Assembly: GCA_018820315.1 (NCBI GenBank)
Contig: JAHJOQ010000092.1
Location: 6,591 to 70,590 of the forward strand
DNA: 64,000 bases
Source of the DNA: Candidatus Zixiibacteriota bacterium
Lineage (GTDB): Bacteria; Zixibacteria; MSB-5A5; JAABVY01; JAHJOQ01
Direction of reading: 5' to 3'
Shown: piece by piece, positions 1-64,000 of the stretch
Layout of the letters: every line of letters starts with the position of its first letter
Numbering within the stretch: the stretch's first letter is position 1
Program-made: the position numbers and the translations under genes
The notes under the pieces: model-generated
Seen by the model: the letters and a program-made list of their open reading frames with translations, nothing else
What the model was told of the DNA's origin: nothing
Databases searched by the model: none

Positions 1-1857
1 GCCACTGGACTCCATGACTTGTCAATCATTGCTACCGATGAACTCGGTGCCTCTGCTGCATGCCATTTTGAAGTATTCGTGAATTCCACTGCTCCATATT
101 TCATCGGCTGCGGGGGCGACAGCTCAGCCGTAACGTCCGTGATAGGTGAGACCGTGCGCGGCTCACTACTGGCTTCGGACCCTGACAATTGTCCCGAGCC
201 TCTTTCTTATTCACTGATTTCGTTTGGAGGTCCCGGTCTGTTTGAGGTAGACTCGGCGACTGGAGAATGGTCCTGGCGCACACACTCTACCGATGATTTC
301 CTTGGTGATTTTGATGTAACGGTCGGTGTAACAGATGGCTTCAATTCGGAGACGTGCACGTTTACAATCACTGTGCTTCCGACTTTCGATATTTGGATCG
401 GCACAGACTTGATGCATCCTCAGGGGCAATACACCATAGTCCCGATCTATGTGTCAAATGAGTCCGACTACCTCGCTGGTTTTGATTTCCTCATTACATA
501 TGATGGCAAAATACTTAATTTCATAGATGCCGAAATTGGCGAAGGTTTGGGATCTGACGGATGCGGCTGGGAGTATTTCACGTACAGGTACGTAAGCCAA
601 TCTGAATGCGACGGCTGGTGTCCGGTTCATATGCTAAGATTCGTCGCTATGGCCGAAGCTGACTTGCAGCCTCCGTACCCTCTCTGCTACGGTGGCGATT
701 CGCTCGAACTTGTGAACATGAGATTTCTTGTCTCGGGCAGTGCCGACTTTCACTGCAAGTACACGCCCGTGAGCTTCTACTGGAACGACTGCGGTGACAA
801 TGGTGTGTCCAGTGTATCGGGTGATACGCTCTGGATCTCATCGAGTGTATACGTCTTTGACGCGACCGCCACGCCGACGTACATTGAAGTTACGGGAGCT
901 AAGGGCTATGGGGGACACAGCGGGATTCCAGACGTAGATTGCCTTGCGGGGAGTATCCATGGAGGTAGACCTGTGGAAGGCATAATCTACAGGGGTGGAG
1001 GTTTGAAAACGGAGTGCGTGGCTGATGTGGTCCTGTATGGCGATCTGAATCTCAATCGCGTTCCGAATGAGATCTCTGATCTTGTGCTGTATCTGAACTA
1101 CTTCATATTTGGCTTGCCGGTATTTGTCATCAACCCGGAAATTCAGATCGCAACTTCCGATGTTAATCAGGACGGTCGTGTCCTGACCTCCGGCGACGTT
1201 GTCTATATGGTCAGGATTATCGTGGGGGATATAACAGCACCATTGAAGCCGGATCAGGGTGGTGGAGAGATGTACATCGAGTGCCGTCCCCGCGATGAGA
1301 TTGTGGCTATCTGTGTGCGATCTGACGTCGATGTTGGTGCCTTGTTTCTGGAGTTCGATGTTGGCAGCAATGACGCGTCCCCTGTGCTGCTGGCGGACCA
1401 GATGGAAATGAAGTGGAATCTCGACAAGGGTAAACTCCGCGTTATGATCTACTCGATGTCGACTGCGCGGATTCCGGCCGGTGAAAGAGAATTGCTGCTG
1501 ATTGAAAGAGCCAAGACGCCGACAATCATGCAGGTTTCTGCCTCAGACTACTACGGCAATACAATTCAGACCGAGCTGGGCGCCTATGCCCGCGAGGAAA
1601 GCCTCAGGTTGATCGCAAATCGACCCAATCCGTTCAATCCCACTACAGAGATTTGCTTTTATACTCCCGCGTCGGCAGAGTGGTCGGTAGAGATATTCAA
1701 CATCATTGGACAGAAAGTCGACGAGCTTCGTGGCACTTGCGGAACTGGCCTGAATTTCGTATTATGGGATGCGGGCAGTCACCCATCGGGAGTCTATCTA
1801 TACAGGGTGGTGGTTGGAGAACAGTCAGCTAGTGGTAAGATGGTCCTAATGAAATGA
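1..1857 (+). CDS. 5-prime-partial secreted multidomain protein with two cohesin-like modules, an internal dockerin-like segment and a C-terminal Por/T9SS sorting domain
   Basis: The reading frame is open from nt 1 (the track uses an internal TTG at 19). Cohesin-like modules around aa 125-185 (YTIVPIYVSNESDYLAGFDFLITYDGKILNF) and aa 420-470 (GALFLEFDVGSNDASPVLLADQME...LRVMIYS). Dockerin-like segment LYGDLNLNRVPNEISDLVLYLNYFIFG...SDVNQDGRVLTSGDVVYMVRIIVG. The last ~80 aa (NPFNPTTEICFYTP...GVYLYRVVVGEQSASGKMVLMK) match the T9SS C-terminal-domain pattern. Confidence 0.55.
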   Translation, partial: ATGLHDLSIIATDELGASAACHFEVFVNSTAPYFIGCGGDSSAVTSVIGETVRGSLLASDPDNCPEPLSYSLISFGGPGLFEVDSATGEWSWRTHSTDDFLGDFDVTVGVTDGFNSETCTFTITVLPTFDIWIGTDLMHPQGQYTIVPIYVSNESDYLAGFDFLITYDGKILNFIDAEIGEGLGSDGCGWEYFTYRYVSQSECDGWCPVHMLRFVAMAEADLQPPYPLCYGGDSLELVNMRFLVSGSADFHCKYTPVSFYWNDCGDNGVSSVSGDTLWISSSVYVFDATATPTYIEVTGAKGYGGHSGIPDVDCLAGSIHGGRPVEGIIYRGGGLKTECVADVVLYGDLNLNRVPNEISDLVLYLNYFIFGLPVFVINPEIQIATSDVNQDGRVLTSGDVVYMVRIIVGDITAPLKPDQGGGEMYIECRPRDEIVAICVRSDVDVGALFLEFDVGSNDASPVLLADQMEMKWNLDKGKLRVMIYSMSTARIPAGERELLLIERAKTPTIMQVSASDYYGNTIQTELGAYAREESLRLIANRPNPFNPTTEICFYTPASAEWSVEIFNIIGQKVDELRGTCGTGLNFVLWDAGSHPSGVYLYRVVVGEQSASGKMVLMK

Positions 1858-2513
1858 GTACCTCAATTGCCTTCTTGCGATTCGAGAGGCCAGGGCTTCT
1901 GATCGCAGTCCCAGTTTTGATTTCACTACTTGCGGCGATGTCATTGATTCCGTGCGAGACAGCCTACGCCGAAGACCTCATCGTGCGCGCATCGGCCGAA
2001 TGCTGCAAACAGCACCCCAACTTCGAATCTGGCAGCAAAGCCGTCCTGATGGATGGTGAAAAGATTCTTGGCACCAGTCAGATTGAGAGTGAAGCACCGT
2101 TTAGGTTCAAAGATGTGGAGCCAGGGAAGTATGACTTATTAGTATTGGTTGTTGGATACTACCCCATCAAATTCTCGGGAGTTGAGATCGGAGAGGGTGG
2201 GGTTTACGATTTCGAGCTGATAGCTGATCTTAAACCGCTCACAGCAAACCTTCTGGAAGGGCAGATAGTCATTCGGTTCAAAAAGCAGTTGTCAGACGAC
2301 GAGATTCTAAAGCGTCTCGATAGCTGGAAACTTGGAGTTCAGCAGCTCTCTCGGATAGAGCCCGGCTCCAAACCACCGCAACACGTTATTGAAAGGATGT
2401 ATGGATACTCTGAGGTGAGAGCCTCATACGATCGGTCAAGGAAGCTGAGAGATATCATGTCCGATATCTTAAACGATCCCGCTGTGATCGAGTGCACACC
2501 GTTGTATTTCTGA
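1854..2513 (+). CDS. secreted hypothetical protein (signal peptide; carboxypeptidase-regulatory-like beta-sandwich segment)
   Basis: ATGA overlap with the upstream stop. N-terminal hydrophobic signal LLIAVPVLISLLAAMSLIPCETAYA. Segment KYDLLVLVVGYYPIKFSGVEIGEGGVYDFELIADLKP resembles the CarboxypepD_reg fold. Confidence 0.45.
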   Translation: MSTSIAFLRFERPGLLIAVPVLISLLAAMSLIPCETAYAEDLIVRASAECCKQHPNFESGSKAVLMDGEKILGTSQIESEAPFRFKDVEPGKYDLLVLVVGYYPIKFSGVEIGEGGVYDFELIADLKPLTANLLEGQIVIRFKKQLSDDEILKRLDSWKLGVQQLSRIEPGSKPPQHVIERMYGYSEVRASYDRSRKLRDIMSDILNDPAVIECTPLYF

Positions 2514-2600
2514 CACAGGATTTGGGCTAAGTACTGAACTTACGCGATCTGCCGCAGCCTTCACTCGTAGCGCGACAAAACATGACAAAGGGGTTTGGAG

Positions 2601-4172
2601 ATGTCTGATATCACGATTATTCGTGGGCGTGTTGTCACTGCATTCACTCTTGCTGTTGCATTGTGCGTTGCTCTTTGCATCACAGGTTACGCATCAGATA
2701 TGCCCGTCGGTATCACTATAAAGAAAGTGTCGACCTACCGCGCCGAACTGCTTTGGTTTTGCTCCAATATCAATGATTCTATTGCCGCACACGATGATGG
2801 GGGTTGGGAGGCGGCGGTCGCGGTCCGTCATGATGATCGGGACAATCGTGCCGCAGTCAAATTCTCGGATTTTTCGGTGCCGGTGTTTGTGACAGCGGGT
2901 TCAGCTTTCGTTCTGAACCTCGATCCTGATCCGTCCAATCCGGGTGACCCGTTGTCAACAATTGAGATATCGCTGCATCGGGATAATGCCGGTGTTCCGG
3001 GAGAGATGGTCTCCGGACCGGTGACAGTGGCGGCCTCGGGCGAATGGACAGGTGGCGGCGAGTGGGTCACTGCGAGTCTATCGTATTTGCACGACAACAG
3101 TGATCCTCTGTGGCTGCAGGTGAGATGGCCATCCTCTAATCCTTTCATGCCCAAACTTGGGGGAGATGGTGGAATGCCGACGTACAACTCTTATGTCGGA
3201 TACGCGACTGAAGGTGGGGATGTCTGGGTGCCGTACGGCGATTTCGAGATCATGTTGAGGCTGCATGTTCTCAACAACGGCAAGGACTCGCCGATTGCAC
3301 CAGATGAATCTGAAACAGACAGCTTCAGAGTATACTCTCGCGACAGGCTGCCTCTTTATCCGTGTGGGAGTCTCTTCGATACGTCAACTGCGGGATTTGT
3401 GCTGAACCAGCGTGTCATACCTTACAATATAGACAATTACTACTGTGTGACGGCCTGGCTGGATGGAGTGGAGAGCTCCCCCAGCGATATCGTACACATT
3501 GAGGGTTCGAGCGGGGCATCGGCGCCCGCAAGCATTACTCCTCGTCATATCGAGCTGGCAGTACCGCTCGGTTCCGACACGGTTGCATACATGGCAATCA
3601 AGAACAAGGGCTATGCGACACTGCAGTATCAGTACTCAGATGATCCTATGTTTGCGAAAGCTGCTGATGGCTTTCCGATGACAATTCTGAATGGCTCAGG
3701 ATTGATTTATCCGGGAAGGACAGATTCGATTGTATTCCTGATTGGTTCAGCGAACCTCGGCCTCGGTGACTATATGGAGGTCGGAAGCATCGGCTTCAGC
3801 GATTCACTCGAGGTTTATTCCCCGGAGGATGTGTCGGTCTACGTCGTTATCGATCAGCTCACTTCAGTCGATAATATCGATGAATTCGTCCCGCGATCAT
3901 GTTTCCTGCACCAAAATTCCCCTAACCCATTCAATGGCGAGACGGTGATTCTGTTGGAATCTCCGGCTCTTGTTACGGAGCCGCTGCTTCGGATAGTCGA
4001 TATCCTCGGAAGACGGGTCGCAGATATTGCACCCGCCCGGTCAATGTCTGGAGTCTCTTTGTTTGAGTGGGATGGATGTGATGGGAATGGCCACTTATGC
4101 CCCTCCGGTGTGTATTTCTATACCGTTTCAAATCTGAACACGACATGGCAGAAGATGCTCATGATCCGATAA
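2601..4172 (+). CDS. secreted protein with C-terminal Por/T9SS sorting domain
   Basis: ATG at 2601 preceded by AAAGGGG; the track start at 2595 is a TTG. Signal peptide VVTAFTLAVALCVALCITGYA. C-terminus NSPNPFNGETVILLESP...GVYFYTVSNLNTTWQKMLMIR matches the T9SS CTD pattern. Confidence 0.6.
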   Translation: MSDITIIRGRVVTAFTLAVALCVALCITGYASDMPVGITIKKVSTYRAELLWFCSNINDSIAAHDDGGWEAAVAVRHDDRDNRAAVKFSDFSVPVFVTAGSAFVLNLDPDPSNPGDPLSTIEISLHRDNAGVPGEMVSGPVTVAASGEWTGGGEWVTASLSYLHDNSDPLWLQVRWPSSNPFMPKLGGDGGMPTYNSYVGYATEGGDVWVPYGDFEIMLRLHVLNNGKDSPIAPDESETDSFRVYSRDRLPLYPCGSLFDTSTAGFVLNQRVIPYNIDNYYCVTAWLDGVESSPSDIVHIEGSSGASAPASITPRHIELAVPLGSDTVAYMAIKNKGYATLQYQYSDDPMFAKAADGFPMTILNGSGLIYPGRTDSIVFLIGSANLGLGDYMEVGSIGFSDSLEVYSPEDVSVYVVIDQLTSVDNIDEFVPRSCFLHQNSPNPFNGETVILLESPALVTEPLLRIVDILGRRVADIAPARSMSGVSLFEWDGCDGNGHLCPSGVYFYTVSNLNTTWQKMLMIR

Positions 4173-4243
4173 ACCTGTTCTCTCAAGCGAAGTTAACCGG
4201 GACAGAAGCGGATGCCCATCGACAAAATTATGCGTAATATGGC

Positions 4244-4273
4244 TTGACAATATGTGCTTATTCTCCTTATATT
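4244..4273 (+). promoter_or_regulatory. candidate sigma70-type promoter (TTGACA-N17-TTATAT) about 330 nt upstream of the giant dockerin gene
   Basis: TTGACA at 4244-4249 and TTATAT/TATATT at 4267-4273, inside an AT-rich 430-nt noncoding stretch. Confidence 0.3.
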
Positions 4274-4600
4274 ATGATCGTATCCTCCATTAGAGTTCTG
4301 ACAAAAAGAGTCACTATGTGTCCATTCTTGAATGGGTGTGTGAAATACATTTTCATCGTACCGAATCAATTGCTTAGAGGGACACGACTCGGTCAGAACA
4401 AAAAACTGGAGACGCGAGAGATTATGTCAGAATCGGCTCACTGGGACTATAAACAAAGCGGTACATGATGTAACATATTAATGAGAAGGAGGAAGGGTTG
4501 GAACACAAAGAAAAGCATGCGCACGACACCTCTTAATGCGACGACATCACGCCAATTACCAACAGGTTAATGTTTGAGATTCCTTAGGGAGGATTATTCC

Positions 4601-7600
4601 ATGAGAAAGAAATTATGTCTGTTAGCGGCCTGTCTGCTTATCGTCGCACTCTTCTGGGTGATAGCGATGGCTGCAGGCCCGAATCAGACTGCCACCGTTG
4701 TTTCGGGCTCGCAAACGGTTCAGATGGGGGAGGATATAAGCCGTGCGGCATGTACGATGACCCACAGCAGTCTGACGATCGGAGCATATTTCGGTGGCTT
4801 TGCACCCGGTATGCTCAATGTCAGCTATTTCAATCCAGCTGACTTTTGTGCTGCACCATATCCGTTTGAGATCACTGCTTTTTCGTTCCCCCTGTATGAT
4901 CCGGGCGGATTCGTTTGGCCGGTTTCTCTTGACGTCGTTGTTTTTGATGCCCCCGATTCGTGCGCAGGGCCGGGAGTCGAGCTCTGTCGGTTCACGGTTG
5001 TCTGTGATCAGGCGACATTTCAGTTCCCGAATGTGGGTGTGGCAGCATTCCCGGCGCCGTGCTGTGTGAATGGGCCATTCTTCATTGGTATCGAGTACAC
5101 GAATGGCGCGGTGGGATCAATTCCTTCGATATGCTATGATGACACCTCTCCACCAGAGGTCTGCATCAACTGGTTCTTCTATTCCGATGGTGCTTGGTAC
5201 GAGTGGTACGATATCTGGACGCCGCCAACACCCGGGTATCCGATGTTCTGGGTTGACGGTGAAACTGAGTCAGCAAACTGCGACCAGGGGCCGTGCGACT
5301 GGAATCCCGGCGATGAATACAAGATGCACTTCCCGCAGCCTCCAGATGAAGCTGGATGGGATGTGAATGCCACGTTCCCAGCTGTCATGGCCGATGACTT
5401 CGAATGTATCGAATCCGGATACATAAAAGACATCCACTTCTGGGGATCGTGGAAATTCGGCGCTACCGGTATAATCGATTCATTTGGTCTGTCACTCCAT
5501 TCCAACATAACTGAGCAAGAAAACCCAGACGGCTACAGCATGCCGGGCGACCTGCTCTGGTCATATGTAGCCACACTGTGGACTGAAGAGCCCATAATGG
5601 GCCAGTACATGGAAGGCTGGCTCGATCCGGTGACCGGTGAAGTTCTGCCTGACAATCATCAGGAGTACTTCCAGTACAATATTTGTCTCGATGAACCATA
5701 CTGGTTCTGGCAGGATGCCGGTACGATCTACTGGCTGGACATCACAGCGTACCTGGCAGACGGTTCTGCGGAGACCTGGGGATGGAAGACGTCTCTCGAA
5801 CATTTCATGGATGATGCCGTTTATATGGGCGGGGGTACATGCACTGCTCCCGATAACGGCACAGGGACAGTTGATCTGCCTGCGGACTGTCCATATGTTG
5901 ATGTTGATAGTCCCTTGATGATCATGGATGGACTTCCACCGGGCACTTCGATCATCTGTGATCCAACACTCGATGAGTACTATAATAAGCAAGAATATCC
6001 GGGTGGATCTCTCGGTGGTGATATTCACGAATTCGACGCTATGCTGACCCTTGAAATGACTGGTACAGGCGACCTTGCTGGATTTGTGAGACATATTTCG
6101 ATGGATGTCCATGTCGAAATTCACACCGGCCCCCGAAATCCGGGTGATCCTGTTCAGGCATTCGCGGCTGAACTCTGGTCGCTCTCCGGTCAAATAGTGG
6201 GCGATCCGGATTTCGACTATCTGGCAATCCAGGCTGGGTCAGCCTACGGCCTTCCGAGTCCCGGCCAGTTTGAGATCACCGATATTGGAGGCGGGCTTTA
6301 CCATATCGACAGCTTCTTCGATATCACATATCAGATTGACTTTGATGGAGCTCCCGGCTCGGTTCTGGATGCCATGTCTGGTTCTACAGTGGGCACGAGT
6401 CGCTGGATACAGGGTGGTGGCTCTGGTTGGAATGAGCTGCGCGAGCCTGTGTTTGAACAGAATTGGCTCGGCAATGCCTTCTGGGGAGAAATGTACCCGA
6501 CCGGTGAATTCATCGGCGGAGGCGAAAACGCATTTGGTGAAGGCTGGTTCTATTATCCAATGTATGATTGGTGGAACATCTGGTTCTACGACCATCCATA
6601 CGATCCGACCCGCTATAAAGAGGTTCACTTTGATGTCGAGTTTATTGAGACAATGCCGGGCGGGTTTGTGGAGTTTGCCTTGAATTGGTCGACTGATCAG
6701 TGGTCAATTGACCAACCGATAGGAGATAGCGCTCCGCCTCTTCCGGGCGTTGACGAGGACCTCTACATCGGCAGAGCCATCCTTTATGCCGGTCCGATTC
6801 CTCCTGGACCTATGCCGCTTGATTTTGTGATACCGGAATACAATCCGGAGTGGGTCTCAGTCGATGTCAGAGGCATAGGTTTCATGATTCCTCAGGGTAT
6901 CATATCTCACAGCTGCTCTGGATACAGTCTAAGTGGCGAGTCGCTTGACCTTGCCTTTGTGATTACTGGCGGACCGGAAGAACCGGTACCATATGATACA
7001 GTCGTGTGCGAGCCTCAGGGTGATCCGAATCCAACACATCCGGACACATACTGGTATGATGTTACTCCGACCATCTTTGGACGTTGCGACTTCCACGTGA
7101 TGGTGTTTGACAGTGTGCTGAGTCACTACAGCAACTTTGTCGAGCCTGTCAATTGGACCCACCAGTTACACAAGGTTGGTAACGATTGGTGGATGTCGTT
7201 CTGCAATCCGGGATGTACCGACGCCATATTCGCTACATTCAGATTCTCGTTCGACAATCCGTATGCCAGTGTCTGGGGTCATTGGAGAACTACGGCAGAT
7301 CCGGCGGGTCTCTGCGATCCATATGTCGGCGTAGTCGATTCGTCTGAGAATCACACTGCCGATATGGATGGCTATGGCTATAGAGTGCATGTGCCGTACT
7401 TCGAAGCTCCCGACGTCGATACCTGTACGTATTACAAGGAGCCTTTCGAGGACTATGCACCGTTTGGCATGCCTGACTTTGATCAGAAGCAGGCTGGTTG
7501 GTTGAGCCCATTCACGGGAGGCTGGAGCTATTGTGGTCCTGCTGCAGTTGCAAACTGCTTCTGGTGGTTTGATTCGAAGTTCGAAACAATTCCGATGGTA

Positions 7601-8548
7601 CCGCCTGCAATCAGCGATCATTACCCGCTAGTTTCGGCGTACGGTCCGTGGGACGATCACGATCCGAATAATGTGATACCGTTCATAAGTGCCTTGGGAA
7701 CAGCGCTGAATACCGATATGATGCCGCTCGGAGGAACAAACATCCATATGATGGCTTCCGGCGTTATCGATTGGCTGACCGCGATGGGACTCATTGCTAA
7801 TTATACGGTAACGCTGATGCCGGGTGATAATCCGATGATGTTCGAGTACATCATGGAAGAGGTGCTCATAAGCCAGGATGTCATTCTGCTACTCGGGTTC
7901 TGGGAGGATCTCGGTGCTCAGTGTAGCCGCATCGGCGGACACTATGTGACAGTTGCCGGTGTCTGCCCCGACGACTTCGGATTGTGTATCTCTGATCCAT
8001 ATTTTGATATGCATGAGGGTGAGCCACCCGCAGGTGCCGCGCACCCGGCTGGTGTACACAATGATGCGCAGTTCATTTCCGGGCCGCACGGTACAATCTT
8101 CCACGACAAGTACCTTGTGGGACCGGTCATGTGGCCGTGTCAGCCACCGTTTACGACAGAAGTGTATGGCTATCCGAATAACCCGATAGACATAATCAAC
8201 TTCGAATGGCTGAACGATGGTGACATCCCATCCGCAGGGTATCAGGGCGGTCCGATATTCACGCTTATCGAATATGCTCTGGTGATATGCCCGGTTGACT
8301 GTGATGCGTTGATTGGCGAAGCCGACAACAGCGGCGCGATTGACATCGACGATGTTGTCTACCTGATCGCATACATCTTCTCAGGTGGACCCGCTCCTGC
8401 GCCGTACTCAGTCGCATCGGGAGATGCCGATTGCTCCTGCGCGGTCGACATCGATGATGTAGTTTATCTGATTGCATACATATTCTCGGGTGGTCCAGCA
8501 CCTTGTACATGCGAGGAATGGGTAGCCGCCTGCGGAGCACTGCATTAG
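4601..8548 (+). CDS. giant secreted protein (1315 aa) with two C-terminal dockerin repeats; N-terminal 1200 aa of unknown function
   Basis: GGGAGG Shine-Dalgarno 8 nt before ATG 4601; the track start at 4574 is further upstream. Signal peptide MRKKLCLLAACLLIVALFWVIAMAA. Composition extremely rich in W/Y/F/P/G/D/C. C-terminus carries two IDIDDVVYLIAYIFSGGPAP repeats with flanking Cys. Confidence 0.7.
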   Translation: MRKKLCLLAACLLIVALFWVIAMAAGPNQTATVVSGSQTVQMGEDISRAACTMTHSSLTIGAYFGGFAPGMLNVSYFNPADFCAAPYPFEITAFSFPLYDPGGFVWPVSLDVVVFDAPDSCAGPGVELCRFTVVCDQATFQFPNVGVAAFPAPCCVNGPFFIGIEYTNGAVGSIPSICYDDTSPPEVCINWFFYSDGAWYEWYDIWTPPTPGYPMFWVDGETESANCDQGPCDWNPGDEYKMHFPQPPDEAGWDVNATFPAVMADDFECIESGYIKDIHFWGSWKFGATGIIDSFGLSLHSNITEQENPDGYSMPGDLLWSYVATLWTEEPIMGQYMEGWLDPVTGEVLPDNHQEYFQYNICLDEPYWFWQDAGTIYWLDITAYLADGSAETWGWKTSLEHFMDDAVYMGGGTCTAPDNGTGTVDLPADCPYVDVDSPLMIMDGLPPGTSIICDPTLDEYYNKQEYPGGSLGGDIHEFDAMLTLEMTGTGDLAGFVRHISMDVHVEIHTGPRNPGDPVQAFAAELWSLSGQIVGDPDFDYLAIQAGSAYGLPSPGQFEITDIGGGLYHIDSFFDITYQIDFDGAPGSVLDAMSGSTVGTSRWIQGGGSGWNELREPVFEQNWLGNAFWGEMYPTGEFIGGGENAFGEGWFYYPMYDWWNIWFYDHPYDPTRYKEVHFDVEFIETMPGGFVEFALNWSTDQWSIDQPIGDSAPPLPGVDEDLYIGRAILYAGPIPPGPMPLDFVIPEYNPEWVSVDVRGIGFMIPQGIISHSCSGYSLSGESLDLAFVITGGPEEPVPYDTVVCEPQGDPNPTHPDTYWYDVTPTIFGRCDFHVMVFDSVLSHYSNFVEPVNWTHQLHKVGNDWWMSFCNPGCTDAIFATFRFSFDNPYASVWGHWRTTADPAGLCDPYVGVVDSSENHTADMDGYGYRVHVPYFEAPDVDTCTYYKEPFEDYAPFGMPDFDQKQAGWLSPFTGGWSYCGPAAVANCFWWFDSKFETIPMVPPAISDHYPLVSAYGPWDDHDPNNVIPFISALGTALNTDMMPLGGTNIHMMASGVIDWLTAMGLIANYTVTLMPGDNPMMFEYIMEEVLISQDVILLLGFWEDLGAQCSRIGGHYVTVAGVCPDDFGLCISDPYFDMHEGEPPAGAAHPAGVHNDAQFISGPHGTIFHDKYLVGPVMWPCQPPFTTEVYGYPNNPIDIINFEWLNDGDIPSAGYQGGPIFTLIEYALVICPVDCDALIGEADNSGAIDIDDVVYLIAYIFSGGPAPAPYSVASGDADCSCAVDIDDVVYLIAYIFSGGPAPCTCEEWVAACGALH

Positions 8549-8579
8549 AACTGCAAACTCGAGTTATTTCGATGAAAAA

Positions 8580-8605
8580 GCACCGCCTTCGGGCGGTGCT
8601 TTTTC
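8580..8605 (+). terminator. rho-independent terminator
   Basis: GCACCGCC-TTCG-GGCGGTGC hairpin followed by TTTTT, directly after the stop at 8548. Confidence 0.8.
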
Positions 8606-8698
8606 ATATGTGATACGGCCCGATTAGATTTCTGTTGCGTCTTTAGTGCGGCTTATTTAGATTACTAATCAAATAGAGATTCTCAGGAGGTACTGTAA

Positions 8699-9448
8699 AT
8701 GTCAGGACACTCAAAATGGGCGACCATTAAGAGGAAGAAGGGCAAATTGGACGCCCAGCGTGGCCGGATGTTCACTAAGCTCATCAAAGAGATAACGGTG
8801 GCCGCCCGAGCCGGCGGTGGAGACCAGGAAGGCAATCCTAGATTAAGGACTGCAGTCGCCACGGCTAAAGCCGCCAACATGCCTCAGGATAACATCAAGA
8901 AGGCCATTCAAAAAGGCACCGGAGAGCTTCCGGGAGTCACATACGATGAAGTTTCGTACGAAGGCTACGGTCCGGGCGGAGTAGCGATTCTGCTTGAGGT
9001 CCTAACTGACAACAAGAATAGAACCGTGGCCGAAATCCGGCATGCGCTCACCAAACGGGGTGGAAACCTTGGTGAGACAGGATGTGTTGGCTGGATGTTC
9101 GAGAAGAAGGGCTTGGTCCAGGTTGAATCAAGCGCGGCTGACGAGGAGAAGCTCTTCGAAATAGCCCTGGAAGCGGGCGCTTCTGATATGTCCACCGAGG
9201 GGGATATCTTTGAGATTACCACACCGTTCGAGTCTTTCGAGGCGGTTCGATCTTCCATCGAGAATGCCGGAATTGCGATGGTGAACGCCGAAGTCACTAT
9301 GATTCCTCAGTCGACTGTCGAGCTCGATGAGAGCAAGGCAAACTCCATGCTCAAGTTGATGGAGGAGCTTGAGGATCATGATGATGTACAAAAGGTTTAT
9401 GCCAACTTCGATATCAGCGACGAGTTGATGGAGAAGCTCAGTGCCTGA
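8699..9448 (+). CDS. yebC: YebC/PmpR family DNA-binding transcriptional regulator
   Basis: [16 protein letters not shown]-terminus is the family hallmark. Full-length 249 aa. AGGAGG RBS. Confidence 0.9.
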
Positions 9449-9953
9449 TGAGGTCCTGATCCTCGGCATTGATCCAGCACTATCCGTAACTGGCTATGGA
9501 ATCATCGGTGTAAACGGTGACGATCTTCGGCTCATCTCCTACGGCGAAATACGGACAAACGACCGCAACGAACTTGCATACAGACTGCACAGGATCTATT
9601 CAGGAATCAGAGAAGTAGTCCAGAATCATCGACCATCACTGGCCGTGCTCGAGGAGGGCTTCTATTCCAAGAATGTCAAGATTGCTCTCGGATTGGGGCA
9701 GGCGCGAGGTGCTGCAATGGTAGCCTGCGCTGAATGTGGCCTTGAGGTAAAGCTTTTTGCAGCTCGCGAGATCAAACAGGCAGTTGCCGGGCGCGGCTCA
9801 GCTTCAAAAGAGCAGGTCGCATACATGGTCAAGGCCAGACTGCAGATCGAGGATGGCGTGATCGACAGTCTCGATATCACCGACAGCCTCGGTGCGGCGC
9901 TGTGCGCTGCCCAGAAGCTCGATATGGAGTCGCATGATGTACGAGTACATTAG
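9441..9953 (+). CDS. ruvC: crossover junction endodeoxyribonuclease RuvC
   Basis: [17 protein letters not shown]-terminus with the catalytic Asp context. 170 aa. GTG start overlapping the yebC stop. Confidence 0.88.
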
Positions 9954-10518
9954 CGGAAGACTCGCGCTCAAGCGGGCCAGCAATGTGGTCATCGATGTCG
10001 GAGGCGTTGGCTACCTGATTGCCGTTCCGCAATCGACCCTTCGTTCACTCCCCGATGTCGGCTCAGACGTCAGAGTCCTGACCCACTTTCATGTCACCGA
10101 CAGCGGTCAGCAGCTATTCGGGTTCCTGACAGAGGCTGAGAGAGACATCTTTAAGAATCTGATCAGTATATCCGGGATCGGTCCTAAGCTCGCGCTGACA
10201 GTCCTATCGGGTGTCTCGACGCATCAGTTTGCAGAGTTGCTGGCGGCGGATGATGTCGCTCATCTGACAGCGATTCCCGGCATTGGCAAAAAGACCGCCG
10301 CACGTATAATAGTCGAGCTTAAGAGTAAGCTTCCGCAATTGACAGCCACATCGGAGCAGGGCGTTGTGCCTGAGGAGGCAATTCTGGCGCTTCAGTCGCT
10401 TGGCTATTCCCAATACGAGGTCAAGAAAGTGATCGAGAAGCTGTCTTCGCAAATCGGCCGAGATAAACTCGCCCAACTATCGACAGAGGACTTCCTGAAG
10501 GCTGCGTTGAGCGCCTGA
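9934..10518 (+). CDS. ruvA: Holliday junction DNA helicase RuvA
   Basis: MYEYISGRL...VIDVGGVGYLI N-terminal OB domain. HhH motifs (ISGIGPKLAL, IPGIGKKTAARI). Start taken as ATG at 9934/9937 rather than the upstream GTG used by the track. Confidence 0.88.
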   Translation: MMYEYISGRLALKRASNVVIDVGGVGYLIAVPQSTLRSLPDVGSDVRVLTHFHVTDSGQQLFGFLTEAERDIFKNLISISGIGPKLALTVLSGVSTHQFAELLAADDVAHLTAIPGIGKKTAARIIVELKSKLPQLTATSEQGVVPEEAILALQSLGYSQYEVKKVIEKLSSQIGRDKLAQLSTEDFLKAALSA

Positions 10519-10629
10519 AGTCTGCATAGGTCTTCTGATGGTCTGCTATTCATTAAATCCTCATGGGTTCTGCCCTCCAAATCCTGATTTTAGTTGGTAT
10601 TTCCCGCTGTTTTTCGTAGAATATGTGCC

Positions 10630-11655
10630 ATGAGTTCAGAGCGACTGACAACACCCGACAAGATGACTAACGAGGTCGAGTTTGACGCGAGTCTTCGACC
10701 GAAGAAATTCGACGATTTTGTCGGCCAGCTCAAGCTGAAAGAGAATCTCAAAGTCTTTATTCAGGCCGCCATTGAGCGGGGTGACGCTCTCGATCATTCG
10801 CTCTTCTGCGGGCCCCCAGGTCTGGGAAAGACTACGCTCGCATACATTATGGGCGAGGAGCTCGGCGTCAAAGTCAAATCGACATCTGGTCCGGTGCTGG
10901 AGAAGGCTGCCGATCTTGCTGGTCTTTTGACAAATTTGAAAGATCGCGAGATTCTGTTCGTTGATGAAATCCACAGGCTCAGTCGCGTGGTCGAAGAGTA
11001 CTTATATCCGGCAATGGAAGACTTCTCCCTTGATATCATGATCGACAAGGGGCCGGCAGCACGGTCAGTGAAGTTGCCGCTCAAGCGGTTCACGTTGATA
11101 GGCGCTACCACAAGAGCCGGATTGCTCACATCACCTTTGCGAGATAGATTCGGCGTGGTCGGCAGACTAAACTACTACGACCCTGACGACCTCCAGAAGA
11201 TTCTCATCCGGTCAGCAGGAATACTCGGAATCGAGGTCGATGCCGCAGGCGCCTTCGAGATCGCACGCAGGTCGCGTGGCACACCTCGTGTTGCCAACAG
11301 GCTGTTGCGTCGAGTACGCGATTTCGCTCAGGTTGCCGGTGATGGCATTGTCACTGCCGAGATTGCAGAGAATGCGCTGTTGCGCCTCGACGTGGACGAT
11401 CTTGGCCTCGACGAGATGGATAAGAGGATTCTCGACGTGATAATCTGCAAATTCAATGGCGGACCGGTCGGTATCTCAACCGTAGCGGTAGCTGTCGCCG
11501 AAGAGCCGGGTACGATCGAGGAAGTCTACGAGCCATTTCTGATTCAGGAAGGTCTGCTGCAGCGAACGCCAAGAGGACGCGTCGCCACACAGAAGGCCTT
11601 CGAGCATCTAGGCATTACGAGAGCCGAGAGTGAATCACAAGGCGATCTTTTTTGA
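10630..11655 (+). CDS. ruvB: Holliday junction DNA helicase RuvB
   Basis: Walker [12 protein letters not shown]. Sensor and arginine-finger regions. RuvB C-terminal winged helix. Start at internal ATG (MSSERL). Confidence 0.93.
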
Positions 11656-11660
11656 ACCCT

Positions 11661-12197
11661 ATGAACATCCTGGTTCACATTTGCTGCGGACCGTGCGCTG
11701 TGCATCCATTTGAGAAGCTTATCGATGAAGGGCACCGGGTAGCAGGATACTGGTACAACCCGAATATCCATCCTTACAGAGAGTACAAAGAACGACTTGA
11801 AAGTTTGAAGAAGCTCGAAAGCCTTACAAGATTCGAGATGATTTACTTCGATAGTTACGATCTCGAGAAATATCTGGAGAGCGTTATGCCGGATCTCGAT
11901 CGACGCTGCATGCATTGCTATGACCTTCGTCTAATGCAAACCGCAACGTACGCAAAAGAAAATGGATTTGACGCGTTCAGTTCGACTCTGCTCGTGTCCC
12001 CATATCAGGACCAGGATTGGATACGTGATGTTGGCGCGGCCGTGCAGGAGAAGACTGGAGTGAGATTTCTCGATATAGACTTCACGCCCGGATTCCGCGA
12101 CGGTAAACAGAAGGCTTACGACATGGGACTCTACATGCAGAAATACTGCGGCTGCATTTTTTCAGAACGAGAAAGATACGAAAAGAAGAAGCCATGA
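11661..12197 (+). CDS. queH: epoxyqueuosine reductase QueH (DUF208)
   Basis: N-terminal ILVHICCGPC cysteine cluster and later CMHCYDLR and YCGCIF cysteines, typical of DUF208/QueH. Adjacent to queA. Confidence 0.6.
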   Translation: MNILVHICCGPCAVHPFEKLIDEGHRVAGYWYNPNIHPYREYKERLESLKKLESLTRFEMIYFDSYDLEKYLESVMPDLDRRCMHCYDLRLMQTATYAKENGFDAFSSTLLVSPYQDQDWIRDVGAAVQEKTGVRFLDIDFTPGFRDGKQKAYDMGLYMQKYCGCIFSERERYEKKKP

Positions 12198-12297
12198 GCC
12201 CGCTCTCATCTTCCGGAAAGATAGTCATCATTCCGATTGTCACCTCAATAATCCACAGTGCAATCGCGACCCTCATCCTGAATCTGATCGGTAGAAA

Positions 12298-13323
12298 ATG
12301 AAGGTTGCTGACTTCCATTATGATCTTCCGGAGCGCCTGATCGCGCGTTATCCAGCGAGGTCGCGGACCGGCTCGCGGTTGCTGATTCTTGACCGATCAA
12401 GTGGTCAGATAAGTCATCGTCGATTCCCGGACATTACCGGGTACCTGAAGGAGGGCGATGCCCTGATCGTCAATGATTCCAGGGTCTTCAAGGCGAGGCT
12501 GCATGGAGTCAAAGTCAAGACTGGTGGAGAGGTCGAGTTCCTTTGTCTGAACAGAGTGTCGGACCATACTTGGAAAGTGCTGTGCCGCCCCGCAAAGCGA
12601 ATCAGAATCGGATCTCGCGTGCGATTTGGAGAGAGTGGAGAGGCAGTTGTTATCGAAGATCTGCAGAGCGGTGAGCGAGTCGTGCAGTTCTCTGAGGACC
12701 CTCTCGGCATCTGCGAGCAGATCGGTGAGCTCCCTTTGCCCCCATATTTCAAACGATCCGCGGAGGAAAGCGATCTGGTGCGCTATCAAACGGTCTACAG
12801 CAAGCATTTGGGATCAGTAGCGGCTCCGACGGCGGGGCTTCATTTCACCGAGGGACTCCTCGATCGCATAAGCGAAACGGGTGTCGAGCTGGTAAAACTG
12901 ACCCTGCATGTCGGATGGGGTACATTCAGGCCGGTGACTGCTCAGGAGGCGAACGATCACAGAGTGGAAGAAGAGTGGTATTCGGTCGATGCAAAGGCCG
13001 CAGCGCAGATTCGAAGAACTCGCGACAATGGCGGGAGAATGGTCGTTGTCGGGACGACATCCACACGAGCGCTTGAGAGCTGGTGGCGTGATACATCTGG
13101 CGAATTATACGCTAGCTCCGGGCTGACTGACCTGTTCATATATCCCCCATATAGGTTTAATCTGGTTGACAAATTGGTCACGAATTTCCATCTTCCTAGG
13201 TCGAGCTTGCTGATGCTTGTTTCGGCGTTGGCAGGACGAGAAAACATCCTGAGATGCTACGGCGAGGCTGTGTCGAGGGATTACCGTTTCTACAGCTACG
13301 GCGATGCGATGTTGATTCTATGA
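12298..13323 (+). CDS. queA: S-adenosylmethionine:tRNA ribosyltransferase-isomerase QueA
   Basis: MKVADFHYDLPERLIARYP N-terminus, 341 aa, typical QueA length and motifs. Confidence 0.88.
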   Translation: MKVADFHYDLPERLIARYPARSRTGSRLLILDRSSGQISHRRFPDITGYLKEGDALIVNDSRVFKARLHGVKVKTGGEVEFLCLNRVSDHTWKVLCRPAKRIRIGSRVRFGESGEAVVIEDLQSGERVVQFSEDPLGICEQIGELPLPPYFKRSAEESDLVRYQTVYSKHLGSVAAPTAGLHFTEGLLDRISETGVELVKLTLHVGWGTFRPVTAQEANDHRVEEEWYSVDAKAAAQIRRTRDNGGRMVVVGTTSTRALESWWRDTSGELYASSGLTDLFIYPPYRFNLVDKLVTNFHLPRSSLLMLVSALAGRENILRCYGEAVSRDYRFYSYGDAMLIL

Positions 13324-14027
13324 AAACTACTGCAATAATTGCTGCTGCAGGAAGAAGTGCGAGGCTTCCGGGTGCTGTTCCAAAGCAGTTTCGGCCCGTG
13401 GCAGGCCGACCGGTTCTCGCGCATACATTGAAGAAGTTTGATCTCTGTCCGGATATCACTGACGTGATCGTGGTTGTAGCTGAGGATTACTTGTTGTATA
13501 CAAGCGATGCCGTGGTGGATCGGTATGAGATTTCCAAGGTCAGGAAAATCGTTCCCGGTAAGGAAACGAGGTTTGAATCGATTGCAGCCGTGCTGGAAAG
13601 CCTACCCGCAAGTTGTGAAATAGTGGTTATCCATGACGGTGTGCGGCCTATGGTGAGACCTGAAGTGATCTCCAGGGGCATTGCCGTCTGTCGCGATGAA
13701 TCAGCCGTTGTATGCGCGTTGCGGGCCACTGATGCTGTCAAGCGCGTCGAGAATAACTACATTCTTGCAACGTTGGACAAAGAGAGAATGTATCTGGCTC
13801 AGACTCCGCAGTTTTTTGAACGTGAGCTGATTCTCAATTCATACAGGAAGATCGCCGCATCGGGAGTCACTTTCAGTGATGACTCATATGTGGTTGAAGC
13901 TGCCGGCTACAAAGTACGGATTATCGATGGCGATGAGGCCAACATGAAGATAACAACTCCGAGGGACCTTGAATTAATGCGATTTCTTCTGGCATCGGAG
14001 GCGGAGGAATCAAATGCCGGAGTTTAG
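13320..14027 (+). CDS. ispD: 2-C-methyl-D-erythritol 4-phosphate cytidylyltransferase IspD
   Basis: MKTTAIIAAAGRSARLPGAVPKQF glycine-rich nucleotide-binding N-terminus. ATGA overlap with the queA stop. Confidence 0.82.
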   Translation: MKTTAIIAAAGRSARLPGAVPKQFRPVAGRPVLAHTLKKFDLCPDITDVIVVVAEDYLLYTSDAVVDRYEISKVRKIVPGKETRFESIAAVLESLPASCEIVVIHDGVRPMVRPEVISRGIAVCRDESAVVCALRATDAVKRVENNYILATLDKERMYLAQTPQFFERELILNSYRKIAASGVTFSDDSYVVEAAGYKVRIIDGDEANMKITTPRDLELMRFLLASEAEESNAGV

Positions 14028-14556
14028 GGTAGGATACGGTTTCGCCGCCCACAGGCTGGTCGAGGGGACGAAGCTCGTAATTGGAGGTCTGGAAATTGAT
14101 GTTCCTCTCAGCCTCGAAGGTGATTATGATGCCGATGTGTTGGTGCATTCAATCGTTGATGCTCTGCTCGGCGCGGCGAATCTGGGCGATATCAGAGAGA
14201 ATTTCCCTTCGACAGATTCCAAGTATGTTGGCATAGCGAGTCTCAGGTTGCTGGAGCTTGTGAAAATCAAGCTGTCGAATGGCGGTTATGAGATAGAGAA
14301 TATAGATGCCACTATCATAGCGGAATTGCCACAACTTCGCGACTTGCGAGAATATATGGCTTCAGCAATCGCGACTGAACTGGGAGTGGATCTATATCAA
14401 GTCTCTATCAAGTTGACATCGACGGATGGTCTTGGATGTACAGCCGGAGGCAAGGGAGCGGCTGCTGCGGCAGTAGTCTGTCTGCACGAGATTTCACCTG
14501 AGGATAAGGATGAAGAGAATGGTGTCGGCTCTGAGGAAGAGTTTGAGGATGAGTGA
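14014..14556 (+). CDS. ispF: 2-C-methyl-D-erythritol 2,4-cyclodiphosphate synthase IspF, with acidic C-terminal extension
   Basis: FRVGYGFAAHRL and DVLVHSIVDALLGAANLGDI zinc-site motifs. About 25-aa Asp/Glu-rich tail (PEDKDEENGVGSEEEFEDE). Confidence 0.85.
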   Translation: MPEFRVGYGFAAHRLVEGTKLVIGGLEIDVPLSLEGDYDADVLVHSIVDALLGAANLGDIRENFPSTDSKYVGIASLRLLELVKIKLSNGGYEIENIDATIIAELPQLRDLREYMASAIATELGVDLYQVSIKLTSTDGLGCTAGGKGAAAAAVVCLHEISPEDKDEENGVGSEEEFEDE

Positions 14557-15181
14557 ATTCCTTTCGCCGGGACATATAGACAATGTGATCAGGCTCGTAA
14601 CCGAGCACGGTACCGGCTGGATATTGCTTTTCGTATTTGTGTCGATGTTTATCGAGAACGTGTTCCCGCCCTACCCGGGGGATGCAGTGATTTTTGCGGC
14701 CGGGTTCATCAGCGGCTCCGGCAAGATGAGTGTTGTACCGCTGCTTATTCTGTCAATGATTGGGAGTATCGCATCGATTATGCTGCTGCATTATATCGGG
14801 CGGCGCTACGGAAGAGTTGTTTTCGAGAGTCGGCGGCTCAAATTTCTGAAGCCGGAAGCTCTTCCCAGGATAGAGACGTGGTTCGAAAAGTACGGCGACA
14901 CACTATTGGTTGCGTCGAGATTCCTTGCAGGGACACGGGCGCTGGTCGCATTCTCTGCCGGTGTTGGCAGGATCAGTTACTCCAGAATGGCCGTGCTTTC
15001 AGGCATCTCAGTTGTGATCTGGAATAGTCTGATAATCCTTTCTGCGTATTTTCTCAAGAGCAACTGGGAAGCGGTCTACGACATCCTTATGACTTACAAT
15101 CAGGTGATATTCGCAGTCATAGTAATAGCAGTCTGCACGTTCGTCATTTTCAAAATAGCGCGAAGGGTACGCTCCAAATGA
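14549..15181 (+). CDS. DedA/TVP38 family membrane protein
   Basis: Multiple TM helices and the SRFLAGTRALVAFSAG DedA signature region. ATG just before the ispF stop. Confidence 0.65.
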   Translation: MSEFLSPGHIDNVIRLVTEHGTGWILLFVFVSMFIENVFPPYPGDAVIFAAGFISGSGKMSVVPLLILSMIGSIASIMLLHYIGRRYGRVVFESRRLKFLKPEALPRIETWFEKYGDTLLVASRFLAGTRALVAFSAGVGRISYSRMAVLSGISVVIWNSLIILSAYFLKSNWEAVYDILMTYNQVIFAVIVIAVCTFVIFKIARRVRSK

Positions 15182-16209
15182 AAGTGCTTGTATTGCTCGG
15201 TGGACTCTCACCAGAACGGGATGTCTCTCTCGATTCGGGCAGCGCGGTGTGCGAAGCATTGAAGAACTCAGGGAATGATGTGATAGCGATAGACACAGGG
15301 GCGGGAGTACTAATTCCGGAAGCTCAATCTAAGAGCATCAAGGCCGCGGTTCGCCATGAGCCGCCCGCTGTAGCTGCGTTAACTGCACTTGACAAGAAGA
15401 GTACTCTGCGGACAATCAGGGAAACTGATCTGTCCGACATTGATGTGGTATTCATAGCACTGCATGGTGGCTCCGGCGAGAATGGTACTATCCAGGCTCT
15501 TCTCGACCTGGCTGGAATTCCTTACACGGGTTCAGGTGTTCTGGCGTCAGCTCTTGCGATGGACAAGGATGTCAGCAAGAAGATATTTGAGCGAGAGAAG
15601 ATTCCGACTCCGGACTGGACCATTGTCGAGTCAATCGACGGGGGAGACTACGTTAATTTCCTGAAACCAATCGCAGATCAATTTGGCTTTCCTGTCATAG
15701 TGAAGCCTGCCGATGGTGGTTCAACTGTCGGTCTGACACTTGTCAAGTCGGCTGATAAACTCAGCTCCGCGCTTCAGCTCGCCGGTGAACTCTCGCGCAA
15801 AATCATGGTTGAGAAATATATTGCGGGAAGGGAATTGACAGTGGGGATACTTCGCGGGAAGCCACTTCCGGTTGCGGAGATAATTGCATCTCACGAGCTT
15901 TATGATTATGAATGTAAGTATTTGCCGGGGATGTCTCAATATGTTGTCCCGGCTGAGATTGACAGCGCCCTGGCTGGGCGATTGCAGGAGTTGGGAGTTA
16001 AGGCCTTTCAGGCACTCGAATGCGCGGGTTATGCGAGAATCGATTTTCGCGTAGATGCGACGGGAGAACCGTATTGCCTCGAAGTGAATACACTGCCGGG
16101 GATGACATCTACTAGCCTGGTTCCCAAAGCAGCGAAGGCAGACGGAATCTCATTCGATAAACTCATAGAGATTATTTGTAATGATGCAATAGCGCGGTTC
16201 AGGAAGTGA
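15178..16209 (+). CDS. ddl: D-alanine--D-alanine ligase
   Basis: MKVLVLLGGLSPERDVSLDSG and ALHGGSGENGTIQALLDLAGIPYTGSG ATP-grasp motifs. 343 aa. Confidence 0.9.
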   Translation: MKVLVLLGGLSPERDVSLDSGSAVCEALKNSGNDVIAIDTGAGVLIPEAQSKSIKAAVRHEPPAVAALTALDKKSTLRTIRETDLSDIDVVFIALHGGSGENGTIQALLDLAGIPYTGSGVLASALAMDKDVSKKIFEREKIPTPDWTIVESIDGGDYVNFLKPIADQFGFPVIVKPADGGSTVGLTLVKSADKLSSALQLAGELSRKIMVEKYIAGRELTVGILRGKPLPVAEIIASHELYDYECKYLPGMSQYVVPAEIDSALAGRLQELGVKAFQALECAGYARIDFRVDATGEPYCLEVNTLPGMTSTSLVPKAAKADGISFDKLIEIICNDAIARFRK

Positions 16210-16323
16210 GAGCGAAGCCGTAATGACGAAATGTCGCAGCTCGTGTCGGAGCAGCCTCGCATCTGAATCGAGGATTAAGGAGACAAGAGAACACCTTATC
16301 ATATCAAGAAAAGTGGAGTCGAA

Positions 16324-17400
16324 ATGGACAAGACAGAACTTCTGCTGCAGGAACTGACTGATGCCTGTGGCGCACCGGGGCATGAGGCTGCGATCGCTGC
16401 AATAATGAAGAAGCACCTCGAGGCGGTGTCGGACGGAATCTCGTACGACAAGCTGGGTAGCATAATCGCAGAGAAGAAAGGGGCAACATCGGAACCACGA
16501 GTCATGATCGCCGGACACATGGATGAAGTCGGGTTTATCGTAGGTTCTATCACGAAATCAGGCTTTGTGAGGTTCCTGCCTCTCGGTGGCTGGTGGGGAC
16601 ATGTTGCTCTCGCTCAGAGGGTCACGATTCTGACCGCGAAGGGCCCTGTTGTCGGAGTGATCGGCTCAACGCCGCCACACATACTCGATCCTGAGGCGCG
16701 CAAGAAGGTGATCGAAATTGAGGATATGTTTATTGATGTGGGCGCCATGGATAATTACGATGTGCAGAAGAGGCTTGGTATCACTGTTGGCGATGTCATA
16801 GTACCGTACAGTCCGTTCACCATAATGAATCACAAGAAAATGTACCTTGCCAAGGCCTTTGATGACAGAGTCGGTTGTGCCATTGTAATTGAGACAATGG
16901 AGAAGCTCGCTAAAGTGAAGCATCCGAACACTATCTACGGAATAGGCACGGTCATGGAGGAAGTCGGTCTTCGCGGTGCGATCACGTCTGCGTGGGCATG
17001 TGACCCCGATGTCGCAATCGCTCTCGATGTCGGACCTGCGAAGGACACGCCGGGGATCAAGGGTGATAACGAGGAAAAGCTGGGAGGAGGAGCCGCAATT
17101 TTCGTTTATGATGCAGGGCTGATCCCGAATGTCAAGCTCAAAGAGCTGGTTATCGATACAGCGAAGAAAAACAAAATTCCGTACTGTCTGTCGACATTGC
17201 AGCGTGGAGCGACGGATGCCGGCCGGATTCACATGGTGAGGCAGGGCGTCCCATCGATCTGTATCGCTGTAAATACCCGATATATTCATGGTCACACGAG
17301 CATCATATATCGTCATGACTATCTCAACACGGTGAAGCTTGTTACTGAGGTGATCAAACGCCTTGATAAGAAGACGGTAAAGAGTCTGACGCAGCCGTAG
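16324..17400 (+). CDS. M42 family aminopeptidase (FrvX/glutamyl aminopeptidase-like)
   Basis: IAGHMDEVGFIV metal-binding motif and typical M42 length (358 aa). Confidence 0.72.
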   Translation: MDKTELLLQELTDACGAPGHEAAIAAIMKKHLEAVSDGISYDKLGSIIAEKKGATSEPRVMIAGHMDEVGFIVGSITKSGFVRFLPLGGWWGHVALAQRVTILTAKGPVVGVIGSTPPHILDPEARKKVIEIEDMFIDVGAMDNYDVQKRLGITVGDVIVPYSPFTIMNHKKMYLAKAFDDRVGCAIVIETMEKLAKVKHPNTIYGIGTVMEEVGLRGAITSAWACDPDVAIALDVGPAKDTPGIKGDNEEKLGGGAAIFVYDAGLIPNVKLKELVIDTAKKNKIPYCLSTLQRGATDAGRIHMVRQGVPSICIAVNTRYIHGHTSIIYRHDYLNTVKLVTEVIKRLDKKTVKSLTQP

Positions 17401-17499
17401 ATTTCTGAACTCTCGGCTCGGATTTGCCGTATATGTGCATAAGTGAGAGTCTAATGGCCTGGCGTTCTTTCATTGTTGATTACCCGAAGGGATTTTGAG

Positions 17500-18897
17500 A
17501 TGGGACTGCAATTCTTTAATACGCTTACACGTCAGAAAGAGGTTTTTGAGCCTATTGTGGATGGACAGGTTAAAATGTACACGTGCGGCCCGACTGTCTA
17601 CGACTTCGCTCATATAGGCAATTTTCGTGCATATATGTTTGAGGACCTTCTGAAGCGGTATCTCAGATACAAGGGCTACAAAGTGACCCAGATCATGAAC
17701 CTTACCGACATCGATGACAAGACAATCAGGGGATCGCAGAAGGAAAACATATCGCTGGATGAGTACACAGCACGCTACAAGAAGGCGTTTTTCGAGGATC
17801 TGGATTCACTGAAGATTGATCGCGCTGATAAGTATCCCGAAGCGACCCGTCATATCGACGAGATGGTCGCAATGATCAAGGTGCTTCTGGACAAGGGATA
17901 CGCCTACGAGACTGATGGCTCCATTTATTTCAAGATATCGCAGTTCAAGAACTACGGGCAATTGTCGCATATGGACATGGCCCAGCTCAAGGTCGGAGCA
18001 CGAGTCGCCGACGACGAGTATGAGAAGGAGCAGATATCCGATTTTGCGCTCTGGAAGGGCTGGGACGAAGCGGACGGACCGGTGTTCTGGGAAACTGAAA
18101 TAGGCAAGGGACGTCCCGGATGGCACTTGGAATGCTCTGCCATGTCTGTCAAGTACCTCGGGAATCACTTCGATATTCATTGCGGCGGTGTCGACAATAT
18201 CTTTCCGCATCACGAGAATGAGATAGCGCAGACACAGGCGGCAACCGGGGAGAAGTTCGTCAACTACTGGCTGCACAACGGGTATCTGCTCGTTGAAGGT
18301 CGGAAAATGTCGAAGTCATTCGACAACTTCTACACGCTCAGACAGATTCTAGATAAGGGTTACACGGCATGCGCCGTCAGATACCTGCTGATGGCGACGC
18401 ACTATCGTCAGCAGCTGAACTTCACTTTTGACGGACTCGAATCCGCTAAGGGCGGTATCGAGAGACTCTGGGATTTCATGAAGCTGGTGAAGTCGATCAG
18501 TGGTGGGGAGTCGAATCCAGCTGTGGATGATTGTATCAGCAGAGCAGCTGCGAAATTCGAAGAGGCGCTTGATGATGACTTGAATATATCCCCTGCACTG
18601 GCGGCAGTGTTTGATTTCGTCAGGGATATCAACCGCCTGATACATGAGAAGGCAATATCGGCTGCCGACGGAGCGAAAGCTCTTGAAGTCATGCAACGGT
18701 TTGACACGGTGCTCGGAGTCATTCAGAAGGATGAGGATGACATCGACAGCGAGATGGAAGATCTGATCAGCAAGAGAAATGATGCTCGCAAGAACAGAGA
18801 TTTCGCTGAGGCAGATAGGATTCGTGACGACCTTCTCGCAAGGGGTATTGTCCTGGAAGATACCGCCGGTGGAACGAAGTGGAAGAGGAAGCTCTAA
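17500..18897 (+). CDS. cysS: cysteine--tRNA ligase
   Basis: YTCGPTVYDFAHIGNFRAY (HIGH region) and KMSKSFDNF (KMSKS). Start at internal ATG (MGLQFFNTLTRQKEVF). Confidence 0.93.
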   Translation: MGLQFFNTLTRQKEVFEPIVDGQVKMYTCGPTVYDFAHIGNFRAYMFEDLLKRYLRYKGYKVTQIMNLTDIDDKTIRGSQKENISLDEYTARYKKAFFEDLDSLKIDRADKYPEATRHIDEMVAMIKVLLDKGYAYETDGSIYFKISQFKNYGQLSHMDMAQLKVGARVADDEYEKEQISDFALWKGWDEADGPVFWETEIGKGRPGWHLECSAMSVKYLGNHFDIHCGGVDNIFPHHENEIAQTQAATGEKFVNYWLHNGYLLVEGRKMSKSFDNFYTLRQILDKGYTACAVRYLLMATHYRQQLNFTFDGLESAKGGIERLWDFMKLVKSISGGESNPAVDDCISRAAAKFEEALDDDLNISPALAAVFDFVRDINRLIHEKAISAADGAKALEVMQRFDTVLGVIQKDEDDIDSEMEDLISKRNDARKNRDFAEADRIRDDLLARGIVLEDTAGGTKWKRKL

Positions 18898-18940
18898 GCG
18901 CTGCCAAGGCGATTAGACCGCGCAGTCTGCATCCGCGTTG

Positions 18941-20155
18941 CTAACGCAGTTGCCGTCTCTGTCTGAATAGTCCTGGCAGGTACATTAGACTGCTTACAGC
19001 TGATATTAGCACGAAAGGCATGACCGGGAGGAGATATCTCGGGGTAGTGTGCGTGAAGAAGAACAGAAGCGTGAAGCTCAGCGGCGGATAGAGCAGGAGC
19101 AGGCGTGTTCCTGCGGGCAGCCTGAAGAGCCCGACGAAGGCGAGCAGCAGAATAGCACCTGCGGCTAAGTGAGTGAGGATACGCAATGGAGGAGTCTCAA
19201 GAAAATGTCTCGTACCCGGAATGAATGACCATACCCACGCAATCCTGCGAACGCCTCTCCAAACAAACTTAATTGGGTCCTTTAGAATATTCTTGAAGGC
19301 CGTCGAGTACATCTCTGTCTCGCTGAAAGATTGCTCCTGTTCACCTGCGCCGATATACAGCAGTGAATCCCTCGATTGCTGACTATCCTCAGATGAAGCA
19401 AACAGCAGGTTTCCGGCCCCGCTTGGAGGGAGTGGCGTGAAACGATCACAGGACTGATAGTTCCTGATTGCCCACGGCAGCAAGGCAATAACAAGGCCGA
19501 CTGCAACGAGAGCAAGATTCTTGAGTCTTCGTTTCCAGCCTGTTTTGGCGGCAACAATCGGTAACCAGATGAGGCCAACCATGGACACGACTATCGGCCT
19601 TGTTAAAACTGCTAAACCGAGGAGAGCGCCAGCGATGAGGAGCCGCCTCCAGGAATTCTGCGAGAGCGCGGATTGAAACGCCCACATGAACAGCAGCATC
19701 AGGAAGATCGTCATCATCTCCGAGAGTATGAGTCCGGCGTTAACCCACAGAGGTACATACAATGATAGTACCAATGCTGCAATCAGAATGAACCGGCTAC
19801 CATGGATTCTGCGGTATATGAGAAGAGCCAAAGCGAAGGAGATCAGTCCAAGAATAGCCTGAGCCATCCTGACAACCATGAAATGCTCTCCGAGGCTCCA
19901 ATACATGACGGTCAGAAACAGAGGGTAGATTGGTTGCAGCGCTCTCGATGGGGTGACACCATCATACGAGTAGATTCCAGTCAGGTCCAGATTCTCTGCT
20001 ATTCGCATATACTGAAGTGCATCGCCTCTAAGAGTGTCGTCGATGAGAACGATGCCGCAAACCTCTATCAAGAGTACTAGCAGAAGGCCTACGAGTAGAG
20101 CTCCATTATACTTGGTCAGTATCCACAAATTGCATCTCCGTCTACAAATGTCCAA
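18941..20155 (-). CDS. polytopic membrane glycosyltransferase (ArnT/PMT family 39-like)
   Basis: About 11 predicted TM helices with an N-terminal loop architecture typical of GT-C mannosyl/arabinosyl transferases. No specific motif confirmed. Confidence 0.45.
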   Translation of the reverse strand: MDICRRRCNLWILTKYNGALLVGLLLVLLIEVCGIVLIDDTLRGDALQYMRIAENLDLTGIYSYDGVTPSRALQPIYPLFLTVMYWSLGEHFMVVRMAQAILGLISFALALLIYRRIHGSRFILIAALVLSLYVPLWVNAGLILSEMMTIFLMLLFMWAFQSALSQNSWRRLLIAGALLGLAVLTRPIVVSMVGLIWLPIVAAKTGWKRRLKNLALVAVGLVIALLPWAIRNYQSCDRFTPLPPSGAGNLLFASSEDSQQSRDSLLYIGAGEQEQSFSETEMYSTAFKNILKDPIKFVWRGVRRIAWVWSFIPGTRHFLETPPLRILTHLAAGAILLLAFVGLFRLPAGTRLLLLYPPLSFTLLFFFTHTTPRYLLPVMPFVLISAVSSLMYLPGLFRQRRQLR

Positions 20156-20208
20156 ACTTGGTTAACCCGAGAATGCGCACAGTGCCGCATGTACAGTGAT
20201 TGACTATG

Positions 20209-20237
20209 CAAAAAGGGCGTCGCTTCCAGACGCCCTT
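20209..20237 (-). terminator. rho-independent terminator closing the minus-strand T6SS locus
   Basis: The minus strand reads GGGCGTC-TGGAAGC-GACGCCC followed by TTTTT, about 25 nt after the stop of 20262..20795. Confidence 0.7.
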
Positions 20238-20261
20238 CATATCTAGTACTTATCGAGCGGT

Positions 20262-20795
20262 TCACTCACTGGTCAGTTTCACAGTCTCGACAGTTTTCGT
20301 GGTGTAGACTGCATCCCGGTCGATTTCACCATTGCCGCCACTGATCAGAAAGCCAAGCCCAAGCAGCCATGAAATAAACTTCTTGCTCTTGCCTTTGTTT
20401 TCGAGCTTGCCTGCAAGTTTGATCGGGGCTCCGTCAGTCGCCTTGAATGCTCCCTCAGCCAACAAACTGACAAATGCGACTTCGATGTAGCCCGGTTTGC
20501 CTCGCTTGCCGTTCTTCTGCACTTTCGTAACAACGGCTCTGCTGGAGGCTCCCTCGGCGACAATAGTGCTGTCATCAACGACTATCGCCTCTGCAAGAGC
20601 GAGTACCAGGGAATCACCTTTCTCCAGATTTTCTGACGATATCCTATCATCACTGACAAACCTGAGCTTGACTTCAGTGTCCTTTATAACCCTGACCGTG
20701 ATTCCAGCGTCTGCGCTGGGCACGAAGAAGGCTGCTGAGAACAGGAAAAGCAGAACTGCCGAAAAAACAAGTCTTGTGATCGTTACCATTTTCAT
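20262..20795 (-). CDS. periplasmic/secreted hypothetical protein (cleavable signal peptide, no Cys) at the distal end of the T6SS locus
   Basis: MKMVTITRLVFSAVLLFLFSAAFFVPSADA signal peptide. No lipobox. Lys-rich C-terminal amphipathic segment. Confidence 0.5.
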   Translation of the reverse strand: MKMVTITRLVFSAVLLFLFSAAFFVPSADAGITVRVIKDTEVKLRFVSDDRISSENLEKGDSLVLALAEAIVVDDSTIVAEGASSRAVVTKVQKNGKRGKPGYIEVAFVSLLAEGAFKATDGAPIKLAGKLENKGKSKKFISWLLGLGFLISGGNGEIDRDAVYTTKTVETVKLTSE

Positions 20796-20828
20796 ATTTA
20801 TGTCCCTCCGTACGTGTGAGATTGATTC

Positions 20829-23024
20829 CTATTCGAGTACCGGAAGTCTATCACCGAGGCTTGGATTGAATTGAATCTTGACACTCTTTCCGAGATTGTC
20901 GAAGACCACGCCCTTCTCCATATCAAACAGTGAGTACTTGTCATCCAGAAGAGCAATGTCGCTAGGATCCTTGCCTCTGTCGCAATTCTTGTCGGCGGCA
21001 CAGAAAACTATGTGAATGTCATCTCCTATCTTCCATTCCAGTTCCCCAGTATCACCCTGGAAAGTCTCTCCCAACTTTTCCCACTGCGGAGCCTTCCCGT
21101 CATCGGTGACTTCGATGTAGAGCGCACCCTGATCCGGAACAGTGACAACTTTGTAATTGAATGTCTGTCGTTTTTTGGACCAGTTCTTTGCCGCGCTCAG
21201 ATAGCGACTCACCTTGGCAGCGTCACTGGAACCGAGCTGCCCCTGCAGATCCTGAAGAGTCCTCACGGCGTCGTCTAAGCGGTATCCTGGTTCATTGTTC
21301 CCGTTTATCACGTCAACAAGGTCCTCAAGCTTAGATCCAGCCTGTCTTGACTCCACCACGCGTACCTTGGTCACTTTCAGAGCCTGCAGCGCACCCATCA
21401 GGGCTACTTCGCCCTTGCTCAGTTCGCCCTCGAAATATGTCTTGTCCGATTCGATCTGCTCGGTGATTTGCGATAGAGGGAGAGTGTCGGCTTTAGCATT
21501 GATATAGATCTTGAACAGGCTCCAGTACCATAGCGATCGATCACTTCTTTTGAAAAGAACGGAACTTGAGTCACCCGTATGAAACTCTGCGAGATCGCCT
21601 TCCAGCGCGATATGATTCTCGTTGAGCTTGGGGATGGTATCCTTCGGATTCGCTGTCGGCCACTGTGATGAATCTGCCACGACCGCCGCGAAACGATTTA
21701 TCGCACCATCAAGCTTCTCTATGGCATCCCGGATATTGAAGTTTCTGTAAGTCTCCGATATCGTTCTTGCCACGGGCGAGAACTTCGGAAACAGCCACTT
21801 CACCGTGAGTGCTCTCGAATACCGATCGAACTTGCTTATTATGAGTGGACGCTCCTTGTCAGTGACACTCAGATACTGGCCGGAGTGTCCTTCAAGTATG
21901 TTGTCTTCAACCTTCGTTGTCTGCGGAAGCAGGAACTGGAAGTGATACAGATTCGGAATCGAATACAGCACAATCCATAGGATGCTGACAGTGACGACAA
22001 ATCTCGTAAATTTGCGAACTCTGGTGATCGCCCGGTTCCTCATTACCGATTTCAGCATCCAGTAGAACGGTTCCTGCAGACCGACCGGTCTGAGTATCCT
22101 CGGAGGCTTGTAAATCGACCGTCCGACATCAGTGCCGACCTTCTCCGGCGATTGCCCGGTGCATGAGAGGAAGAAGACCTGGAAATTAAGCGTTCTTCGG
22201 ACGATGATCTTAAGGAACTCCTTCATCTTGACCAGAATAGTTCTGACCGATCCTGCCCATTCGGAATTTGACGCGATTTTGTTGCTGCTGAGAACTTTGT
22301 CGAGAAAAACTTCAAATTCCTCAGAGAAGAACTGCTCGTCTTCGGGGCGTACAAGTACTGTCTGGCTCTCACCTGTGAAGCCGGGGAGGACGTCCGCTTT
22401 TGTGATCACGAGCGCAACCGGAATTGGCATCTGAGAACTTAGAGGTGCCAATCGTTCCAGCATTGTGATGAAGGAGGCGACATGCGCCTGGCTTTCCAAT
22501 TCTGCGCCGAGCAGCTTGGGATCATAGAAAAACATGATGCCGTGGGCACCATCCATGAAGTCGATGACCTTCTCTTTGAGTTCACCGCCTTCCCTGATGG
22601 AGACCGCTTTGCCTTCGTAGTCATATGTCACTACAGATAGCTTCTCATCGCGATCGAGGATAGCGTTGAATTGAAGCAGTCTCTCACCTTCGGTAGGATC
22701 GGGAAACTTCTGATCGCCTCGCATGTCAACTATCGTTCCGACGGCTGAAGTGCTGCCGAGACCCCAGATGTGCCTGTAGTTGACAAGGAATTCGCTTGCT
22801 GTAGCGCTGTCTGTCACCGATATCTGAAGGTTCTTCGATACCTTGCTGTCCTCATGCAGCGTAGTGAAATAAACGGATTTGCCCGAATTTGTGTGACCAT
22901 AAACGCCGATTCGGATTCCTGAAGGCCATTTGTACTTGGCTACCGGGGCAGGCCCCTTCTTCCTGGAGGAGGCTTTGAATATCTTCTTGAAGAACTTGAA
23001 TACTTTGGTAGCTGCTTTTATCAT
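20829..23024 (-). CDS. T6SS membrane-complex candidate: N-terminal P-loop GTPase-like domain, single central TM, about 370-aa periplasmic domain (TssM/IcmF-like, shortened)
   Basis: G1 GHTNSGKS at aa 43-50 and G4-like ITKAD. TM FTRFVVTVSILWIVLYSIPNLY near aa 335. Position next to the TssL-like gene at the end of the T6SS core operon. Confidence 0.4.
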   Translation of the reverse strand: MIKAATKVFKFFKKIFKASSRKKGPAPVAKYKWPSGIRIGVYGHTNSGKSVYFTTLHEDSKVSKNLQISVTDSATASEFLVNYRHIWGLGSTSAVGTIVDMRGDQKFPDPTEGERLLQFNAILDRDEKLSVVTYDYEGKAVSIREGGELKEKVIDFMDGAHGIMFFYDPKLLGAELESQAHVASFITMLERLAPLSSQMPIPVALVITKADVLPGFTGESQTVLVRPEDEQFFSEEFEVFLDKVLSSNKIASNSEWAGSVRTILVKMKEFLKIIVRRTLNFQVFFLSCTGQSPEKVGTDVGRSIYKPPRILRPVGLQEPFYWMLKSVMRNRAITRVRKFTRFVVTVSILWIVLYSIPNLYHFQFLLPQTTKVEDNILEGHSGQYLSVTDKERPLIISKFDRYSRALTVKWLFPKFSPVARTISETYRNFNIRDAIEKLDGAINRFAAVVADSSQWPTANPKDTIPKLNENHIALEGDLAEFHTGDSSSVLFKRSDRSLWYWSLFKIYINAKADTLPLSQITEQIESDKTYFEGELSKGEVALMGALQALKVTKVRVVESRQAGSKLEDLVDVINGNNEPGYRLDDAVRTLQDLQGQLGSSDAAKVSRYLSAAKNWSKKRQTFNYKVVTVPDQGALYIEVTDDGKAPQWEKLGETFQGDTGELEWKIGDDIHIVFCAADKNCDRGKDPSDIALLDDKYSLFDMEKGVVFDNLGKSVKIQFNPSLGDRLPVLE

Positions 23025-23063
23025 GGTATGTTCACGGCACCGGATTTAGGGTCTCTGTCCGTG

Positions 23064-23987
23064 TTATCCTCCGATTCCTTCCTCTACATTCGTGGCTCTT
23101 TCTCTGAGTTGCTCAAGCTTGGTGTCGGTATATGTACTCCAGAGAACGGGAACAGCTACTGCAGCAAGAAGAAAGAGTATGATGATCATCGAGTAAAACA
23201 AATATGCCGGCTTGCGCTGCGAGATAATCAATCTCAGGTAACGTCCACTCAGGAACGCTCCTTTGATCTTACGGAACAGCTCACCGAACCAGCCAGCAAC
23301 TCGTGCCCAGAAATCGCCTTTCTTCAGGTAACCCCACTCCGACAACAACTGCTTAAAGAGTCTATTCTTCGAACCGAGCTTCGTGAATGAATCGATCCTC
23401 AGCAGGTGAAACTCGAGGGATGCTCTGTCCTTAAGGAGATCCTCACCGAGTTCCTGGCGTCGCCGAGCAAGCTCAAGAAACTTCATCGGATCGCTCATCG
23501 AATTGAATGCCTCAGGCGTGAGGTCGCCTCTCAGGCGCTTGCCGAAGGTGTTAAGGAATCGGGCTATCTCCCGCAGGAAAAATGCGTTTAACTGATAGTT
23601 GTCTTTAAGGCTTCCCGGTTTGCAGAGCATGGGTACGAGGTGATTCTCGAAGAATGGCACATCCTGCTTCACGGCTCTGAGCCCGCGGCAATGCGAATAG
23701 GCTTGATTCGAACGGCCGTCAGTATCCGCCTCAGACTCGAAGTACGTGATAAGTATCTGGACTGCAAACTGCCTGAGGTCCGATGTTGTCAGAGGATTCT
23801 CTCGCACCCGGTCAAGCAGAAAGTAATCAAGCTCGACAGCCTGGTCGCGCTGCTGACGAAGCGGCTGGAAGACAGTATAGACACCGTTGTAGGTCTGAAA
23901 GAACGCTTCAGTCTTGAAGCTCGAGTACTTAGTCTCGTAAGTGTTGATGTATTTAAATAAGTCTTCTACGTAGTTCTTCATTTTCAT
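23064..23987 (-). CDS. T6SS membrane-complex candidate: cytoplasmic domain with single C-terminal TM anchor (TssL/DotU-like architecture)
   Basis: 307 aa, soluble about 260-aa N-terminal domain. Then YLFYSMIIILFLLAAVAVPVLW TM and a short tail, as in tail-anchored TssL. Placed directly after tssK. Confidence 0.4.
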   Translation of the reverse strand: MKMKNYVEDLFKYINTYETKYSSFKTEAFFQTYNGVYTVFQPLRQQRDQAVELDYFLLDRVRENPLTTSDLRQFAVQILITYFESEADTDGRSNQAYSHCRGLRAVKQDVPFFENHLVPMLCKPGSLKDNYQLNAFFLREIARFLNTFGKRLRGDLTPEAFNSMSDPMKFLELARRRQELGEDLLKDRASLEFHLLRIDSFTKLGSKNRLFKQLLSEWGYLKKGDFWARVAGWFGELFRKIKGAFLSGRYLRLIISQRKPAYLFYSMIIILFLLAAVAVPVLWSTYTDTKLEQLRERATNVEEGIGG

Positions 23988-24009
23988 GGCTTCCTTGCCT
24001 GGTCAATTG

Positions 24010-25458
24010 TCAGACTGCATATATCATAAGATCAAGCTTGCCGAGTCCGGAGAACTTCTTCGGATCGCCAACTCCCCTAAATATCAAAGTAACCTTGTTC
24101 ACAGATGGCGACTGGAGCATATCCTGCGGCCGCAGCGCGACCTTCGCGCCGAAGGTGACAGCGTCAACCTTAACCGGATCTGTCTCGCCCAAGCCTCTGG
24201 CCTCATTGACTCCGAACCTGACCTGCATATTGGTCCATTCCGCTGTGCTGAACAAGTCTTTGGACATCAGAACGACTGTGTCCGAAACAGCCTGAGGATT
24301 CTCGATGTTTATCAGCAGGTAGCTGAGCTCTCCAACCTGTTCCAGATTGCACGACTGGAATGGGACCAGTCTGTATGTACGGTTGTTATATGTCAGGCTG
24401 TCTTCAGCGGAGGCCTCTCTTCCAAGTTCATCTTTCCTGATCTGAGCCAAGAAGCCAAGCACGCCCCGGAGATCGCTCAGGATTGAGTCGATCATGCCCA
24501 CCTGGTCCCTGATATTCTGGTGGTCGTACTCAGAAAGCAGAAATGAGTCTATCGCAGCCATGAACCTGCCTACGTCAGTGCTTCGCTCCTTCGTGAAGTG
24601 CTTCTCGTTCAGATAGTCCTTCAGGCCGGGCTGTAGATTTAAAAGAGTAGCGAGAACACGGAACAGACTCTTGAAATGAACCACCATGCTGAGCGGGTGC
24701 GATGCGTTCCTGCCAAGTACGAAGCTGTCGAGAGTAGAGGAAATGTGATATGCCATCAAGAAGACAGTATCCTTGAATGCTGCCTGAAGATCAGTCTTCT
24801 CGCCAGCGAGTAATCCCTCAGTCGTTATAGCTGCAAAGGCTCGAGACGACAGTGAGAGCAGACTCTCAAGCCTGTTGCGGAAGTCCGTTGCGGTCTTAAG
24901 CAAATTTTCGTCGGCATTGATCGTCACACAAGGCGGACAATATCCAACGGAGAAGTGTGCTTCTGATCCCGTAACCTTTAGTTCAGCAACCTGCACGAAC
25001 ATACTTTCGGGCATATTCGGCCTTTTCCCCAAATGAAGGCCATATCCTGCCGCCAAATAGGGCATCCTCGGGATCTCCTCCTCAGGATCAGGATCTCCAA
25101 CCTCTCGCTTCTCCGATGGCTTTACGCTGATGTAAACCGGCATTGGACCGTCCGTTAGATCAGTCTCCGCCTTCAAGCTCAGTTTCTCTGACTCGCTGAT
25201 GTCAATATAGCTGCCATTCGGAGTCAGTGCCTGACAGCGCGTAATGGTGACTCGCAGTTTGTCGCCACTGGCCATCATATCAATGCTCAGTGCAGGCTTG
25301 CCAGACAGTGACTTCCGTACCAAGCCGTAGCTGTCGGCAACATCGAGATTGTGCCAGCGTGCTAGATCTTCAAAGTAGCTTTCCTGGTCCTTGAGATGCT
25401 GCTGGGTTATCAGCATCCCATCCTTCCAGTTTACAGAATATAACTTCAAGTCACTCAT
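24010..25458 (-). CDS. tssK: type VI secretion system baseplate subunit TssK
   Basis: N-terminus KLYSVNWKDGMLITQQHLKDQE matches the TssK shoulder-domain signature (W.EGM.L.PQHF). 482 aa. Sits between tssG and the TssL-like gene. Confidence 0.62.
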   Translation of the reverse strand: MSDLKLYSVNWKDGMLITQQHLKDQESYFEDLARWHNLDVADSYGLVRKSLSGKPALSIDMMASGDKLRVTITRCQALTPNGSYIDISESEKLSLKAETDLTDGPMPVYISVKPSEKREVGDPDPEEEIPRMPYLAAGYGLHLGKRPNMPESMFVQVAELKVTGSEAHFSVGYCPPCVTINADENLLKTATDFRNRLESLLSLSSRAFAAITTEGLLAGEKTDLQAAFKDTVFLMAYHISSTLDSFVLGRNASHPLSMVVHFKSLFRVLATLLNLQPGLKDYLNEKHFTKERSTDVGRFMAAIDSFLLSEYDHQNIRDQVGMIDSILSDLRGVLGFLAQIRKDELGREASAEDSLTYNNRTYRLVPFQSCNLEQVGELSYLLINIENPQAVSDTVVLMSKDLFSTAEWTNMQVRFGVNEARGLGETDPVKVDAVTFGAKVALRPQDMLQSPSVNKVTLIFRGVGDPKKFSGLGKLDLMIYAV

Positions 25459-25528
25459 GGCATTGCCTCTATCGTTAATCCGAAAATTTACTGATGCTCA
25501 TAGAAGATGTCAAGGTTAATATCTCATG

Positions 25529-26437
25529 CTATACATAACTGGAATAGCCGAGATAACCACAATCTGCTTTTCTCCCGATCTGCATACGTTTTTGCTCGCC
25601 CATAACTTTTATTTGGCTGACAAGATTGCTTGGCATGCACAGGTCGAGCGCTCTTTCCACTTTTTCTCTTATACGCCCACCCGGCACAAACTCGCCGATG
25701 TCTTCAGTCTTCACATCTCTGATGATGACGTCATAGGCAGAATCGCACTCTGAAAATGACCGTCCCACGAGCGAGTTCACCGCGAGTCTGCTCTCTGCCG
25801 ACCCAAGACTGAAACAAATCCCTCTCGCTATTTCAAATGTTGATGACACGTTCTCGATGATTTGACACTCATATCCGGCCAGATGCGTGAGAACCTTCTC
25901 GACCAACTCAGCATTGCCTGCCCAATGATGGTACATGGGGAGAAGAGTGAACCAAAACATAAGCTCCGAAAATGAACCTGAATGTCGATCGGAATCAAAG
26001 TCGAATAACTTGAGAAAGCGGTGAAGATGCTCCTCTTCGACAAAACTAAGGCTGAATGTGAGAGCATCTCTCTTCGCAATGGACGTGTATCTTATCACCG
26101 AAGCATCAAAAGGTGCCATCAGTTTCCGGGATTGCATATCCCAATCGTCGGTGCGGGCAGTGGAGCCACTGAGTCCGTAAAAGAACTGATACGGCATATA
26201 ATCAACTGCACTATTGTAGCCTATCATCAGGACAATTTTGGAGCCAGGCCCGACTGGAGTTCCCGCCGAAGGATTCTGTTCAATAACTTCGCCCTTGTAG
26301 TTTTCGTACTCGCCGACAGCAAGTATATCTACACTGCGGATATCAATGCAGGTCTTGCCGAGAATGTTGAGAGCAGTGGCGAAGTGAAGCGGGTGCCGTC
26401 TACTGCAGAGCTCAGGCATTATCATTTCATCGGTCAT
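25529..26437 (-). CDS. tssG: T6SS baseplate subunit TssG-like (gp7/gp53-like), assigned mainly by size and position
   Basis: 302 aa. 4-nt overlap with the upstream tssF-like gene. Canonical tssE-F-G order. Confidence 0.4.
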   Translation of the reverse strand: MTDEMIMPELCSRRHPLHFATALNILGKTCIDIRSVDILAVGEYENYKGEVIEQNPSAGTPVGPGSKIVLMIGYNSAVDYMPYQFFYGLSGSTARTDDWDMQSRKLMAPFDASVIRYTSIAKRDALTFSLSFVEEEHLHRFLKLFDFDSDRHSGSFSELMFWFTLLPMYHHWAGNAELVEKVLTHLAGYECQIIENVSSTFEIARGICFSLGSAESRLAVNSLVGRSFSECDSAYDVIIRDVKTEDIGEFVPGGRIREKVERALDLCMPSNLVSQIKVMGEQKRMQIGRKADCGYLGYSSYV

Positions 26438-28104
26438 TGACGAGTGATCTCCACTTTGTACTGGGTGTTCACCGGCGACTTGGCCTTAAGGAAACTCGTC
26501 AGCCTAATGCGAAGCAACGCCACCTCATCTTCCGATAGAAAGTCATCCGCCTTCACGGTGGCGGTAACCGCTATACATCGGCGGACACCGCGTTTGGTTC
26601 TCTCCGTAGAGTTGCGGCACTCGGCCTTCTGTATTCTCGGATCGAATGTTCTCGTCCAGGCCGAGATCTCTTTGAAATTGACTGCGCGATCACGACTGCG
26701 CAACCTTCCAGTTGCTTCGATCATGATCTGCTCCGCAGTCTTAGCCGGAACGCCCCCTCGGGTGGGGAGGATGTTCGTCACAGCCGTCAGTCCGGGATGC
26801 TTCTCGTAAAGCTCATCAATCTTGCCCGCCTCTATCCCGTTCGCCCTGTTCTCCGCAGTTACAGAGTAGTTGACGGTAAGTGAATCGGGAGGGGGTTCGA
26901 AGAAGGGTGAGAAATCGAACCAGAGAACTTGACGATCTTCCCGCTCTTCGATTGAATAAACACGCGGCGACTTCTCCGTCTGGACCTCGTAGCTGGGTAG
27001 ATATGTCCTGCCGGAAGAATCAGTCACTTCCACGATTTCGAGCACACTTGAACTGCGATCCGGAAGTTCTATCTCGACAAGCATGTTACCGCCTGTATGT
27101 TTGAAAAGCGTCAGTTCGTTTTTGTTTGTTGCGACGAAGCAATTGAACCTGATTCCGAAACGAGATGTCAATTTGCCCCTGTCGCCCCCTTCGGGAAGAT
27201 CAAGCCTCATCCAGAAGAGGTCCTTTTCCGATGCAGTGATCTCGATTCCATTCTTGAACATCAAATCAGCTATCTCGCGATTCGCAGGACCCCTTTCCCA
27301 CGCCGACACAAAGCTCTCGGTAGGAATCACAAAGCTGTCTTCGAGGGGACTGTACAGGTCACCGCTGGAGCGCAGCCCACCCCAATCCGGAGTGGATTCA
27401 TCATCGTATCTGAAGATATCTTCGATGGATGTCTCCAGCCCAGGGCAGAATCGATTCACGGTGGAAAACGCTCCAGACTCCATACCGGGACACCAGTATG
27501 ACCATCGTAGCTGCCTGAGTACTTCGGATGATCCGTTCAGATATATTAGTGAGTCCTTGAAATCGGAAGCGATGCCCGAGTATTCGATCGCAACATAAAT
27601 CCGGTCGGCTACAATCGATGAAGCGGAGCCTGCTTTGTGCCCAGCCTGCGAGACAGGGGGGAGATCTTCGCAGACATCCTTCAGCTCGTCACCGTATCGT
27701 AACAGGACATGCCTAACCTTTGCGGACATTAGTTTCTCTGTCCGATGCGGCGAAAAGAAGAATGTCTCGCCCCCATCGCGTTTTTCTCTGTAAATGAAAA
27801 GCGTCCGAGGATCGACTTCGACAGTCGGATCGGTCAATTCACAGCTCATGATCGTGAATGCCGGCACTGGCCAGCGCTTACATTCCGGGAACAGGGATCT
27901 GATCAGTGAGCTCTTGGCGACTTCCCAGACCGACATTACCCGATCTTCGATTCTCTCCAGTTGATGCGCTTGCATCTGGAGTAGCATTCGCAGGATCGGG
28001 TCCAACCGCTCCGATGACTCAGGAACGTCGGGATTCCACTTCCGGAGTTCCCGATGCATCTCTGCAAAAATCTCATCTTTGTTTCTCGATTTCTCAGTCT
28101 TCAT
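26434..28104 (-). CDS. tssF: T6SS baseplate subunit TssF-like (gp6/baseplate-J-like), assigned by size and position
   Basis: 556 aa, immediately downstream of gp25-like tssE and upstream of the tssG-like gene. Confidence 0.42.
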   Translation of the reverse strand: MKTEKSRNKDEIFAEMHRELRKWNPDVPESSERLDPILRMLLQMQAHQLERIEDRVMSVWEVAKSSLIRSLFPECKRWPVPAFTIMSCELTDPTVEVDPRTLFIYREKRDGGETFFFSPHRTEKLMSAKVRHVLLRYGDELKDVCEDLPPVSQAGHKAGSASSIVADRIYVAIEYSGIASDFKDSLIYLNGSSEVLRQLRWSYWCPGMESGAFSTVNRFCPGLETSIEDIFRYDDESTPDWGGLRSSGDLYSPLEDSFVIPTESFVSAWERGPANREIADLMFKNGIEITASEKDLFWMRLDLPEGGDRGKLTSRFGIRFNCFVATNKNELTLFKHTGGNMLVEIELPDRSSSVLEIVEVTDSSGRTYLPSYEVQTEKSPRVYSIEEREDRQVLWFDFSPFFEPPPDSLTVNYSVTAENRANGIEAGKIDELYEKHPGLTAVTNILPTRGGVPAKTAEQIMIEATGRLRSRDRAVNFKEISAWTRTFDPRIQKAECRNSTERTKRGVRRCIAVTATVKADDFLSEDEVALLRIRLTSFLKAKSPVNTQYKVEITRQ

Positions 28105-28127
28105 CGCGAATAGCTTTCGTCCAGAGC

Positions 28128-28502
28128 CTAACCAATCACAAAGGTGCCCTCAAACTTCTTCTCTTCATCGTTATCACGGTAGCTGCCGGAGACTTTGATT
28201 GCAAGTCCTATTGGATGTGAGTTCGACCCCTCCACATTTGCGAAAGAGACCGACACATTGTAGAGCATTTTCTGGGATCGGTCAATTGCATTGCGTAGAC
28301 CTGCTCTGATATCGGATTTGTTGGCGGTATAGAGGTCGGAATATTCTTTGTCCCAAATTTCGCAGCCGTATCCCGGATCGAATGGTATTGAGCCGACTCT
28401 TGTGGAAAGAATCAGCCCGATAGAGTATCTTATTGATTCATCGAGCGCCGCTCTGGAGAGATAGCCCTCTCTCAGTACCAGAGGTAGTGACAGGTATTCC
28501 AT
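28128..28502 (-). CDS. tssE: T6SS baseplate wedge protein TssE (GPW/gp25 family)
   Basis: ESIRYSIGLILSTRVGSIPFDPGYGCEIWD matches the gp25 lysozyme-like core motif. 124 aa. Confidence 0.7.
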   Translation of the reverse strand: MEYLSLPLVLREGYLSRAALDESIRYSIGLILSTRVGSIPFDPGYGCEIWDKEYSDLYTANKSDIRAGLRNAIDRSQKMLYNVSVSFANVEGSNSHPIGLAIKVSGSYRDNDEEKKFEGTFVIG

Positions 28503-28512
28503 TGAGTAGTCA

Positions 28513-30231
28513 TCAGTTCAGTTTTATTGGATTGCCCTTAACATTCACCATTGCACCTTCTGCGTCGAAGGTCCCGGATGCCTTGCTCTCGAAATTAGCC
28601 GAAGCCTGAAGCTTCATATTGGCGCTGGATTTCATTTCGAGATCGGTTCCTGCCTCGACAGTGACCTTCTCGTCAGTTTTCAGCTTTATATTCTTGCCCT
28701 CGATCGAAATGTCACCATCTATGCTCTTAATTGTTATACTCGGTCCATCCATGGTTAGAATTATCTGATTGGCGCCATCAGGCGACGTTATTTCTATAGA
28801 CTCCTTGCCCGATTCATCATTGAATATAATCTCGTTTCCTGACTTTGTCGTGAACAGCTTGATTAGATTCTCTTCACTATTCGCTTTCGAATGTGGAGCG
28901 CCCTCGGAATTGTAAACCGAGCCGACCACCACTGGCCTCGATGGATCGCCGAATTCGAAGCCGACAAGGACTTCGTCATTGAGTTCCGGTATCCAGAAGG
29001 ATCCCCGATCTGAGCCAGCGTGCATTGTGGCATAACGCACCCAAGGTGTTTCATCGGAACCGCTCCAGGGAAACTTCACCTTTATTCGACCGAGCATATC
29101 CGGGTCATGGTTGTTGACAACGATTGCTGGCTGTAATTGAGTAATTTGGGGAGCCTTTCGGGACATGCCGGGAAAAGCCAGATCAAGAGGAGTGCATATG
29201 AATGTATTATGGTACTTCCCACTTTCATCAAAAATATGCTTTACGCCCTTGACCCAATAAGGTCGGTTAATCAGATCAGCCATCTCTCTGACAGTGATGG
29301 TATGACCGACCGCAACAGTCGGCATGATCGACTGTCCCTGGCAATTAATCATCCTGCCCATAGCGCTGGAACGAGCCGTCGTGAGAACCTGATCCAGCGA
29401 TCTTGAATCCGAAACCACAGGGGATTCTACAAAGCTGGGACTATCATATACTTGTGCCGAGGCAGTGGGGGAGAGGTCGGAGAGATCGGAGAGAGCGGCG
29501 GTCCTTGAGATAGATGAGGAATCATTGGAATAGCTTCTCGTCTGCTCATAGTTGTATACGGTCGACTTGAATTCCATTTGCTGAGTGCCGACGCCAAGCG
29601 CGAAGGCTCCAAGCGTCTGCCTCCATATCAGATCTTCATTCTCACGGCTGGAGGCTTCGATCAGTTTGAACTCTCCGCCATCATAATGAGCGAACTTGCC
29701 ATCTACACAGGCAAGCCTTTGGATGAAATCCCAGTCTGTTTCGCGGTATTGTACAACGAAGTTCAGGGTCCTGGCTGATGATTCCATATTTCCAACCGTT
29801 ATGGGATAGCCTCTGACCAATGCACCGATTATATCGCTTGCTGAGATTTCGTGATACAGTGCATTGCGCTTGCAGTCTTCCATCGCAATCGTCGGGCTGT
29901 GCGCCGTCACAATCACTCTGTTTAGCCCATCTATGCTGTTGTCAAGGCTGACTTCGGTGACAACTCCAATAAATTCGAGTTCCTTGGAGGCGTCGACCGT
30001 GCCACCAGTCGGAGATATTGTTACTGCGATGGATTGACCGAGGAAGTTTGTATATGTGCTCGGATCGTCAAAGTCAGCGGTGGCAGCCGTACGAGCGACT
30101 CTCTTGATTGTTACTTTTAGTACGTGATGGTCATTAATGGATTGGTTTAATTCAACCCCGGATATGAGATGGCGAATTTCGTTACCGGCGATTCTGATTT
30201 GGCAGTCAGCTGGGGTTTCGAGTACAGGCAT
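28513..30231 (-). CDS. vgrG: T6SS spike protein VgrG (TssI; gp27/gp5-like)
   Basis: Conserved gp5 OB-fold block HAGSDRGSFWIPELNDEVLVGFEFGDPSRPVVVGSVYN. 572 aa. C-terminal beta-helix-like repeats (SITIKSIDGDISIEGKNIKL...). Confidence 0.8.
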   Translation of the reverse strand: MPVLETPADCQIRIAGNEIRHLISGVELNQSINDHHVLKVTIKRVARTAATADFDDPSTYTNFLGQSIAVTISPTGGTVDASKELEFIGVVTEVSLDNSIDGLNRVIVTAHSPTIAMEDCKRNALYHEISASDIIGALVRGYPITVGNMESSARTLNFVVQYRETDWDFIQRLACVDGKFAHYDGGEFKLIEASSRENEDLIWRQTLGAFALGVGTQQMEFKSTVYNYEQTRSYSNDSSSISRTAALSDLSDLSPTASAQVYDSPSFVESPVVSDSRSLDQVLTTARSSAMGRMINCQGQSIMPTVAVGHTITVREMADLINRPYWVKGVKHIFDESGKYHNTFICTPLDLAFPGMSRKAPQITQLQPAIVVNNHDPDMLGRIKVKFPWSGSDETPWVRYATMHAGSDRGSFWIPELNDEVLVGFEFGDPSRPVVVGSVYNSEGAPHSKANSEENLIKLFTTKSGNEIIFNDESGKESIEITSPDGANQIILTMDGPSITIKSIDGDISIEGKNIKLKTDEKVTVEAGTDLEMKSSANMKLQASANFESKASGTFDAEGAMVNVKGNPIKLN

Positions 30232-30302
30232 ATGAACCTTTATTCAGATAATTGTCAGCCGGGCAGGGGATGTCCTCCTGCCCGGGCATAATCGAAAGAA
30301 AC

Positions 30303-30707
30303 TTATTCTTCCCAGCGGTTATCTATCGTCGCGTCACCGATCGTAAGGTCATGACAAGATATCTCGAAGTACTCGTGAATCTGGTCATCAGGACTGTTCT
30401 TGACGTGAGGGATCATCTCGATGTACTCCGTAATGAACCCCTCGTTCCACGTCAGCTCCTTCATCATCGCATCTGTTGGATTCTTGAAGGTCACCTTGCC
30501 GGCCTTCCAGTTTGGTGCGCTCGAATCCATTGCCCAACGAGCAATGTCTGACGTCTCGTCTGATTCTCTTCTGACCTTGATTGTGCCGGCATGAGCGCGG
30601 TCTGATGGACGGCCAGTTTCATCCTTGGCTGTGTACAGCCTGTAGCTGACCTCATAGACGTTCTTGTAGACGACGCCGTCGATTTCGAGAGTCGGTCTCC
30701 GTGCCAT
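30303..30707 (-). CDS. hcp: T6SS tube protein Hcp (TssD), Bacteroidetes/T6SS-iii sequence type
   Basis: LEIDGVVYKNVYEVSYRLY...GRPSDRAHAGTIKVRRESDETSD follows the pattern of FCB-type Hcp (L.IDG..Y...GRPS...GG.I...ES.E.S). 134 aa. Confidence 0.68.
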   Translation of the reverse strand: MARRPTLEIDGVVYKNVYEVSYRLYTAKDETGRPSDRAHAGTIKVRRESDETSDIARWAMDSSAPNWKAGKVTFKNPTDAMMKELTWNEGFITEYIEMIPHVKNSPDDQIHEYFEISCHDLTIGDATIDNRWEE

Positions 30708-30817
30708 AGTTTCTCTCCTTAGAATTCATTAGTGTTATGTTTCGCAACAAAACCTTAACATCCTGTTCCTGGCAGCAACAACTACCCTGACAGGAAGCTA
30801 TCTTGACTCACATTGGC

Positions 30818-32245
30818 TTACTTATCCTTTACGCTCGTCTGGTCATCCTGATTCCAGGCAGTGAACTCGATATTGAATGTCCTCGCTGGATATTTCGGAT
30901 TGAGCGCGACCTTAATATCGATCTCCTGACGCTTGCGCATCTCTTCATCAGCAAATATCTCGACGCGATAATCCTGAAGAATATTGTCACCGCCGCTAAT
31001 CGCTTTCATAAATTTGTCGATGTCGCGACGCATAGTGTCGACAAATTTCTGATCGATCACGGAGAACGTCTGTTTGTTCAGGTAATTGCGCAGAGTCTTA
31101 TACACATAATCGTATGTGCGACGAATGGAGTAGACGTTGAACGTCTCCTTGCTGAACAGTGTCGCGGCACCCATAGAAACTGCCGTGCCTTCAAAGCTGA
31201 CCATCGGGTTGACGCCTTTTTCATTTATCTTGCTGGCATCCGGCTGATTCGCCTTGAACCTCAGATACTTCGCATCGGCAATCTTCCCATGCTTGAAACC
31301 TGCCATCGGCTGCTGCATGCCGACTGTTGTGTCACCCTGGTACATCTTGCCGGCGACTGACGCTGACGGTGGTATCCACATGTCCTCGTCTTCGTACTGG
31401 TTCTGCTCGCGAGCCAGAAGGTAGTTCGCGAACACCGATACATACTGCTTGTAGTTGTCGATTCCGGGAAGGTTGGCGTAGTTTGGATCGTCGAGCATGT
31501 CCATGACTTCCTCGACACTCTCCAGATTGGGGAGGTCAGTCATGATGTGCAGCTTGTTCGGGAGACCGAGCTGTCGCGCGACGGTGTCAATGTTTTCGAC
31601 ACTGCCGAGATAACCGGGGATCACGGCCATCGAGAAGCAGTCTTTGATACTCCACTCGCGATAGAGATCGGCGACAGCTTTCGACAATTCCTCGAATTTC
31701 TCCTTGTCATCGGGATCGACCAGTTCCTCTCCGCTGACATTGGCGAAGTAGGCATTGACCTTCTCGTCCGGTTCCTGCTGGGCATTTGCGAAGAACTTGT
31801 CAATAGCGCGATAGGTCGTCTCAAGTTCGCGTGACTCCCTGTGCACTTTCTTCATATTCTTTTCGAGATTCGCCTCGAGCTTGGTAGACTGCTCATTAAG
31901 GCTCTTGCGGATGGTCTCGATATTTTCTTCCTTCGCGAAATTGTCTATCCAGATTCGCAGGCGCTCGGCGAGAAGTTTCCGTTGAGTTTCGAAGTCCTTC
32001 TTGGTCAGGAATTCTTTGCGCTGAAAGTCCTTCTTCGGATCGAGCCATTCTACGCCCCGAACGAGATCGCCATCAGTGGTCTTGAATGACGGAAGCAGTC
32101 CTGCCAGCTTCTTGAAATCACCGAATGTATCCCCCAGTATCGCCGCAAATTCCTCATCCGATACTTTCTCGACTTCGAGTGCTGGCTTTGCCGCGGCCGC
32201 CTCAGCAGCCTCTGCCTGTGGTTCCAATTTCTCTTCTTCACCCAT
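30818..32245 (-). CDS. tssC: T6SS contractile sheath large subunit TssC (VipB-like)
   Basis: 475 aa, acidic N-terminus. Immediately downstream of the tssB-like gene and upstream of hcp. Confidence 0.58.
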   Translation of the reverse strand: MGEEEKLEPQAEAAEAAAAKPALEVEKVSDEEFAAILGDTFGDFKKLAGLLPSFKTTDGDLVRGVEWLDPKKDFQRKEFLTKKDFETQRKLLAERLRIWIDNFAKEENIETIRKSLNEQSTKLEANLEKNMKKVHRESRELETTYRAIDKFFANAQQEPDEKVNAYFANVSGEELVDPDDKEKFEELSKAVADLYREWSIKDCFSMAVIPGYLGSVENIDTVARQLGLPNKLHIMTDLPNLESVEEVMDMLDDPNYANLPGIDNYKQYVSVFANYLLAREQNQYEDEDMWIPPSASVAGKMYQGDTTVGMQQPMAGFKHGKIADAKYLRFKANQPDASKINEKGVNPMVSFEGTAVSMGAATLFSKETFNVYSIRRTYDYVYKTLRNYLNKQTFSVIDQKFVDTMRRDIDKFMKAISGGDNILQDYRVEIFADEEMRKRQEIDIKVALNPKYPARTFNIEFTAWNQDDQTSVKDK

Positions 32246-32261
32246 CTATCTTCACCTCTTT

Positions 32262-32702
32262 CTATTCGCTCAAAAGATCGATGTAGTAAGCCATGACTTT
32301 CAGAAGAGCTTCTTTCTTGTCACTGTCCTGAAGGATCTTCTGCAGGGATTTGTTCTTCTTAAGCTGCTTGTCGAGATCGGACATCATCTCTTTGCTGTAA
32401 TATGTTTTCTGGAGATGCTCATTTTTCTCGATGAGTTCCTTGGACGTGAAATCTTTCATCGCCCGGATATCAAAGTCGCCGTTGACAGGCTCGCCGTCGG
32501 CAGTCTCCATCTCCACTGAGAAAGACGGCTGGAATTTCTCAAAGACTTCTTTGAGGTTGTTGCATCTCTTCGGTGCTACGTCGGCTTCCTCGCTGTTGTT
32601 GAGTTTTGCCGCGTACAACATCTTGTTGGAAGGGAGAAGTTCGACCGGGATAGAATCATCCCGTTGGATCTTCTCGGTCGCTCCCAAAATGAACTTCGCC
32701 AT
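32262..32702 (-). CDS. tssB: T6SS contractile sheath small subunit TssB (VipA-like)
   Basis: 146 aa. Architecture and C-terminal helical segment (FTSKELIEKNEHLQK...KEALLKVMAYYIDLL) resemble VipA. Adjacent to tssC. Confidence 0.55.
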   Translation of the reverse strand: MAKFILGATEKIQRDDSIPVELLPSNKMLYAAKLNNSEEADVAPKRCNNLKEVFEKFQPSFSVEMETADGEPVNGDFDIRAMKDFTSKELIEKNEHLQKTYYSKEMMSDLDKQLKKNKSLQKILQDSDKKEALLKVMAYYIDLLSE

Positions 32703-32733
32703 TTATCCCTCCAGGTTCGAAAGGAATGAACTG

Positions 32734-33831
32734 TTATTTACTTCTCTCAGTGGTGAACGTGTAGTTGTCGTCCTTTACTCCTATGTTAACACGATCTCCA
32801 GCTTTTATCTTACCGGTTATTATATCAACTGACAGTCTGTTGACGATATCTCGCTCAATGATTCTCTGGATCGGTCTTGCTCCGAGCTCGAATGTGTAAC
32901 CATCCTTCGCCAGTTTCGACTTCGCTTCCTTGCTGAGAGTGGCCTCGATATTCTGGTCAGATAGCATACCGCAGAGATTGTTGAATTCAAGACCCGCTAT
33001 CACTTCTACCTGCTCCGGCGTGAATGTGTGATAGATAATGATGTCATTGAGACGGTTCAGGAACTCCGGTCTGAATTTGCTGAAAAGGAAAGTGCGAACT
33101 TCATCCATATCGACATCGCGACCCTCTCTATCAGCATCCAGAATCTTGTCTGCGGCATAGTTCGACGTTAGTACGACGATCGTGTTGGAAAAGTCGACGG
33201 TTCGATTCTGTCCATCTGTCAGCCTGCCATCATCAAGAAGCTGCAACAGAACGTTAAAGACATCGGGGTGAGCTTTCTCGGTCTCATCAAAAAGCACGAT
33301 AGAGAACGGTTTCCGTCGCACCGCTTCCGTCAGAACACCTCCAGCCTCATATCCGACATATCCGGGCGGAGCGCCTATCAGCTTGGCGACAGAGTGCGAC
33401 TCCATAAATTCCGACATGTCGAGTCTAACCATTGCGTTCTTGTCGTCGAAGAGAAACTCCGCAAGCAGCTTTGGCAGATATGTCTTGCCGGTGCCGGTAG
33501 GTCCGAGAAACAAGAACGACCCGACTGGTCTGTTTGCAAGCTTCAGTCCAGCCCTTGCCTTGCGAATCGCATTGGCTATAGCTTCAATCGCCTTCTCCTG
33601 CCCGACGATTTTCCTGGACAGGAATGATTCCATATTGATCAGACGGTCTTTTTCTGCTGTCAACATCTTGGAGACAGGTATGCCGGTTCGGCGGGCGACG
33701 ACAGAAGCAACATCAGCGTCCTCAATTGTGCGCTCTATGGATTCAGCCACTTTCTTCAATGGCGCGAACTTCCTCACCTTCTCGTCGAAATCCTTCTTCA
33801 GGAGTTCAATGTTTGTGACATCTATAGGCAT
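32734..33831 (-). CDS. clpV: ClpV/ClpB-type AAA+ ATPase, C-terminal half (M-domain remainder + NBD2 + C-terminal small domain)
   Basis: VGQEKAIEAIANAIRKARAGL sensor block. Walker A GPTGTGKT. Walker B VLFDETEKAH. Sensor-2 region LDDGRLTDGQNRTVDFSNTIVVLTSN. Start ATG shares one A with the stop of the upstream half (TAATG). Confidence 0.8.
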   Translation of the reverse strand: MPIDVTNIELLKKDFDEKVRKFAPLKKVAESIERTIEDADVASVVARRTGIPVSKMLTAEKDRLINMESFLSRKIVGQEKAIEAIANAIRKARAGLKLANRPVGSFLFLGPTGTGKTYLPKLLAEFLFDDKNAMVRLDMSEFMESHSVAKLIGAPPGYVGYEAGGVLTEAVRRKPFSIVLFDETEKAHPDVFNVLLQLLDDGRLTDGQNRTVDFSNTIVVLTSNYAADKILDADREGRDVDMDEVRTFLFSKFRPEFLNRLNDIIIYHTFTPEQVEVIAGLEFNNLCGMLSDQNIEATLSKEAKSKLAKDGYTFELGARPIQRIIERDIVNRLSVDIITGKIKAGDRVNIGVKDDNYTFTTERSK

Positions 33832-35288
33832 TATTCCACCCCCTCAGAAGCTTCGACCCGATGTCCCCAGAATTCCTGAAGGCGATCGAAATTTCTGGAG
33901 AAGTCATCATACTTCTCCTGAAGTTCATCGAATTTCTCTTTCTCCTTGTCGGGATTCTTGCCTTCCAAAGCTTCTATTAGTCCTTTCAACTCAGCGATGT
34001 TGGTCTCGATCTCAACGACTCGAGTTTTGCTGAACTCTTCTTTGACCGCAAGCTCTGATGCAGATTCATCAACGAGGTCGAGGGCGATGTCAGGGAGGTT
34101 CCGTTCGCTGAGATATCGCATCGCATATCTTACTGAACCTGTTATAGCCTCATCCGTGAACGATATCTTGTGATGGTCCTCGTACTTCGCTATCACGCCC
34201 TTAACTATCCTTACAGCGTCATCGAAATTAGGCTGCTCGACTTTCACCCGCTCGAATCTCCTGTCGAGTGCCTTGTCTTTTTCGATGTACTTGGTGTATT
34301 CTTCCTCGGTGGTAGCACCGATCAGCCGCATATGGCCGCGCGCGAGGGCCGGCTTGATGAGGTTTGCCGCATCCATGCCGCCCGATACGTTACCAGCACC
34401 TACCAACGTGTGGATTTCATCGATGAACAGGATAATCTTGCCACCGGATTTGACAACTTCGCTGACTAATGACTTGAATCGCTCTTCGAATTCGCCCTTG
34501 TACTTCGCACCCGCAACGAGCGATCCCATGTCGACAGCCATGACTTTAACATTCTGGAGGGCTTTCGGAACCTCGTTAGCGATGACCGCCTGAGCAAAGC
34601 CTTCGACAATAGCGCTCTTACCGACTCCTGCACCGCCTACCAGTGAGGGGCTATTTTTTCTGCGCCTCAGAAGAATCTGGATCAGCTGCTGAAGCTCCTT
34701 TTCGCGGCCGATCATCGGGTCGAATTCGCCTGCAGCCGCCTGGTTAGTCATGTCGATACAATACTTGAGCGTGCCTGCGATTTCTTTCTTACCTTGCGCC
34801 TCGGCGCCTGTCCCGGACAAAGCAGCACCTGCCGTTGCGATCTCCTCAACAGACTTGGTGTCTGCTATTGCTCGATAGATATCTTCTTTCTTGATATCGA
34901 CCTTTTCACGCACATAAGGGGAGAGGCCCGACTTCGGATCGAATACTGCTATGAAAATGTGCTCGGGCTCAACAAGAGGATCGAACAGCTTAGCTTTCTC
35001 TTCCAGAGCATCGGTCAAAGTATCCTGCACGGCAGGGGAGACTGTCTGGTTCTCTTTGGTCGATGACCTCTTCGGAATCTCTTTCAGGTGCTCCTCCGCG
35101 ATCGCTTCGATGAATGCGACACTCTTGCCAAGCTGATTCAGTATCGACTCGACTTCAGAGGAATCATGTCGAATCGTCGCGATAAGGAGGTGTTCGACGT
35201 AGATTTCCGGGTGCTTGAATGATGCTGCTACTTCACGGGCGACTCGAATTACCGCCCGGGAATCAGCCGAATAACTTGCGATATCCAT
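33831..35288 (-). CDS. clpV: ClpV/ClpB-type AAA+ ATPase, N-terminal half (Clp_N domain + NBD1 + start of coiled-coil M-domain)
   Basis: Clp N-domain repeats. NBD1 Walker A LVGGAGVGKSAIVEG. Walker B ILFIDEIHTLVGAG. C-terminal coiled coil ending at a TAA that overlaps the next ATG. Confidence 0.8.
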   Translation of the reverse strand: MDIASYSADSRAVIRVAREVAASFKHPEIYVEHLLIATIRHDSSEVESILNQLGKSVAFIEAIAEEHLKEIPKRSSTKENQTVSPAVQDTLTDALEEKAKLFDPLVEPEHIFIAVFDPKSGLSPYVREKVDIKKEDIYRAIADTKSVEEIATAGAALSGTGAEAQGKKEIAGTLKYCIDMTNQAAAGEFDPMIGREKELQQLIQILLRRRKNSPSLVGGAGVGKSAIVEGFAQAVIANEVPKALQNVKVMAVDMGSLVAGAKYKGEFEERFKSLVSEVVKSGGKIILFIDEIHTLVGAGNVSGGMDAANLIKPALARGHMRLIGATTEEEYTKYIEKDKALDRRFERVKVEQPNFDDAVRIVKGVIAKYEDHHKISFTDEAITGSVRYAMRYLSERNLPDIALDLVDESASELAVKEEFSKTRVVEIETNIAELKGLIEALEGKNPDKEKEKFDELQEKYDDFSRNFDRLQEFWGHRVEASEGVE

Positions 35289-35459
35289 ATTAGACTATAG
35301 CACTCCATGCTTCTAGTTCGATATTCCGCAGTTGTATCAGCCCCGTAGATGCATCTCTGCGCTCAAAGTGTCTGTCTGACGACCGAACCGATAATAGCGT
35401 TATATAAATCCTATGTCAAGAGCTTTTATGACCCAACATAGGGCATTCCAGGCCTTCCG

Positions 35460-36665
35460 TTACTTCGGCGCAAATCTATCGGACTCAATGTAATTCACAG
35501 TTTCGCTGTCTATCTCAATGCCATCAGTGTAGGTCACCCTAGCCAGAGAGAGTCTCCTGAACGTTCCGTTTGAAATGACCAGGTAGTCAGAGAATTCGCA
35601 GTCGCTGATCGCCACGCCAGTCATCTGTGCTCCCTCGAAGTTCGCACCTGATATCTTGCAGCTGGTAATCTCTCCACCAGATCCGAAAACTGACTCTACG
35701 CAATAGAGATACGCGAGATTGCTGTTGCGTAGGGTGAGGCTATCGACCTTGGAAATGTAGATTTTCGGCTCCGACATCTTCTCGCAACTGTCGATCGTGA
35801 GCAGCTGGCAGTCAGAGTTGACGATGTTGAGGCCATTGAAACCGCTGCATCCGAGGATGATCAACTGCTGGATCTTCGCTTTTCCAAAGGAGATGCTCTT
35901 GCTTTCGCATTTTTCAAACAGGAGCTTCTTTATAGTGCTTTCACCGAAGCTGCCTGACATGATGTTCGACTCAGAAATCTTTAGATCGTCGATTTTGGCA
36001 TTGCCGAATACAACGAGTTCCAACTTGCCGTCAATGATCTCAGTCAAGTCGAATCTGGCATGATAGAGACTTGTGTTGTGCCAATCTGGTTTGATTAGCT
36101 TGGTGTTAATGAACTCTGCCCTGGTGTATATACCGGAATCATCGGCGCAATTGCTAAATGTGCATTTTCTGAAGGCTGCATCACTTAGCTTTGCTCTAAC
36201 GCTTCGGCAGTCTGTGAAAGAACAGTTGTTGAATGTGCTCTGTTCAAAAGATACACCTCCGAATTCACACTCAATAAAACGGACATCCGTGAACTGGGAA
36301 TTCGAGAAGTCGTCGGAGGCGAACTTGACATTTCTGAACTCCGAATTTGTGATCCGGGCTTCCCTGCCCGCGACATTCTTAAATCCAATGTTCTTCAACG
36401 ATGACTGATTAAGCACGATGCCGGATATGTCCAGTTCCTCAATCAGCTTATCCTCGACGTGCCACCCCAACTGACCGACTTCGGCATTGAATTTCTCAAT
36501 GTCTTTGAGATCACTTTTTTCCTTGTCGCTTAATTCGGACGTCATACAGGAAACTCCTCCCAGGCTGATCATGACCACGAATACGAGCCATATCCGCAAG
36601 GGCTTAACGGTATTTCTCAAATCGCCTTCTCCACTCATAGTCGGGTATTTCGGCTCGGTCCACAT
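35460..36665 (-). CDS. pentapeptide-repeat protein with N-terminal signal/anchor (TagAB-like T6SS accessory candidate)
   Basis: Long runs of A(D/N)LxX-type pentapeptide repeats across aa 90-390. N-terminal hydrophobic segment LRIWLVFVVMISLGGVSC. Confidence 0.72.
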   Translation of the reverse strand: MWTEPKYPTMSGEGDLRNTVKPLRIWLVFVVMISLGGVSCMTSELSDKEKSDLKDIEKFNAEVGQLGWHVEDKLIEELDISGIVLNQSSLKNIGFKNVAGREARITNSEFRNVKFASDDFSNSQFTDVRFIECEFGGVSFEQSTFNNCSFTDCRSVRAKLSDAAFRKCTFSNCADDSGIYTRAEFINTKLIKPDWHNTSLYHARFDLTEIIDGKLELVVFGNAKIDDLKISESNIMSGSFGESTIKKLLFEKCESKSISFGKAKIQQLIILGCSGFNGLNIVNSDCQLLTIDSCEKMSEPKIYISKVDSLTLRNSNLAYLYCVESVFGSGGEITSCKISGANFEGAQMTGVAISDCEFSDYLVISNGTFRRLSLARVTYTDGIEIDSETVNYIESDRFAPK

Positions 36666-39600
36666 CTCTTTCGATTGTATACACTTTGTGAGTGTCAGTT
36701 CCGAATATCCCTCCGCCAGAGGTGTCCGAGTCTATCTGAATCTCGAAGTTCCACCTGCTGTCGAAATCGTAATGGGAAACGAGAGGGCTTCTCTGATTGA
36801 ACTTTATCGACATGAAGATTGATCGCTCGTTGTTGCCGGCAACGAAATTGAAGAACGTCTGCGCATCCCTGCCGCGCGGTATTATCCATCGGCTTGAGCC
36901 GTCATATTGCATCTGAATCTTTTTCCACTCTCCATCGGCGGCATAGACATAAATCACAATGTCTTCCAAATTCACTAAATTGCGTACATGCTGGAAAATA
37001 ACCAATCTGAATCTGTAGTCGACCGTCCCGCGATGTTCGTCGCGGATGAGGAACTTGTCCGATTCGAATGTCTCAAGGACTCGATCATGGTGACCGATTG
37101 TCGGGTTATTTTCAAGTATGTCATAATAGTCAACTGCTACCGCTATTCGCGGCTTTGTAGCCGCCTTGACAGGCTCCATCCTCTCGACATCACCCGCTGA
37201 ATCGAAGCAGATCTTCGAACCTGCCGAGTGGTCACTTCCCACGCCGTTGAACTCGCCTGCCTTGTTGAGTCTCGGATGCGGCCCTGCGGAGTCTGACACT
37301 ATCACTATGGGAGTGACTCGCCTGCCGGTAGCTCTAAGCGCAGGATAATCTGAGAAATCGTAGTAGCTGGTTTTCACCGAATTGTCACCGCTGTAATCTA
37401 GTCGGTTAATGGTGTAGAAGCCTCTTCGATGCGAATGCCCCGTCAATACGACCTGTATGGTGCGGCGAGTGACAAGATGTTCTTCATAGAGCGGCTGTCT
37501 GTTGGTCTCGAATGTCCCCTGATCATGATCGTCTGCATCCCAGTATGTGTCGAATTCCACATCTCCCTCTTCAGCAGTGCTCATGGGGATGCTTTCGAGA
37601 TAGCTGACAAATGTGAAGTGGCTTGTGAATATGATCTTCTTCTGATCTTCGATTGCGCGGTTCAACAGTGCAAGCTGAGTGTCGGTCACTGGATCATCGG
37701 CTCTCGGAAGATGGCCGAAGCCCTGATCTATTCCGGGGAAATCTAGCACATCTTCCTCATCTCCCCACGCCATTCCGACAAGGTTTTGGTCAGGAAATCC
37801 TGAAGCGAAATCAGAGAAAGGAGTGAACACAGTATAGAACCACTGAAGTTTCTCGTAATGGAACGTACCCATTTCCTTGACTACCCCATAAGTCTCTCCG
37901 AATGCGAGTGTCGCTTCATAGATGGTCAGATTGTGATCCGCAGCGATGCCGGGATTGGCACGGACCCATGCGACTCGAGGAGAGATACCGTATGGCAGCG
38001 CATACGCATCGTGATTTCCTGTGACAACGTAAACGGGCTTCTGATATCTCTTGTAGAAATAGACTATGAGCGTATATAGGGCGATAGCGTCAACATAATC
38101 CTGATATCTTGATTCGTATGAATCGTCGAGGGCAACCTGATCCCAAATCTGCTTAACCGTTCTACTTGTCCTGTCCGGATAGAGCATTTTGTTGAAATCA
38201 ATGAGATCTCCTGTAAGCATGAGCGCGTGGATCCCAGGATCACTTCCTACGCGGTCAAGCAGGGACTTTATGATGCGCGTGGAGACTCCAATCATAGAAC
38301 CTATTTTGGGAGAATCCTCCAGCGGGATTTCTTCCTCAGCGACAATCAGCGTCACTTGAACCTGCTGTGGCGAGTTGTTCGCCTCCGCAGATGAGATCGT
38401 AATCGAAGACTGATATGTGCCTGGTTCCCTGCCGCTGGCATTGGTGGAAATGAGAGCTGAATTTGGATTGTCGGATGTAGTAACGCCCGATGCAGGACTG
38501 ATGCTTACCCAGTCATCATCTGGAGCTGCAGTCCAATTCAGTGTGTCGCCTCCGGTATTGACTATGGTGACCGATTGAGGTCCTGTGTCGGCACCGCCCG
38601 GATGTGCAACAATCGCAACCGACTCGGGAGAAACGTGAAGGTGCGGAGGATTCTCAGTCTGTGGTGGCGGAGAGGAGGGAGGCACGACGATCTCCTCTCC
38701 CGGATATATCAGATCGGGATCGCCGCTTCTGAGACGCTGCGAATTCGGGATACCTGTTCCGCCGTCATAGTGCCAGAGCTGCTGCCATGTCATGCCATAG
38801 CGTGAGGCAATCTTGGAAAGCCAGTCGCCGCTCACAATGACATAGATGTCATATGTCGGGGCGGGAGAGGGGGGAGACTGAGAATCAGATTGAGTCTCCG
38901 ATGGTGTCTCAGATGATGGCGGTGCGCCTTCGGATGGCTGCGCTGCGACCGTCTCAAATGGATACTCAATGACCCTTGCTTCGCATCTGGACAATACGGT
39001 CTGCCTTGCGGCAAGGTGAATGTCTGTCAGATGTCCCATGTTCAAGTATGGTGGGCATTGCTCGTAATAGACCACAGGATGATAGGCCTGAATAGGGTTC
39101 ATCAGATCCGCTTCTGTGTGGTCAACATCATCTTCAGTTAATCTATAGCAGTACTGTCCACCCTCGATTATATTGGGACCATTCATATTTCGGAGAACAG
39201 TTCTTATTTGATCATCCTGAATCTCGTTTGATGTAATCTTTCCCGGTTCGACGCGATTTAGAGTATGTGTTGGAACGACACCCGGTCCGGATGCGGGAGC
39301 AGCACCGGCGGATGTTATCTCATGCCAGGTCTGATCATGCGGATAGAGCCAGAATAGATTATTAACACCGTTGGCGAGCAGATTAGTGTGTCTGATGGAG
39401 ACGCAGTACAACTGCGTGTACGCCGCGTCACGAAGCATCTGAAGGGATTGGCTGTCAAGAACCCCTTTGAATCTGGTGTCAGTGGCTATGACATTTTCAT
39501 CTAAGACTATACTGCGGAAAGATATTTCAACCGACCCATCCAATTGCGAAAGAGGATTAACTGAGAAACTTTTGGCCGGATCAAGGCCTCCGGTGATCTT

Positions 39601-39786
39601 TATCTGATAATCGATGTTGTCATTGGATAGTGTATAACCGTCATTTAGGAGTATTAGCAATTCAATATCCCGGGGACTCTGCGTGCCCACGACTACCTGC
39701 GGGGTTAGCAGCGACGGATATAATATCATTGCGGGAATGGCATAAATTACATCGTGACGTCTTCCGGTTGTACCTTGTGGACTCAT
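36604..39786 (-). CDS. large multidomain protein (1060 aa): N-terminal domain, Pro/Ser-rich linker, LysM peptidoglycan-binding domain, Ig-like domain, calcineurin-like metallophosphoesterase domain
   Basis: LysM: YDIYVIVSGDWLSKIASRYGMTWQQLW...LIYPGEEIVVP. MPP motifs: ALMLTGDLID, YVVTGNHDAY, VLTGHSHRRG. Confidence 0.6.
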   Translation of the reverse strand: MSPQGTTGRRHDVIYAIPAMILYPSLLTPQVVVGTQSPRDIELLILLNDGYTLSNDNIDYQIKITGGLDPAKSFSVNPLSQLDGSVEISFRSIVLDENVIATDTRFKGVLDSQSLQMLRDAAYTQLYCVSIRHTNLLANGVNNLFWLYPHDQTWHEITSAGAAPASGPGVVPTHTLNRVEPGKITSNEIQDDQIRTVLRNMNGPNIIEGGQYCYRLTEDDVDHTEADLMNPIQAYHPVVYYEQCPPYLNMGHLTDIHLAARQTVLSRCEARVIEYPFETVAAQPSEGAPPSSETPSETQSDSQSPPSPAPTYDIYVIVSGDWLSKIASRYGMTWQQLWHYDGGTGIPNSQRLRSGDPDLIYPGEEIVVPPSSPPPQTENPPHLHVSPESVAIVAHPGGADTGPQSVTIVNTGGDTLNWTAAPDDDWVSISPASGVTTSDNPNSALISTNASGREPGTYQSSITISSAEANNSPQQVQVTLIVAEEEIPLEDSPKIGSMIGVSTRIIKSLLDRVGSDPGIHALMLTGDLIDFNKMLYPDRTSRTVKQIWDQVALDDSYESRYQDYVDAIALYTLIVYFYKRYQKPVYVVTGNHDAYALPYGISPRVAWVRANPGIAADHNLTIYEATLAFGETYGVVKEMGTFHYEKLQWFYTVFTPFSDFASGFPDQNLVGMAWGDEEDVLDFPGIDQGFGHLPRADDPVTDTQLALLNRAIEDQKKIIFTSHFTFVSYLESIPMSTAEEGDVEFDTYWDADDHDQGTFETNRQPLYEEHLVTRRTIQVVLTGHSHRRGFYTINRLDYSGDNSVKTSYYDFSDYPALRATGRRVTPIVIVSDSAGPHPRLNKAGEFNGVGSDHSAGSKICFDSAGDVERMEPVKAATKPRIAVAVDYYDILENNPTIGHHDRVLETFESDKFLIRDEHRGTVDYRFRLVIFQHVRNLVNLEDIVIYVYAADGEWKKIQMQYDGSSRWIIPRGRDAQTFFNFVAGNNERSIFMSIKFNQRSPLVSHYDFDSRWNFEIQIDSDTSGGGIFGTDTHKVYTIERDVDRAEIPDYEWRRRFEKYR

Positions 39787-39810
39787 GCTGACAACACCGT
39801 GCGCATTTGG

Positions 39811-40677
39811 TCAGTTCTCTCTTTCAACTTCAATGGAGCATCTTCCGGGCGGAACATCTTCCTCCCTCGCAGTGCCATCTCCGCCAAATGTACCTCGTCG
39901 CTGGCTTCCGTCAGCAAGATGGAGAATGTAGCTCTCGTTTCCGGTATAGTTGAGAACTCTGATCTCAATCCAATCCTTGAAGATCAATAACCCCGATTCT
40001 TGCTCCCGCCCATACTCAATATCATTGAGCTTGATCGTGAAGAAGTACTCCGGGGAATTGTAATTGCGACCGTACTCCTGCATCTCTTCTTCTGTCGGAA
40101 TTTCGTCAGTATCTTCGTGATATTCGTATTCCCATTCCTGTTCGATTTTATCATCGATCACTTCAGCCCTCAGCTCAGTGATCTTGTCATGAGCACTGTC
40201 GCGATCATATTCATAGATGGTAAGCATCACCTCGGTATGGGGGCGAACATTCCTCACATCGGCTGAGAGTGTGAGCGTGTCGCCTCTGCGAGCCTCGCTC
40301 TGACTCCATCTCATGTTCGAAATCTCCGGAGGAGGCACAACGGGTATTCTGTCCGATTCACCGTCCAGTCCGTTGTCTGGAAGCTTGACCTCGAAGTATA
40401 TCTGATCGTCTATTTCGGTGTCTTCCGGGATCTCGAATTCGCCGTCGTAAACGTTGTTGCTGATTGTGGCGCTGATCTTGCCAAGATTCTCGCCATTCTC
40501 GCTCTTACCTTTGATCTTGATCTTAGCGCCGTTACCGACGAACGCCGTCCCAATCGTGAAGCCGGCAGTCTGACCTGCAATAGCCGCGCCCCGTTTCCAG
40601 ACCGCATAGATCAGCGACGAATCGAGCTCGATCTCGTGTTCTTCGTCGGTGCTTTTGTTGAAAGTCAGATCAGGCAT
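39811..40677 (-). CDS. hypothetical acidic protein (288 aa) in T6SS accessory region
   Basis: Long ORF with good coding periodicity, co-oriented and tightly packed with neighbours. No recognisable motif. Confidence 0.4.
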   Translation of the reverse strand: MPDLTFNKSTDEEHEIELDSSLIYAVWKRGAAIAGQTAGFTIGTAFVGNGAKIKIKGKSENGENLGKISATISNNVYDGEFEIPEDTEIDDQIYFEVKLPDNGLDGESDRIPVVPPPEISNMRWSQSEARRGDTLTLSADVRNVRPHTEVMLTIYEYDRDSAHDKITELRAEVIDDKIEQEWEYEYHEDTDEIPTEEEMQEYGRNYNSPEYFFTIKLNDIEYGREQESGLLIFKDWIEIRVLNYTGNESYILHLADGSQRRGTFGGDGTAREEDVPPGRCSIEVEREN

Positions 40678-41116
40678 CGTCTACTTCTGCAATTTCGTAC
40701 GTTCCGGGTACGAGGGCTTCGATCAGTTTCATCATTCCGACGCCGACAGTCTTCAATGTCTTCTTCGAAAACTCACCGGAAAATGTGAACCCGATTCCGT
40801 CTTTTATCACAAAGACATATTTGTGGATAGCTTGTACTCCGCCGGATGGTGTCCACCTATAGACGAATTCGTGCGCCTGATTGCCTCGATCGAGAGTGAT
40901 AGCTTCATCTTTGAGAACATCAACTCCTTGAAGAGTCGATTTTATCGGATCGATCCACTCCTTCGCGAAGTCGGCAACATCGAGATGTTGAAGCTGTCTG
41001 TTCAGCACAAGTGTCACCTGATGTGCAGTCTCGCCGTCGCTCGGTCCTCGAAAATGATAAACGGTTTGATCTTCCCAGCCACGGGGAATGTCCAGCTTGA
41101 AAATAGTCTCACTCAT
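40670..41116 (-). CDS. hypothetical small cytoplasmic protein (148 aa); adaptor/chaperone or immunity candidate
   Basis: Co-oriented, 8-nt overlap with the downstream gene. Compact alpha/beta-like composition. No signal peptide. Confidence 0.4.
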   Translation of the reverse strand: MSETIFKLDIPRGWEDQTVYHFRGPSDGETAHQVTLVLNRQLQHLDVADFAKEWIDPIKSTLQGVDVLKDEAITLDRGNQAHEFVYRWTPSGGVQAIHKYVFVIKDGIGFTFSGEFSKKTLKTVGVGMMKLIEALVPGTYEIAEVDDA

Positions 41117-41118
41117 AG

Positions 41119-42027
41119 TTACTTCTCTAATGACCTGATGAAGCGTTCCGCCTCTTTAACTTGTCCTTCACTATATATCAGAAACTCATCTGTTTCGAAC
41201 GAGAAGGGTCTGTCATACCATACAGCGATAAGATTGATTGCTGCGTCGCATACACGGGCGAACTCCGGGTCCGCTTCGGGATGGCCGATGTCATACGCAT
41301 CTGAAGTATCGGCGAGGGCTGGGAGGAGACGTGAAGCGAGTCGCTTATCACTTATGTATTCCAGAGCAAGAATGACATCATAGCGACCCTCAAGAGGGGG
41401 AGTATCGATCTGAGACGCAAATTCATTCTTGAATTCCTCGTCGCCAAGCCTGGCCATGGCCAGTTTGATCTGTTTTCCCACGTTTGCATCGTCTTCCTGA
41501 TCAAGTTGTTTCCGGAGAGGCTTCATCGCACTCGCATCATCGATTCTACCGATCAATCGAGCTACGCCGCCCCTCACCACCGCATCTGTGTTGCTTAGGT
41601 TTGCTATCAAACCCTGCAGGATAGCACTGCTGATGCGAGAGCGGATGGACTGCAGAGCCGACGCGCGGACTTGAGCATCTTTGTCCCACAGGGCTTCGAC
41701 CAGAACAGTCGGGACACTCTCATCGTCGGTGAGCACCACGCAACTGAGAGCAAGCTCTCTGGTCTCGGGGTTCTCATTCTTAAGCAGCTCCAATAAGACC
41801 GGCATTGCAGGTGAACCGATCTCCTCGGCCTGGAGGAGTGCGTCATCGCTATCTTCCAGAACGGCTTTTCTAAGGCTATCGAGTTCCACTTTGTGTTCCC
41901 CTCTGCTTCTTTGCTGATCTCGGCCACCACATGCGATGTGGACGGCAACTACCAACGTCAGCACCAAGAGATACCAAGTGCTGACTCTCACGAATTTCAT
42001 CCTGTTCCTGCTGTGCCTATCAATCAA
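41119..42027 (-). CDS. HEAT/PBS-lyase repeat protein with N-terminal signal anchor (periplasmic; immunity-protein candidate)
   Basis: N-terminal TM VSTWYLLVLTLVVAVHIA. Repeated HEAT-like helical pairs (PETRELALSCVVL..., DAVVRGGVARLIGRI..., GKQIKLAMARLGD). 4-nt overlap with the upstream effector gene. Confidence 0.55.
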   Translation of the reverse strand: MIDRHSRNRMKFVRVSTWYLLVLTLVVAVHIACGGRDQQRSRGEHKVELDSLRKAVLEDSDDALLQAEEIGSPAMPVLLELLKNENPETRELALSCVVLTDDESVPTVLVEALWDKDAQVRASALQSIRSRISSAILQGLIANLSNTDAVVRGGVARLIGRIDDASAMKPLRKQLDQEDDANVGKQIKLAMARLGDEEFKNEFASQIDTPPLEGRYDVILALEYISDKRLASRLLPALADTSDAYDIGHPEADPEFARVCDAAINLIAVWYDRPFSFETDEFLIYSEGQVKEAERFIRSLEK

Positions 42028-43733
42028 GGATTCCTGTAAAAACTGGCTGACGACGCATGCCTCCGCGCATTATGACATTCATTGTCAGTTCGATCCGCTG
42101 GATTGTCTCTAATACTGATATCTGCGCCCTTATTCCGATTACCGTACCCGACGTTATGGCACCATCGATCACCCGCTCGCGACTGAAAAGGCCAGAGACC
42201 GTACATAAGTCTCTTGAGTGACCAGAAATCGGTCTTCTTGTGTGCAGAGTCGGGATCATCCTCTGAATGCGCAAGCGACGGATTTCTGAATCCATTTGCG
42301 AGCGCCATAGCATGGCCAAGTTCATGGGCGAGTGTCCTACCGATTTCGACCGCAGTCGAATTGAAGGCTCCACCCGTGCTGGCAAGGGCAATCCCCACGA
42401 GAGGCCAATTTCGATATCGCTTTGTCGAGTAGGTGATTCCGAATGCACCCTCTATATTTCGCACTACATACAGATTCAGTTTATTATCCTCAGTGGCGTG
42501 TCCCTCGGAGTCATTCGTCGTCATGATCGTGCGATATTCGGCATTTACCGATCCCCACGTTATGATGCCGGATCGCGACAGTGTCACAGCTTTTTCACGC
42601 CAGGCTGCAGTTCTGAATCTGACTCCGATTGGCCAGAGAATTTCGTTCGCAACGGCGATAGCATCATTGATCAGTGCCTGATTCCCGACTGGCGCCATTG
42701 CGCCGGTGTAATGAACACCACCCGTATCGTGGTCGGAGCCGTTTATTGTCAACCAATAGGGGCGAATAGTCTTGACTATCAGGGGAAGCACAACCACCTG
42801 AAGCGAAGCAATTTCTATTCGCTCCCGACCGCGCTTGAATTTGATCTTGACCGATGTGCTTCTCGGAACCGCTCCGCTGGGAGTCTTGGTCCGAAGCTGA
42901 AGTATGATTTCCCTGCCTGTCGGCAAAGGGTCGGGTGACACTACTTCCACGAGGGCAGTGTCCTCACTTTCCGCCATCAGTGACGTATTGCTTGCGAGGC
43001 ACTCTCTGGTCAGCTTGAGACGAAACGGCGTCTCGCGTGCCATCGTCACAACTGGCCCCTCCAAGTCAATATTGGCACATTTAGTTTCTATGAATCCTCT
43101 GACATCCGGTTCGGGAGCTCTGCCCCAGGGGCGTCCGGATGTAACCGTTGCATCAGTGTTCGACGGTGCCCTTTCGAATCGAACCAGCGAACGACGAATA
43201 ATGAAGACGTCATCAGTCGTATTGTCATCATCGGTAACCGAGTTCAATCTGGTTCGTGTTGTATTCCTGGCAATGCCGTCTGTTCTCAATCCGGTATCAG
43301 CCTGAAATCTCAGAATGGCTTCTTCCGATGCCTTGCCGAAGGTGCCGTCGACTTTGCCCGTGTAGTAACCGAGAAGCTGCAGTCTGCGTTGTATACCGGC
43401 CTGCATGGTGCCGTGCCCCACGCCTGAGTTTGCATTGCAATCGCCGAGAGTATCCCAGGCTGCCAGACAGATATCTTCGCCTGGGGCAGGTTCATTGATC
43501 TCACCATGTAGCTGCTTGACGACATAAGTTGTGCCGAGGACCGTCAATCGAGCGGTTCCGCCTTGGGCGATGCGCAGACCATAGTAGCCGTTGCCTTGCG
43601 GCCTGACCGGCGTATCCGAACCTTCAAGTGTGGCATCGCCACCATTGATAATGCTGTCGGCGTCGACGCCGGGTACTTTCTGAAAGCTTAGCAGCACATC
43701 AGCGGTCGTTGCCTCAACTTCCTGGTGACACAT
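42024..43733 (-). CDS. T6SS effector candidate: peptidoglycan-binding domain (PG_binding_1) + C-terminal HExxH zinc metallopeptidase domain, no signal peptide
   Basis: IQRRLQLLGYYTGKVDGTFGKASEEAILRFQADTGLRTDGI matches the PG-binding repeat. RTLAHELGHAMAL is a zincin HExxH site. Located immediately downstream of the PAAR gene. Confidence 0.62.
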   Translation of the reverse strand: MCHQEVEATTADVLLSFQKVPGVDADSIINGGDATLEGSDTPVRPQGNGYYGLRIAQGGTARLTVLGTTYVVKQLHGEINEPAPGEDICLAAWDTLGDCNANSGVGHGTMQAGIQRRLQLLGYYTGKVDGTFGKASEEAILRFQADTGLRTDGIARNTTRTRLNSVTDDDNTTDDVFIIRRSLVRFERAPSNTDATVTSGRPWGRAPEPDVRGFIETKCANIDLEGPVVTMARETPFRLKLTRECLASNTSLMAESEDTALVEVVSPDPLPTGREIILQLRTKTPSGAVPRSTSVKIKFKRGRERIEIASLQVVVLPLIVKTIRPYWLTINGSDHDTGGVHYTGAMAPVGNQALINDAIAVANEILWPIGVRFRTAAWREKAVTLSRSGIITWGSVNAEYRTIMTTNDSEGHATEDNKLNLYVVRNIEGAFGITYSTKRYRNWPLVGIALASTGGAFNSTAVEIGRTLAHELGHAMALANGFRNPSLAHSEDDPDSAHKKTDFWSLKRLMYGLWPFQSRAGDRWCHNVGYGNRNKGADISIRDNPADRTDNECHNARRHASSASFYRNP

Positions 43734-43740
43734 GAATCAG

Positions 43741-44916
43741 TTACCTCGGGAGTCTTCTCGCTCCTGACAAGTTGGGGAATTCGACTCGACTCTGTTCGGG
43801 CGGGATGTTCGCTTCAATTGCCTCGCCGTTACTGTCAAGAGTCCCTCTGCGGACCTCGCCGTTTGCGAAACGCACCACATAGGCCTCGGATGCGATCGGA
43901 TTTCCATTTTCGTCTTTCAGCACTATCTTGAGGCTGTCGCTGATCTGGAGCATGCCTGAACGGGCCCGGCAGCTTCCGACATCAACGATGAAGTAGAATC
44001 GCGGAAAGGCGTAGCTCTGCGTGCGAGATCTGCCGAGAGTCGGATCACCCGTCCTACCTCTGTAACGAAATGTCCACTCGGCCTCGACGTTGTCGCCGCT
44101 CGATTCAGCTTCGACCGCATCCACAAGCTCATCCGCAGCAGATGCATTCTTCTTGAATATCTGGAACACGGCCGCTGTACCCGATTCGAAGCCCGATATC
44201 CCAGCCTGCAGGGTGACCGCCTCACCGACTCTGGCCGTAGTGGCTGACCATGTGGCGCTGGTTACGGCTCTGACCGAGACTTCATAGCTGCCTTCCTGCA
44301 CGCCGCTCTGTCTGATTCTGCCTGCAAGTGCGCCTTCGGTTGTCTCGCCATCGGGGGATGTCACAGAATATCTGGCTCCCGTGATTGGTCGCCCTCCACC
44401 ATCAACGAAATTAACATCGAGATAATGCTGCTCTTCTACCTCCGCCTCGTCGGAGGTGCCCTCGCTCTGCCCGCCGCCTGCCTGGCCGCCTCCACCGCCG
44501 CCGCCCCCGCCGCCATTGCCGATCAAAACATTTGGGCTGCCGATTATTATCTTCGCCTTGTTTGTCGGAGGTTTCTGAAATGCTGTGCCTGGAGGTGTAG
44601 GGATATGTGGGGGAGTATTCGATGCCTGGCTGTCGACAGTTGCCGCTGGCAAGCCCTCGATTTTGACCGACGAGCTCAGTCCGCTGTCGAGCATTCCCAT
44701 GAATGGATGTGGCAGGGGAGTAGGTACTGGACCGCCGGGGGTCGGTACCATGACGATATGAACGTCGACACCGACGACTTGATCATTCTGCTTGGCAGCA
44801 GGCATATTGTTGATCAGAACTGTCACCGCTGTACCGATTACCGTACCGACCGGCATGTCAGTCGGATCGTTGCAGGTCATCGCCGTGTCGCCCATTCTTG
44901 CGGCAGGTTTTCCCAT
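43741..44916 (-). CDS. PAAR-domain spike-tip protein with Gly-rich linker and about 220-aa C-terminal extension
   Basis: MGKPAARMGDTAMTC...VIGTAVTVLINNMPAAKQNDQV contains literal PAAR motifs. Poly-Gly linker GGGGGGGGGGGQAGGG. Start taken at internal ATG 44916; the track uses TTG 44943. Confidence 0.72.
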   Translation of the reverse strand: MGKPAARMGDTAMTCNDPTDMPVGTVIGTAVTVLINNMPAAKQNDQVVGVDVHIVMVPTPGGPVPTPLPHPFMGMLDSGLSSSVKIEGLPAATVDSQASNTPPHIPTPPGTAFQKPPTNKAKIIIGSPNVLIGNGGGGGGGGGGQAGGGQSEGTSDEAEVEEQHYLDVNFVDGGGRPITGARYSVTSPDGETTEGALAGRIRQSGVQEGSYEVSVRAVTSATWSATTARVGEAVTLQAGISGFESGTAAVFQIFKKNASAADELVDAVEAESSGDNVEAEWTFRYRGRTGDPTLGRSRTQSYAFPRFYFIVDVGSCRARSGMLQISDSLKIVLKDENGNPIASEAYVVRFANGEVRRGTLDSNGEAIEANIPPEQSRVEFPNLSGARRLPR

Positions 44917-45029
44917 GGTTCCCCGGAGTTGTCTCTCGTTCAATCAACGGCAGAAAAGTTAAGAATGTTTGCGGCAGGAGTCAACAAATAGTTGTCAGGG
45001 GTGTTTCACCATTTGTGCTCAGATTCGAC

Positions 45030-45057
45030 TTGACAGTGCCGACAGCGTAAGTATAAT
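45030..45057 (+). promoter_or_regulatory. consensus sigma70-type promoter (TTGACA-N16-TATAAT) for tRNA-Thr
   Basis: Perfect -35 and -10 hexamers ending about 20 nt before the tRNA 5-prime end. Confidence 0.65.
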
Positions 45058-45076
45058 AGCTGGGCAAATAGTTTGG

Positions 45077-45149
45077 GCCGGCGTAACTCAGATGGTAGAG
45101 TAGCTGATTTGTAATCAGCCTGTCGGGGGTTCAAGTCCCTTCGCCGGCT
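45077..45149 (+). tRNA. tRNA-Thr (anticodon UGU)
   Basis: Hand-folded cloverleaf: acceptor GCCGGCG/CGCCGGC, D-arm ACTC-AGATGGTA-GAGT, anticodon arm GCTGA-TTTGTAA-TCAGC, T-arm GGGGG-TTCAAGT-CCCTT. No encoded CCA. Confidence 0.7.
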
Positions 45150-45311
45150 CTTTTGACTGCCTGTGACTTCCCTGCATCAGATCAGACAGCAACTGGATTC
45201 TTAGTCCATCGCTTTTGGATGTTCTTCGGCGCGAGAGGACTTACTCCGACCACAAGATGGTCTATGCGAAAGAGTCCGCGCCATCACTTGGGTTGAACCA
45301 TTCTTAAGTTA

Positions 45312-45339
45312 TTGACAATATTGAGATTTGTGGTAAATT
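45312..45339 (+). promoter_or_regulatory. candidate promoter (TTGACA-N16-TGgTAAATT extended -10) upstream of the C10 peptidase gene
   Basis: TTGACA at 45312-45317; TG-n-TAAATT at 45331-45339. Confidence 0.4.
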
Positions 45340-45409
45340 ATCGCAAGTGGGATAATATACTCGACTAAAGTAGATCGCAATAATCCTGTATATGAGAGGA
45401 GCTTCAAAT

Positions 45410-47530
45410 ATGGTCTCCAGCAACTTCGCACCAGCAACCCCGCCAAAGAGACGTGAACTCCAAAATCTCAGCATCATCTCTTGTATCCTATTTTGCATTC
45501 TTACAGTCACAATAACTCCGGTGGCCAACGCCGAACGCGCGGCACCATCTGAAATGCAGCAAGTCTGCCAAAACTGGATTACGGAAATAACGTATTCCCA
45601 TGGCTCGTGGGCAGGGGGGACAGCTCCATCGATTAGCTCCGTCGATGACATTCTGATGAATGACACGCTGCTTGCGCATGTGTACGCCATAGAGCCGTCA
45701 GGCTATGTCATAGTGCCTGTTCTCAAAGAGTTGCCACCTGTAAAAGCCTACTCTACAGTGTCGAGCTTCAATCCGAAAGACGCCGATGGATTCGCTGCGA
45801 TGATTCGCGAGGTGCTGGAGCATCATGCGCGGCTATTCGTGAATACCTACGGCAGCCTTGATGTGTCGCAATCCGGAATGGACACGGAATTATTCGGTGA
45901 AGCAAATGGGGCGGAGTGGACGCGTCTGAACGTGGATACCGATATATTCGCATCGAGCCTGGAGAGCTCCAGCCGAGCTCCGATGGAAACCCTTGGTCCG
46001 TTGGTGACCACGAGTTGGCATCAGGGGAGCCCATACAACTTGTTCTGTCCCGATGGTGACGGTGGCAGATGCATAGTAGGCTGTGTGGCGACAGCATCAG
46101 CGCAGATTCTCGCTTACTGGCAGTGGCCCTCATCTGGTTCCGGAAGCTCGAGCTACTACTGGAGCGGCGACAATTCTTGCGGCGGCAGCACACCCGGTCA
46201 CACTCTGGGGGTCGACTACTCTGATCTCTATGACTGGAACAATGTTGTTGATGTCTGCGGTAGTAGCTGCACGCAGGCGCAGAAAGAGGCCGTCGCTGAG
46301 ATTTGCTATGAAGTCGGCGTTGCATTCGAGATGGATTATGGCAAATGCGCCTCAGGAGCTTACACTGCCGATGCTCAGATGGTTTTTCCGACATACTTCA
46401 GATTTGACTCAGGTGTTTCCCGTCAGAATCGCTCTTCCCATACACCCAGTTCCTGGTTTGCGCTGATTGGCGAAGAGATTTCCGCGGGAAGGCCGATACA
46501 ATACAGAATCAACACTCATTCGATCGTCTGCGACGGCTGGCAAACGGTCGGCGAAACGAAGCAGTACCACATGAATTATGGATGGGCCGATAGCCATACA
46601 GCATGGTACTCGATCGACAACCTCTACTGCAATTGGAGCGGGTGCGATCCGATGGTCGAATACGCTATTATCGGCATTCAGCCGGAGCCCGACTCAGACA
46701 GCGACGGCTTGCTCAATTCCGATGACAATTGCCCGACTGAATATAACCCTGATCAGACGGATACTGACGGCGACGGACTCGGCGATGTCTGCGATAACTG
46801 CATGAACGACCCGAATCCTTCACAGGGAGATGTGGATGGCGACGGCATGGGCAACGTCTGCGATCCCGATGCCGACGATGACGGCATTCTCAACGAGGCC
46901 GACAACTGCGATCTCGTAATCAATCCGGCTCAGCAGGATGGCGACGGCGACGATGTCGGCGACGCATGCGATAATTGCCTTGAAGTTCAAAACCCATATC
47001 AGTACGACGAGAATTTCGACGGTGTCGGTGACGCCTGCGATGGCGAGATGCATATTCAGAGTTACATCCTGCCGGACGGCTATCTGGGTCAGCCTTATTC
47101 ATATCAATTCTGGGCGGTTGGTGGAGTGGAACCTTATACGTGGACCAAGGTTTCCGGCCAGCCTCCTTATGGTACCATATTCCAGGCTGGTGAAATCGGC
47201 ACGATCACCGGCACTCCATCGTGGCCGGGGGAGAGCTACTTACAGGTGGCGATGCAGGATTCTGATACTCCGCCAAACTACGATACCGTAGCGATCAGTA
47301 TATCTATTTACGAACTGCAGTTTCTCTGTGGCGACGCCGACAATAACTTAGCTGTCGACATTGACGATGTCGTCCATCTCGTGTCATATGTCTTCTCAGG
47401 AGGTTCGTCTCCCGATCCTGTTGAGATTGCGGATGTCGACTGTAGCGATGGTGTCGACATTGACGACATAGTGTATCTTGTAGAGTACATATTCTCTGGC
47501 GGCGCGGAGCCTTGCGCAGGCTGTCCATAG
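45410..47530 (+). CDS. secreted peptidase C10 (streptopain family) with thrombospondin type-3 Ca-binding repeats and C-terminal dockerin pair
   Basis: [12 protein letters not shown]...[17 protein letters not shown] (catalytic Cys block), HSIVCDGW (His block) and YHMNYGWAD align block-for-block with SpeB. DxDxDG TSP3 repeats ([29 protein letters not shown]...). Terminal [16 protein letters not shown] / [22 protein letters not shown] precedes ATG 45410; the track start is 45392. Confidence 0.82.
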
Positions 47531-47607
47531 TCTCCCTGCCCTGCGAAGGCCTGCAAATGTGACTATTGATCGGGCGGCTCATTTCAATGAGACCGGAGGA
47601 ATACAAC

Positions 47608-49245
47608 ATGATCAAGTCGAGAGTTGTGACTCTGTTTTTCCTGACTCAGTTTATTGAAATCATTCTTCTGTCGAGTGGGCTCTATGCTCAGCAGAGCACG
47701 TCCGGACCCGAACCATTGCCGGGAACCGACCCGGGACTGCGACCTCCGACGCGATCGCAAGTTGTTATAACAGGTGTACCAGCCTATATATGGCATCATG
47801 GCTGCGGACCTACGGCTGTCGGAATGGTAGTCGGTTTCTGGGATGGCAATGGTTTCTCTGATCTTGTAGAGGGGGACGCGAGCACGATGACGTCGGATGT
47901 GCGGGCAATGATTGCCGACGACAGCGATTATCCCGGTTGTGGTCAAAGTTGGTACGATCACTATCAGGATTACTCATGTCCGATAGATAATGGATCGAAC
48001 ATCGTTCCGGATCGATCCGAATCTGGTGGTGCACATGTGGACAATTGTGTGGCTGACTTCATGCACACGTCAATGAGTAGCTACTGGAACGCATATGGAT
48101 GGAGCTGGTTTGGCGATGATAATCTCGGTTTCGTTGAATATGTCGACCTGGTGCTGCCGGAGGCAAACCCTTATGCGCAATCGGACATGTATGAAGATTT
48201 AACCTTCGATGATTACAAAGAGGAAATCGATAGCAGGCGACCTGTTGTTCTGCTGGTCGACACTGACGGGGACGGCGGAACCGATCACTTCGTGACTGGA
48301 ATCGGATATGACGAAGGCACCTTGAACTACTATGGCATATACGACACATGGGATTATCAGGTCCACTGGTATCGATGGCGACCACTTGCACCCGGCAACT
48401 CCTGGGGGATTTTCGGACTGACGACCTTTGGACTCGATGTCATTTGTGTCGACAGTGATAGCGATGGTTTCGGCGATCCGGGCTATCCTGATAACACGTG
48501 CCCGGAAGACAATTGTCCTTCTGATTTTAATTTTGATCAGGCAGATACAGATAGCGACGGGCTGGGTGATGTATGCGACCCAGACATTGATGATGACTCA
48601 GTCCCCAACGAAGAGGACAACTGTCCCTACACTGTGAATCCGTCTCAGCTCGACGATGACGGTGATGCAATCGGCAACATCTGTGACAATTGTCCCGACA
48701 CGTATAATCCGGAGCAATATGACGAGAATTCCGACGGAACGGGCGACGCATGCGATGGGGATCTTCACATTCAAAGCTACGAACTTCCGGACTGCACAGT
48801 CAATGAGCCTTATTTCTACCAGTTTTGGGCGGTAGGAGGAGTGGAGCCTTACTACTGGCAAAAAATAGGTGGCCAGCCGCCATATGGTTGTGTGTTCACC
48901 GGTGGTCAGGTAGGTACTATCACTGGCACGCCGACATGGGTTGGTGACTACTACCTGATCATTGCGCTGGCTGACTCAGATTCGCCCCCGAACTCTGATA
49001 CGATCGCGGTGTCAGTCTCGGTTATCGAACCTCCTAGGCCGTGCGGCGATGTTACCGGCGAAGGTGGCGTCGATATAGATGACGTTGTTTATCTTATCGC
49101 CTATATTTTCCTGGGTGGTTCAGCCCCCGATCCGCTGGAAATAGGAGATGTAGATTGCAGCGGGCAGATTGACATTGATGATGTTGTTTATATGATAGCT
49201 TACATATTTACTGGTGGACCGGCGCCGTGCGCCGACTGCGAATGA
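47608..49245 (+). CDS. secreted papain-like cysteine peptidase-domain protein (C10/C39-like) with TSP3 repeats and C-terminal dockerin pair; paralog of the upstream gene
   Basis: GGAGGA RBS before ATG 47608. Signal peptide. HHGCGPTAVGM Cys block and HFVTGIGYD His block. TSP3 repeats and terminal region co-linear with 45410..47530. Confidence 0.45.
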   Translation: MIKSRVVTLFFLTQFIEIILLSSGLYAQQSTSGPEPLPGTDPGLRPPTRSQVVITGVPAYIWHHGCGPTAVGMVVGFWDGNGFSDLVEGDASTMTSDVRAMIADDSDYPGCGQSWYDHYQDYSCPIDNGSNIVPDRSESGGAHVDNCVADFMHTSMSSYWNAYGWSWFGDDNLGFVEYVDLVLPEANPYAQSDMYEDLTFDDYKEEIDSRRPVVLLVDTDGDGGTDHFVTGIGYDEGTLNYYGIYDTWDYQVHWYRWRPLAPGNSWGIFGLTTFGLDVICVDSDSDGFGDPGYPDNTCPEDNCPSDFNFDQADTDSDGLGDVCDPDIDDDSVPNEEDNCPYTVNPSQLDDDGDAIGNICDNCPDTYNPEQYDENSDGTGDACDGDLHIQSYELPDCTVNEPYFYQFWAVGGVEPYYWQKIGGQPPYGCVFTGGQVGTITGTPTWVGDYYLIIALADSDSPPNSDTIAVSVSVIEPPRPCGDVTGEGGVDIDDVVYLIAYIFLGGSAPDPLEIGDVDCSGQIDIDDVVYMIAYIFTGGPAPCADCE

Positions 49246-50102
49246 GGGACGAAGTTAAGCAGATTATCATCATCTCGGATGGTACCGGTAAAACGGCCAA
49301 GAGGCTGATGGACGCAGTCCTCTCCCAGTACTCCGGTCACGAAGGGGAATTCCGGCTTGGAAAGATATACAGCTCGGCCAGAACAAGAGAGCAGCTCGAC
49401 AATATCCTCGATGAGATTCCTGATGGGTGCCTTGTCATTTTCTCGATTATCTCCTCCGATGTCTGGACTTACCTGCATGACCGCCTTCACGATGAACAGA
49501 TATTGCACATTAATATTCTCGAACCTATGCTCAGCACAATGGAGAAGTTTCTCGGCCTCCATCCCGAGTACAAACCGGGACTGCTTCATATCATAGATGA
49601 CAGCTACTACAACAAGATTGATGCAATCGGGTATACTGTCGAACACGATGACGGTCTTGGGCACCAGCTCGGTGAAGCCGATCTGGTTATCATCGGACCA
49701 TCGAGAACCTGCAAAACACCTATTAGCATGTACCTGGCATGCAATGAGGGACTGAAGGTCGCCAACATTCCGATTTTCCCCAACGATCAAATGAAGAGCA
49801 GGTTGCTCAAGAGGCTCGAAGAGATAGAGAGTTGCAGGATTTTCGGCGTTACCATGAATCCTGATGTTCTCGTATTTGTGAGAGAAGACAGGGCGGAGTT
49901 TTTTGGCGGCAGCGAGGCAGGCAAGGCGGCGCTTGATGTCTACCGGGACACATCGTATGTGCGGCAGGAGATCACATATCTGAGGAATCTCTGCAGCAGT
50001 CAAGGTTGGCAGGTCGTCGATGTAACGCGAAGAGCGATAGAGGAAATCTCCAACGAAATCATGCACAGGTTGAAGGCTGATTGCGGGTCGTCCCGTCGCT
50101 GA
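49242..50102 (+). CDS. pyruvate, phosphate dikinase / PEP synthetase regulatory protein (PSRP, kinase/pyrophosphorylase, DUF299)
   Basis: IIIISDGTGKTA N-terminal motif and P-loop-like IIGPSRTCKTP. About 286 aa. ATGA overlap with the upstream stop. Confidence 0.78.
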   Translation: MRDEVKQIIIISDGTGKTAKRLMDAVLSQYSGHEGEFRLGKIYSSARTREQLDNILDEIPDGCLVIFSIISSDVWTYLHDRLHDEQILHINILEPMLSTMEKFLGLHPEYKPGLLHIIDDSYYNKIDAIGYTVEHDDGLGHQLGEADLVIIGPSRTCKTPISMYLACNEGLKVANIPIFPNDQMKSRLLKRLEEIESCRIFGVTMNPDVLVFVREDRAEFFGGSEAGKAALDVYRDTSYVRQEITYLRNLCSSQGWQVVDVTRRAIEEISNEIMHRLKADCGSSRR

Positions 50103-50356
50103 AATGAGGATGAGGACAACGGTCCCCACCTGCACATTCTCATTGACTGCAACTCTGGAGTCGCTATATTAAGAATGGTACTGCATCCCGTCATTACTTC
50201 ATTGGCGGAGCACATCGATATAGCAGCATTTTCGAATAATCGGAGGTAAGTGCATCAAGAGTACGATACCTTCCACCGGCTCACATCAAAAGGCTCTCAT
50301 ACATACATTTCCGGCCGACACAAGCATTGTAACACAATCTGGAAGAGAGGCAGTCC

Positions 50357-53032
50357 ATGAAACCAACCGATGCCAGAATTAGCTTCATCTCTGCAGCAGT
50401 GCTGACACTTATGTTGCTCTGCGCCGGTACAAGCGTGCTTCAATCGGGCGAACTGTCCGGAGCGAGATCCGCCTCGGCCGATCCGATCTGGATCTACGAC
50501 TCTGATCTCACTGTAACTCACGTCGAAACCGCCGATCTTAACGCTGACAATATCAAAGATGTTATCGCCAGTGAGTACAGTTCCGATTACTACGGAACGC
50601 CCTCACGGGTGCTCGCCATTGATGGCGCTACCGGCGATACGATTTGGTCGTATTTGATTCAGGATGGTATCCGATCGATGACAATCGGTGATCTCAATAA
50701 TGACGGCGTCGCGGATGTTGTGTTGGGCGCCTCCTACAACGCGACCGGTACACCCGATGGACAGATTCATGCGCTCGATGGCAAGGATGGTGCAGTGATC
50801 TTCACCTGTCCTATCGGCGCAACAATCGAAGATGTTGTGATCGGCAATTTTACCGGCGATGAGAATATGGATGTGGTCGCCGCCAGCTTTGATGATTATG
50901 TCTACGCTGTCGATGGAGAAAGCGGCGCCCTGCTCTGGAGCAACGAAATTGGCAGCATGTTTGTCAATGCGGTCGCCGCCGCAGATGTCAACAACGATAA
51001 CATCGATGATGTAGCTTATGCTCATGAGTACTTAGCGGGATACGACAATTATTACGGCATGCTTGATGGCACCGACGGTTCTGATATCTGGGCCGATACA
51101 GTGCCGTATGTCGTTGTAGATGTATTGCTCGCGGATGTCGACGGAGATTCGGACATCGAATTGATCGTAGGAGGAATCTACAGCGACGATCATGCTGAGC
51201 TGTTTGTGCGTGATGCTGCGAAAGGCGATCTCGAATGGTCATACAATCTCGGCAGTGTCGAGCATGTGAATGGAAATATTCTAATCGAAACTCATGATGT
51301 TGATCAGGACACTGACCTCGATATAGTCGTTGGTCTGTATCTTGGGCCGAGTCCCATGCTGGCATTCGACGGCTCCGGACCGACTGCCATGTGGGTAGCT
51401 GATCCTATTGGAGTGAACACTCGCGATATGACTTTTGGCGATTTCACGGGTGACTACAATCTCGAAATCGCCGTCGCAGGTGGCGACAGGGTGGTGGTGC
51501 TGAAGGCTGATGGTGGTGAGGAGCTTTACTATTATGCTGTCGGAGGATCGATGTACAGTGTCGCAACAGGCGATTTCGATGACGACGGCGTGACGGACAT
51601 CGCAGCCGGGGGCGGTGCTGATTTCACCGGCACTCCGCCCAACCCTCTGAAATCAGTCTGGGCACTCAAGACAGTCGTCTCCACGGTTAAATGGGAATTC
51701 GATTTCGGCAGCTACGGAAATGCGATAGCGATGGGTGATCTAAATGGCGACGGTTGCGACGATGTCGTAGGTGTCTGCTCGAGCACCCGGGAGGCATGGG
51801 CTATCGACGGCGACAAAGGGACCGAACTTTGGCATTGGCAGGCGTCTGATAACTTGTTCTGCGTCACAATTGATGACTTTGACGGCAATGGTCTCGGTGA
51901 TGTCGCTGTCGGCGGCTACGACAATATTGTCACAGCACTCAACGGAGAGACAGGGTTGGTGCTGTGGCAGTTTGTGGACGCGACCGATGATTACTACCGC
52001 AAATGCCTGAAATCCGCAGACTTGAATGGCGACGGCAACTTCGATGTGATCGCCGGTAATGAAGATAACTTCATCTATGCGATAAATGGCGAAAGCGGAG
52101 GATCGCTCTGGTCCTACGATTGCGGATCGGATGCCACGGACGTGATAGTTATGCAAATGAATGGCACAGGACCGCTGGATGTGATCGCAACAGTGGGCAG
52201 TGGGAAAGTAGTCGTTGTCGACGGTTCCGATGGCTCGGAGCTTTGGACGTTTGATGGTCCCGCCGGATTAGAGCACCTTGCCGATCACAACATGCTCGAT
52301 TTTCCAGCGGAATCATTCTTCGATGTCTTCTGTGCTGTGACACCATCTGGCACAAAAGGCGTCATAAAGGTGAACTCAGAGAGTCACGATCAGGATTGGT
52401 TTACGCCTCTCGCTATCGGCTCCAACACGCACGGTATGTGGTGCGATGATGTCAATGACGACGGAGTTGCAGACGTGGCAGTAAACGGTGGGACAACAGC
52501 GAGCTACGTGACACTTCTCGATGGAGTCACCGGAGAGATTCTCTGGGACTTCCCGACGGGAGGAGAAGTCAATACGGTCGTAATCTACGATGTTAATCTC
52601 GACGGACTAAATGAAGTAATCGCCGGATCCGACGATCAGAATGTCTACGCACTGAACGGTCAAACAGGCGAGCTCATCTGGAATTATAGCACGGCAGATG
52701 ACGTGATTCATGTCCTGGTCGGCGATGTCGACTGTGACGGCAGACCGAATATTGCATGTGTGACGTTCGGCAGTGATGGGGTCATCTATGCCTTCGAATC
52801 GCTTGCCCCCATCGGTCCGTCATATGTCTGCGGCGATGCTGACGGCAGCGAAGCGGTAGATATCGACGACGTCGTATTTCTGATAACATATATATTCGCA
52901 AGCGGACCAGCGCCCGATCCACTCGATTCTGGAGAAGTCGACTGCACTGGAGCTATTGATATCGATGATGTAGTTTACTTGATAGCGTACATATTTGCGA
53001 GCGGCCCCGCGCCGTGCGCGAATTGCCTGTAG
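50357..53032 (+). CDS. secreted FG-GAP/VCBS-repeat beta-propeller protein with C-terminal dockerin pair
   Basis: Signal peptide. More than 12 repeats of the DxNxDGxxD(V/I) type (DLNNDGVADVVLGA, DVNNDNIDDVAY, DLNGDGCDDVVG...). Terminal DIDDVVFLITYIFASGPAP / DIDDVVYLIAYIFASGPAPC. Confidence 0.6.
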   Translation: MKPTDARISFISAAVLTLMLLCAGTSVLQSGELSGARSASADPIWIYDSDLTVTHVETADLNADNIKDVIASEYSSDYYGTPSRVLAIDGATGDTIWSYLIQDGIRSMTIGDLNNDGVADVVLGASYNATGTPDGQIHALDGKDGAVIFTCPIGATIEDVVIGNFTGDENMDVVAASFDDYVYAVDGESGALLWSNEIGSMFVNAVAAADVNNDNIDDVAYAHEYLAGYDNYYGMLDGTDGSDIWADTVPYVVVDVLLADVDGDSDIELIVGGIYSDDHAELFVRDAAKGDLEWSYNLGSVEHVNGNILIETHDVDQDTDLDIVVGLYLGPSPMLAFDGSGPTAMWVADPIGVNTRDMTFGDFTGDYNLEIAVAGGDRVVVLKADGGEELYYYAVGGSMYSVATGDFDDDGVTDIAAGGGADFTGTPPNPLKSVWALKTVVSTVKWEFDFGSYGNAIAMGDLNGDGCDDVVGVCSSTREAWAIDGDKGTELWHWQASDNLFCVTIDDFDGNGLGDVAVGGYDNIVTALNGETGLVLWQFVDATDDYYRKCLKSADLNGDGNFDVIAGNEDNFIYAINGESGGSLWSYDCGSDATDVIVMQMNGTGPLDVIATVGSGKVVVVDGSDGSELWTFDGPAGLEHLADHNMLDFPAESFFDVFCAVTPSGTKGVIKVNSESHDQDWFTPLAIGSNTHGMWCDDVNDDGVADVAVNGGTTASYVTLLDGVTGEILWDFPTGGEVNTVVIYDVNLDGLNEVIAGSDDQNVYALNGQTGELIWNYSTADDVIHVLVGDVDCDGRPNIACVTFGSDGVIYAFESLAPIGPSYVCGDADGSEAVDIDDVVFLITYIFASGPAPDPLDSGEVDCTGAIDIDDVVYLIAYIFASGPAPCANCL

Positions 53033-53057
53033 TAGGGTGTTTTACGAGGGGGAATAT

Positions 53058-53093
53058 GGTGGCCTGCTCTCGCAGCGGGCCACCTTCTGTTTC
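53058..53093 (+). terminator. rho-independent terminator after the FG-GAP gene
   Basis: GGTGGCCTGC...GCAGCGGGCCACC hairpin followed by TTCTGTTTC. Confidence 0.6.
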
Positions 53094-53115
53094 AATAAGC
53101 AGGGTTAAAAACAGC

Positions 53116-53143
53116 TTGCATCGACCGAAAAAGCGTATATATT
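53116..53143 (+). promoter_or_regulatory. candidate promoter (TTGCAT-N16-TATATT) for tRNA-Tyr
   Basis: Hexamers located 14-40 nt upstream of the tRNA 5-prime end. Confidence 0.45.
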
Positions 53144-53156
53144 GTCGCCTCGACAT

Positions 53157-53238
53157 GGAGGGGTTCCCGAGTGGCCAAAGGGAACAGACTGTAAATCTGT
53201 CGTCAACGACTTCGGAGGTTCGAATCCTCCCCCCTCCA
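53157..53238 (+). tRNA. tRNA-Tyr (anticodon GUA), class II with long variable arm
   Basis: GGAGGGGTTCCCGAGTGGCCAAAGGGAACAGACTGTAAATCTGT...GGAGGTTCGAATCCTCCCCCCTCCA is near-identical in architecture to bacterial tRNA-Tyr. Anticodon loop CTGTAAA. Confidence 0.88.
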
Positions 53239-53244
53239 TATGAT

Positions 53245-53273
53245 CCAGACGGTAATGACTGTCTGGCTTTTTT
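53245..53273 (+). terminator. rho-independent terminator after tRNA-Tyr
   Basis: CCAGACGG-TAATGA-CTGTCTGG hairpin followed by CTTTTTT. Confidence 0.7.
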
Positions 53274-53691
53274 GTCTCGGCGTGAATTCTCCAATCGTCC
53301 GGCACCGGGAGTTGCTTTCTTACTGCATATTTCCTTGACAACACCTCAAGAATGCAATGATTTCAAATAAGGTTGCATGCACAGTACAAATCGAGTGAAA
53401 AGAGAATACGATTGGTTCGGCAAAAGTCACTCAGCCTGAGTTAAAGCGTGCCTGAAGCTACCGTATTCTCGCGGCATTCCAGTGCTGTTCAGGTTTGAAG
53501 ATCACTGTTCGCTCTGAGAACAGGTATTTGTTGCTGTTGCTGATCTCTTGATTTAGTGCGACAGCACCTATCCTTCCAAACGGCAACCCCTTGTCAATTG
53601 ATGCATTTCATCCCCGCAAACAGCACGCGATTTGCTCTATGATTAGGTACAACCTGAGAGGCTGAAACACAGCCTGAAAGGAGATCATAAC

Positions 53692-55158
53692 ATGAATAGG
53701 CATACGCTGATTTTTGCAGGAGTCCTCCTGCTGATATTAGGCGCGAGCTGTGGTCATGAACAGCTTCCAACGAACTCAACCGATGCTTTCTCACAGGGGG
53801 CGGGGATAGGATCGGACGACTCTTCACAAAGCCTTGAGATCATTTCGGCCAAACTCAACTTCTTTGTTGTCGTGCCTAATGGCCAACCAGTCTACCTCCA
53901 TCGAATCGAGGAAGCCTGGGATCCTGCAACAGTGAGCTGGAATACGTTTGCAGGGGCATACAGTTTGGATGTCGAAGGTTCGGTAACGGTTGCGGCAGGG
54001 GGATGGCACTCTGCGGATATTACCGGTCTTGTGCAAGGCTGGACAATGGATTCTGTCTCGAATCACGGCGTTCTGCTTGAGCAGTCTGCTCCGGCTGGAG
54101 CTCCGGTTGCCATGCACAGCAGCGAAAAAGTCGGCTTCTCTCCGTTTATCGAGATATGCTATGCGACCATGGGCAGCATGATCTGTGATACTGTCATGCC
54201 GTCAGGCGATGCCTTCATTGATCAGGCGCTGCCCGACGCGTCAACAGGCAGCAACCAGATACTCCTTCTCGGAAAGATGATGATGCCAAATGCGGAGAAG
54301 CAGGCACTTCTCCAGTTCAATATGCCGGACATGGTCTACGACGTCGAATACTCATCCATCAACGGCGTTGTGTGGGAGGATGACGATCAGGACGGCATTC
54401 TTGACCCGGGCGAAACTGGAATCTCAGGGATTCGCGTCAACCTATATGATTGTCAGGACGTTCTTCTTGACAGCACTCTGTCCAACCAGTCTGGATCATA
54501 CAAATACGATAGCCTGCTGGCAGGCGGTTTTGTTGTGGAATTCATGGCGCCGTCTGGCTACTTCTTCAGCCCGCAGGATCAGGGGCCGAGTGATGTTATA
54601 GACAGTGACGTTGATCCGTCAACGGGGCGCACGGAATGCTTCGCGCTTGGCGAAGGGGAAGATGCACTGAATTGGTCTGCCGGATTATACGCTCCGGTGT
54701 TGATTGACTCCGGGTGTACGCGACCATTGGCTTATTGGAAGAGACTCGTCGGTGGTCTACAGGTTAGCAACATCTCGTCGCTTCTCCCGATATGGCTTGG
54801 GGCCAACATCGGTTCCAGCAGCATATGTGTTGAGGATGCTCGGGATGTCTTTGATGTGCTTAGGATGAGAACTTATGGTTCGCCCTGGAATGGCATCACG
54901 AGACTGTACGCGCAATTGCTTGTAACAAAGCTGAACATTGCCTCAGGTGCATTACCTGACGAGGTTGAAACCGAGATGAAGAACGCTGATGCGTTCCTCG
55001 CACTGAACTCCTGGTCCGATTGGAGAGGTCTCGACAGGCAGAAAAAGTACATGGTCATAAAGTGGATATGGAAATTCCAGAGATACAACAACGGTGTCAT
55101 TGGACCTGGCCGCTGCGGTCAGGTAGGGAATTCACTTGAGGATGAAGCCAGCCGCTGA
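53692..55158 (+). CDS. secreted hypothetical protein with SdrD-B/Cna-B-like Ca-binding beta-sandwich domain
   Basis: Signal peptide LIFAGVLLLILGASC. Segment INGVVWEDDDQDGILDPGETGISGIRVNLYD...SGSYKYDSL is SdrD B-like. Confidence 0.5.
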   Translation: MNRHTLIFAGVLLLILGASCGHEQLPTNSTDAFSQGAGIGSDDSSQSLEIISAKLNFFVVVPNGQPVYLHRIEEAWDPATVSWNTFAGAYSLDVEGSVTVAAGGWHSADITGLVQGWTMDSVSNHGVLLEQSAPAGAPVAMHSSEKVGFSPFIEICYATMGSMICDTVMPSGDAFIDQALPDASTGSNQILLLGKMMMPNAEKQALLQFNMPDMVYDVEYSSINGVVWEDDDQDGILDPGETGISGIRVNLYDCQDVLLDSTLSNQSGSYKYDSLLAGGFVVEFMAPSGYFFSPQDQGPSDVIDSDVDPSTGRTECFALGEGEDALNWSAGLYAPVLIDSGCTRPLAYWKRLVGGLQVSNISSLLPIWLGANIGSSSICVEDARDVFDVLRMRTYGSPWNGITRLYAQLLVTKLNIASGALPDEVETEMKNADAFLALNSWSDWRGLDRQKKYMVIKWIWKFQRYNNGVIGPGRCGQVGNSLEDEASR

Positions 55159-55473
55159 GCTGGAAGTGACCGGAGAACTACTTACGGCAGGTTCCGATGT
55201 CGGTGATACCGATATCGAGCCTGCACTTTGAGTGATTACAGGAGCTTTGCTCCAGTGAGATGACCCCATACTGTGTTCTGATCCCAGATCCCTGCTGATA
55301 ATTTTCTACTGAGTTCCCCAAGAAAATTCTGGAACCGTGGAATATCTTCAATGTAGAAATATATTCGAAGACTATGAACACATGCGCATGAAGGCAAGAT
55401 CAAAAAAACTCTTGATTTTCTAACAGCGATTTCATAAAGTAGCAATTCAAAGATATCAGATTTTGTAAGATAT

Positions 55474-56415
55474 ATGATTGAGATAAAGAATCTATCCAAA
55501 TACTACGGCGACTTTCCCGCTGTCGATGATATCTCATTCGAGGTACCCAAAGGACAGATACTCGGATTCCTGGGTCCGAACGGCGCGGGCAAGACGACGA
55601 CAGTCCGTGTGGTGACGGGATTTCTTCCTCCGACCTACGGAACTGTGCTCGTTGATGGTTACGATATCTCATCCGATTCAATAGAAGTCCGCAAACGCAT
55701 CGGATATCTGCCGGAGAATACGCCGCTTTATACCGAAATGAATGTCATCGACTACCTTAAGTTCATCGTTGATATGCGCAAAGATGGCATCTCCCGACCG
55801 GGCAAGCGGATAAAGCAGGTCGTAGAGCAGTGTGGACTTGGTGATGTCACGTACAAGGATATCGGTGAACTCTCCAAAGGCTTCCGCCAGAGAGTCGGCA
55901 TTGCGCAGGCGATGGTACACGATCCGCCGATTCTCATCCTCGATGAGCCGACGGCAGGGCTCGATCCGAATCAGATTGTCGAGATTCGCAGACTTATCAA
56001 AGATCTCGGTCGAGAAAAGACGGTTATACTCTGTTCGCATATACTTCCCGAAGTGGAGGCGACGTGCGCTCGTGTTGTAATCATTCATAATGGCAAGATT
56101 GCGGCTGATGGCAGTCCTAAGGAGCTGCAGGCGTCATCGGAAGGGAAGGGGACTGTTTACATACAGATCAAGGGCGCCGGTCCGGAACTAACACAGAAGC
56201 TGGAGAGTGTCCCCGGCGTAGAGCGAGTGACGGATGCCCGGAACATTGGAGAGAACATCTCTGATTTCACTTTGGAAGTCTTCAAAGGCGCTGATCCGCG
56301 CGAAGATCTGTTTAGGCTTTGCGTGCACAACAATCTCGTGTTGCTGGAGATGAACCGGCGCGAGATTTCACTGGAAGATGTGTTCCATGCTCTGACAAAA
56401 GCGGAGGGCATGTAG
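55474..56415 (+). CDS. gldA: ABC transporter ATP-binding protein (GldA-like, ABC-2 family)
   Basis: Walker A GPNGAGKTT. Signature LSKGFRQRVGIAQA. Walker B ILILDEPTAGLD. H-loop. Confidence 0.7.
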   Translation: MIEIKNLSKYYGDFPAVDDISFEVPKGQILGFLGPNGAGKTTTVRVVTGFLPPTYGTVLVDGYDISSDSIEVRKRIGYLPENTPLYTEMNVIDYLKFIVDMRKDGISRPGKRIKQVVEQCGLGDVTYKDIGELSKGFRQRVGIAQAMVHDPPILILDEPTAGLDPNQIVEIRRLIKDLGREKTVILCSHILPEVEATCARVVIIHNGKIAADGSPKELQASSEGKGTVYIQIKGAGPELTQKLESVPGVERVTDARNIGENISDFTLEVFKGADPREDLFRLCVHNNLVLLEMNRREISLEDVFHALTKAEGM

Positions 56416-57126
56416 ATGTCGAATATCTGGGTGCTTACACGTCGCGAACTGAAAGCATATTTCAGTTCACCGATTGCATATATCATAATGACTCTCTTTC
56501 TGCTGTTCTCTGCGTGGTTTTTCGCGTCATCACTTTTTCTTGCAAACACTGCAGATCTGAGAAGTCTTTTCTCCGGCGCGAGGATGCTGTTGCTCTTTTT
56601 CGTACCGGCATTAGCGATGCGGATGCTTGCGGAGGAGAAACGCTCAGGAACGATTGAGATTCTCTCGACCATGCCACTGAAAGACTGGCAGCTTGTGCTC
56701 GGCAAGTTCATTCCGTCATTCCTGCTGATATCGATCACGCTGCTTCTGACACTTGTTCACTATATCACGCTGGTCATTCTCGGGAATCCCGATTTTGGCG
56801 CGTCATTCGGCGGGTACGTGGGGATGTTCTTCATGTCGGGAGTCTATCTGTCGATTGGCCTATTCACGTCGAGCTTAACGAAGAATCAGATCGTGGCATT
56901 CATCACAGCATTCGTGATTATATTTGTTCTCTTTCTGCTCGATAAGATCGTAATCTTCATGCCGAGCTATGTCGCGACCATCTTCGAGTTCCTTTCGACC
57001 GACTATCACTACGAGAATATAGCACGAGGCGTTATTGATAGCCGCGATGTGATCTACTACGTGTCGTTGATTTTCTTTTTCCTGTTCCTGACGGTCAAGT
57101 CGCTTGAAACGAGGAAGTGGAAGTAG
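56416..57126 (+). CDS. gldF: ABC-2 family permease (GldF-like)
   Basis: Six predicted TM helices, immediately after the ATPase gene. Confidence 0.6.
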   Translation: MSNIWVLTRRELKAYFSSPIAYIIMTLFLLFSAWFFASSLFLANTADLRSLFSGARMLLLFFVPALAMRMLAEEKRSGTIEILSTMPLKDWQLVLGKFIPSFLLISITLLLTLVHYITLVILGNPDFGASFGGYVGMFFMSGVYLSIGLFTSSLTKNQIVAFITAFVIIFVLFLLDKIVIFMPSYVATIFEFLSTDYHYENIARGVIDSRDVIYYVSLIFFFLFLTVKSLETRKWK

Positions 57127-57127
57127 T

Positions 57128-58717
57128 ATGGCTACGGGAGTTAAGAAAGGCGCGACCGCGAGCACGACGATAATCATCGTTGTTGGGTGCCTGGTTTTCG
57201 CGAATCTGATTTCAGTCAATCTGTTCACGCGCGCGGATCTGACGGACAGCGGAATATACTCACTGTCAGAAGCCTCGAAAGAGCTGGTCCACAATCTTAC
57301 GGACCGTGTTGTCATTAAATGCTACTTCACCGAGGATCTGCCGCCGCCCTATAACCAGAACGCTCGTTACCTCAAGGATCAGCTTGCGGAATATCGCGCA
57401 TATTCCGGCGGCAAGCTTCAGGTCGAGTTTGTCGATCCCGCTCAGACTGACAGGGAGCAGGAAGCTCAGCAATATCGTATACCTCCGGTTCAGGTGAACG
57501 CCTACGAGAGCGACCGTCTTGAGATCAAGAAGGTCTATATGGGAATGGTCTTCCTGTATGAAGACCGGACAGAGGTGTTGCCGGTGCTTCAATCGACTGC
57601 CGGGCTCGAATACGAGATTTCTCGCACTATCCGCAAAATTACATCGGCTTCGATGCCTCGGATCGCATTTGTCACAGGTCATGGGGAGTCAGACTTGCAG
57701 CAGACTCTCAAGAATATTAATCAGGTTTTGTCCCGAGAGTATATCATCACTCCGCTTGACCTGGCGAATCAAACTGAAATACAGAGCAATATCGACGCCG
57801 TTCTGATTGTGTCGCCTAAGGCGGCATTCAGCGAGTGGGAGCTGTTTCTTCTCGACCAATACCTGATGAAGGGGGGCAAGGTCGGATTCTTCATCGATAA
57901 ATTCAATTGCGATATACAGAACAATAGCTCGACTCCTATTTCAACCGGACTGGGTGACCTGCTCAGAAAGTATGGCGTAGGAATCAACGATGACCTGGTC
58001 TTGGATGCACTATGTGCGAGGATAGGGGTGCAGCAGCAGACTGGGTTCTTCCGCATCCAGAACCAGGTGGAGTTTAGATATTTCCCGCGCGTCACCGATT
58101 TTCAAGAGGAGAATGTGATCGTAAAGGGCTTCGACGGCCTCACGTTCACATTCATCAGTTCGCTTGACACTGCCGTCGCCGTTCCACAGGGTGTTCAGAG
58201 AGAGATTCTTGCCTGGTCATCCGAGCTGTCTGCAGCAGAAAAGGATCCATTCAATTTCGATCCGTTCAGAGAGTTTGGACGCGCCGATCTTGACCGTCAG
58301 CACATTCCGCTTGTCGCGGCTATGACGGGGCAATTCCCGAGCTATTTCTCTGGTATGGGGATACCGATGTATACCGGGACCGATACAACGTTTAATCCTG
58401 CGACAGTCGTGAAAGTTGACTCATCGATGACCACAAGAATGATCGTCGTTGGTGATGGCGATTTTGCTGAGGATCGAAATATGAGTTCGCAGAGCAATCT
58501 GGTCTTCTTCATGAACGTCGTCGACTGGCTATCTCAGGACGAAGGCCTCATTTCGATTCGATCCAAGCAGGTCGCGAGCCGTCCGCTCGATGAGATTTCC
58601 AGCGGTTGGAAACGCGTTATCAAGTATTCCAATATCCTGGCCATGCCAATTCTGGTGATCATGTTTGGCGTGATTCGGTGGCGGATTCGCAAATCGAACA
58701 AGAAGAGGCGACTCTGA
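57128..58717 (+). CDS. gldG: GldG-like ABC-transporter auxiliary component (N-terminal TM, large extracytoplasmic domain, C-terminal TM)
   Basis: About 530 aa. TM at N-terminus and near the C-terminus (ILAMPILVIMFGVIRW). Conserved gldA-gldF-gldG order. Confidence 0.55.
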   Translation: MATGVKKGATASTTIIIVVGCLVFANLISVNLFTRADLTDSGIYSLSEASKELVHNLTDRVVIKCYFTEDLPPPYNQNARYLKDQLAEYRAYSGGKLQVEFVDPAQTDREQEAQQYRIPPVQVNAYESDRLEIKKVYMGMVFLYEDRTEVLPVLQSTAGLEYEISRTIRKITSASMPRIAFVTGHGESDLQQTLKNINQVLSREYIITPLDLANQTEIQSNIDAVLIVSPKAAFSEWELFLLDQYLMKGGKVGFFIDKFNCDIQNNSSTPISTGLGDLLRKYGVGINDDLVLDALCARIGVQQQTGFFRIQNQVEFRYFPRVTDFQEENVIVKGFDGLTFTFISSLDTAVAVPQGVQREILAWSSELSAAEKDPFNFDPFREFGRADLDRQHIPLVAAMTGQFPSYFSGMGIPMYTGTDTTFNPATVVKVDSSMTTRMIVVGDGDFAEDRNMSSQSNLVFFMNVVDWLSQDEGLISIRSKQVASRPLDEISSGWKRVIKYSNILAMPILVIMFGVIRWRIRKSNKKRRL

Positions 58718-59661
58718 TGAAGAAGCAGTATCTCTCGATACTTATTCTTATCGTTTTGGTTGCGGCGTACTTCGCGGTGCAGCACCGGGAAACATCAATC
58801 ATTGGTCCAAAAGGCTCTTCAGAGTTTCTCGACATCGATACTGCGACAGTAAACAAGATTTCCATGCGAAGACTCGGAGCCGCGGTGACTTTGACGCGGG
58901 CGGCGGGCATCTGGTATGTCGCACGGGATGAGAATGCGTATAAGGCGGATGCAAGTGCCATAAACCAGATTGTGACTGCGATTGCGGATGTTCAGGTAGG
59001 TAATGTGATCTCCGACAATCCTGGCAATCAGATCAAATTCCAGGTTGATACACTGACTGGCTCGACGGTCGAGCTGTACTCCGGAGACAGGTTGGTTGCG
59101 GGGTTGGTCGTCGGGAAGATGTCGAGTGACTTTGGGCACACATATGTGCGAAGGATAGGGAGTGAAAACGTCTACCTTGCAACGGGGATGTTGACGCACC
59201 AATTCACCAGAGCACCGGACGACTGGCGAGATCATACGGTCATTGAGGTTCCTCAGGATGACGTCGTCTCGATAGAAATCAAGTCTGGAAAAGAGCATTA
59301 TCAGGTAGTTCGAAGCGACTCAATATGGCAGTTATCGAGATTCCCATTCAGCGAAACAATTGATGGCGATCAGGACAGGATTGGTAGGCTATTGAGCACG
59401 GTCTGTCAGCTTGATGCGAGCGGCTTCGCAACCCCCTACGATACAACAGAGTATGATTTTGCCGATGTGCAGTCGATCTGGTCGATCACTTTAAGTGATG
59501 GTTCAGCTACGCTGCTCGAAGCCGCTGTTCCGATAGGGGATAGCAAACGGCATTTTATGAGAGTTTCGGGCGACGAAACGATATTTATATTGCCTGATAA
59601 CGTTTGGAGTGAGATCGCGAAAAGTATCGATGATCTCCTTCCAGACGAAAAAAACAGTTGA
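58717..59661 (+). CDS. DUF4340-like protein (commonly found downstream of gldG)
   Basis: TGATG overlap with the gldG stop. N-terminal TM MKKQYLSILILIVLVAAYFA. About 315 aa. Confidence 0.4.
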   Translation: MKKQYLSILILIVLVAAYFAVQHRETSIIGPKGSSEFLDIDTATVNKISMRRLGAAVTLTRAAGIWYVARDENAYKADASAINQIVTAIADVQVGNVISDNPGNQIKFQVDTLTGSTVELYSGDRLVAGLVVGKMSSDFGHTYVRRIGSENVYLATGMLTHQFTRAPDDWRDHTVIEVPQDDVVSIEIKSGKEHYQVVRSDSIWQLSRFPFSETIDGDQDRIGRLLSTVCQLDASGFATPYDTTEYDFADVQSIWSITLSDGSATLLEAAVPIGDSKRHFMRVSGDETIFILPDNVWSEIAKSIDDLLPDEKNS

Positions 59662-59852
59662 CAAGTTCGTCTCCATTTTGTATTGATGCTAAAGCCCTTC
59701 ATACACAGCCCTCTTATCAGGCGGTCGGTGAATCATAGATTTCCGACCGCTATTGTTTTTGCCACGCTTAATATTGAGTATACACGAGTCACTGTTTCTA
59801 CCCACTATAGTCACTCGTCCTATCGATCAGTCAATCTGCTCGATGGGTCGGC

Positions 59853-60491
59853 ATGGAATCGCTACTTTCCATCATGAAGAAGATCATTTCGCTCTTAAAG
59901 AAAAACTACGCACAGGCATGTTGCACGTTGCAGCATGCATCGCCGCTTACGTTGCTGATATCTACCATACTATCAGCGCAGGCAACCGACAAATCGGTCA
60001 ATGCGGTCACCCCTGACTTGTTCAGGAGATTCCCCGATGCAGAGTCTTTTGCCAAGGCGCGGCTGGCATCAATTGAAAAGATTATCAAGCCGCTGGGACT
60101 GTACAAAAACAAGGCAAAGTCTATACGCAACTGTTGCAGAATACTACTCGATGAATTCGGTGGTGAAGTCCCGCGCACGATGGCTGAGCTTGTACGCCTA
60201 CCGGGTGTCGGGCGCAAGACTGCGAATGTTGTTCTCGGGAATGCGTTCGGAATCGAAGAAGGGATTTGCGTTGACACTCATGTCGGAAGGCTTTCTCGAA
60301 GGATCGGACTTTCCGAGTCGAAAGACCCTGCAGATGTAGAGCAAGACTTGATGAAGAAGGTGCCAAGACCAGACTGGACAATCATTTCACACTTGTTGAT
60401 TGCGCATGGTCGCGCGGTTTGTGACGCGCGAAAACCTGACTGCGAGAACTGCTTCCTGAAGAAGCCATGCCCAAGGAAAGGCGTGGAGTAA
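59853..60491 (+). CDS. nth: endonuclease III (DNA glycosylase/AP lyase)
   Basis: HhH-GPD LVRLPGVGRKTANVVLGNAFG with catalytic Lys/Asp context. C-terminal 4Fe-4S ligand set CDARKPDCENCFLKKPC. Confidence 0.9.
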   Translation: MESLLSIMKKIISLLKKNYAQACCTLQHASPLTLLISTILSAQATDKSVNAVTPDLFRRFPDAESFAKARLASIEKIIKPLGLYKNKAKSIRNCCRILLDEFGGEVPRTMAELVRLPGVGRKTANVVLGNAFGIEEGICVDTHVGRLSRRIGLSESKDPADVEQDLMKKVPRPDWTIISHLLIAHGRAVCDARKPDCENCFLKKPCPRKGVE

Positions 60492-60495
60492 CAGC

Positions 60496-62052
60496 CTAAT
60501 CCCCCCCAAACACAAACGCGGTGAATTTCTGAATTTGGGCGCCCGTTTTCCAGGCGTCGGTGGGAAGGCCCGCCTTGCGGCATGTCTGTGCGAGAAATGT
60601 CTCACGGTCCCATCCGTAGTCTGTTGCAACCTGCGGAAGGAGCAACCCGCGCCGTCCCATGTGCGAGATCATCAACCCGTCGCGTCCAACTGTAATATCG
60701 TTCACGTCCTCGACATCCACTAACGGAGTCAAGACCGATATCTCCAGATCGATCTTGTCGAGTTCTTGCTTTGACAAGGGATTGAAACGGGGGTCGCGCA
60801 ATGCTGCGCTGACTGCACATTCCGATACGCACTCTTTTAGTGGCACAATTGCCTCGGTATACCCGATGCAACCCCGCAACTGCCCATTAATTGTGATAGT
60901 CACAAACGCCGCCCCCGGCTCGGCCAGTTTCCCGGAGAGATTGTCGAGCGCCGGTCTGTCGCCGTTGTTCACTGCAGCCTCTATTGACTGACGCGCAAGT
61001 TTCAACAGTGCGTGTTGCTCAGACTTGCTCAGATACTCTTCTGTCTCATTCTTTTCTGACTTCTGAGGCTTTGTTTCCACTTCGTCCTCCCTGTATATCA
61101 CAGCCGAGACATAACCGACAACACTTGTGGGATCGCCTGAAGATGTTCCCGAATCGTCGTACTTGAGAATTCTCACACCGGTCAGTCCAAGCCTCTCACA
61201 GGCGATCAGCACTGCCGCAGTCGGCCCACCGCCGCACATCTTGGCGGCGTCGGTCTGTAATTTCGACGCCAGCGTTTCGCCCTTCATATTCTGTATCAAC
61301 GAAATGCAGTAATTATCATATTGCTCAGCTGTTTCGCGTGGATAATAATGTGAGAGATCAGTCGAAACTACAAGCAGGATGTCATCGCGACCACGGAGCA
61401 CATTTGATAGCGCATCGGCCAGCGCTTTGATCGTAGTCTCAGACTGATATCCCATCTCGATGGGCACGATCTTGAATCTACCGAGTACTCGCTGCAGGAA
61501 CGGCACCTGAACCTCGATCGAATGCTCCTGGCGATGTTCTTCTGTGCCGGGATATATGGCGCTGCTCTCGTTGCAGAGTCTGTCTGCCAGTTCTGCGTCT
61601 ATCTCGACGTCGCCGAGCGGCGTACGCCACTTTCCCTCATTATATACGGCGCATCCGTCGAAGCCAACCCTGTGGGATGGTCCAATGATTATGATTGTCG
61701 AGTAGTCGAGACCCTTTAATAATTTGTAGCCGTATGCGGCGGTCGGTCCGGAATATATGTAACCCGCATGAGGCGAAATCAACGCAGCGGGACGACCGAC
61801 ATCTGACGGCACGGTGGCGAGTGCGATCATCGAATCGACAGTACTTGCCAACACAGCAGGATTGCCCGGATAGAATACGCCGGCGAATTGGGGGATTCGA
61901 ATGCTGCCGGCGAACAAACACCCGACGAAAATCAGCAGAATAGCTGCCGCAATTTCAGAAGACCATCCAAATTTCATTTGTTCGAGCTGTCCAAAGCGTA
62001 TAATATAGAGTAAGAGTGTTATACCAATGTCTATGGAAATATCTGTAATCAC
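60496..62052 (-). CDS. fusion protein: AmmeMemoRadiSam system protein B (Memo-like dioxygenase fold) + AMMECR1 domain (system protein A)
   Basis: N-terminal TM, then the Memo-like block AALISPHAGYIYSGPTAAYGY. C-terminal AMMECR1 block GAAFVTITINGQLRGCIGYTEAI...GLLLPQVA. Confidence 0.68.
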   Translation of the reverse strand: MITDISIDIGITLLLYIIRFGQLEQMKFGWSSEIAAAILLIFVGCLFAGSIRIPQFAGVFYPGNPAVLASTVDSMIALATVPSDVGRPAALISPHAGYIYSGPTAAYGYKLLKGLDYSTIIIIGPSHRVGFDGCAVYNEGKWRTPLGDVEIDAELADRLCNESSAIYPGTEEHRQEHSIEVQVPFLQRVLGRFKIVPIEMGYQSETTIKALADALSNVLRGRDDILLVVSTDLSHYYPRETAEQYDNYCISLIQNMKGETLASKLQTDAAKMCGGGPTAAVLIACERLGLTGVRILKYDDSGTSSGDPTSVVGYVSAVIYREDEVETKPQKSEKNETEEYLSKSEQHALLKLARQSIEAAVNNGDRPALDNLSGKLAEPGAAFVTITINGQLRGCIGYTEAIVPLKECVSECAVSAALRDPRFNPLSKQELDKIDLEISVLTPLVDVEDVNDITVGRDGLMISHMGRRGLLLPQVATDYGWDRETFLAQTCRKAGLPTDAWKTGAQIQKFTAFVFGGD

Positions 62053-62949
62053 ATGTCAAAAAGCAAGGTAGTTCTGGTCAAGTCGAAATCGCTCAGTTCA
62101 GGAGGAGCTGGCGATCAACGTATCTTGGGGACAATGCTCTCCAAAGGGCTCTCCGTTTTGTATGACGGGATAGATTCTGTGGACGCATGGAGAAAGCTCA
62201 GCGATTCTACCGGCAGGGTTGGGATGAAGACGAATTGTGTATCCGGAAGGAACATGTCAACTTCAGTCGAATTGGCGACGGCTCTTGCGGAAAAGCTTGT
62301 CGCTGCAGGAAAGGCGGAGCGTGACATAATCATTTGGGATAGGCAGAACAGAGAACTCGAATCGGCCGGATACTCCCTGAATTATGCCAAGAATGGTGTC
62401 AGATGTTTTGGAACAGATACGCGCGATGTCGGGTATGCAAGCTCTTTTCACACGAATGGCAAGGTTGCCAGCATGGTGACAAACATCCTCGAAATTGAGT
62501 GTGATCATCTGATTAATGTTCCGATCCTCAAGGATCACTCTCTGGCGGGCGTATCGGGTGCGATGAAAAATCTTTACGGCGCAATTCACAATCCGAACAA
62601 GTATCATGACAACAATTGCGATCCGTATGTAGCCGAATTGAGTGCGCTGCCGATTATCAGGAGCAAATCGTCACTCATCGTGACCGATATGACGCGTGTG
62701 CAGTATCACGGTGGACCCGGATTCAGGGGCTCGTATGTTGTGAAGTATGGAGCGGTGATTATGTCGTTTGATGCTGTTGCAATTGATGCTATCGGAGGGA
62801 CGATCCTCGACCGGCTTCGCATTGAGAACGACATGCATACTCTGGCGGAGTCCGGTCGGCCGGCAAAGTGGCTCATCACTGCGGAGATGCTCGGTCTCGG
62901 CAACTCCGATCCTGCAAATATCGAACTGATTGTGATTGAGGTCGATTGA
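62053..62949 (+). CDS. DUF362 domain protein
   Basis: KVVLVKS...RVGMKTNCVSG...TSVELATALAEKLVAAGKAERDIIIWD follows the DUF362 N-terminal pattern (V.IVK...VLLKPN...HP.VV.A......G...IVGD). Confidence 0.5.
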   Translation: MSKSKVVLVKSKSLSSGGAGDQRILGTMLSKGLSVLYDGIDSVDAWRKLSDSTGRVGMKTNCVSGRNMSTSVELATALAEKLVAAGKAERDIIIWDRQNRELESAGYSLNYAKNGVRCFGTDTRDVGYASSFHTNGKVASMVTNILEIECDHLINVPILKDHSLAGVSGAMKNLYGAIHNPNKYHDNNCDPYVAELSALPIIRSKSSLIVTDMTRVQYHGGPGFRGSYVVKYGAVIMSFDAVAIDAIGGTILDRLRIENDMHTLAESGRPAKWLITAEMLGLGNSDPANIELIVIEVD

Positions 62950-62953
62950 TTCC

Positions 62954-64000
62954 ATGAGACGGAGATCATTCATCAAGAGAGTAGGCGCGACAGCGGGTCT
63001 GATGTGTGCCGGAGGCCATATCTGCGATGTGATCTGTGGTTCACTGGAAAATGCGTACGCATTCGGTTATACAGACTCTCTTTCTGACGTCGAAGCGCGG
63101 TATTATAAGAAATTGGAAGAAGATATTATCCAGTGCCAACTCTGTCCGCGCGAGTGCACGGTATCTGATGTTGAACGGGGGTTCTGCGGAGTGCGCGAGA
63201 ATCAGAAAGGCGTTTACAAGACGCTCGTCTACAACCGCGCCTGTTCAATGAACATTGACCCTATCGAGAAGAAGCCTCTGTTCCATTTTCGGCCCGGTAC
63301 GACTGCGTTCTCCATAGCCACTGCCGGATGCAACGTTAACTGCAAGTTCTGCCAGAACTGGAATATCTCGCAGGTTAGGCCGGAGCAAGTGCAGAATATC
63401 GAATTGACATCTGACGAGATAGCCGCCGAGTGCATCGAGCGAAATATCCCGACCGTGGCGTACACTTACTCCGAGCCGGTGATCTTCTACGAGTATATGT
63501 ACGATACCGCCGTCAGGACGCGCCGGGACAAGATCAGGAATGTCGTCATTACCGGCGGGTATATCAATGAGAAACCGCTGCTTGAGTTGCTGGAGGTCGT
63601 GGACGCGGTCAAGGTCGATCTCAAGTCGTTCTCAGAACAGTATTATAAAGATATCGTGAATGGTGAGCTGAAGCCGGTTCTCGAAAGCATAAAGCTGATT
63701 CACAAGAACGGAAAATGGCTGGAGCTTGTCTATCTTGTCGTGCCAACTCTCAATGACTCAGATGAAGAATTTCGCAATCTATGTCGCTGGGTCAGGGACG
63801 AATTGTCGCCCGATGTCCCGATTCACTTCACTCGATTTCATCCGACATATCTGATGACGAACCTTCCGCCTACACCGGTTGAGACGCTCGAGCGTGCATT
63901 CGCCATCGCTCAAGACGAAGGTTTGAACTTTCCATATGTCGGCAATGTGCCGGGCAATAAGGGCGAGAATACTCGCTGTCCGAAGTGCGGTGATGTCGTG
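62954..64000 (+). CDS. AmmeMemoRadiSam system radical SAM enzyme (3-prime partial) with twin-arginine-type N-terminal signal
   Basis: MRRRSFIKRVGATAGLMCAGG Tat-like motif. CNVNCKFCQNW CxxxCxxC radical SAM cluster motif. Frame open to the window end. Not in the ORF track because no stop lies within the window. Confidence 0.72.
   Translation, partial: MRRRSFIKRVGATAGLMCAGGHICDVICGSLENAYAFGYTDSLSDVEARYYKKLEEDIIQCQLCPRECTVSDVERGFCGVRENQKGVYKTLVYNRACSMNIDPIEKKPLFHFRPGTTAFSIATAGCNVNCKFCQNWNISQVRPEQVQNIELTSDEIAAECIERNIPTVAYTYSEPVIFYEYMYDTAVRTRRDKIRNVVITGGYINEKPLLELLEVVDAVKVDLKSFSEQYYKDIVNGELKPVLESIKLIHKNGKWLELVYLVVPTLNDSDEEFRNLCRWVRDELSPDVPIHFTRFHPTYLMTNLPPTPVETLERAFAIAQDEGLNFPYVGNVPGNKGENTRCPKCGDVV

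Follow-up and report, generated by a model that had tools for sequence, protein, structure and literature searches.

Module organization of a truncated gene at the start of the window

The window, i.e., the whole 64-kb stretch of DNA that was analyzed, begins inside an open reading frame (ORF) that runs from nt 1 to 1857 in frame 1 of the + strand and encodes 618 amino acids (aa); its stop codon lies at nt 1855 to 1857, and its 5′ end is open. About 95 residues, including the signal peptide, lie outside the window, and a full-length homologue (P0001; 713 aa, 88% identity) carries a signal-like hydrophobic segment at its N terminus. The 618-aa fragment contains, in this order, an Ig/cadherin-like domain, a cohesin module (Coh1), a dockerin, a small cohesin-like module (module 2, or Coh2), and a T9SS type A C-terminal sorting domain (CTD). 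No catalytic domain was found in the protein by Pfam and NCBIfam scans. The AlphaFold2 (AF2) model of the whole fragment has a pLDDT of 89.3, with a pTM of 0.60 for the five-domain chain. A Foldseek search with this model returned an S-layer protein chain as top match and otherwise mostly generic multi-Ig chains, and since the latter dominate, the search is uninformative taken alone. The reverse-strand ORFs beneath the gene are short (60 to 72 aa from a start codon), with one stop-to-stop stretch of 234 codons.

The N-terminal part (nt 1 to 381, + strand; aa 1 to 127) consists of the tail of one Ig/cadherin-like beta domain and one entire domain. Pfam Big_9 matches at aa 44 to 124 (E = 1.5e-3), the family profile matches protocadherin and cadherin-23 structures in this region (E = 2.5e-10), and the AF2 model is all-beta at aa 3 to 126.

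Coh1 (nt 382 to 1020, + strand; aa 128 to 340) shows the jelly-roll of a cohesin, into which conserved Cys-rich stretches of about 70 aa in all are inserted; these carry the motifs WEYFTYR, CPxGxLR, and DCGDN; the motif AGFDFLITYD lies at aa 159 to 168. Pfam Cohesin (PF00963) matches aa 141 to 181 of the window protein with 14.8 bits (E = 0.034), below its gathering score of 24.1. In a Pfam scan of selected members of a 99-sequence alignment of homologues, the homologous module of three relatives exceeded this score (P0026, 33.0 bits; P0118, 25.9 bits; P0115, 25.1 bits). These relatives align with the full length of the window protein (E ≤ 1e-69), so that Coh1 would count as a PF00963 member through transitive homology. 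When a profile of Coh1 plus the dockerin was compared with the PDB, cohesins or dockerins accounted for 17 of the 18 matches at E ≤ 1, with 13 distinct solved cohesins among them. In the whole-model Foldseek search, the Clostridium cellulolyticum cohesin 2vn6_A was matched with a TMt of 0.72 over 214 columns, which is the length of aa 128 to 340, whereas module 2 alone reaches only 0.46 against this structure. Homology and predicted fold thus both support the assignment of Coh1 as a cohesin.

The internal dockerin (nt 1027 to 1236, + strand; aa 343 to 412) is of an atypical class, here called Doc13. Canonical dockerins of the Dockerin_1 type are duplicated F-hands with two 12-residue Ca loops, in which D or N occupies positions 1, 3, 5, 9, and 12, each loop being followed by a helix. 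In the window protein, the loops read D348-L-N-L-N...D360 and D387-V-N-Q-D-G...D399, so that the acidic end residue of both is at position 13, again with a helix after each; a phmmer alignment with the type I dockerin 3UL4_B shows a one-residue insertion in the loops. The same chain is the best solved-structure match of the whole protein (phmmer; E = 0.0012, aa 343 to 412). For a profile of the segment alone, 3UL4_B is again the best match (E = 5.7e-4), and the dockerin 4fl4_A (E = 0.017) and the dockerin region of CelD are retrieved as well; four of its five matches are dockerins. The AF2 helices fall at aa 358 to 370 (after loop 1), 379 to 385 (linker), and 397 to 408 (after loop 2), and D348, D360, N389, D391, G392, and D399 are invariant in 99 homologues. 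Pfam Dockerin_1 (PF00404; gathering score, 22.9) gave no match at E ≤ 1 in the window protein and only 14.6 bits in the relative P0030. The dockerin-like segment that the first-pass annotation had placed between two cohesins is present, and the matches to solved structures support it as a dockerin of an atypical kind.

Module 2 (nt 1261 to 1581, + strand; aa ~421 to 527), in which LFLEFDVGSND lies at aa 448 to 458, is predicted to form a compact nine-stranded beta-sandwich (AF2 of the module alone: pLDDT 93.2, pTM 0.85). In a Foldseek search against the PDB, cohesins were the majority of the top 50 matches, with a TMq of 0.56 to 0.68 for the top cohesins; the first was 2xdh (E = 1.1e-5, TMq 0.68), followed by 2jh2, 6kgc, 4dh2, and type II cohesins. 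Matches to CBM2 (6qfs and 1exg) and CBM3b (4c8x and 2ylk) ranked lower, with E values of ~1e-4 to 1e-2. No likeness of module 2 to any cohesin was detected by sequence or profile (PDB profile E ≥ 0.48), Pfam Cohesin did not match it, and an origin as a Coh1 duplicate was discarded at an hhalign probability of 0.2%. It is the predicted fold, then, that supports a cohesin-like nature for module 2. Of the two cohesin segments proposed at first pass, Coh1 thus stands by homology and fold and module 2 by its modeled fold without a sequence signal, a cohesin jelly-roll being predicted in the AF2 models of both, with nine strands counted in module 2. The residue ranges proposed for structure prediction, 120 to 200 and 410 to 480, cover only the N-terminal parts of the two modules, whose confident models match solved cohesins. 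The combination that had been named as speaking against the proposal, no cohesin HMM match together with unrelated folds, is not what was found: relatives match Pfam Cohesin, and the predicted folds resemble those of cohesins.

The C-terminal region (aa 540 to 618) consists of the sequence NRPNPFNPTT and a beta-rich tail, as expected from the annotation of a Por/T9SS domain at the protein end. The sorting domain together with the stop codon spans nt 1606 to 1857 (+ strand; aa 536 to 618). TIGR04183 matches aa 542 to 615 of 618 with 30.9 bits (cutoff, 23), the family profile matches the solved T9SS CTDs 8glk_D and 8glj_D, and AF2 places a beta-sandwich at aa 548 to 616. Pfam Por_Secre_tail (PF18962) reaches 21 bits in the window protein, below its gathering score of 27, and passes in most homologues. 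No T9SS core genes (SprA, PorV, PorU, or GldKLMN) were identified within the 64-kb window, which does contain GldA/F/G-like ABC transporter genes scoring below the equivalog cutoffs. Related loci contain 248 CTD-positive genes, and so many CTD-bearing ORFs imply a working T9SS in these lineages. From its sequence, the encoded protein is probably a cell-surface protein. The fate of a CTD differs among bacteria: Porphyromonas gingivalis cleaves it and links the protein to lipopolysaccharide (LPS), and many Flavobacterium cargoes are simply released. Covalent surface attachment after CTD cleavage is an assumption taken over from Porphyromonas.

Dockerin-tailed proteins in the window and around related loci

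The ATG of the next gene (nt 1854 to 2513, + strand), which encodes a 219-aa signal/anchor-bearing protein with only a weak CarboxypepD_reg match, overlaps the stop codon of the scaffold-like gene (ATGA), and because of this overlap, the two are probably cotranslated in one operon. It is followed by a gene for a 525-aa secreted protein (nt 2595 to 4172, + strand) with a T9SS type A sorting domain of its own (TIGR04183, 26.7 bits; cutoff, 23). In the related loci L001 and L002, the 219-aa gene is also directly downstream and the 525-aa gene is at the matching position; as this synteny is kept only in these close relatives, it was not accepted as functional evidence.

Four proteins elsewhere in the window had been noted as dockerin bearing, and all four indeed end in a duplicated dockerin of the type DIDDVVYLIxYIFxGGPAP. 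All are encoded on the + strand. (i) A 1,324-aa DUF7901 protein with a signal peptide (nt 4574 to 8548; Pfam DUF7901, 1.5e-42) has its dockerin at aa ~1242 to 1311 (nt ~8297 to 8506); a gene for DUF7901 with a dockerin also occupies position +3 in L002 and in L154, the latter being a more distant locus. (ii) A streptopain-like C10 peptidase with an I69-type propeptide and TSP3 repeats (nt 45392 to 47530; Pfam Peptidase_C10, 5.5e-47, and TSP_3) has its dockerin at nt ~47318 to 47518. (iii) A C39-like peptidase with TSP3 repeats (nt 47566 to 49245; Pfam Peptidase_C39_2, 5.5e-8, and Dockerin_1, E = 0.009) ends in a dockerin at nt ~49039 to 49233. (iv) An FG-GAP/PQQ-type beta-propeller protein (nt 50357 to 53032; Pfam FG-GAP_3 and PQQ_2) ends in one at nt ~52820 to 53020. 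A dockerin HMM detects each of the four. With Pfam Dockerin_1, one reaches 16.6 bits (gathering score, 22.9), and close homologues of these C-terminal dockerins in related loci pass with 26 to 48 bits. The window also encodes a CBM96-containing protein.

Treating all dockerins of the window as a single class was rejected, since the HMM of the internal dockerin misses the four C-terminal ones even at E ≤ 10; Doc13 with its 13-residue loops belongs to a different class from these dockerins with canonical 12-residue spacing. Doc13 is tethered to Coh1 by about two residues, and the two are nearly always found together. Because the internal dockerin always travels with cohesins and differs in class from the C-terminal dockerins, it may be a structural or cis partner.

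The four dockerin-tailed proteins have signal peptides and lack a T9SS CTD that would take them across the outer membrane. Three of them are encoded more than 43 kb from the scaffold-like gene, so that a shared window is not in itself evidence. The same holds for a dockerin gene within 10 kb, a criterion that was discarded because the window alone has about one dockerin gene per 16 kb. As Zixibacteria-type contigs appear to be dockerin rich (four in the 64-kb window), only a positional gradient is informative, and a comparison of near with distant genes of the same loci served as an internal control. In 63 dereplicated family loci, dockerin-tailed genes made up 9 of 32 genes at position −1, 13 of 79 at ±1, 8 of 106 at ±2 to 3, and 5 of 198 at a distance of at least four genes (Fisher P = 8e-6 between −1 and this most distant class). 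The −1 neighbor is a conserved family of ~370 aa (25 to 47% pairwise identity) in which a canonical dockerin is joined to a domain that resembles Coh1 (hhalign probability, 83%; E = 8.6e-6), i.e., a small Coh-Doc adaptor. In the clade of the window itself, the upstream gene encodes DUF362 and not such an adaptor. In a Zixibacteria metagenome-assembled genome (MAG) of 4.4 Mb, a homologue with 33% identity has Dockerin_1 proteins on both flanks.

A large family built on a Coh1-Doc13-Coh2 cassette

A first contig scan of genomes was swamped by the tail pattern NxPNPFNPxT and gave about 7 true family loci; a second scan, of metagenomes, used an alignment of Coh1 and the dockerin only. Defined by the Coh1+Doc profile (E ≤ 1e-30, clusters at 50% identity), the family comprises 1,030 clusters, mainly from Zixibacteria and also from neighboring FCB phyla, mostly from uncultured organisms in metagenome samples. 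Junctions from Coh1 to Doc13 were counted 181 times and those from Doc13 to Coh2 163 times. Among the best-scoring 150 representatives, the C terminus is a T9SS CTD in 119 and a canonical dockerin in 21, and the two endings practically exclude each other; 49 of the 150 contain two to five Coh1 modules, and 38 Coh1-Coh1 junctions without an intervening dockerin occur. By analogy with clostridial systems, the two endings would correspond to the split of anchoring versus primary scaffoldins. Because it has a single Coh1-Doc13-Coh2 cassette, the window protein would be of the anchoring type and not a multicohesin scaffoldin. In giant members of 2,400 to 3,100 aa, the cassette adjoins the CTD at the end and is preceded by long variable N termini. 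Paralogues are encoded side by side in four loci (L007, L012, L126, and L141).

Proposed function, alternatives, and relation to known systems

We suggest, with a probability only slightly above one-half (about 0.55), that the gene encodes an anchoring-type member of a cohesin-dockerin assembly system in a Zixibacteria-like (FCB group) Gram-negative bacterium. The features expected of a scaffoldin, a noncatalytic protein with cohesins and dockerin proteins in the same genome, are seen here as two cohesin-like modules and four dockerin proteins in 64 kb. We infer the following course of secretion, anchoring, pairing, and complex formation, and the same applies to any export route of the dockerin proteins. 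The protein would be exported by Sec, given the signal peptide of the full-length homologue, and the T9SS would recognize its type A CTD, take it across the outer membrane, and leave it on the cell surface. There, one or both cohesin modules, most probably Coh1, would bind in a Ca-dependent manner the C-terminal duplicated dockerins of secreted proteins. Candidate partners in this genome are the DUF7901 protein, which three genes downstream is the nearest candidate, the C10 and C39-like peptidases, and the FG-GAP propeller; in relatives, the small Coh-Doc adaptors and the multicohesin members in which a dockerin takes the place of the terminal CTD are further candidates. The outcome would be a cell-bound multiprotein complex for proteolysis or adhesion, not for plant cell walls. 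Doc13 and module 2, an almost obligatory pair, would most likely either form a rigid connector or interact as a second pair within the family. Points against this reading are the subthreshold Pfam Cohesin and Dockerin_1 results of the window protein, the lack of sequence similarity between module 2 and cohesins together with its CBM-like fold matches, the tight Coh1-Doc13 tether, which a purely structural cassette would explain equally well, the missing CTD of the dockerin-tailed proteins, and the DUF362 gene upstream in the clade of the window.

The first-pass idea of a cellulosome-like assembly displayed through the T9SS is favored for the family by the CTD-or-dockerin endings, the members with two to five cohesins, and the enrichment of dockerin genes, with binding, anchoring, and complex formation as the presumed part and with the window protein carrying a single cassette. 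Its companion proposal, that proteases and propellers rather than glycoside hydrolases are scaffolded, agrees with the dockerin-tailed peptidases and propeller and with the finding of no glycoside hydrolases among the neighbors examined, their binding again being presumed.

A less likely reading, which nevertheless carries some weight, is that the cassette is self-contained: Coh1-Doc13-Coh2 would serve as a rigid stalk or "foot," with Doc13 bound in cis by a flanking cohesin-like module, and the protein would be a T9SS-secreted adhesin whose variable N-terminal Ig/cadherin region does the work and which recruits no proteins. As the junction counts indicate, the three modules nearly always adjoin one another, and the linkers between them are very short; in the searched loci, Doc13 turned up in no context other than such a cassette; in the giant members with their variable N termini, the CTD directly follows the cassette; the N-terminal domains match cadherins; and the pTM of the five-domain chain suggests partly rigid packing. 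However, this leaves unexplained why some members have a canonical dockerin in place of the CTD or tandem free Coh1 modules, as well as why dockerin-tailed neighbors are enriched by position and deeply conserved, and a second cohesin would still be free if Doc13 were bound in cis.

An improbable alternative is a self-polymerizing surface lattice, in which Doc13 would bind Coh1 or Coh2 of another member in trans to give an S-layer-like or fibrillar coat, with the canonical dockerins as an unrelated system. The presence of cohesin and dockerin in one polypeptide, the high conservation of Doc13 surface residues, and the often adjoining paralogues are compatible with it, as is the S-layer chain at the top of the whole-model search, albeit a generic multi-Ig match. 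The two-residue Coh1-Doc13 linker and the Doc13-Coh2 pairing favor packing in cis instead, and the dockerin gene enrichment and dockerin-ended members argue that both dockerin classes form one system.

Still more doubtful is the possibility that the proteins are export adaptors. Their cohesins would capture folded, dockerin-tagged, CTD-less proteins in the periplasm, which would then be carried through the T9SS by the CTD of the carrier, so that the dockerin would be an export ticket and a surface tether at once. This would fit dockerin-tailed proteins that have Sec signal peptides and no T9SS CTD and yet are expected to act outside the cell, the adjacency of their genes to CTD-bearing cohesin genes, and the view that T9SS substrates fold in the periplasm before transport. 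On the other hand, we know of no precedent for hitchhiking on a T9SS, other routes such as a T2SS may serve, and the data fit binding before or after export alike. If true, it would be the first such hitchhiking mechanism and would explain how a diderm runs a cohesin-dockerin system at all.

That the beta modules are carbohydrate-binding modules (CBMs) of a T9SS-displayed glycan-binding protein is very improbable: module 2 also matches CBM2 and CBM3b folds and the window encodes a CBM96 protein, but cohesins outrank CBMs for module 2, Coh1 is tied to Pfam Cohesin by sequence, no CBM family HMM matched the window protein or selected relatives, and the neighbors examined include no glycoside hydrolases.

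Under the anchoring-type reading, the modular logic of cellulosomes would extend to uncultured phyla, with anchored members, dockerin-ended multicohesin members, and small Coh-Doc adaptors, and with three departures: the T9SS tail as anchor, peptidases and propellers as candidate cargo, and an invariant Coh-Doc-Coh cassette, itself new, whose dockerin is atypical. Provided that the interactions take place, such a "proteolysome"-like surface machine may matter for protein degradation where these phyla live, protein engineers would gain new orthogonal cohesin-dockerin pairs, and the crossing of the outer membrane by CTD-less dockerin proteins would become a concrete question.

To our knowledge, experimentally known cohesin-dockerin assemblies come almost only from Gram-positive cellulolytic Clostridia. 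The anchoring scaffoldins of these bacteria (Clostridium thermocellum SdbA, OlpB, and OlpC; Acetivibrio cellulolyticus ScaB and ScaC) are likewise noncatalytic surface proteins whose cohesins hold dockerin partners, as is presumed here, and anchored and dockerin-ended multicohesin members also coexist there; by sequence, the closest PDB matches are the cohesin of OlpC and its dockerin (3UL4). The anchor differs, with SLH repeats or sortase in those monoderms and a type A CTD of the T9SS in the diderm studied here, as do the candidate cargo (peptidases, beta-propellers, and DUF7901 versus CAZymes) and the linkers (2 to 20 residues versus long Pro/Thr linkers), and the Cys-rich insertions set Coh1 apart from clostridial cohesins. 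Sorting domains of ~80 aa matching TIGR04183 are shared with T9SS type A cargo of Bacteroidota (P. gingivalis gingipains and Flavobacterium johnsoniae secreted enzymes), a different host phylum.

A T9SS-anchored scaffoldin has already been proposed in Cloacimonadota, where a scaffoldin-like protein of "Candidatus Stygibacter" was described from MAGs (PMC8542988); what we describe is a variant in a very large uncharacterized family. Both cases concern Gram-negative FCB group bacteria, are in silico inferences, and join tandem cohesins to a conserved CTD through which T9SS-type attachment to the surface would occur; peptidases (S8 and C25 in "Ca. Stygibacter"; PMC8542988) are among the proposed dockerin-tailed partners of both. 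In "Ca. Stygibacter," the scaffoldin is a single protein of 3,755 aa that carries CBM2/CBM3 modules and has GH18/GH57 partners (PMC8542988), whereas the present family has a fixed Coh1-Doc13-Coh2 cassette, no CBMs, Coh-Doc adaptors next door, and over 1,000 clusters at the 50% identity level. In a literature search, we found no paper naming dockerins together with Zixibacteria.

Cohesins and dockerins outside plant cell wall degradation are also known from the NagJ/NagH/NanJ toxin complexes of Clostridium perfringens and from the Archaeoglobus fulgidus AF2375 cohesin (2XDH). In the fold search, module 2 is matched best by such noncellulosomal cohesins (2xdh, 2jh2, 2w1n, and 2vo8), which also appear among the profile matches of Coh1, but each of these systems either links enzymes pairwise or consists of a lone orphan module, without a T9SS anchor or a repeated cassette. 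Finally, the Doc13-Coh2 unit resembles the XDoc dyads of type II and III systems, in which a dockerin is rigidly paired with a constant beta-sandwich neighbor. The order is reversed here, with the beta module C-terminal to the dockerin, and this partner has a cohesin-like fold in place of the Ig-like fold of the X module.

Domain architecture of the window protein

The scaffold-like gene is open in frame 1 of the plus strand from nucleotide 1 to a stop codon at positions 1855 to 1857, and an ORF scan beneath it found no more than short ORFs in the remaining frames or on the opposite strand. Because the ORF leaves the window at its 5' end, its 618 codons represent a C-terminal fragment. Its closest database relative, P0001 (713 amino acids [aa]; 88% identity), shows that the fragment lacks about 95 N-terminal residues, namely, a hydrophobic signal-like segment together with part of the first Ig-like domain. 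The N-terminal region present in the window (aa 1 to 127) is Ig/cadherin-like, with a match to Big_9 (E = 1.5e-3) and, for this part of the family profile, matches to protocadherins (E = 2.5e-10).

The following module, Coh1 (aa 128 to 340), is of cohesin type by homology and predicted fold. Pfam Cohesin matches it below threshold in the window protein (14.8 bits; aa 141 to 181), and the same module exceeds the Pfam GA of 24.1 bits in the relatives P0026 (33.0 bits), P0118 (25.9 bits), and P0115 (25.1 bits). When a profile of Coh1 and the adjoining dockerin was searched against the PDB, 17 of the 18 sequences found at an E value of ≤1 were cohesins or dockerins. The fragment was modeled with AlphaFold2 from an alignment of 99 homologues; the model is confident (pLDDT 89.3; pTM 0.60), and its Foldseek matches include cohesins in a list crowded by multi-Ig chains. 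With the cohesin 2vn6_A, the whole model gives a cohesin-normalized TM score of 0.72 across 214 aligned columns. This match must fall on Coh1, because the second module alone gives only 0.46 over 140 columns and because aa 128 to 340 amount to 213 residues. Relative to a cohesin of 140 to 150 aa, Coh1 is extended by insertions totaling about 70 residues, in which the motifs WEYFTYR, C-P-x-G-x-x-R, and DCGDN are nearly invariant.

For the second module, Coh2 (about aa 421 to 527), no relative could be detected by sequence, not even Coh1. Modeled alone, it forms a nine-strand sandwich with very high confidence (pLDDT 93.2; pTM 0.85), and its Foldseek matches are overwhelmingly cohesins, among them Archaeoglobus fulgidus 2xdh (E = 1.1e-5; TMq 0.68), Clostridium perfringens 2jh2, CaCohA2, OlpC, and many type II cohesins.

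Between the two modules lies an internal dockerin of an atypical class (Doc13; aa 343 to 412), which gives the window protein its best PDB match, the type I dockerin 3UL4_B (E = 0.0012). A profile of this segment only again finds 3UL4_B first (E = 5.7e-4), with dockerin regions making up four of its five matches. AlphaFold2 predicts three helices here, and the family shows no variation at the Ca-ligand positions D348, D360, N389, D391, G392, and D399. Each loop exceeds the canonical length by one residue, which is probably why a Pfam Dockerin_1 scan of the window protein misses the segment. The C terminus (aa 536 to 618) matches the type A sorting domain TIGR04183 (30.9 bits; cutoff, 23), while Por_Secre_tail falls slightly below its threshold (21 versus 27 bits); two solved type IX secretion system (T9SS) C-terminal domains (CTDs) are also matched by the family profile. 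The first-pass annotation had proposed cohesin-like modules, a dockerin-like segment, and a T9SS tail, and since sequence or fold evidence bears this out domain by domain, that architecture is correct.

Size and architectures of the family

A word-indexed search retrieved 152 relatives of the window protein, those with names being called "T9SS type A sorting domain-containing protein" of Candidatus Zixiibacteriota. Among 1.84 billion cluster representatives, a Coh1-Doc13 profile matched 1,925 proteins at an E value of ≤1e-3 and 1,030 at ≤1e-30; genome matches are to Zixibacteria, one Calditrichaeota metagenome-assembled genome (MAG), and MAGs labeled Ignavibacteria. Database representatives reach 3,189 aa.

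Architectures were counted with purpose-built module HMMs in the 150 best-scoring representatives, a score-ranked list in which multimodule and multicassette proteins are overrepresented. In this list, the window architecture (Coh1-Doc13-Coh2-CTD) occurs in 94 proteins, 49 proteins have two to five Coh1 modules, and 38 Coh1-Coh1 junctions have no dockerin between them. Doc13 nearly always stands between Coh1 (181 junctions before it) and Coh2 (163 after it), with linkers of a few residues. The C terminus bears a CTD in 119 proteins and a canonical dockerin in 21; both occur together in one protein only, in which the dockerin is internal. Thus, P0121 (2,189 aa) combines five Coh1 modules with a CTD, whereas P0132 runs from four Coh1 modules through Doc13-Coh2 to a canonical dockerin and P0123 from three Coh1-Doc13 units through Ig domains to a canonical dockerin. 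Read from these domain orders, the choice between a CTD anchor and a dockerin at the C terminus would be the logic of the cellulosome, with its anchoring and its primary or adaptor scaffoldins.

The longer family members (about 860 aa) P0008 and P0079, the latter encoded in GCA_041394985.1, have an extra beta domain in their N-terminal 150 or so residues that is missing from the window clade, and hhalign found no significant match between this domain and Coh1. A paralogue at locus L007 (4486 to 6879) matches Pfam Cohesin at its N terminus (27.2 bits; aa 31 to 135), and many members may therefore have a third cohesin. Two giant ORFs (L006, 2096 to 11449, and L009, 4325 to 11455; 3,118 and 2,377 codons stop to stop) carry a single Coh1-Doc13-Coh2-CTD cassette at the extreme C terminus. 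At L012 (8012 to 12627; Zixibacteria MAG OY760907.1), four consecutive ORFs in different frames, each encoding Doc13-Coh2 or Coh1-Doc13-Coh2, are either tandem paralogues or one multicassette gene frameshifted in a long-read assembly.

Dockerin-tailed proteins in the window and beside family genes

The first-pass annotation had also counted four dockerin-bearing proteins elsewhere in the window, and we recovered four: a DUF7901 protein of 1324 aa (4574 to 8548), a C10 peptidase (45392 to 47530), a C39-like peptidase (47566 to 49245), and an FG-GAP/PQQ propeller (50357 to 53032). Their C termini carry a duplicated segment, flanked by Cys, of the form ...DIDDVVYLIAYIFSGGPAP..., whose loops have the canonical 12 residues. 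Each protein begins with a signal-like sequence and lacks a T9SS tail. Within the window, a single one of them is matched by Pfam Dockerin_1 (E = 0.009); in related loci, an HMM built from the four dockerins detects homologous domains at the C terminus, and these exceed the Dockerin_1 threshold, at 26 to 48 bits. Since the Doc13 HMM detects none of the four, two dockerin classes coexist. Both peptidases contain thrombospondin type 3 (TSP3) Ca-binding repeats and give partial matches to NCBIfam MtsC (E = 2e-32 and 2e-29), far below cutoff; MtsC is a MYXO-CTERM protein of myxobacterial cell-cell cohesion.

In the loci of two close relatives, L001 and L002, gene order equals that of the window: DUF362, the family gene, a protein of about 200 aa, a T9SS protein of about 520 aa, DUF7901-dockerin, and yebC-ruvCAB. 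In the window, the start codon (ATG) of a 219-aa gene shares bases with the stop codon that ends the scaffold-like gene (ATGA; 1854 to 1857), an arrangement that suggests coupled translation. In the 219-aa protein, a signal/anchor segment but no domain could be recognized, and the gene pair is retained in both loci. In a 4.4-Mb Zixibacteria MAG, the gene for a distant, 33%-identical relative is flanked on both sides by genes for Dockerin_1 proteins, one Ig/filamin-like and the other an LVIVD propeller.

We then tallied C-terminal canonical dockerins, marked with an iterated HMM, by gene distance from the family gene in 80 further metagenomic loci collected with a Coh1-Doc13-only query, where genes were called crudely by a simple longest-ORF heuristic. 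After dereplication at 70% identity (63 clusters), dockerin-tailed genes made up 9 of 32 at position −1, 13 of 79 at ±1, 8 of 106 at ±2 to 3, and 5 of 198 at distances of at least 4 (Fisher p = 8e-6 for −1 and 9e-5 for ±1, each against ≥4). Because the gradient is measured within the loci themselves, it allows for how common dockerins are in these genomes overall. The −1 neighbor is a conserved family of about 370 aa, and pairwise identities of only 25 to 47% among its members indicate that the adjacency is long-standing. Every member combines a signal peptide with a Coh1-homologous domain (hhalign probability 83%; E = 8.6e-6) and a canonical dockerin, which makes the protein adaptor-like. Other dockerin-tailed neighbors include an S8 subtilase, GSDH-type and SBBP propellers, a TSP3-repeat protein, an Ig-Cohesin-dockerin protein (Cohesin, 50 bits), and, at +3 in L154, a DUF7901 protein. 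A second recurrent protein type, of about 790 to 900 aa, whose gene lies two or three positions downstream of the family gene (L007, 6882 to 9485; L126, 13402 to 16077; L141, 14389 to 17085; L088, 6229 to 8595; and others), has an internal dockerin that matches the canonical-dockerin HMM, together with a T9SS CTD.

A proposed anchoring scaffold and other genes of the window

Beside the module identities, family architectures, and neighborhood enrichment observed here, the best-supported reading is that the window protein is an anchoring-type scaffold and that the system would work like a cellulosomal anchoring scaffoldin; we infer its secretion, its anchoring, and its binding specificity, and likewise that the complex exists. 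The protein would be exported by Sec and then by the T9SS and be retained at the surface, where its cohesin(s) would bind the canonical dockerins of adaptors, multicohesin family members, and enzymes, assembling on the cell a complex that is rich in peptidases and propellers. Coh1 is the likelier dockerin receptor because it also exists as free tandem repeats, and Doc13-Coh2 probably serves either as a rigid connector or as an internal interaction pair. The dockerin-tailed proteins have no T9SS signal of their own with which to cross the outer membrane, which leaves room for the speculative reading that they hitchhike.

Other readings are conceivable. The cassette could be purely structural within an adhesin, or Doc13 could build a homotypic lattice, but neither explains the family architectures and the neighborhood result together. 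The same holds for CBM-like sugar binding by the modules, and CBM2 and CBM3 jelly-rolls are a lower-ranked minority of the Foldseek matches of Coh2.

The closest published idea is the in silico proposal for "Ca. Stygibacter" (Cloacimonadota) in which a scaffoldin bearing a CTD is partnered by peptidases and glycosidases with dockerin tails (PMC8542988). The present family differs in (i) its fixed Coh1-Doc13-Coh2 cassette, (ii) its atypical 13-residue dockerin loops, (iii) the Cys-rich insertions of Coh1, (iv) the conserved Coh-Doc adaptor gene adjoining the family gene, (v) the lack, in the proteins examined, of CBMs and glycoside hydrolases, and (vi) its size. In the literature searched, we found no paper linking Zixibacteria with dockerins. 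All functional claims on the family are testable with recombinant modules.

Directly after the last three dockerin-tailed genes, a secreted 488-aa protein (53692 to 55158) has CBM96 and SdrD_B domains and neither a dockerin nor a T9SS tail. Three plus-strand genes (55474 to 58717) resemble GldA, GldF, and GldG (E = 2e-99, 1e-58, and 1e-79; all below equivalog cutoffs), an ABC transporter associated with gliding and the T9SS in Bacteroidota. A 518-aa minus-strand ORF (60496 to 62052) fuses Memo-like and AMMECR1 domains (E = 1e-70 and 3e-54). The minus strand also carries a type VI secretion-like cluster (18941 to 44943) encoding TssK/VasE (24010 to 25458; weak match), TssG (25529 to 26437), a VgrG-like protein (28513 to 30231), the TssC/VipB sheath (30818 to 32245; E = 2.5e-69), a PAAR protein (43741 to 44943), and pentapeptide-repeat, PG_binding_1, and 1060-aa LysM-BACON-metallophosphatase proteins. 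Its ClpV-like AAA+ ATPase (32734 to 35288) consists of two adjacent ORFs sharing base 33831, the upstream one with Clp_N, AAA, and AAA_lid_9 and the downstream one with AAA_2 and ClpB_D2-small; the gene is either truly split or interrupted by a frameshift or an error of assembly.

Follow-up and report, generated by a model that had tools for sequence, protein, structure and literature searches.

The locus described here looks like an unrecognised class of T6SS, a bacterial weapon. Judged from its sequence it probably lies outside all four recognised classes, with the products of three adjacent genes, g18, g19 and g20, serving as the anchor in place of TssJLM or TssNQOPR, and it is a real and conserved variant of the T6SS that seems not to have been described before, whose function we infer.

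Twenty co-oriented and tightly packed ORFs occupy positions 44943 to 20262 of the window (the whole 64-kb stretch of DNA that was analysed), all on the minus strand, in a contig from a MAG of the candidate division Zixibacteria, and chromosomal housekeeping genes are found on the flanks of the T6SS locus. Neighbouring ORFs mostly overlap by 1–8 nt or are spaced by 2–39 nt, and the larger spacings are gaps of 70–171 nt and one overlap of 62 nt (g07/g06), which is due to the longest-ORF call used for g07. The encoded core is PAAR, VgrG, Hcp, TssB, TssC, TssE, TssF, TssG, TssK and ClpV, and the rest includes variable accessory genes. The initial annotation had proposed a complete T6SS in this region with a T6SSiii-type Hcp, without TssA and in an FCB host outside Bacteroidota, and this agrees with the HMM scans of the 20 ORFs that name the core genes, with the Pfam matches of Hcp and also the sheath given below, with the lack of any ImpA_N match in the 20 proteins, and with the source of the MAG. 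Its suggestion of strong Shine-Dalgarno sites holds in part, as these are seen in the sequence before some of the cluster genes but not before all.

By its sequence the contractile module is of the T6SSiii type. It consists of a sheath of TssB and TssC, a tube of Hcp, a spike of VgrG and PAAR and a baseplate of TssE, TssF, TssG and TssK, and is accompanied by a two-gene ClpV. The T6SSiii class (e.g. Bacteroides fragilis and Flavobacterium johnsoniae) was represented by the Bernardetia sp. plasmid NZ_CP147019.1, and Pfam control runs showed PF17541 and PF17642 to be markers of T6SSiii, not of T6SSi. The large sheath subunit TssC (g11, 30818..32245) is of the T6SSiii sequence type, matching PF17541 (2.5e-69) and not VipB (PF05943), and BLASTP gives 28% identity to the Bernardetia TssC (E 1e-55), while BLAST finds nothing with the Pseudoalteromonas T6SSi TssC. 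The tube protein Hcp/TssD (g12, 30303..30707) is of the same type (PF17642, 1.7e-19) and 41% identical to its Bernardetia counterpart (BLASTP); its closest solved structures are the Bacteroidales TssD 7yw0 (1.1e-12) and 6bdc, and no PDB chain outside the T6SSiii-type Hcp/TssD entries matches it at E<=1. The small sheath subunit TssB (g10, 32262..32702) matches PF05591 T6SS_VipA (9.4e-7) and, with BLASTP, a 148-aa gene beside TssC in the Bernardetia locus (3e-14).

The VgrG spike (g13, 28513..30231) is recognized by PF04717 (8.4e-26), PF05954 (3e-17) and TIGR03361 (1e-40), and the gp25-like baseplate wedge protein TssE (g14, 28128..28502) by PF04965 (1.4e-10) and TIGR03357 (1.6e-5). The baseplate subunit TssF (g15, 26434..28104) has on its own a match to a generic baseplate family only (TIGR02243 baseplate assembly protein, 1.9e-10), and is 26% identical (E 8e-24) to a protein in the related locus L177 with a weak match to Pfam T6SS_TssF; the L180 counterpart has a match not marked as weak. 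TssG (g16, 25529..26437) matches PF06996 (1.4e-10) and TIGR03347 (2.3e-10), and TssK (g17, 24010..25458), also of the baseplate, matches TIGR03353 with 2.3e-13, under the family cut-off, and a 388-aa gene beside the Bernardetia tssO with 7e-22 (BLASTP). For TssB, TssK, VgrG, TssE and TssF the T6SSiii copies are the best match, whereas the Pseudoalteromonas T6SSi locus was matched only via ClpV, VgrG and a weak TssM (BLASTP).

A ClpV gene is present as initially annotated, but its split into two ORFs had been missed. The N-terminal half of ClpV/TssH (g08, 33831..35288) contains Clp_N, AAA+ D1 and the lid (PF02861, PF00004, PF17871), and matches TIGR03345 ClpV1 over positions 4–478 (4e-119) and TIGR03346 ClpB over positions 5–462 (1.7e-126), and the C-terminal half (g09, 32734..33831) contains AAA+ D2 and D2-small (PF07724 AAA_2, 3.6e-62; PF10431). 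Read directly, the stop codon of g08 overlaps the ATG of g09 (TAATG), with a ribosome-binding site, GAGGGGGTGG, ahead of g09. The split is conserved, the halves being in separate frames in all six close relatives (L081–L087) and in the distant relative L088.

Downstream of tssK are three conserved genes for envelope proteins, not two membrane proteins ending the operon as had been thought; the last one was left undiscussed. The 307-aa protein g18 (23064..23987), a tail-anchored inner-membrane protein in the position of TssL, has an all-helical cytoplasmic domain (residues 1–220) and a single C-terminal membrane helix. The 731-aa g19 (20829..23024), in the position of TssM, is a membrane GTPase with a cytoplasmic GTPase domain at about residues 30–310 (P-loop GHTNSGKS, DMRG, TKAD), a long helix at 317–378 that includes a hydrophobic membrane-spanning segment at about 340–362, and a periplasmic part with a helical domain (392–617) and a C-terminal beta domain (620–731). 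The earlier topology calls for these two, a tail anchor in the first and a P-loop with a single membrane helix in the second, were right. The third component, g20 (20262..20795), is from its sequence and family alignment a 177-aa exported beta-rich protein with a signal peptide, a GKPG loop that is conserved and a short segment of hydrophobic character, LSYLFIFGLFIKGG, and there is no lipobox in the sequence. BLASTP detects it in 75 of the 80 kept loci and tblastn in 69. Its family has no PDB match and no assignment to a known fold, and at E<=1 no Pfam match recurs in over 5 of 29 members.

A syntenic block with the genes for ClpV D2, TssB, TssC, Hcp, VgrG, TssE, TssF, TssG, TssK and the 307-, 731- and 177-aa proteins is found in about 40 long genome loci, so chance is no issue; the 5' end of the ClpV D2 gene is truncated by the locus edge in these, and ClpV-N is visible only in the metagenome loci L081–L087. 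Relatives of g19 occur in at least 118 species genomes. The order TssK-g18-g19-g20 is invariant in the long loci, and it recurs in a second T6SS lineage that is 25–32% identical (L176, L177, L180; 30–32% for the g20 counterpart), where a GAP1-N2 protein directly follows the GTPase gene. Five of the six second-tier contigs that were read are T6SS loci (L176–L178, L180 and this window), and the sixth, L179, is with 5 kb too short to reveal neighbours. The hosts of the locus are Zixibacteria and related candidate phyla.

Like the T6SSiii systems, the Zixibacteria locus has the TssC and Hcp/TssD families of that class, no TssA and a host of the FCB group, and an ordinary T6SSiii, with g18–g20 as very diverged TssN, TssO, TssP, TssQ or TssR or with those genes elsewhere in the genome, would account for the tail and baseplate proteins; TssO, TssQ and TssR are moreover often missed through sequence divergence (Bongiovanni et al., PMC10781749). 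This is nevertheless very unlikely. TssN has five membrane helices and is encoded between tssK and tssG, an N-terminal membrane helix is present in each of TssO, TssP and TssQ, the 790-aa TssR is a lipoprotein and none of the five is a GTPase, whereas here tssG adjoins tssK and the envelope set is a tail-anchored protein, a one-helix GTPase and a small exported protein. The Pfam profiles for TssN (PF17555) and TssO (PF17561), both in the searched library, find the Bernardetia proteins (9e-66 and 1.4e-22) but nothing in the 20 proteins at E<=0.01 or in any member of the g18, g19 and g20 families at E<=1, and tblastn finds no TssN or TssO homologue in the 64-kb window. None of the five TssNQOPR proteins is present in the locus, and the profile check gives no indication of an ordinary T6SSiii and bears out the initial annotation in its proposal of a membrane module other than TssNQOPR. 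The locus differs also by its two ClpV genes, compared with a single 816-aa ClpV in Bernardetia, and by the TssC identity of just about 28%, and it lies outside Bacteroidota, to which reports of T6SSiii are confined (PMC10781749, PMC13584744). It is extremely improbable that the locus encodes a prophage tail or an extracellular contractile injection system instead of a cell-anchored T6SS; the solved structures matched by TssC (phmmer) are only C-terminal domains of T4-, Afp- and PVC-type sheaths, but this fits with there being no T6SSiii-type sheath among the PDB chains that match TssC at E<=1, and the two-subunit TssB/TssC sheath, ClpV, TssK and the T6SS-type Hcp are present, while tail-fibre, tape-measure and lysis families of phages are unmatched at E<=0.01.

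It is possible, though rather doubtful, that the trio represents TssL-TssM(-TssJ) in a genuine but extremely diverged form, in which case a T6SSiii-type tail would be combined with a T6SSi-type anchor from a common ancestor. As in the T6SSi loci of Pseudomonadota, tssK is followed by genes for a tail-anchored helical protein and for an NTPase with a membrane helix and helical and beta periplasmic domains, so that tssK-g18-g19 has the order tssK-tssL-tssM, with a small exported protein next as in tssK-L-M(-J). Hhalign gives a collinear alignment of the g19 GTPase to the NTPase domain of TssM, running from the P-loop over TKaDxLpGF and FFxSxTGQ (P 2.1e-5; common motifs TKxDxLxGF and F(F/Y)xSxTxQ), and likewise of the GTPase of the second lineage (P 2.4e-7, probability 93.5%). 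Nulls with shuffled sequences scored 13–24, and IcmF-related_N matches 25 of 40 g19-family members (best 3.9e-5). DO-GTPase2 is however the stronger and best Pfam family for g19, which has 731 aa against 1140–1309 aa in nine TssM proteins compared, lacks the hairpin of the first two TssM membrane helices, and has a periplasmic part with no detectable IcmF domains and no similarity to TssM (hhalign P 0.13), TIGR03348 matching this part in 1 of 40 members only. An exhaustive HMMER search of 1.84 billion proteins with the g19 profile gave 161 matches, with no TssM among the matches listed and DO-GTPases as the nearest outgroup. There is no DotU signature in g18 and no TssJ signal in g20, which is not a lipoprotein. 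The tail proteins are of another type than T6SSi, and no family of TssA, TssN, TssO, DotU/TssL, TssM or TssJ is above threshold in the locus. The GAP1-N2 protein of the second lineage, furthermore, belongs with DO-GTPases as their partner, not with TssM. The former label TssL/TssM-like is thus apt for the collinear GTPase domain but not for the periplasmic part or the closest Pfam family. As far as the alignments go, the GTPase of g19 is distantly related to the DO-GTPases and also to the NTPase domain of TssM, and the remainder of the membrane module is without detectable known relatives.

For the DO-GTPase/GAP1 systems a membrane-proximal role is proposed by Kaur, Burroughs, Iyer and Aravind 2020 (PMC7159879), who also describe the pairs as stand-alone conflict systems, and the passages of that paper related to T6SS, type VI, phage tails and contractile structures contain no association with a T6SS or contractile tail. 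A cassette of this conflict or signalling type merely adjoining the T6SS operon would fit with DO-GTPase2 and GAP1-N2, but it is highly improbable as an explanation of g18–g20. The trio directly follows tssK on the same strand with spacers of 22–39 nt in the window, and comes after tssK in the same order in every long locus examined that contains the core genes and in the lineage of only about 25% identity; the second-tier contigs with visible neighbours are T6SS loci, no alternative candidate anchor is found in the locus, and the g19 family is tiny. The Zixibacteria locus differs from such systems in its single GTPase domain, with no match to GAP1, zinc-ribbon or FNIII families in g18–g20, and compared with TssM as single sequences the T6SS-linked GTPases outscore the genuine DO-GTPases.

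In the preferred reading, g18, g19 and g20 would together form a complex across the envelope, standing in for TssJLM of Pseudomonadota and TssNQOPR of Bacteroidota. It would anchor the baseplate by way of TssK, with which the membrane module is expected to dock. The tail-anchored g18 would be the cytoplasmic docking subunit and g19 would cross the inner membrane, with its GTPase as a possible switch for assembly or firing and its periplasmic domains extending toward the outer membrane, and g20 might be a periplasmic or outer-membrane-proximal partner; a component at the outer membrane may be lacking or have its gene at another site. Contraction of the sheath would expel Hcp-VgrG-PAAR with cargo, candidates for which are the extension of the PAAR protein g01, g02 and g06, with g04 as putative chaperone, and the two ClpV polypeptides could jointly recycle the contracted sheath.

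The PAAR-domain spike-tip protein g01 (43741..44943; PF05488 PAAR_motif 1.8e-7, residues 10–56) is likely an effector carrier, with a C-terminal extension whose last 165 aa or so share homology with the g05 C-terminus, and its real start may be downstream of the TTG opening the longest ORF. The 569-aa g02 (42024..43733), with a peptidoglycan-binding domain (PF01471 PG_binding_1, 1.9e-12), is a candidate cell-wall-directed effector or accessory protein in a variable region and has no counterpart in any related locus searched, and g03 (41119..42027), in the variable accessory region, is a HEAT-repeat protein (PF13646 HEAT_2, 1.1e-16) and possibly an immunity or adaptor protein. The product of g04 (40670..41116) belongs to the DcrB family (PF08786, 2.5e-8), which we take to correspond to DUF1795 with the fold of Eag-type T6SS chaperones, and is a candidate effector chaperone. 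It is paired with the 288-aa g05 (39811..40677), which has no Pfam family above threshold, and both are kept upstream of ClpV in L081, L082 and L086, where the g05 copies are 57–64% identical and adjoin the g04 homologue, and where the C-terminus of g01 aligns too. The 1060-aa LysM-BACON-metallophosphoesterase protein g06 (36604..39786; PF01476, PF19190 BACON_2, PF00149) is a candidate effector and variable, similar genes being found in just two related loci, downstream of the cluster. The variable accessory gene g07 (35460..36665) encodes a pentapeptide-repeat protein (PF13599 Pentapeptide_4, 1.1e-24) and probably starts later than its longest ORF suggests, because of the overlap with g06.

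The T6SS locus occupies positions 20262-44943 of the window, where twenty ORFs, all on the minus strand and co-oriented, are numbered g01-g20 in the order of transcription. The ORF calls, together with the Pfam and NCBIfam profile scans from which the gene identities were taken, bear out the packed T6SS gene cluster described in the initial annotation. Neighbouring genes mostly overlap by 1-8 nt or stand 2-39 nt apart. Wider gaps measure 70-171 nt, and a single larger overlap, of 62 nt, arises because the longest-ORF call was used for g07. The first gene, g01 (43741-44943), encodes a PAAR protein, and is followed by genes for a peptidoglycan-binding protein (g02), a HEAT-repeat protein (g03), a DcrB-family protein (g04), a 288-aa product with no family assigned (g05, 39811-40677), a 1060-aa LysM-BACON-metallophosphoesterase protein (g06) and a pentapeptide-repeat protein (g07). 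ClpV is encoded in two pieces by g08 and g09 (32734-35288, with the junction at 33831), g10-g17 encode in order TssB, TssC, Hcp, VgrG, TssE, TssF, TssG and TssK, and the products of g18, g19 and g20, of 307, 731 and 177 aa, have no family match above threshold.

The sheath pair TssB and TssC, the Hcp tube and the VgrG spike are all present (PF05591, PF17541, PF17642, PF04717 and PF05954). TssC matches PF17541 (2.5e-69) and Hcp matches PF17642 (1.7e-19), and in Pfam neither shows a match to the proteobacterial families VipB and T6SS_HCP. These families discriminate between control loci, as the T6SSiii (Bacteroidota type) of the Bernardetia sp. plasmid NZ_CP147019.1 matches PF17541, PF17642, TssN and TssO, and the T6SSi (Pseudomonadota type) of Pseudoalteromonas matches VipB, VipB_2, T6SS_HCP and DotU. 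The closest solved structures to Hcp are Bacteroidales TssD, 7yw0 (1.1e-12) and 6bdc, and no PDB chain outside the T6SSiii-type Hcp/TssD entries matches at E<=1; the initial assignment of Hcp to the T6SSiii type is upheld by profile, controls and structures alike. BLASTP against Bernardetia links TssB (3e-14), TssC (1e-55, 28% identity), Hcp (41%), VgrG (1.5e-58) and TssK (7e-22, to a protein adjoining tssO that is the presumed T6SSiii TssK), and also TssE and TssF, whereas against the Pseudoalteromonas T6SSi locus only ClpV, VgrG and one weak TssM match are returned. Of the baseplate proteins, gp25 (TssE), TssG and TssK are matched by profile, TssK with a score under the curated cut-off, and TssF is recognized through transitive homology. 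ImpA_N (TssA) has no match in any of the 20 proteins, as the first reading had suggested.

TssK is the feature separating T6SS from eCIS and phage tails. The alternative of an eCIS or phage tail, against which the tube and sheath families and TssK homology were to be checked, is excluded by the presence of the TssB and TssC sheath, ClpV and TssK; such systems have a sheath of one protein, a tape measure and tail fibres and lack ClpV and TssK, and no protein of the locus matches tail-fibre or tape-measure families at E<=0.01. A working system of this kind would secrete Hcp and VgrG and deliver effectors in a contact-dependent manner. A third, intermediate T6SS is found on a metagenome contig (L088, 9906-18775), with TssC 40% and Hcp 41% identical to those of the window; this contig ends within tssF, so that any membrane module would lie outside it.

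TssN and TssP are nearly ubiquitous in T6SSiii. None of the 20 window proteins matches TssN (PF17555) or TssO (PF17561) at E<=0.01, these families give no match at E<=1 in 40 g19, 40 g18 and 29 g20 family members, and tblastn with the Bernardetia T6SS proteins, the annotated TssN and TssO included, finds neither within the 64-kb window. A confident match to either would have made this an ordinary T6SSiii, and the profile and tblastn searches gave none in the window. In T6SSiii, tssN lies between tssK and tssG and its product crosses the membrane with five helices, TssQ, TssO and TssP have one N-terminal membrane helix apiece, and TssR is a lipoprotein (PMC10781749). In the window, by contrast, tssG and tssK are adjacent, and the topologies of g18-g20 are incompatible with those of TssN/O/P/Q/R. 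With TssN and TssO not found and tssG next to tssK, a defining feature of T6SSiii is therefore missing from the window. The genome scan of Bongiovanni et al. placed T6SSiii in no genome beyond Bacteroidota, and the origin of its membrane complex was called hard to identify (PMC10781749). The window host, in contrast, is a Zixibacteria MAG, with g19 100% identical to a candidate division Zixibacteria MAG protein and the related genomes mostly carrying the same label, and the proposal of a T6SSiii-like tail in a lineage outside Bacteroidota thus stands. On the Bernardetia plasmid (Cytophagia; L161/L175), which is non-mobilizable and 51 kb long, the T6SSiii genes (TssC, several TssD, VgrG, gp25/TssE, a TssF-like protein, TssN, TssO and ClpV) and Rhs/AHH effector and immunity arrays take up much of the sequence, and no TssP, TssQ or TssR is annotated.

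Among genomes taken one per GTDB species, at least 118 encode a relative of g19, most of them labelled Zixibacteria and a few Krumholzibacteria, Latescibacterota, Calditrichota, GN15 or (TPA) Ignavibacteriales, taxon labels that are unreliable for MAGs. The order ClpV-C, TssB, TssC, Hcp, VgrG, TssE, TssF, TssG, TssK, 307, 731, 177 is invariant in the approximately 40 loci long enough to show it, and the median identity among relatives is 54% for g18, 48% for g19 and 39% for g20. An exhaustive HMMER search of the g19-family profile against 1.84 billion representative proteins gave only 161 matches at E<=1e-3, the full-length family being followed by a second tier, of proteins 617-1053 aa long whose likeness is confined to the GTPase and membrane-helix part. 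In the AF2 model of g18 (pLDDT 84), some 220 residues form a cytoplasmic domain made up entirely of helices, and a single C-terminal membrane helix comes after basic residues. In the model of g19 (pLDDT 82.7) the N-terminal part is a cytoplasmic GTPase with the motifs GHTNSGKS, DMRG and TKAD, a long helix (317-378) holds a hydrophobic membrane-spanning segment at about 340-362, and a periplasmic helical domain (392-617) and a beta domain (620-731) follow. Both models agree with the initial description of a tail-anchored protein followed by a P-loop transmembrane protein at the end of the locus. Behind a cleavable signal peptide, the body of the g20 product is rich in beta structure, and the protein carries a short hydrophobic LSYLFIFGLFIKGG segment and a GKPG loop that is invariant; a lipobox cysteine is found in none of 30 family members. 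PDB sequence profile searches with the g18, g19 and g20 families gave nothing meaningful.

Three of the second-tier GTPases, P0280, P0399 and P0282, belong to a lineage of high GC content (~70%), where their genes stand in T6SS loci. There TssE-TssF-TssG is followed by four reverse genes, then TssK, then in turn a g18 homologue (25-28% identity, E 1e-23 to 1e-25), the GTPase, a GAP1-N2 protein and a g20 homologue (30-32% identity). That the trio is kept directly after tssK in two very distant lineages is the main argument for an envelope module, and on this gene order g18, g19 and g20 are part of the T6SS machine, in which they are predicted to act in the envelope. The GAP1-N2 protein, of about 1000 aa with a predicted membrane segment, lies between the GTPase and the g20 homologue at 12504-15443, 12492-15518 and 12570-15464 in the high-GC loci L176, L177 and L180 respectively, and as it adjoins a T6SS GTPase it connects DO-GTPase/GAP1 proteins to T6SS. 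DO-GTPases and their GAP1 partners are defined as membrane-proximal conflict systems by Kaur et al. 2020, and the passages of that paper retrieved by term do not connect them with T6SS or with contractile tails (PMC7159879). In such a conflict system one or more DO-GTPases have a GAP1 partner; the Zixibacteria T6SS locus has the GTPase and no GAP1. The four conserved reverse-strand genes between tssG and tssK (3019-7236 in L176, with an equivalent block in L177 and L180), one of them encoding a TPR protein, have no counterpart in the Zixibacteria locus.

By hhalign, g19 was compared with nine TssM proteins and g18 with eight TssL proteins, all taken from T6SSi loci annotated on plasmids. In Pfam, DO-GTPase2 is matched by 40/40 g19 family members (best 1.2e-8), the window g19 itself scoring 19.5 bits, below the gathering score of 27, and IcmF-related_N by 25 of the 40 (best 3.9e-5), all below the gathering score. 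Ras, Arf and Dynamin_N show no match at E<=1 in these 40 proteins, and SRPRB, MMR_HSR1 and DUF463/YcjX match two of them at most. Over 252 columns, from P-loop to membrane helix, the profile of the g19 GTPase is collinear with the NTPase region of TssM (P 2.1e-5), with the local motifs PIPVaLVvTKaDiLpGF / PVYvvfTKaDliaGF and QiFFiSxTGQ / RGvYFtSatQ in common, and the second-lineage GTPase profile matches more strongly still (P 2.4e-7, probability 93.5%, 301 columns). The two real profiles score 44.9 and 59.5, against 12.6-24 for twelve column-shuffled versions of each, and as single sequences against TssM six genuine DO-GTPases score 24.6-33.2, g19 37.4 and P0280 47.5. The NTPase domain of g19 is thus rather likely to be a distant homologue of that of TssM. 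The periplasmic half gives a different picture, with no similarity to TssM when the g19 C-terminus is aligned by hhalign (P 0.13), and a weak periplasmic match of the window g19 to TIGR03348 (TssM) was discarded as chance, being seen in one of 40 members and missing from the other 39. In the structural comparison, the signal of the periplasmic part could not be told apart from that of the GTPase domain. TssM is not among the matches listed in the exhaustive HMMER search, where DO-GTPases are the nearest outgroup. TssM has three membrane helices and, besides its IcmF-related_N NTPase, periplasmic and C-terminal domains that are IcmF-related, whereas g19 has one membrane helix and lacks the membrane hairpin found at the N-terminus of TssM. 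TssL consists of a DotU cytoplasmic domain and a C-terminal membrane helix, and g18 has such a helix but no hhalign match to any of the eight TssL proteins; homology between them is possible but somewhat doubtful. TssJ is an outer-membrane lipoprotein, whereas g20 has a signal peptide without a lipobox and no Pfam or PDB signal for TssJ. The term TssL/TssM-like in the initial annotation is accordingly supported only in part, by the probable distant homology of the g19 NTPase, with no hhalign match for g18 or the periplasmic half of g19; the periplasmic parts of g19 and the whole of g20 are new. The T6SSi gene order tssK-tssL-tssM parallels tssK-g18-g19 in the window, a likeness compatible with common descent as well as with convergent organisation. 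A TssM-like gene on Gemmatirosa kalamazoonensis plasmid 1 (L166, NZ_CP007129.1, 20001-23159) was dropped as a relative; the NTPase and C-terminal regions of its product match T6SSi TssM, and it is isolated, with no match to T6SS queries of either type within 20 kb on either side.

The stop codon of g08, the D1 half, overlaps the start codon of g09, the D2 half (TAATG), at 33831, the two genes are translationally coupled, and a strong GAGGGGGTGG ribosome-binding site precedes the g09 ATG. The halves match positions 4-478 and 504-838 of TIGR03345 (ClpV1) and, with slightly better scores, positions 5-462 and 503-852 of the ClpB model, the break falling where ClpB has its middle domain. In Bernardetia, by contrast, ClpV is a single 816-aa protein. 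A metagenome scan with the N-terminal half returned mostly ordinary ClpB, only L081-L088 being useful; the halves are in different frames in 6/6 metagenomic loci closely related to the window and also in L088, where TssC identity falls to 40%, and the break is therefore, on this comparison, inherited rather than produced by faulty assembly. No description of a split ClpV was found in the literature searched. Should the system be functional, it would show that two separate polypeptides can do the work of ClpV.

Of the genes upstream of ClpV, the relatives share only those for the DcrB-like g04, for g05, which in them is always paired with the DcrB-like protein, and for a PAAR protein. About 165 residues at the C-terminus of the PAAR protein g01 are homologous to the C-terminal end of g05, and the two may represent a shared cargo or adaptor domain. 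The remaining genes vary between loci, consistent with a region of effector and accessory genes.

The gene content is shown by the MAG-derived sequence, and the mechanism proposed from it is as follows. g18, g19 and g20 would assemble in the envelope, and their partner TssK would dock a baseplate of TssEFG, VgrG and PAAR to the cytoplasmic portions of g18 and of g19. Once the baseplate is docked, Hcp and TssBC would polymerise, contraction would drive out the spike with PAAR-linked or chaperoned cargo, and the contracted sheath would be taken apart by the two-chain ClpV. By analogy with Agrobacterium TssM, for which a nucleotide-dependent role is reported (PMC3346141), the g19 GTPase would gate assembly or firing.

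A review from August 2026 recognizes four T6SS classes (i-iv), with the T6SSiii type in Bacteroidota only (PMC13584744). In the literature searched, whose coverage was incomplete so that an earlier description may exist elsewhere, no relevant work turned up on T6SS in Zixibacteria or in FCB candidate phyla related to them, or on a fifth class. On a wider reading, which we put forward tentatively and regard as rather unlikely, the locus would represent a fifth T6SS class that extends over Zixibacteria and candidate phyla near them and has its sister lineage among high-GC bacteria; g18-g19-g20 would share ancestry with TssL-TssM, the TssM-type NTPase anchor would be older than the split between the T6SSi and T6SSiii clades and have been replaced later by TssNQOPR in Bacteroidota, and the DO-GTPase/GAP1 link would point to the cellular source that T6SS membrane complexes were originally drawn from. 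A T6SSiii-type tail is here combined with a different conserved anchor, in genomes of at least 118 species of uncultured bacteria from sediments and the subsurface, and therefore offers a natural intermediate for studying how contractile tails became coupled to the envelope. With a distantly TssM-like GTPase in this anchor, it becomes directly testable whether TssM-type anchors are ancestral, and one branch of DO-GTPase/GAP1 proteins is given a concrete structural context. The locus also suggests contact-dependent antagonism by Zixibacteria.

On one flank the locus is bordered by genes for CysS, Ddl, QueA, an M42 peptidase and a PMT_2 glycosyltransferase, and on the other by secreted C10 peptidases; with such housekeeping genes beside it, it is therefore chromosomal, without obvious mobile-element context. 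A perfect 12/12 σ70 consensus (TTGACA, 16 nt, TATAAT) at 45030-45057 on the plus strand reads outward from the T6SS operon, in the direction of the C10 peptidase gene at 45392, and the sole promoter-like site directed toward the operon is at 45380-45352 on the minus strand with a score of 9/12. Divergent from the operon, 45392-49245 encodes two adjacent large proteins with cysteine peptidase domains (C10 streptopain-like and C39-like) and thrombospondin type 3 repeats. Elsewhere in the window, 4574-8548 encodes a 1324-aa protein with DUF7901 (1.5e-42) as its only recognisable domain.

Follow-up and report, generated by a model that had tools for sequence, protein, structure and literature searches.

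A tssK-linked GTPase module as a candidate membrane complex of T6SS-iii-like loci in Zixibacteria and relatives

We know of only two T6SS membrane complexes that have been described, TssJLM of Pseudomonadota and TssNQOPR of Bacteroidota. The locus analysed here, in a 64,000-nucleotide stretch of a Zixibacteria metagenome-assembled genome (MAG; "the window"), encodes a T6SS and is a natural experiment in how a phage-like tail plugs into the envelope. Which proteins could provide the anchor?

A T6SS-iii-like locus with three genes after tssK

The locus carries a full T6SS gene set on one strand with short gaps, and three genes, named here p307, p731 and p177 after the lengths of their products, follow tssK directly. 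The features, all on the minus strand, are:

20262..20795, minus: p177, small exported protein (signal peptide of the signal-peptidase-I type), directly after p731
20829..23024, minus: p731, bitopic membrane GTPase of 731 aa (ORF, motifs, hydropathy, AF2 model, homologues)
20832..21944, minus: C-terminal domain of p731, residues 361-731, predicted periplasmic (AF2 secondary structure)
21945..22010, minus: single transmembrane (TM) helix of p731, residues 339-360 (hydropathy), preceded by an Arg/Lys-rich stretch
22095..22928, minus: G domain of p731, residues ~33-310 (P-loop 22875-22898, DYEG 22611-22622, TKAD 22392-22403)
23064..23987, minus: p307, tail-anchored all-alpha protein of 307 aa, TM residues 263-283 (nt 23139-23201)
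24010..25458, minus: TssK baseplate subunit, directly upstream of p307
25529-26437, minus: TssG, baseplate gene (block 25529..28502)
26434-28104, minus: TssF-like, baseplate gene (same block)
28128-28502, minus: TssE/gp25, baseplate gene (same block)
28513-30231, minus: VgrG (block 28513..32702)
30303-30707, minus: Hcp/TssD, T6SS-iii type (same block)
30818-32245, minus: TssC, T6SS-iii type (same block)
32262-32702, minus: TssB, by comparison with Bacteroidota TssB (same block)
32734..35288, minus: ClpV/TssH, split over two genes with a one-base overlap (TAATG) at 33831
41119-42027, minus: HEAT-repeat putative lipoprotein (Pfam; lipobox-like N-terminus; block 41119..44943)
42024-43733, minus: PG_binding_1 protein (Pfam; same block)
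43741-44943, minus: PAAR protein (Pfam; same block)

The proposal of an iii-type system in the initial annotation, which was made from the sequence alone, is borne out. TssC matches PF17541 (2.5e-69) and Hcp matches PF17642 (1.7e-19) in Pfam; TssC shares 28% and TssB 31% identity with its Bacteroidota counterpart, and a BLAST of both against T6SS-i proteins gave no match. Besides iii-type TssB, TssC and Hcp, the locus has TssE, F, G and K, ClpV, VgrG and PAAR, which together make it T6SS subtype iii-like. TssK was recognized by TIGR03353 (2.3e-13) and by hhalign to T6SS-i TssK (probability 97.9%). ClpV searched by tblastn against plasmids returned ClpB matches only. Terminator-like sites are no more frequent at the locus than in shuffled sequence, and the gaps around the p307-p731 pair are 22-39 nt.

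Among the proteins of the locus, no Pfam or NCBIfam match to TssJ, TssL or TssM, or to TssN, TssO or TssR, was found, nor did the locus offer a membrane-complex candidate besides the p307-p731-p177 module. The HEAT-repeat putative lipoprotein and the PG_binding_1 protein are candidates for further envelope components; at a related locus, L097, their homologues are found directly after the p177 homologue.

Architecture and conservation of the module

The two open reading frames proposed as a pair lie exactly where they had been placed, and they are real genes, not chance ORFs: 253 database homologues of p731 and 299 of p307 were found, nearly all equal in length to their queries. All motifs of a GTPase are intact in p731, with Walker A/G1 (GHTNSGKS) at residues 43-50, DYEG (G3/Walker B) at 135-138 and TKAD (G4) at 208-211, and the nucleotide-binding residues G43, G48, K49, T208, K209 and D211 are invariant among homologues. 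G1 and TKAD had thus been read correctly, whereas their placement at the extreme N-terminus was a little imprecise, the G domain covering residues ~33-310. Hydropathy shows a single peak, at 339-360, with 371 residues beyond it, in agreement with the claim of one central TM segment and a domain of about 370 residues. The segment falls inside a long helix (317-378) of the AF2 model (pLDDT 78.8). From hydropathy and the positive-inside rule, the N-terminus is predicted inside and the C-terminus outside, which would place the C-terminal domain in the periplasm. That domain is modelled as a helical region (392-617) and a beta domain (620-720), with pLDDT mostly 80-93; it matched no Pfam or NCBIfam family and differs from lineage to lineage. 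A TIGR03348 (TssM) match in this region (E 0.005) was dismissed as noise because it occurred in only 1 of 22 family members, and a PilN hit from a PDB sequence search with the family profile (E 0.22) was judged not meaningful.

As had been claimed, p307 is soluble but for a C-terminal anchor: its sole hydrophobic segment, 263-283, ends ~24 residues before the C-terminus, and the AF2 model (pLDDT 80.1) contains helices only. A Mis12 hit from a PDB profile search (E 0.003 over a helical stretch) was judged a chance match. The signal peptide of p177 is of the AxA type and has no lipobox, and hhalign against five TssJ sequences gave a probability of 1.1%; by these sequence features p177 is not TssJ, an outer-membrane lipoprotein.

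The module is conserved together with the T6SS. In species-representative genomes whose loci extend 2.6 kb or more upstream, TssK and p307 precede p731 in 66 of 67 cases, and where the upstream sequence reaches 9.3 kb or more, TssC, Hcp and VgrG are present in 53 of 54; of the 73 loci with enough sequence downstream, 69 encode p177. An observation on the other side is that in one Zixibacteria genome (L021) p731 and p177 have no T6SS genes next to them. Median best-segment identities are 47% for p731 and 53% for p307, compared with 55% for TssK and 50% for TssF, so that the pair and the core baseplate proteins diverge at similar rates. A homology search with a profile of the divergent group gave 16 proteins. 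Six divergent lineages with readable context each encode, in this order, TssK, a ~315-aa p307 homologue and a GTPase-TM protein, always in T6SS-iii-like loci. Their GTPase proteins are 17-45% identical to one another; the homology of p307 in these lineages has a probability of 99.2%, and phmmer agrees. Homologues of p177 are present in L092, L095, L097 and L098. The module is carried by Zixibacteria and by MAGs labelled Krumholzibacteriota, Latescibacterota or Calditrichota. Co-occurrence with T6SS-iii-like loci elsewhere, which had been proposed as a check, is found, and the subfamily is T6SS-linked wherever its context can be read, so the notion of a GTPase family unconnected to T6SS falls away.

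Variable cargo genes are common near the core genes of T6SS loci, and p307 and p731 could in principle be such cargo, an effector/immunity or chaperone pair outside the apparatus. This general habit is all that speaks for cargo, as no tool result here favours it. Position, length and order are, however, invariant over at least 66 loci and the six divergent lineages, the pair is as well conserved as core baseplate proteins, and no toxin or immunity domain was found in the pair; we consider a cargo role very improbable.

The G domain, DO-GTPases and TssM

Judged from profile matches, the GTPase of p731 is a DO-GTPase-type TRAFAC domain, and the NTPase of TssM/IcmF is a weaker relative. DO-GTPase2 was matched by all 22 family members (best E 1.2e-8, Pfam), with the window p731 itself at 19.5 bits, under the 27-bit gathering score. 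The TRAFAC G domain that marks DO-GTPases (PF19993 or PF19975) is present; many p731 homologues carry a precomputed PF19993 match, and the L092 homologue clears the gathering scores of both DO-GTPase1 and DO-GTPase2. In hhalign the p731 family aligned to distant DO-GTPase proteins with a probability of 100%. The second commonest Pfam family was IcmF-related_N (PF14331), with weak matches in 12 of 22 members (best E 1.9e-3) and a score of 15.7 bits for the window p731 (gathering score 25 bits). Against TssM-N, hhalign gave a probability of 46% for the Zixibacteria family and 89.6% (E 1.9e-6) for the broad family. Single-sequence controls gave 83% and 74% for TssM, 5.7% for HRAS and 15% for ARF1, suggesting that the G domain is clearly closer to the TssM/IcmF NTPase than to Ras or Arf. 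In the profile check proposed for the pair, IcmF-related_N appeared for p731, weakly and below its gathering score, and DotU did not appear for p307.

DO-GTPases are predicted to serve as switches within conflict systems, and some have a C-terminal TM segment and extracellular domains (Kaur et al. 2020, PMC7159879). The G domain is far nearer to them than to TssM, and in L092, L095 and L097, which are distant T6SS-linked relatives, GAP1-N2 or GAP1-M is encoded directly downstream of the GTPase. The role may therefore be regulatory and not structural, in which case p731 with p307 would mainly be a switch licensing T6SS firing or assembly, a threshold module co-opted from a conflict system, and other proteins would span the envelope. 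Several observations argue against it. GAP1-N, GAP1-M and GAP1-C were not detected in the window locus, where no cognate GAP1 follows the GTPase, or in the Zixibacteria loci, and no p307 family member had a GASH or GAP1 match; p731 has a large, well-folded extracytoplasmic domain; and the locus encodes no other inner-membrane anchor. A 288-aa protein at 39811-40677, considered as a GAP1 partner, proved unrelated to the GAP1-M encoded in L097. We regard a mainly regulatory role as unlikely; switching and anchoring are in any case compatible, because TssM does both.

Proposed role and comparison with known systems

We consider it reasonably likely that p307, p731 and p177 form the envelope-anchoring membrane complex of the T6SS-iii-like apparatus in Zixibacteria and relatives. 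From gene structure, motifs, predicted topology, G-domain fold, synteny and family relationships we infer the following arrangement. p307 would be a cytoplasmic helical protein tethered to the membrane by its C-terminal anchor, and p731 an inner-membrane GTPase whose 371-residue helical and beta domain extends into the periplasm. The cytoplasmic parts of both may dock the TssK-TssFGE baseplate. The periplasmic domain of p731 and p177, probably with the PG-binding and HEAT-lipoprotein partners, would span and open the envelope. GTP binding and hydrolysis by p731 probably gate baseplate docking, or else assembly of tube and sheath; the analogy is with T6SS-i, where nucleotide binding by TssM controls complex formation (PMC3346141).

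A bolder form of this proposal is that the module is an independently evolved third membrane complex, widespread in uncultured FCB-group phyla, whose GTPase shares a specific ancestor both with the NTPase of TssM/IcmF and with the DO-GTPase switches of conflict systems. We offer it tentatively and with some doubt. If so, nucleotide-gated anchoring of contractile tails would be an old and recurrent solution, and TssM a DO-type GTPase fused to an unrelated periplasmic module. A link between the NTPase of TssM, which is poorly understood, and the DO-GTPase family makes the origin and role of a nucleotide switch in T6SS anchoring testable. The genes for p307, p731 and p177 also provide three markers that could let current T6SS detection models find such systems in metagenomes.

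Compared with TssM of T6SS-i, p731 shows a similar layout, with a predicted inner-membrane location, a cytoplasmic P-loop domain, a TM helix and then a periplasmic alpha-plus-beta region, and its gene lies near tssK. The p731 family and TssM have in common the motif PVxLVxTKxDxLxGF and a long helical insert between G4 and G5, the region to which profile-profile similarity is confined. TssM, however, crosses the membrane three times, with two N-terminal TM helices and a third that follows the NTPase; p731 has the one at 339-360, and its G domain starts at ~33 with no TM segment before it, just as the initial annotation had noted. At the sequence level, p731 shows none of the periplasmic IcmF-related and IcmF C-terminal domains; a remote TssM-like fold in its C-terminal domain is conceivable. 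Like TssL/DotU, p307 has an all-helical cytoplasmic domain and a single C-terminal TM anchor, and its gene adjoins both tssK and the NTPase-TM gene; it belongs to the DotU cytoplasmic domain neither by sequence family nor by fold.

The order TssK-p307-p731 mirrors tssK-tssL-tssM of T6SS-i. Together with the TssL-like tail anchor and a G domain nearer to TssM than to Ras or Arf, this order would suit true, extremely diverged TssL/TssM orthologues, inherited with the T6SS, that lost the two N-terminal TM helices and shortened the periplasmic domain. We think such descent improbable. Of the suggestion that the pair are TssL/TssM analogues, the analogy in position and topology holds, and homology is, provisionally, confined to the GTPase domain at most. 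The idea of a hybrid origin stands, because an iii-type tail is combined with a tssK-adjacent position and a weak but specific similarity to the TssM NTPase. Overall, the initial interpretation is partly supported.

With the DO-GTPase/GAP1 systems (PMC7159879; PF19975, PF19993, PF20013, PF20014) the module shares a G domain within or beside the same TRAFAC family. The Zixibacteria locus differs in having no zinc ribbons, second GTPase, GAP1 or FNIII partner, and in its T6SS context, T6SS being unmentioned in Kaur et al. 2020 (PMC7159879).

The TssNQOPR system (Bongiovanni et al. 2024, PMC10781749) resembles the present one in its iii-type TssB, TssC and Hcp, in a baseplate connector by tssK and in lacking TssJLM. 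It differs in that TssN, which has five TM helices, lacks an NTPase, whereas the module here has a GTPase. All five proteins of that complex were undetected at the locus: when the families of p307, p731 and p177 were aligned by hhalign to Tenacibaculum TssN, O, P, Q and R, probabilities reached at most 2.2%. In their survey of complete genomes, Bongiovanni et al. (2024, PMC10781749) found T6SS-iii in Bacteroidota alone, and an iii-type tail with a distinct, conserved GTPase module in Zixibacteria and neighbouring phyla points to a wider host range. Our literature searches found no description of the p307-p731-p177 module, and gave nothing relevant on a new T6SS subtype or on the T6SS of Zixibacteria or other FCB phyla. 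We provisionally regard the module as analogous in function to TssJLM and TssNQOPR, any ancestry shared with TssM being limited to the GTPase domain; it looks like a third T6SS membrane complex of a previously undescribed kind, with a membrane-tethered GTPase at its core.

The T6SS locus and its last three genes

The T6SS gene set is complete and runs on the minus strand from 44943 down to 20262, with the genes for a 307-aa tail-anchored protein (p307) and a 731-aa GTPase-TM protein (p731) near its end; both ORFs are precisely as the initial annotation had described them. Its products, listed as transcribed, are: PAAR protein, PG_binding_1 protein, HEAT-repeat protein, 288-aa protein, LysM-BACON-metallophosphatase protein of 1060 aa, pentapeptide-repeat protein, ClpV (two overlapping genes), TssB, TssC, Hcp, VgrG, TssE, TssF-like protein, TssG, TssK, p307, p731 and p177, a protein of 177 aa.

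Features of the window
45392-49245, plus strand: two large proteins, divergent from the PAAR gene
41119-43733, minus strand: PG_binding_1 protein (569 aa) and HEAT-repeat protein (302 aa)
36604-39786, minus strand: 1060-aa LysM-BACON-metallophosphatase protein, inside the T6SS locus
35460-36665, minus strand: pentapeptide-repeat protein, between the 1060-aa protein and ClpV
32734-35288, minus strand: split ClpV/TssH, two genes, junction at 33831
23064-23987, minus strand: p307, ORF of 307 aa
20829-23024, minus strand: p731, ORF of 731 aa
22968-23018, minus strand: conserved N-terminal basic helix of p731, residues 3-19

TssC matched PF17541 (2.5e-69) and Hcp matched PF17642 (1.7e-19). Identity to Tenacibaculum/Parabacteroides proteins is 28% for TssC and 31% for TssB, and BLAST found no match for either among T6SS-i proteins; judged by sequence, both sheath and tube belong to the Bacteroidota T6SS-iii type. 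Within the locus itself, we detected neither of the known T6SS membrane complexes, TssJLM (T6SS-i) or TssNQOPR (T6SS-iii), and no protein matched the NCBIfam TssN, TssO or TssR models. The hhalign probability was 1.1% for p177 against TssJ, and at most 2.2% for the p731, p307 and p177 families against Tenacibaculum TssN, O, P, Q and R. Gaps between tssK, p307, p731 and p177 are 22-39 nt, and terminator-like sites are no more frequent than in shuffled sequence.

The p731 sequence is 100% identical to KKH67_08815 (NCBI), which places the window in a candidate division Zixibacteria MAG. It carries the motifs GHTNSGKS (residues 43-50), DYEG (135-138) and TKAD (208-211), and hydropathy gives one hydrophobic segment (339-360), with an Arg/Lys-rich stretch ahead of it and 371 residues behind. 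The AlphaFold2 model (mean pLDDT 78.8) consists of a G domain (residues ~36-310), a long helix holding the TM segment (317-378), a helical region (392-617) and a beta domain (620-720). Ahead of the G domain lies a helix, KAATKVFKFFKKIFKASSRKK, that is conserved, strongly basic and amphipathic in appearance; its model confidence is low, and its K7, K14, G15 and A18 are almost invariant. It may bind the membrane or a partner. The single hydrophobic segment of p307 (residues 263-283) is near its C-terminus. The signal peptide of p177 is of the signal-peptidase-I type and lacks a lipobox. Database homologues of p731 (n=253) and p307 (n=299) are nearly always of equal length, and the P-loop and TKxD residues of p731 are invariant; p731 and p307 are real genes under constraint.

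The ClpV halves comprise Clp_N, AAA D1 and lid (485 aa) and the AAA_2 D2 (365 aa), and their stop and start overlap as TAATG at 33831, which resembles translational coupling of a split gene more than a frameshift; in L097, a locus of a distant lineage, ClpV is one gene. The 1060-aa protein, whose homologues lie 2-3 kb downstream of p177 in the related loci L062, L066, L069 and L078, might serve as an effector or as an accessory protein acting on the cell wall. The pentapeptide-repeat protein has a lipobox-like N-terminus (...GGVSC), and its top NCBIfam match, far under threshold, is the anti-phage Hailong effector HalA. One of the two divergent proteins combines a Peptidase_C10 domain with an Inhibitor_I69 prodomain and thrombospondin type-3 repeats, the other a C39-like peptidase with a dockerin and TSP_3 repeats. 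Both might be cargo, or else secreted proteases with no connection to the T6SS.

Conservation of the module behind TssK

Scanning one genome per species, we found relatives encoded in 97 stretches and retained 80 loci. All carriers are MAGs, labelled mostly Zixibacteria, some Krumholzibacteriota, Latescibacterota, Calditrichota or GN15, and many 'Ignavibacteriales', several of these labels being doubtful. Comparison of the window proteins with the loci by tblastn revealed a fixed order, ClpV-TssB-TssC-Hcp-VgrG-TssE-TssF-TssG-TssK-p307-p731-p177. TssK and p307 are present, with the pair behind TssK, in 66 of the 67 loci having at least 2.6 kb upstream. Where 9.3 kb or more is available upstream, 53 of 54 loci have TssC, Hcp and VgrG, and of the 73 with room downstream, 69 have p177. 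The sole exception among the 67, L021 (Zixibacteria chromosome CP070766.1, 9989-12770), has p731 and p177 homologues in another neighbourhood, with T6SS genes absent from the 10 kb upstream; it is either a split locus or a remnant.

Median best-segment identities were 47% for p731, 53% for p307, 55% for TssK and 50% for TssF. The pair thus diverges at about the rate of TssK and TssF, behaving as a core part rather than as cargo.

The GTPase family of p731

A Pfam-wide scan of 22 family members matched DO-GTPase2 in all 22 (best E 1.2e-8) and IcmF-related_N in 12 (best E 1.9e-3); any further family, including MMR_HSR1 and the YcjX-like DUF463, matched at most two. A profile search across 1.84 billion representative proteins returned 154 matches at E<=1e-3, and ten distant ones scanned against Pfam gave DO-GTPase families in seven and IcmF families in none.

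The representative search also revealed divergent relatives (617-1053 aa; 17-45% identical among themselves), whose homology to p731 is confined to the N-terminal 340-440 residues. They have a P-loop at about residue 40, hhVITKADxLxGF at about 200, a TM at about 330, and unrelated C-terminal domains. All six with readable context (P0279, P0395, P0296, P0286, P0261 and P0308) lie in T6SS-iii-like loci where TssK is followed by a ~315-aa protein and then by the GTPase-TM protein. The ~315-aa proteins are full-length p307 homologues, anchor included (hhalign 99.2%; phmmer 6e-18 to 6e-27), and p177 homologues follow in four of the six. In locus L098 (2295-3260), the p307 homologue is divided between two neighbouring frames, one at 2295-3005 and one at 3009-3260, which suggests a frameshift or assembly error.

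We compared these families with TssM by hhalign, using nine T6SS-i sequences from annotated replicons, a set of modest profile depth. The positive control, Zixibacteria TssK against T6SS-i TssK, scored 97.9% (E 4.6e-13). The Zixibacteria p731 family scored 46% against TssM (E 2e-4), and the broad GTPase family 89.6% against the TssM N-domain (E 1.9e-6) and 100% against distant DO-GTPase proteins (E 1e-50), which themselves scored 97.4% against the TssM N-domain (E 9e-12). Against single sequences, the broad family scored 83% and 74% with two TssMs, 12.5% with a third, 5.7% with HRAS and 15% with ARF1. The alignment with TssM begins at the post-Walker B strand, passes through the shared motif PVxLVxTKxDxLxGF and then a long helical insert, and ends at the G5 strand. 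We read p731 as a DO-GTPase-type protein with the TssM NTPase as its next nearest relative, the kinship with the nine TssMs being suggestive. Common ancestry with TssM would extend at most to the G domain of p731, and its C-terminal domain matches no Pfam or NCBIfam family. A TIGR03348 match there, seen in just one of the 22 members, was discarded as noise.

In predicted conflict systems, DO-GTPases have GAP1 as their cognate partner; the study that defined these systems does not mention T6SS (Kaur et al. 2020, PMC7159879). GAP1 proteins follow the membrane GTPase in three loci of relatives: GAP1-N2 in L092 (12504-15443) and L095 (12492-15518), of 979 or 1008 aa, and GAP1-M in L097 (12404-13198; 264 aa). 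None was found in a Zixibacteria locus. The main alternative to a structural part is that p731 is primarily a regulatory 'switch' inherited from DO-GTPase/GAP1 systems, a role compatible with a structural one.

A proposed third type of membrane module

The above results show a conserved three-gene module behind tssK, whose products are a G domain tethered to the membrane and intact in its motifs, a helical protein with a tail anchor, and a small exported protein. On the predicted topology and protein contacts, p307 and the p731 G domain would lie on the cytoplasmic side and dock the TssK/TssFGE baseplate, and GTP binding and hydrolysis would gate docking or the recruitment of tube and sheath. 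The predicted periplasmic domain and p177 would form a trans-envelope conduit, perhaps joined by the PG_binding_1 protein and the HEAT-repeat protein, a putative lipoprotein. The HEAT-repeat protein has a lipobox-like N-terminus, ending ...VHIAC. In L097 (13780-16411), homologues of both proteins lie immediately behind the p177 homologue, suggesting that those at the opposite end of the window locus are perhaps further envelope components; possible roles within the module are as its peptidoglycan-anchoring and outer-membrane parts.

Full-text searches of open-access papers and bioRxiv preprints turned up neither a T6SS in these phyla nor a GTPase-based anchor. Among complete genomes, T6SS-iii has been found in Bacteroidota only, always with TssNQOPR (Bongiovanni et al. 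2024, PMC10781749). Here a iii-type tail occurs in other phyla of the FCB group with a different module, and we classify the system as a T6SS carrying a third type of membrane module.
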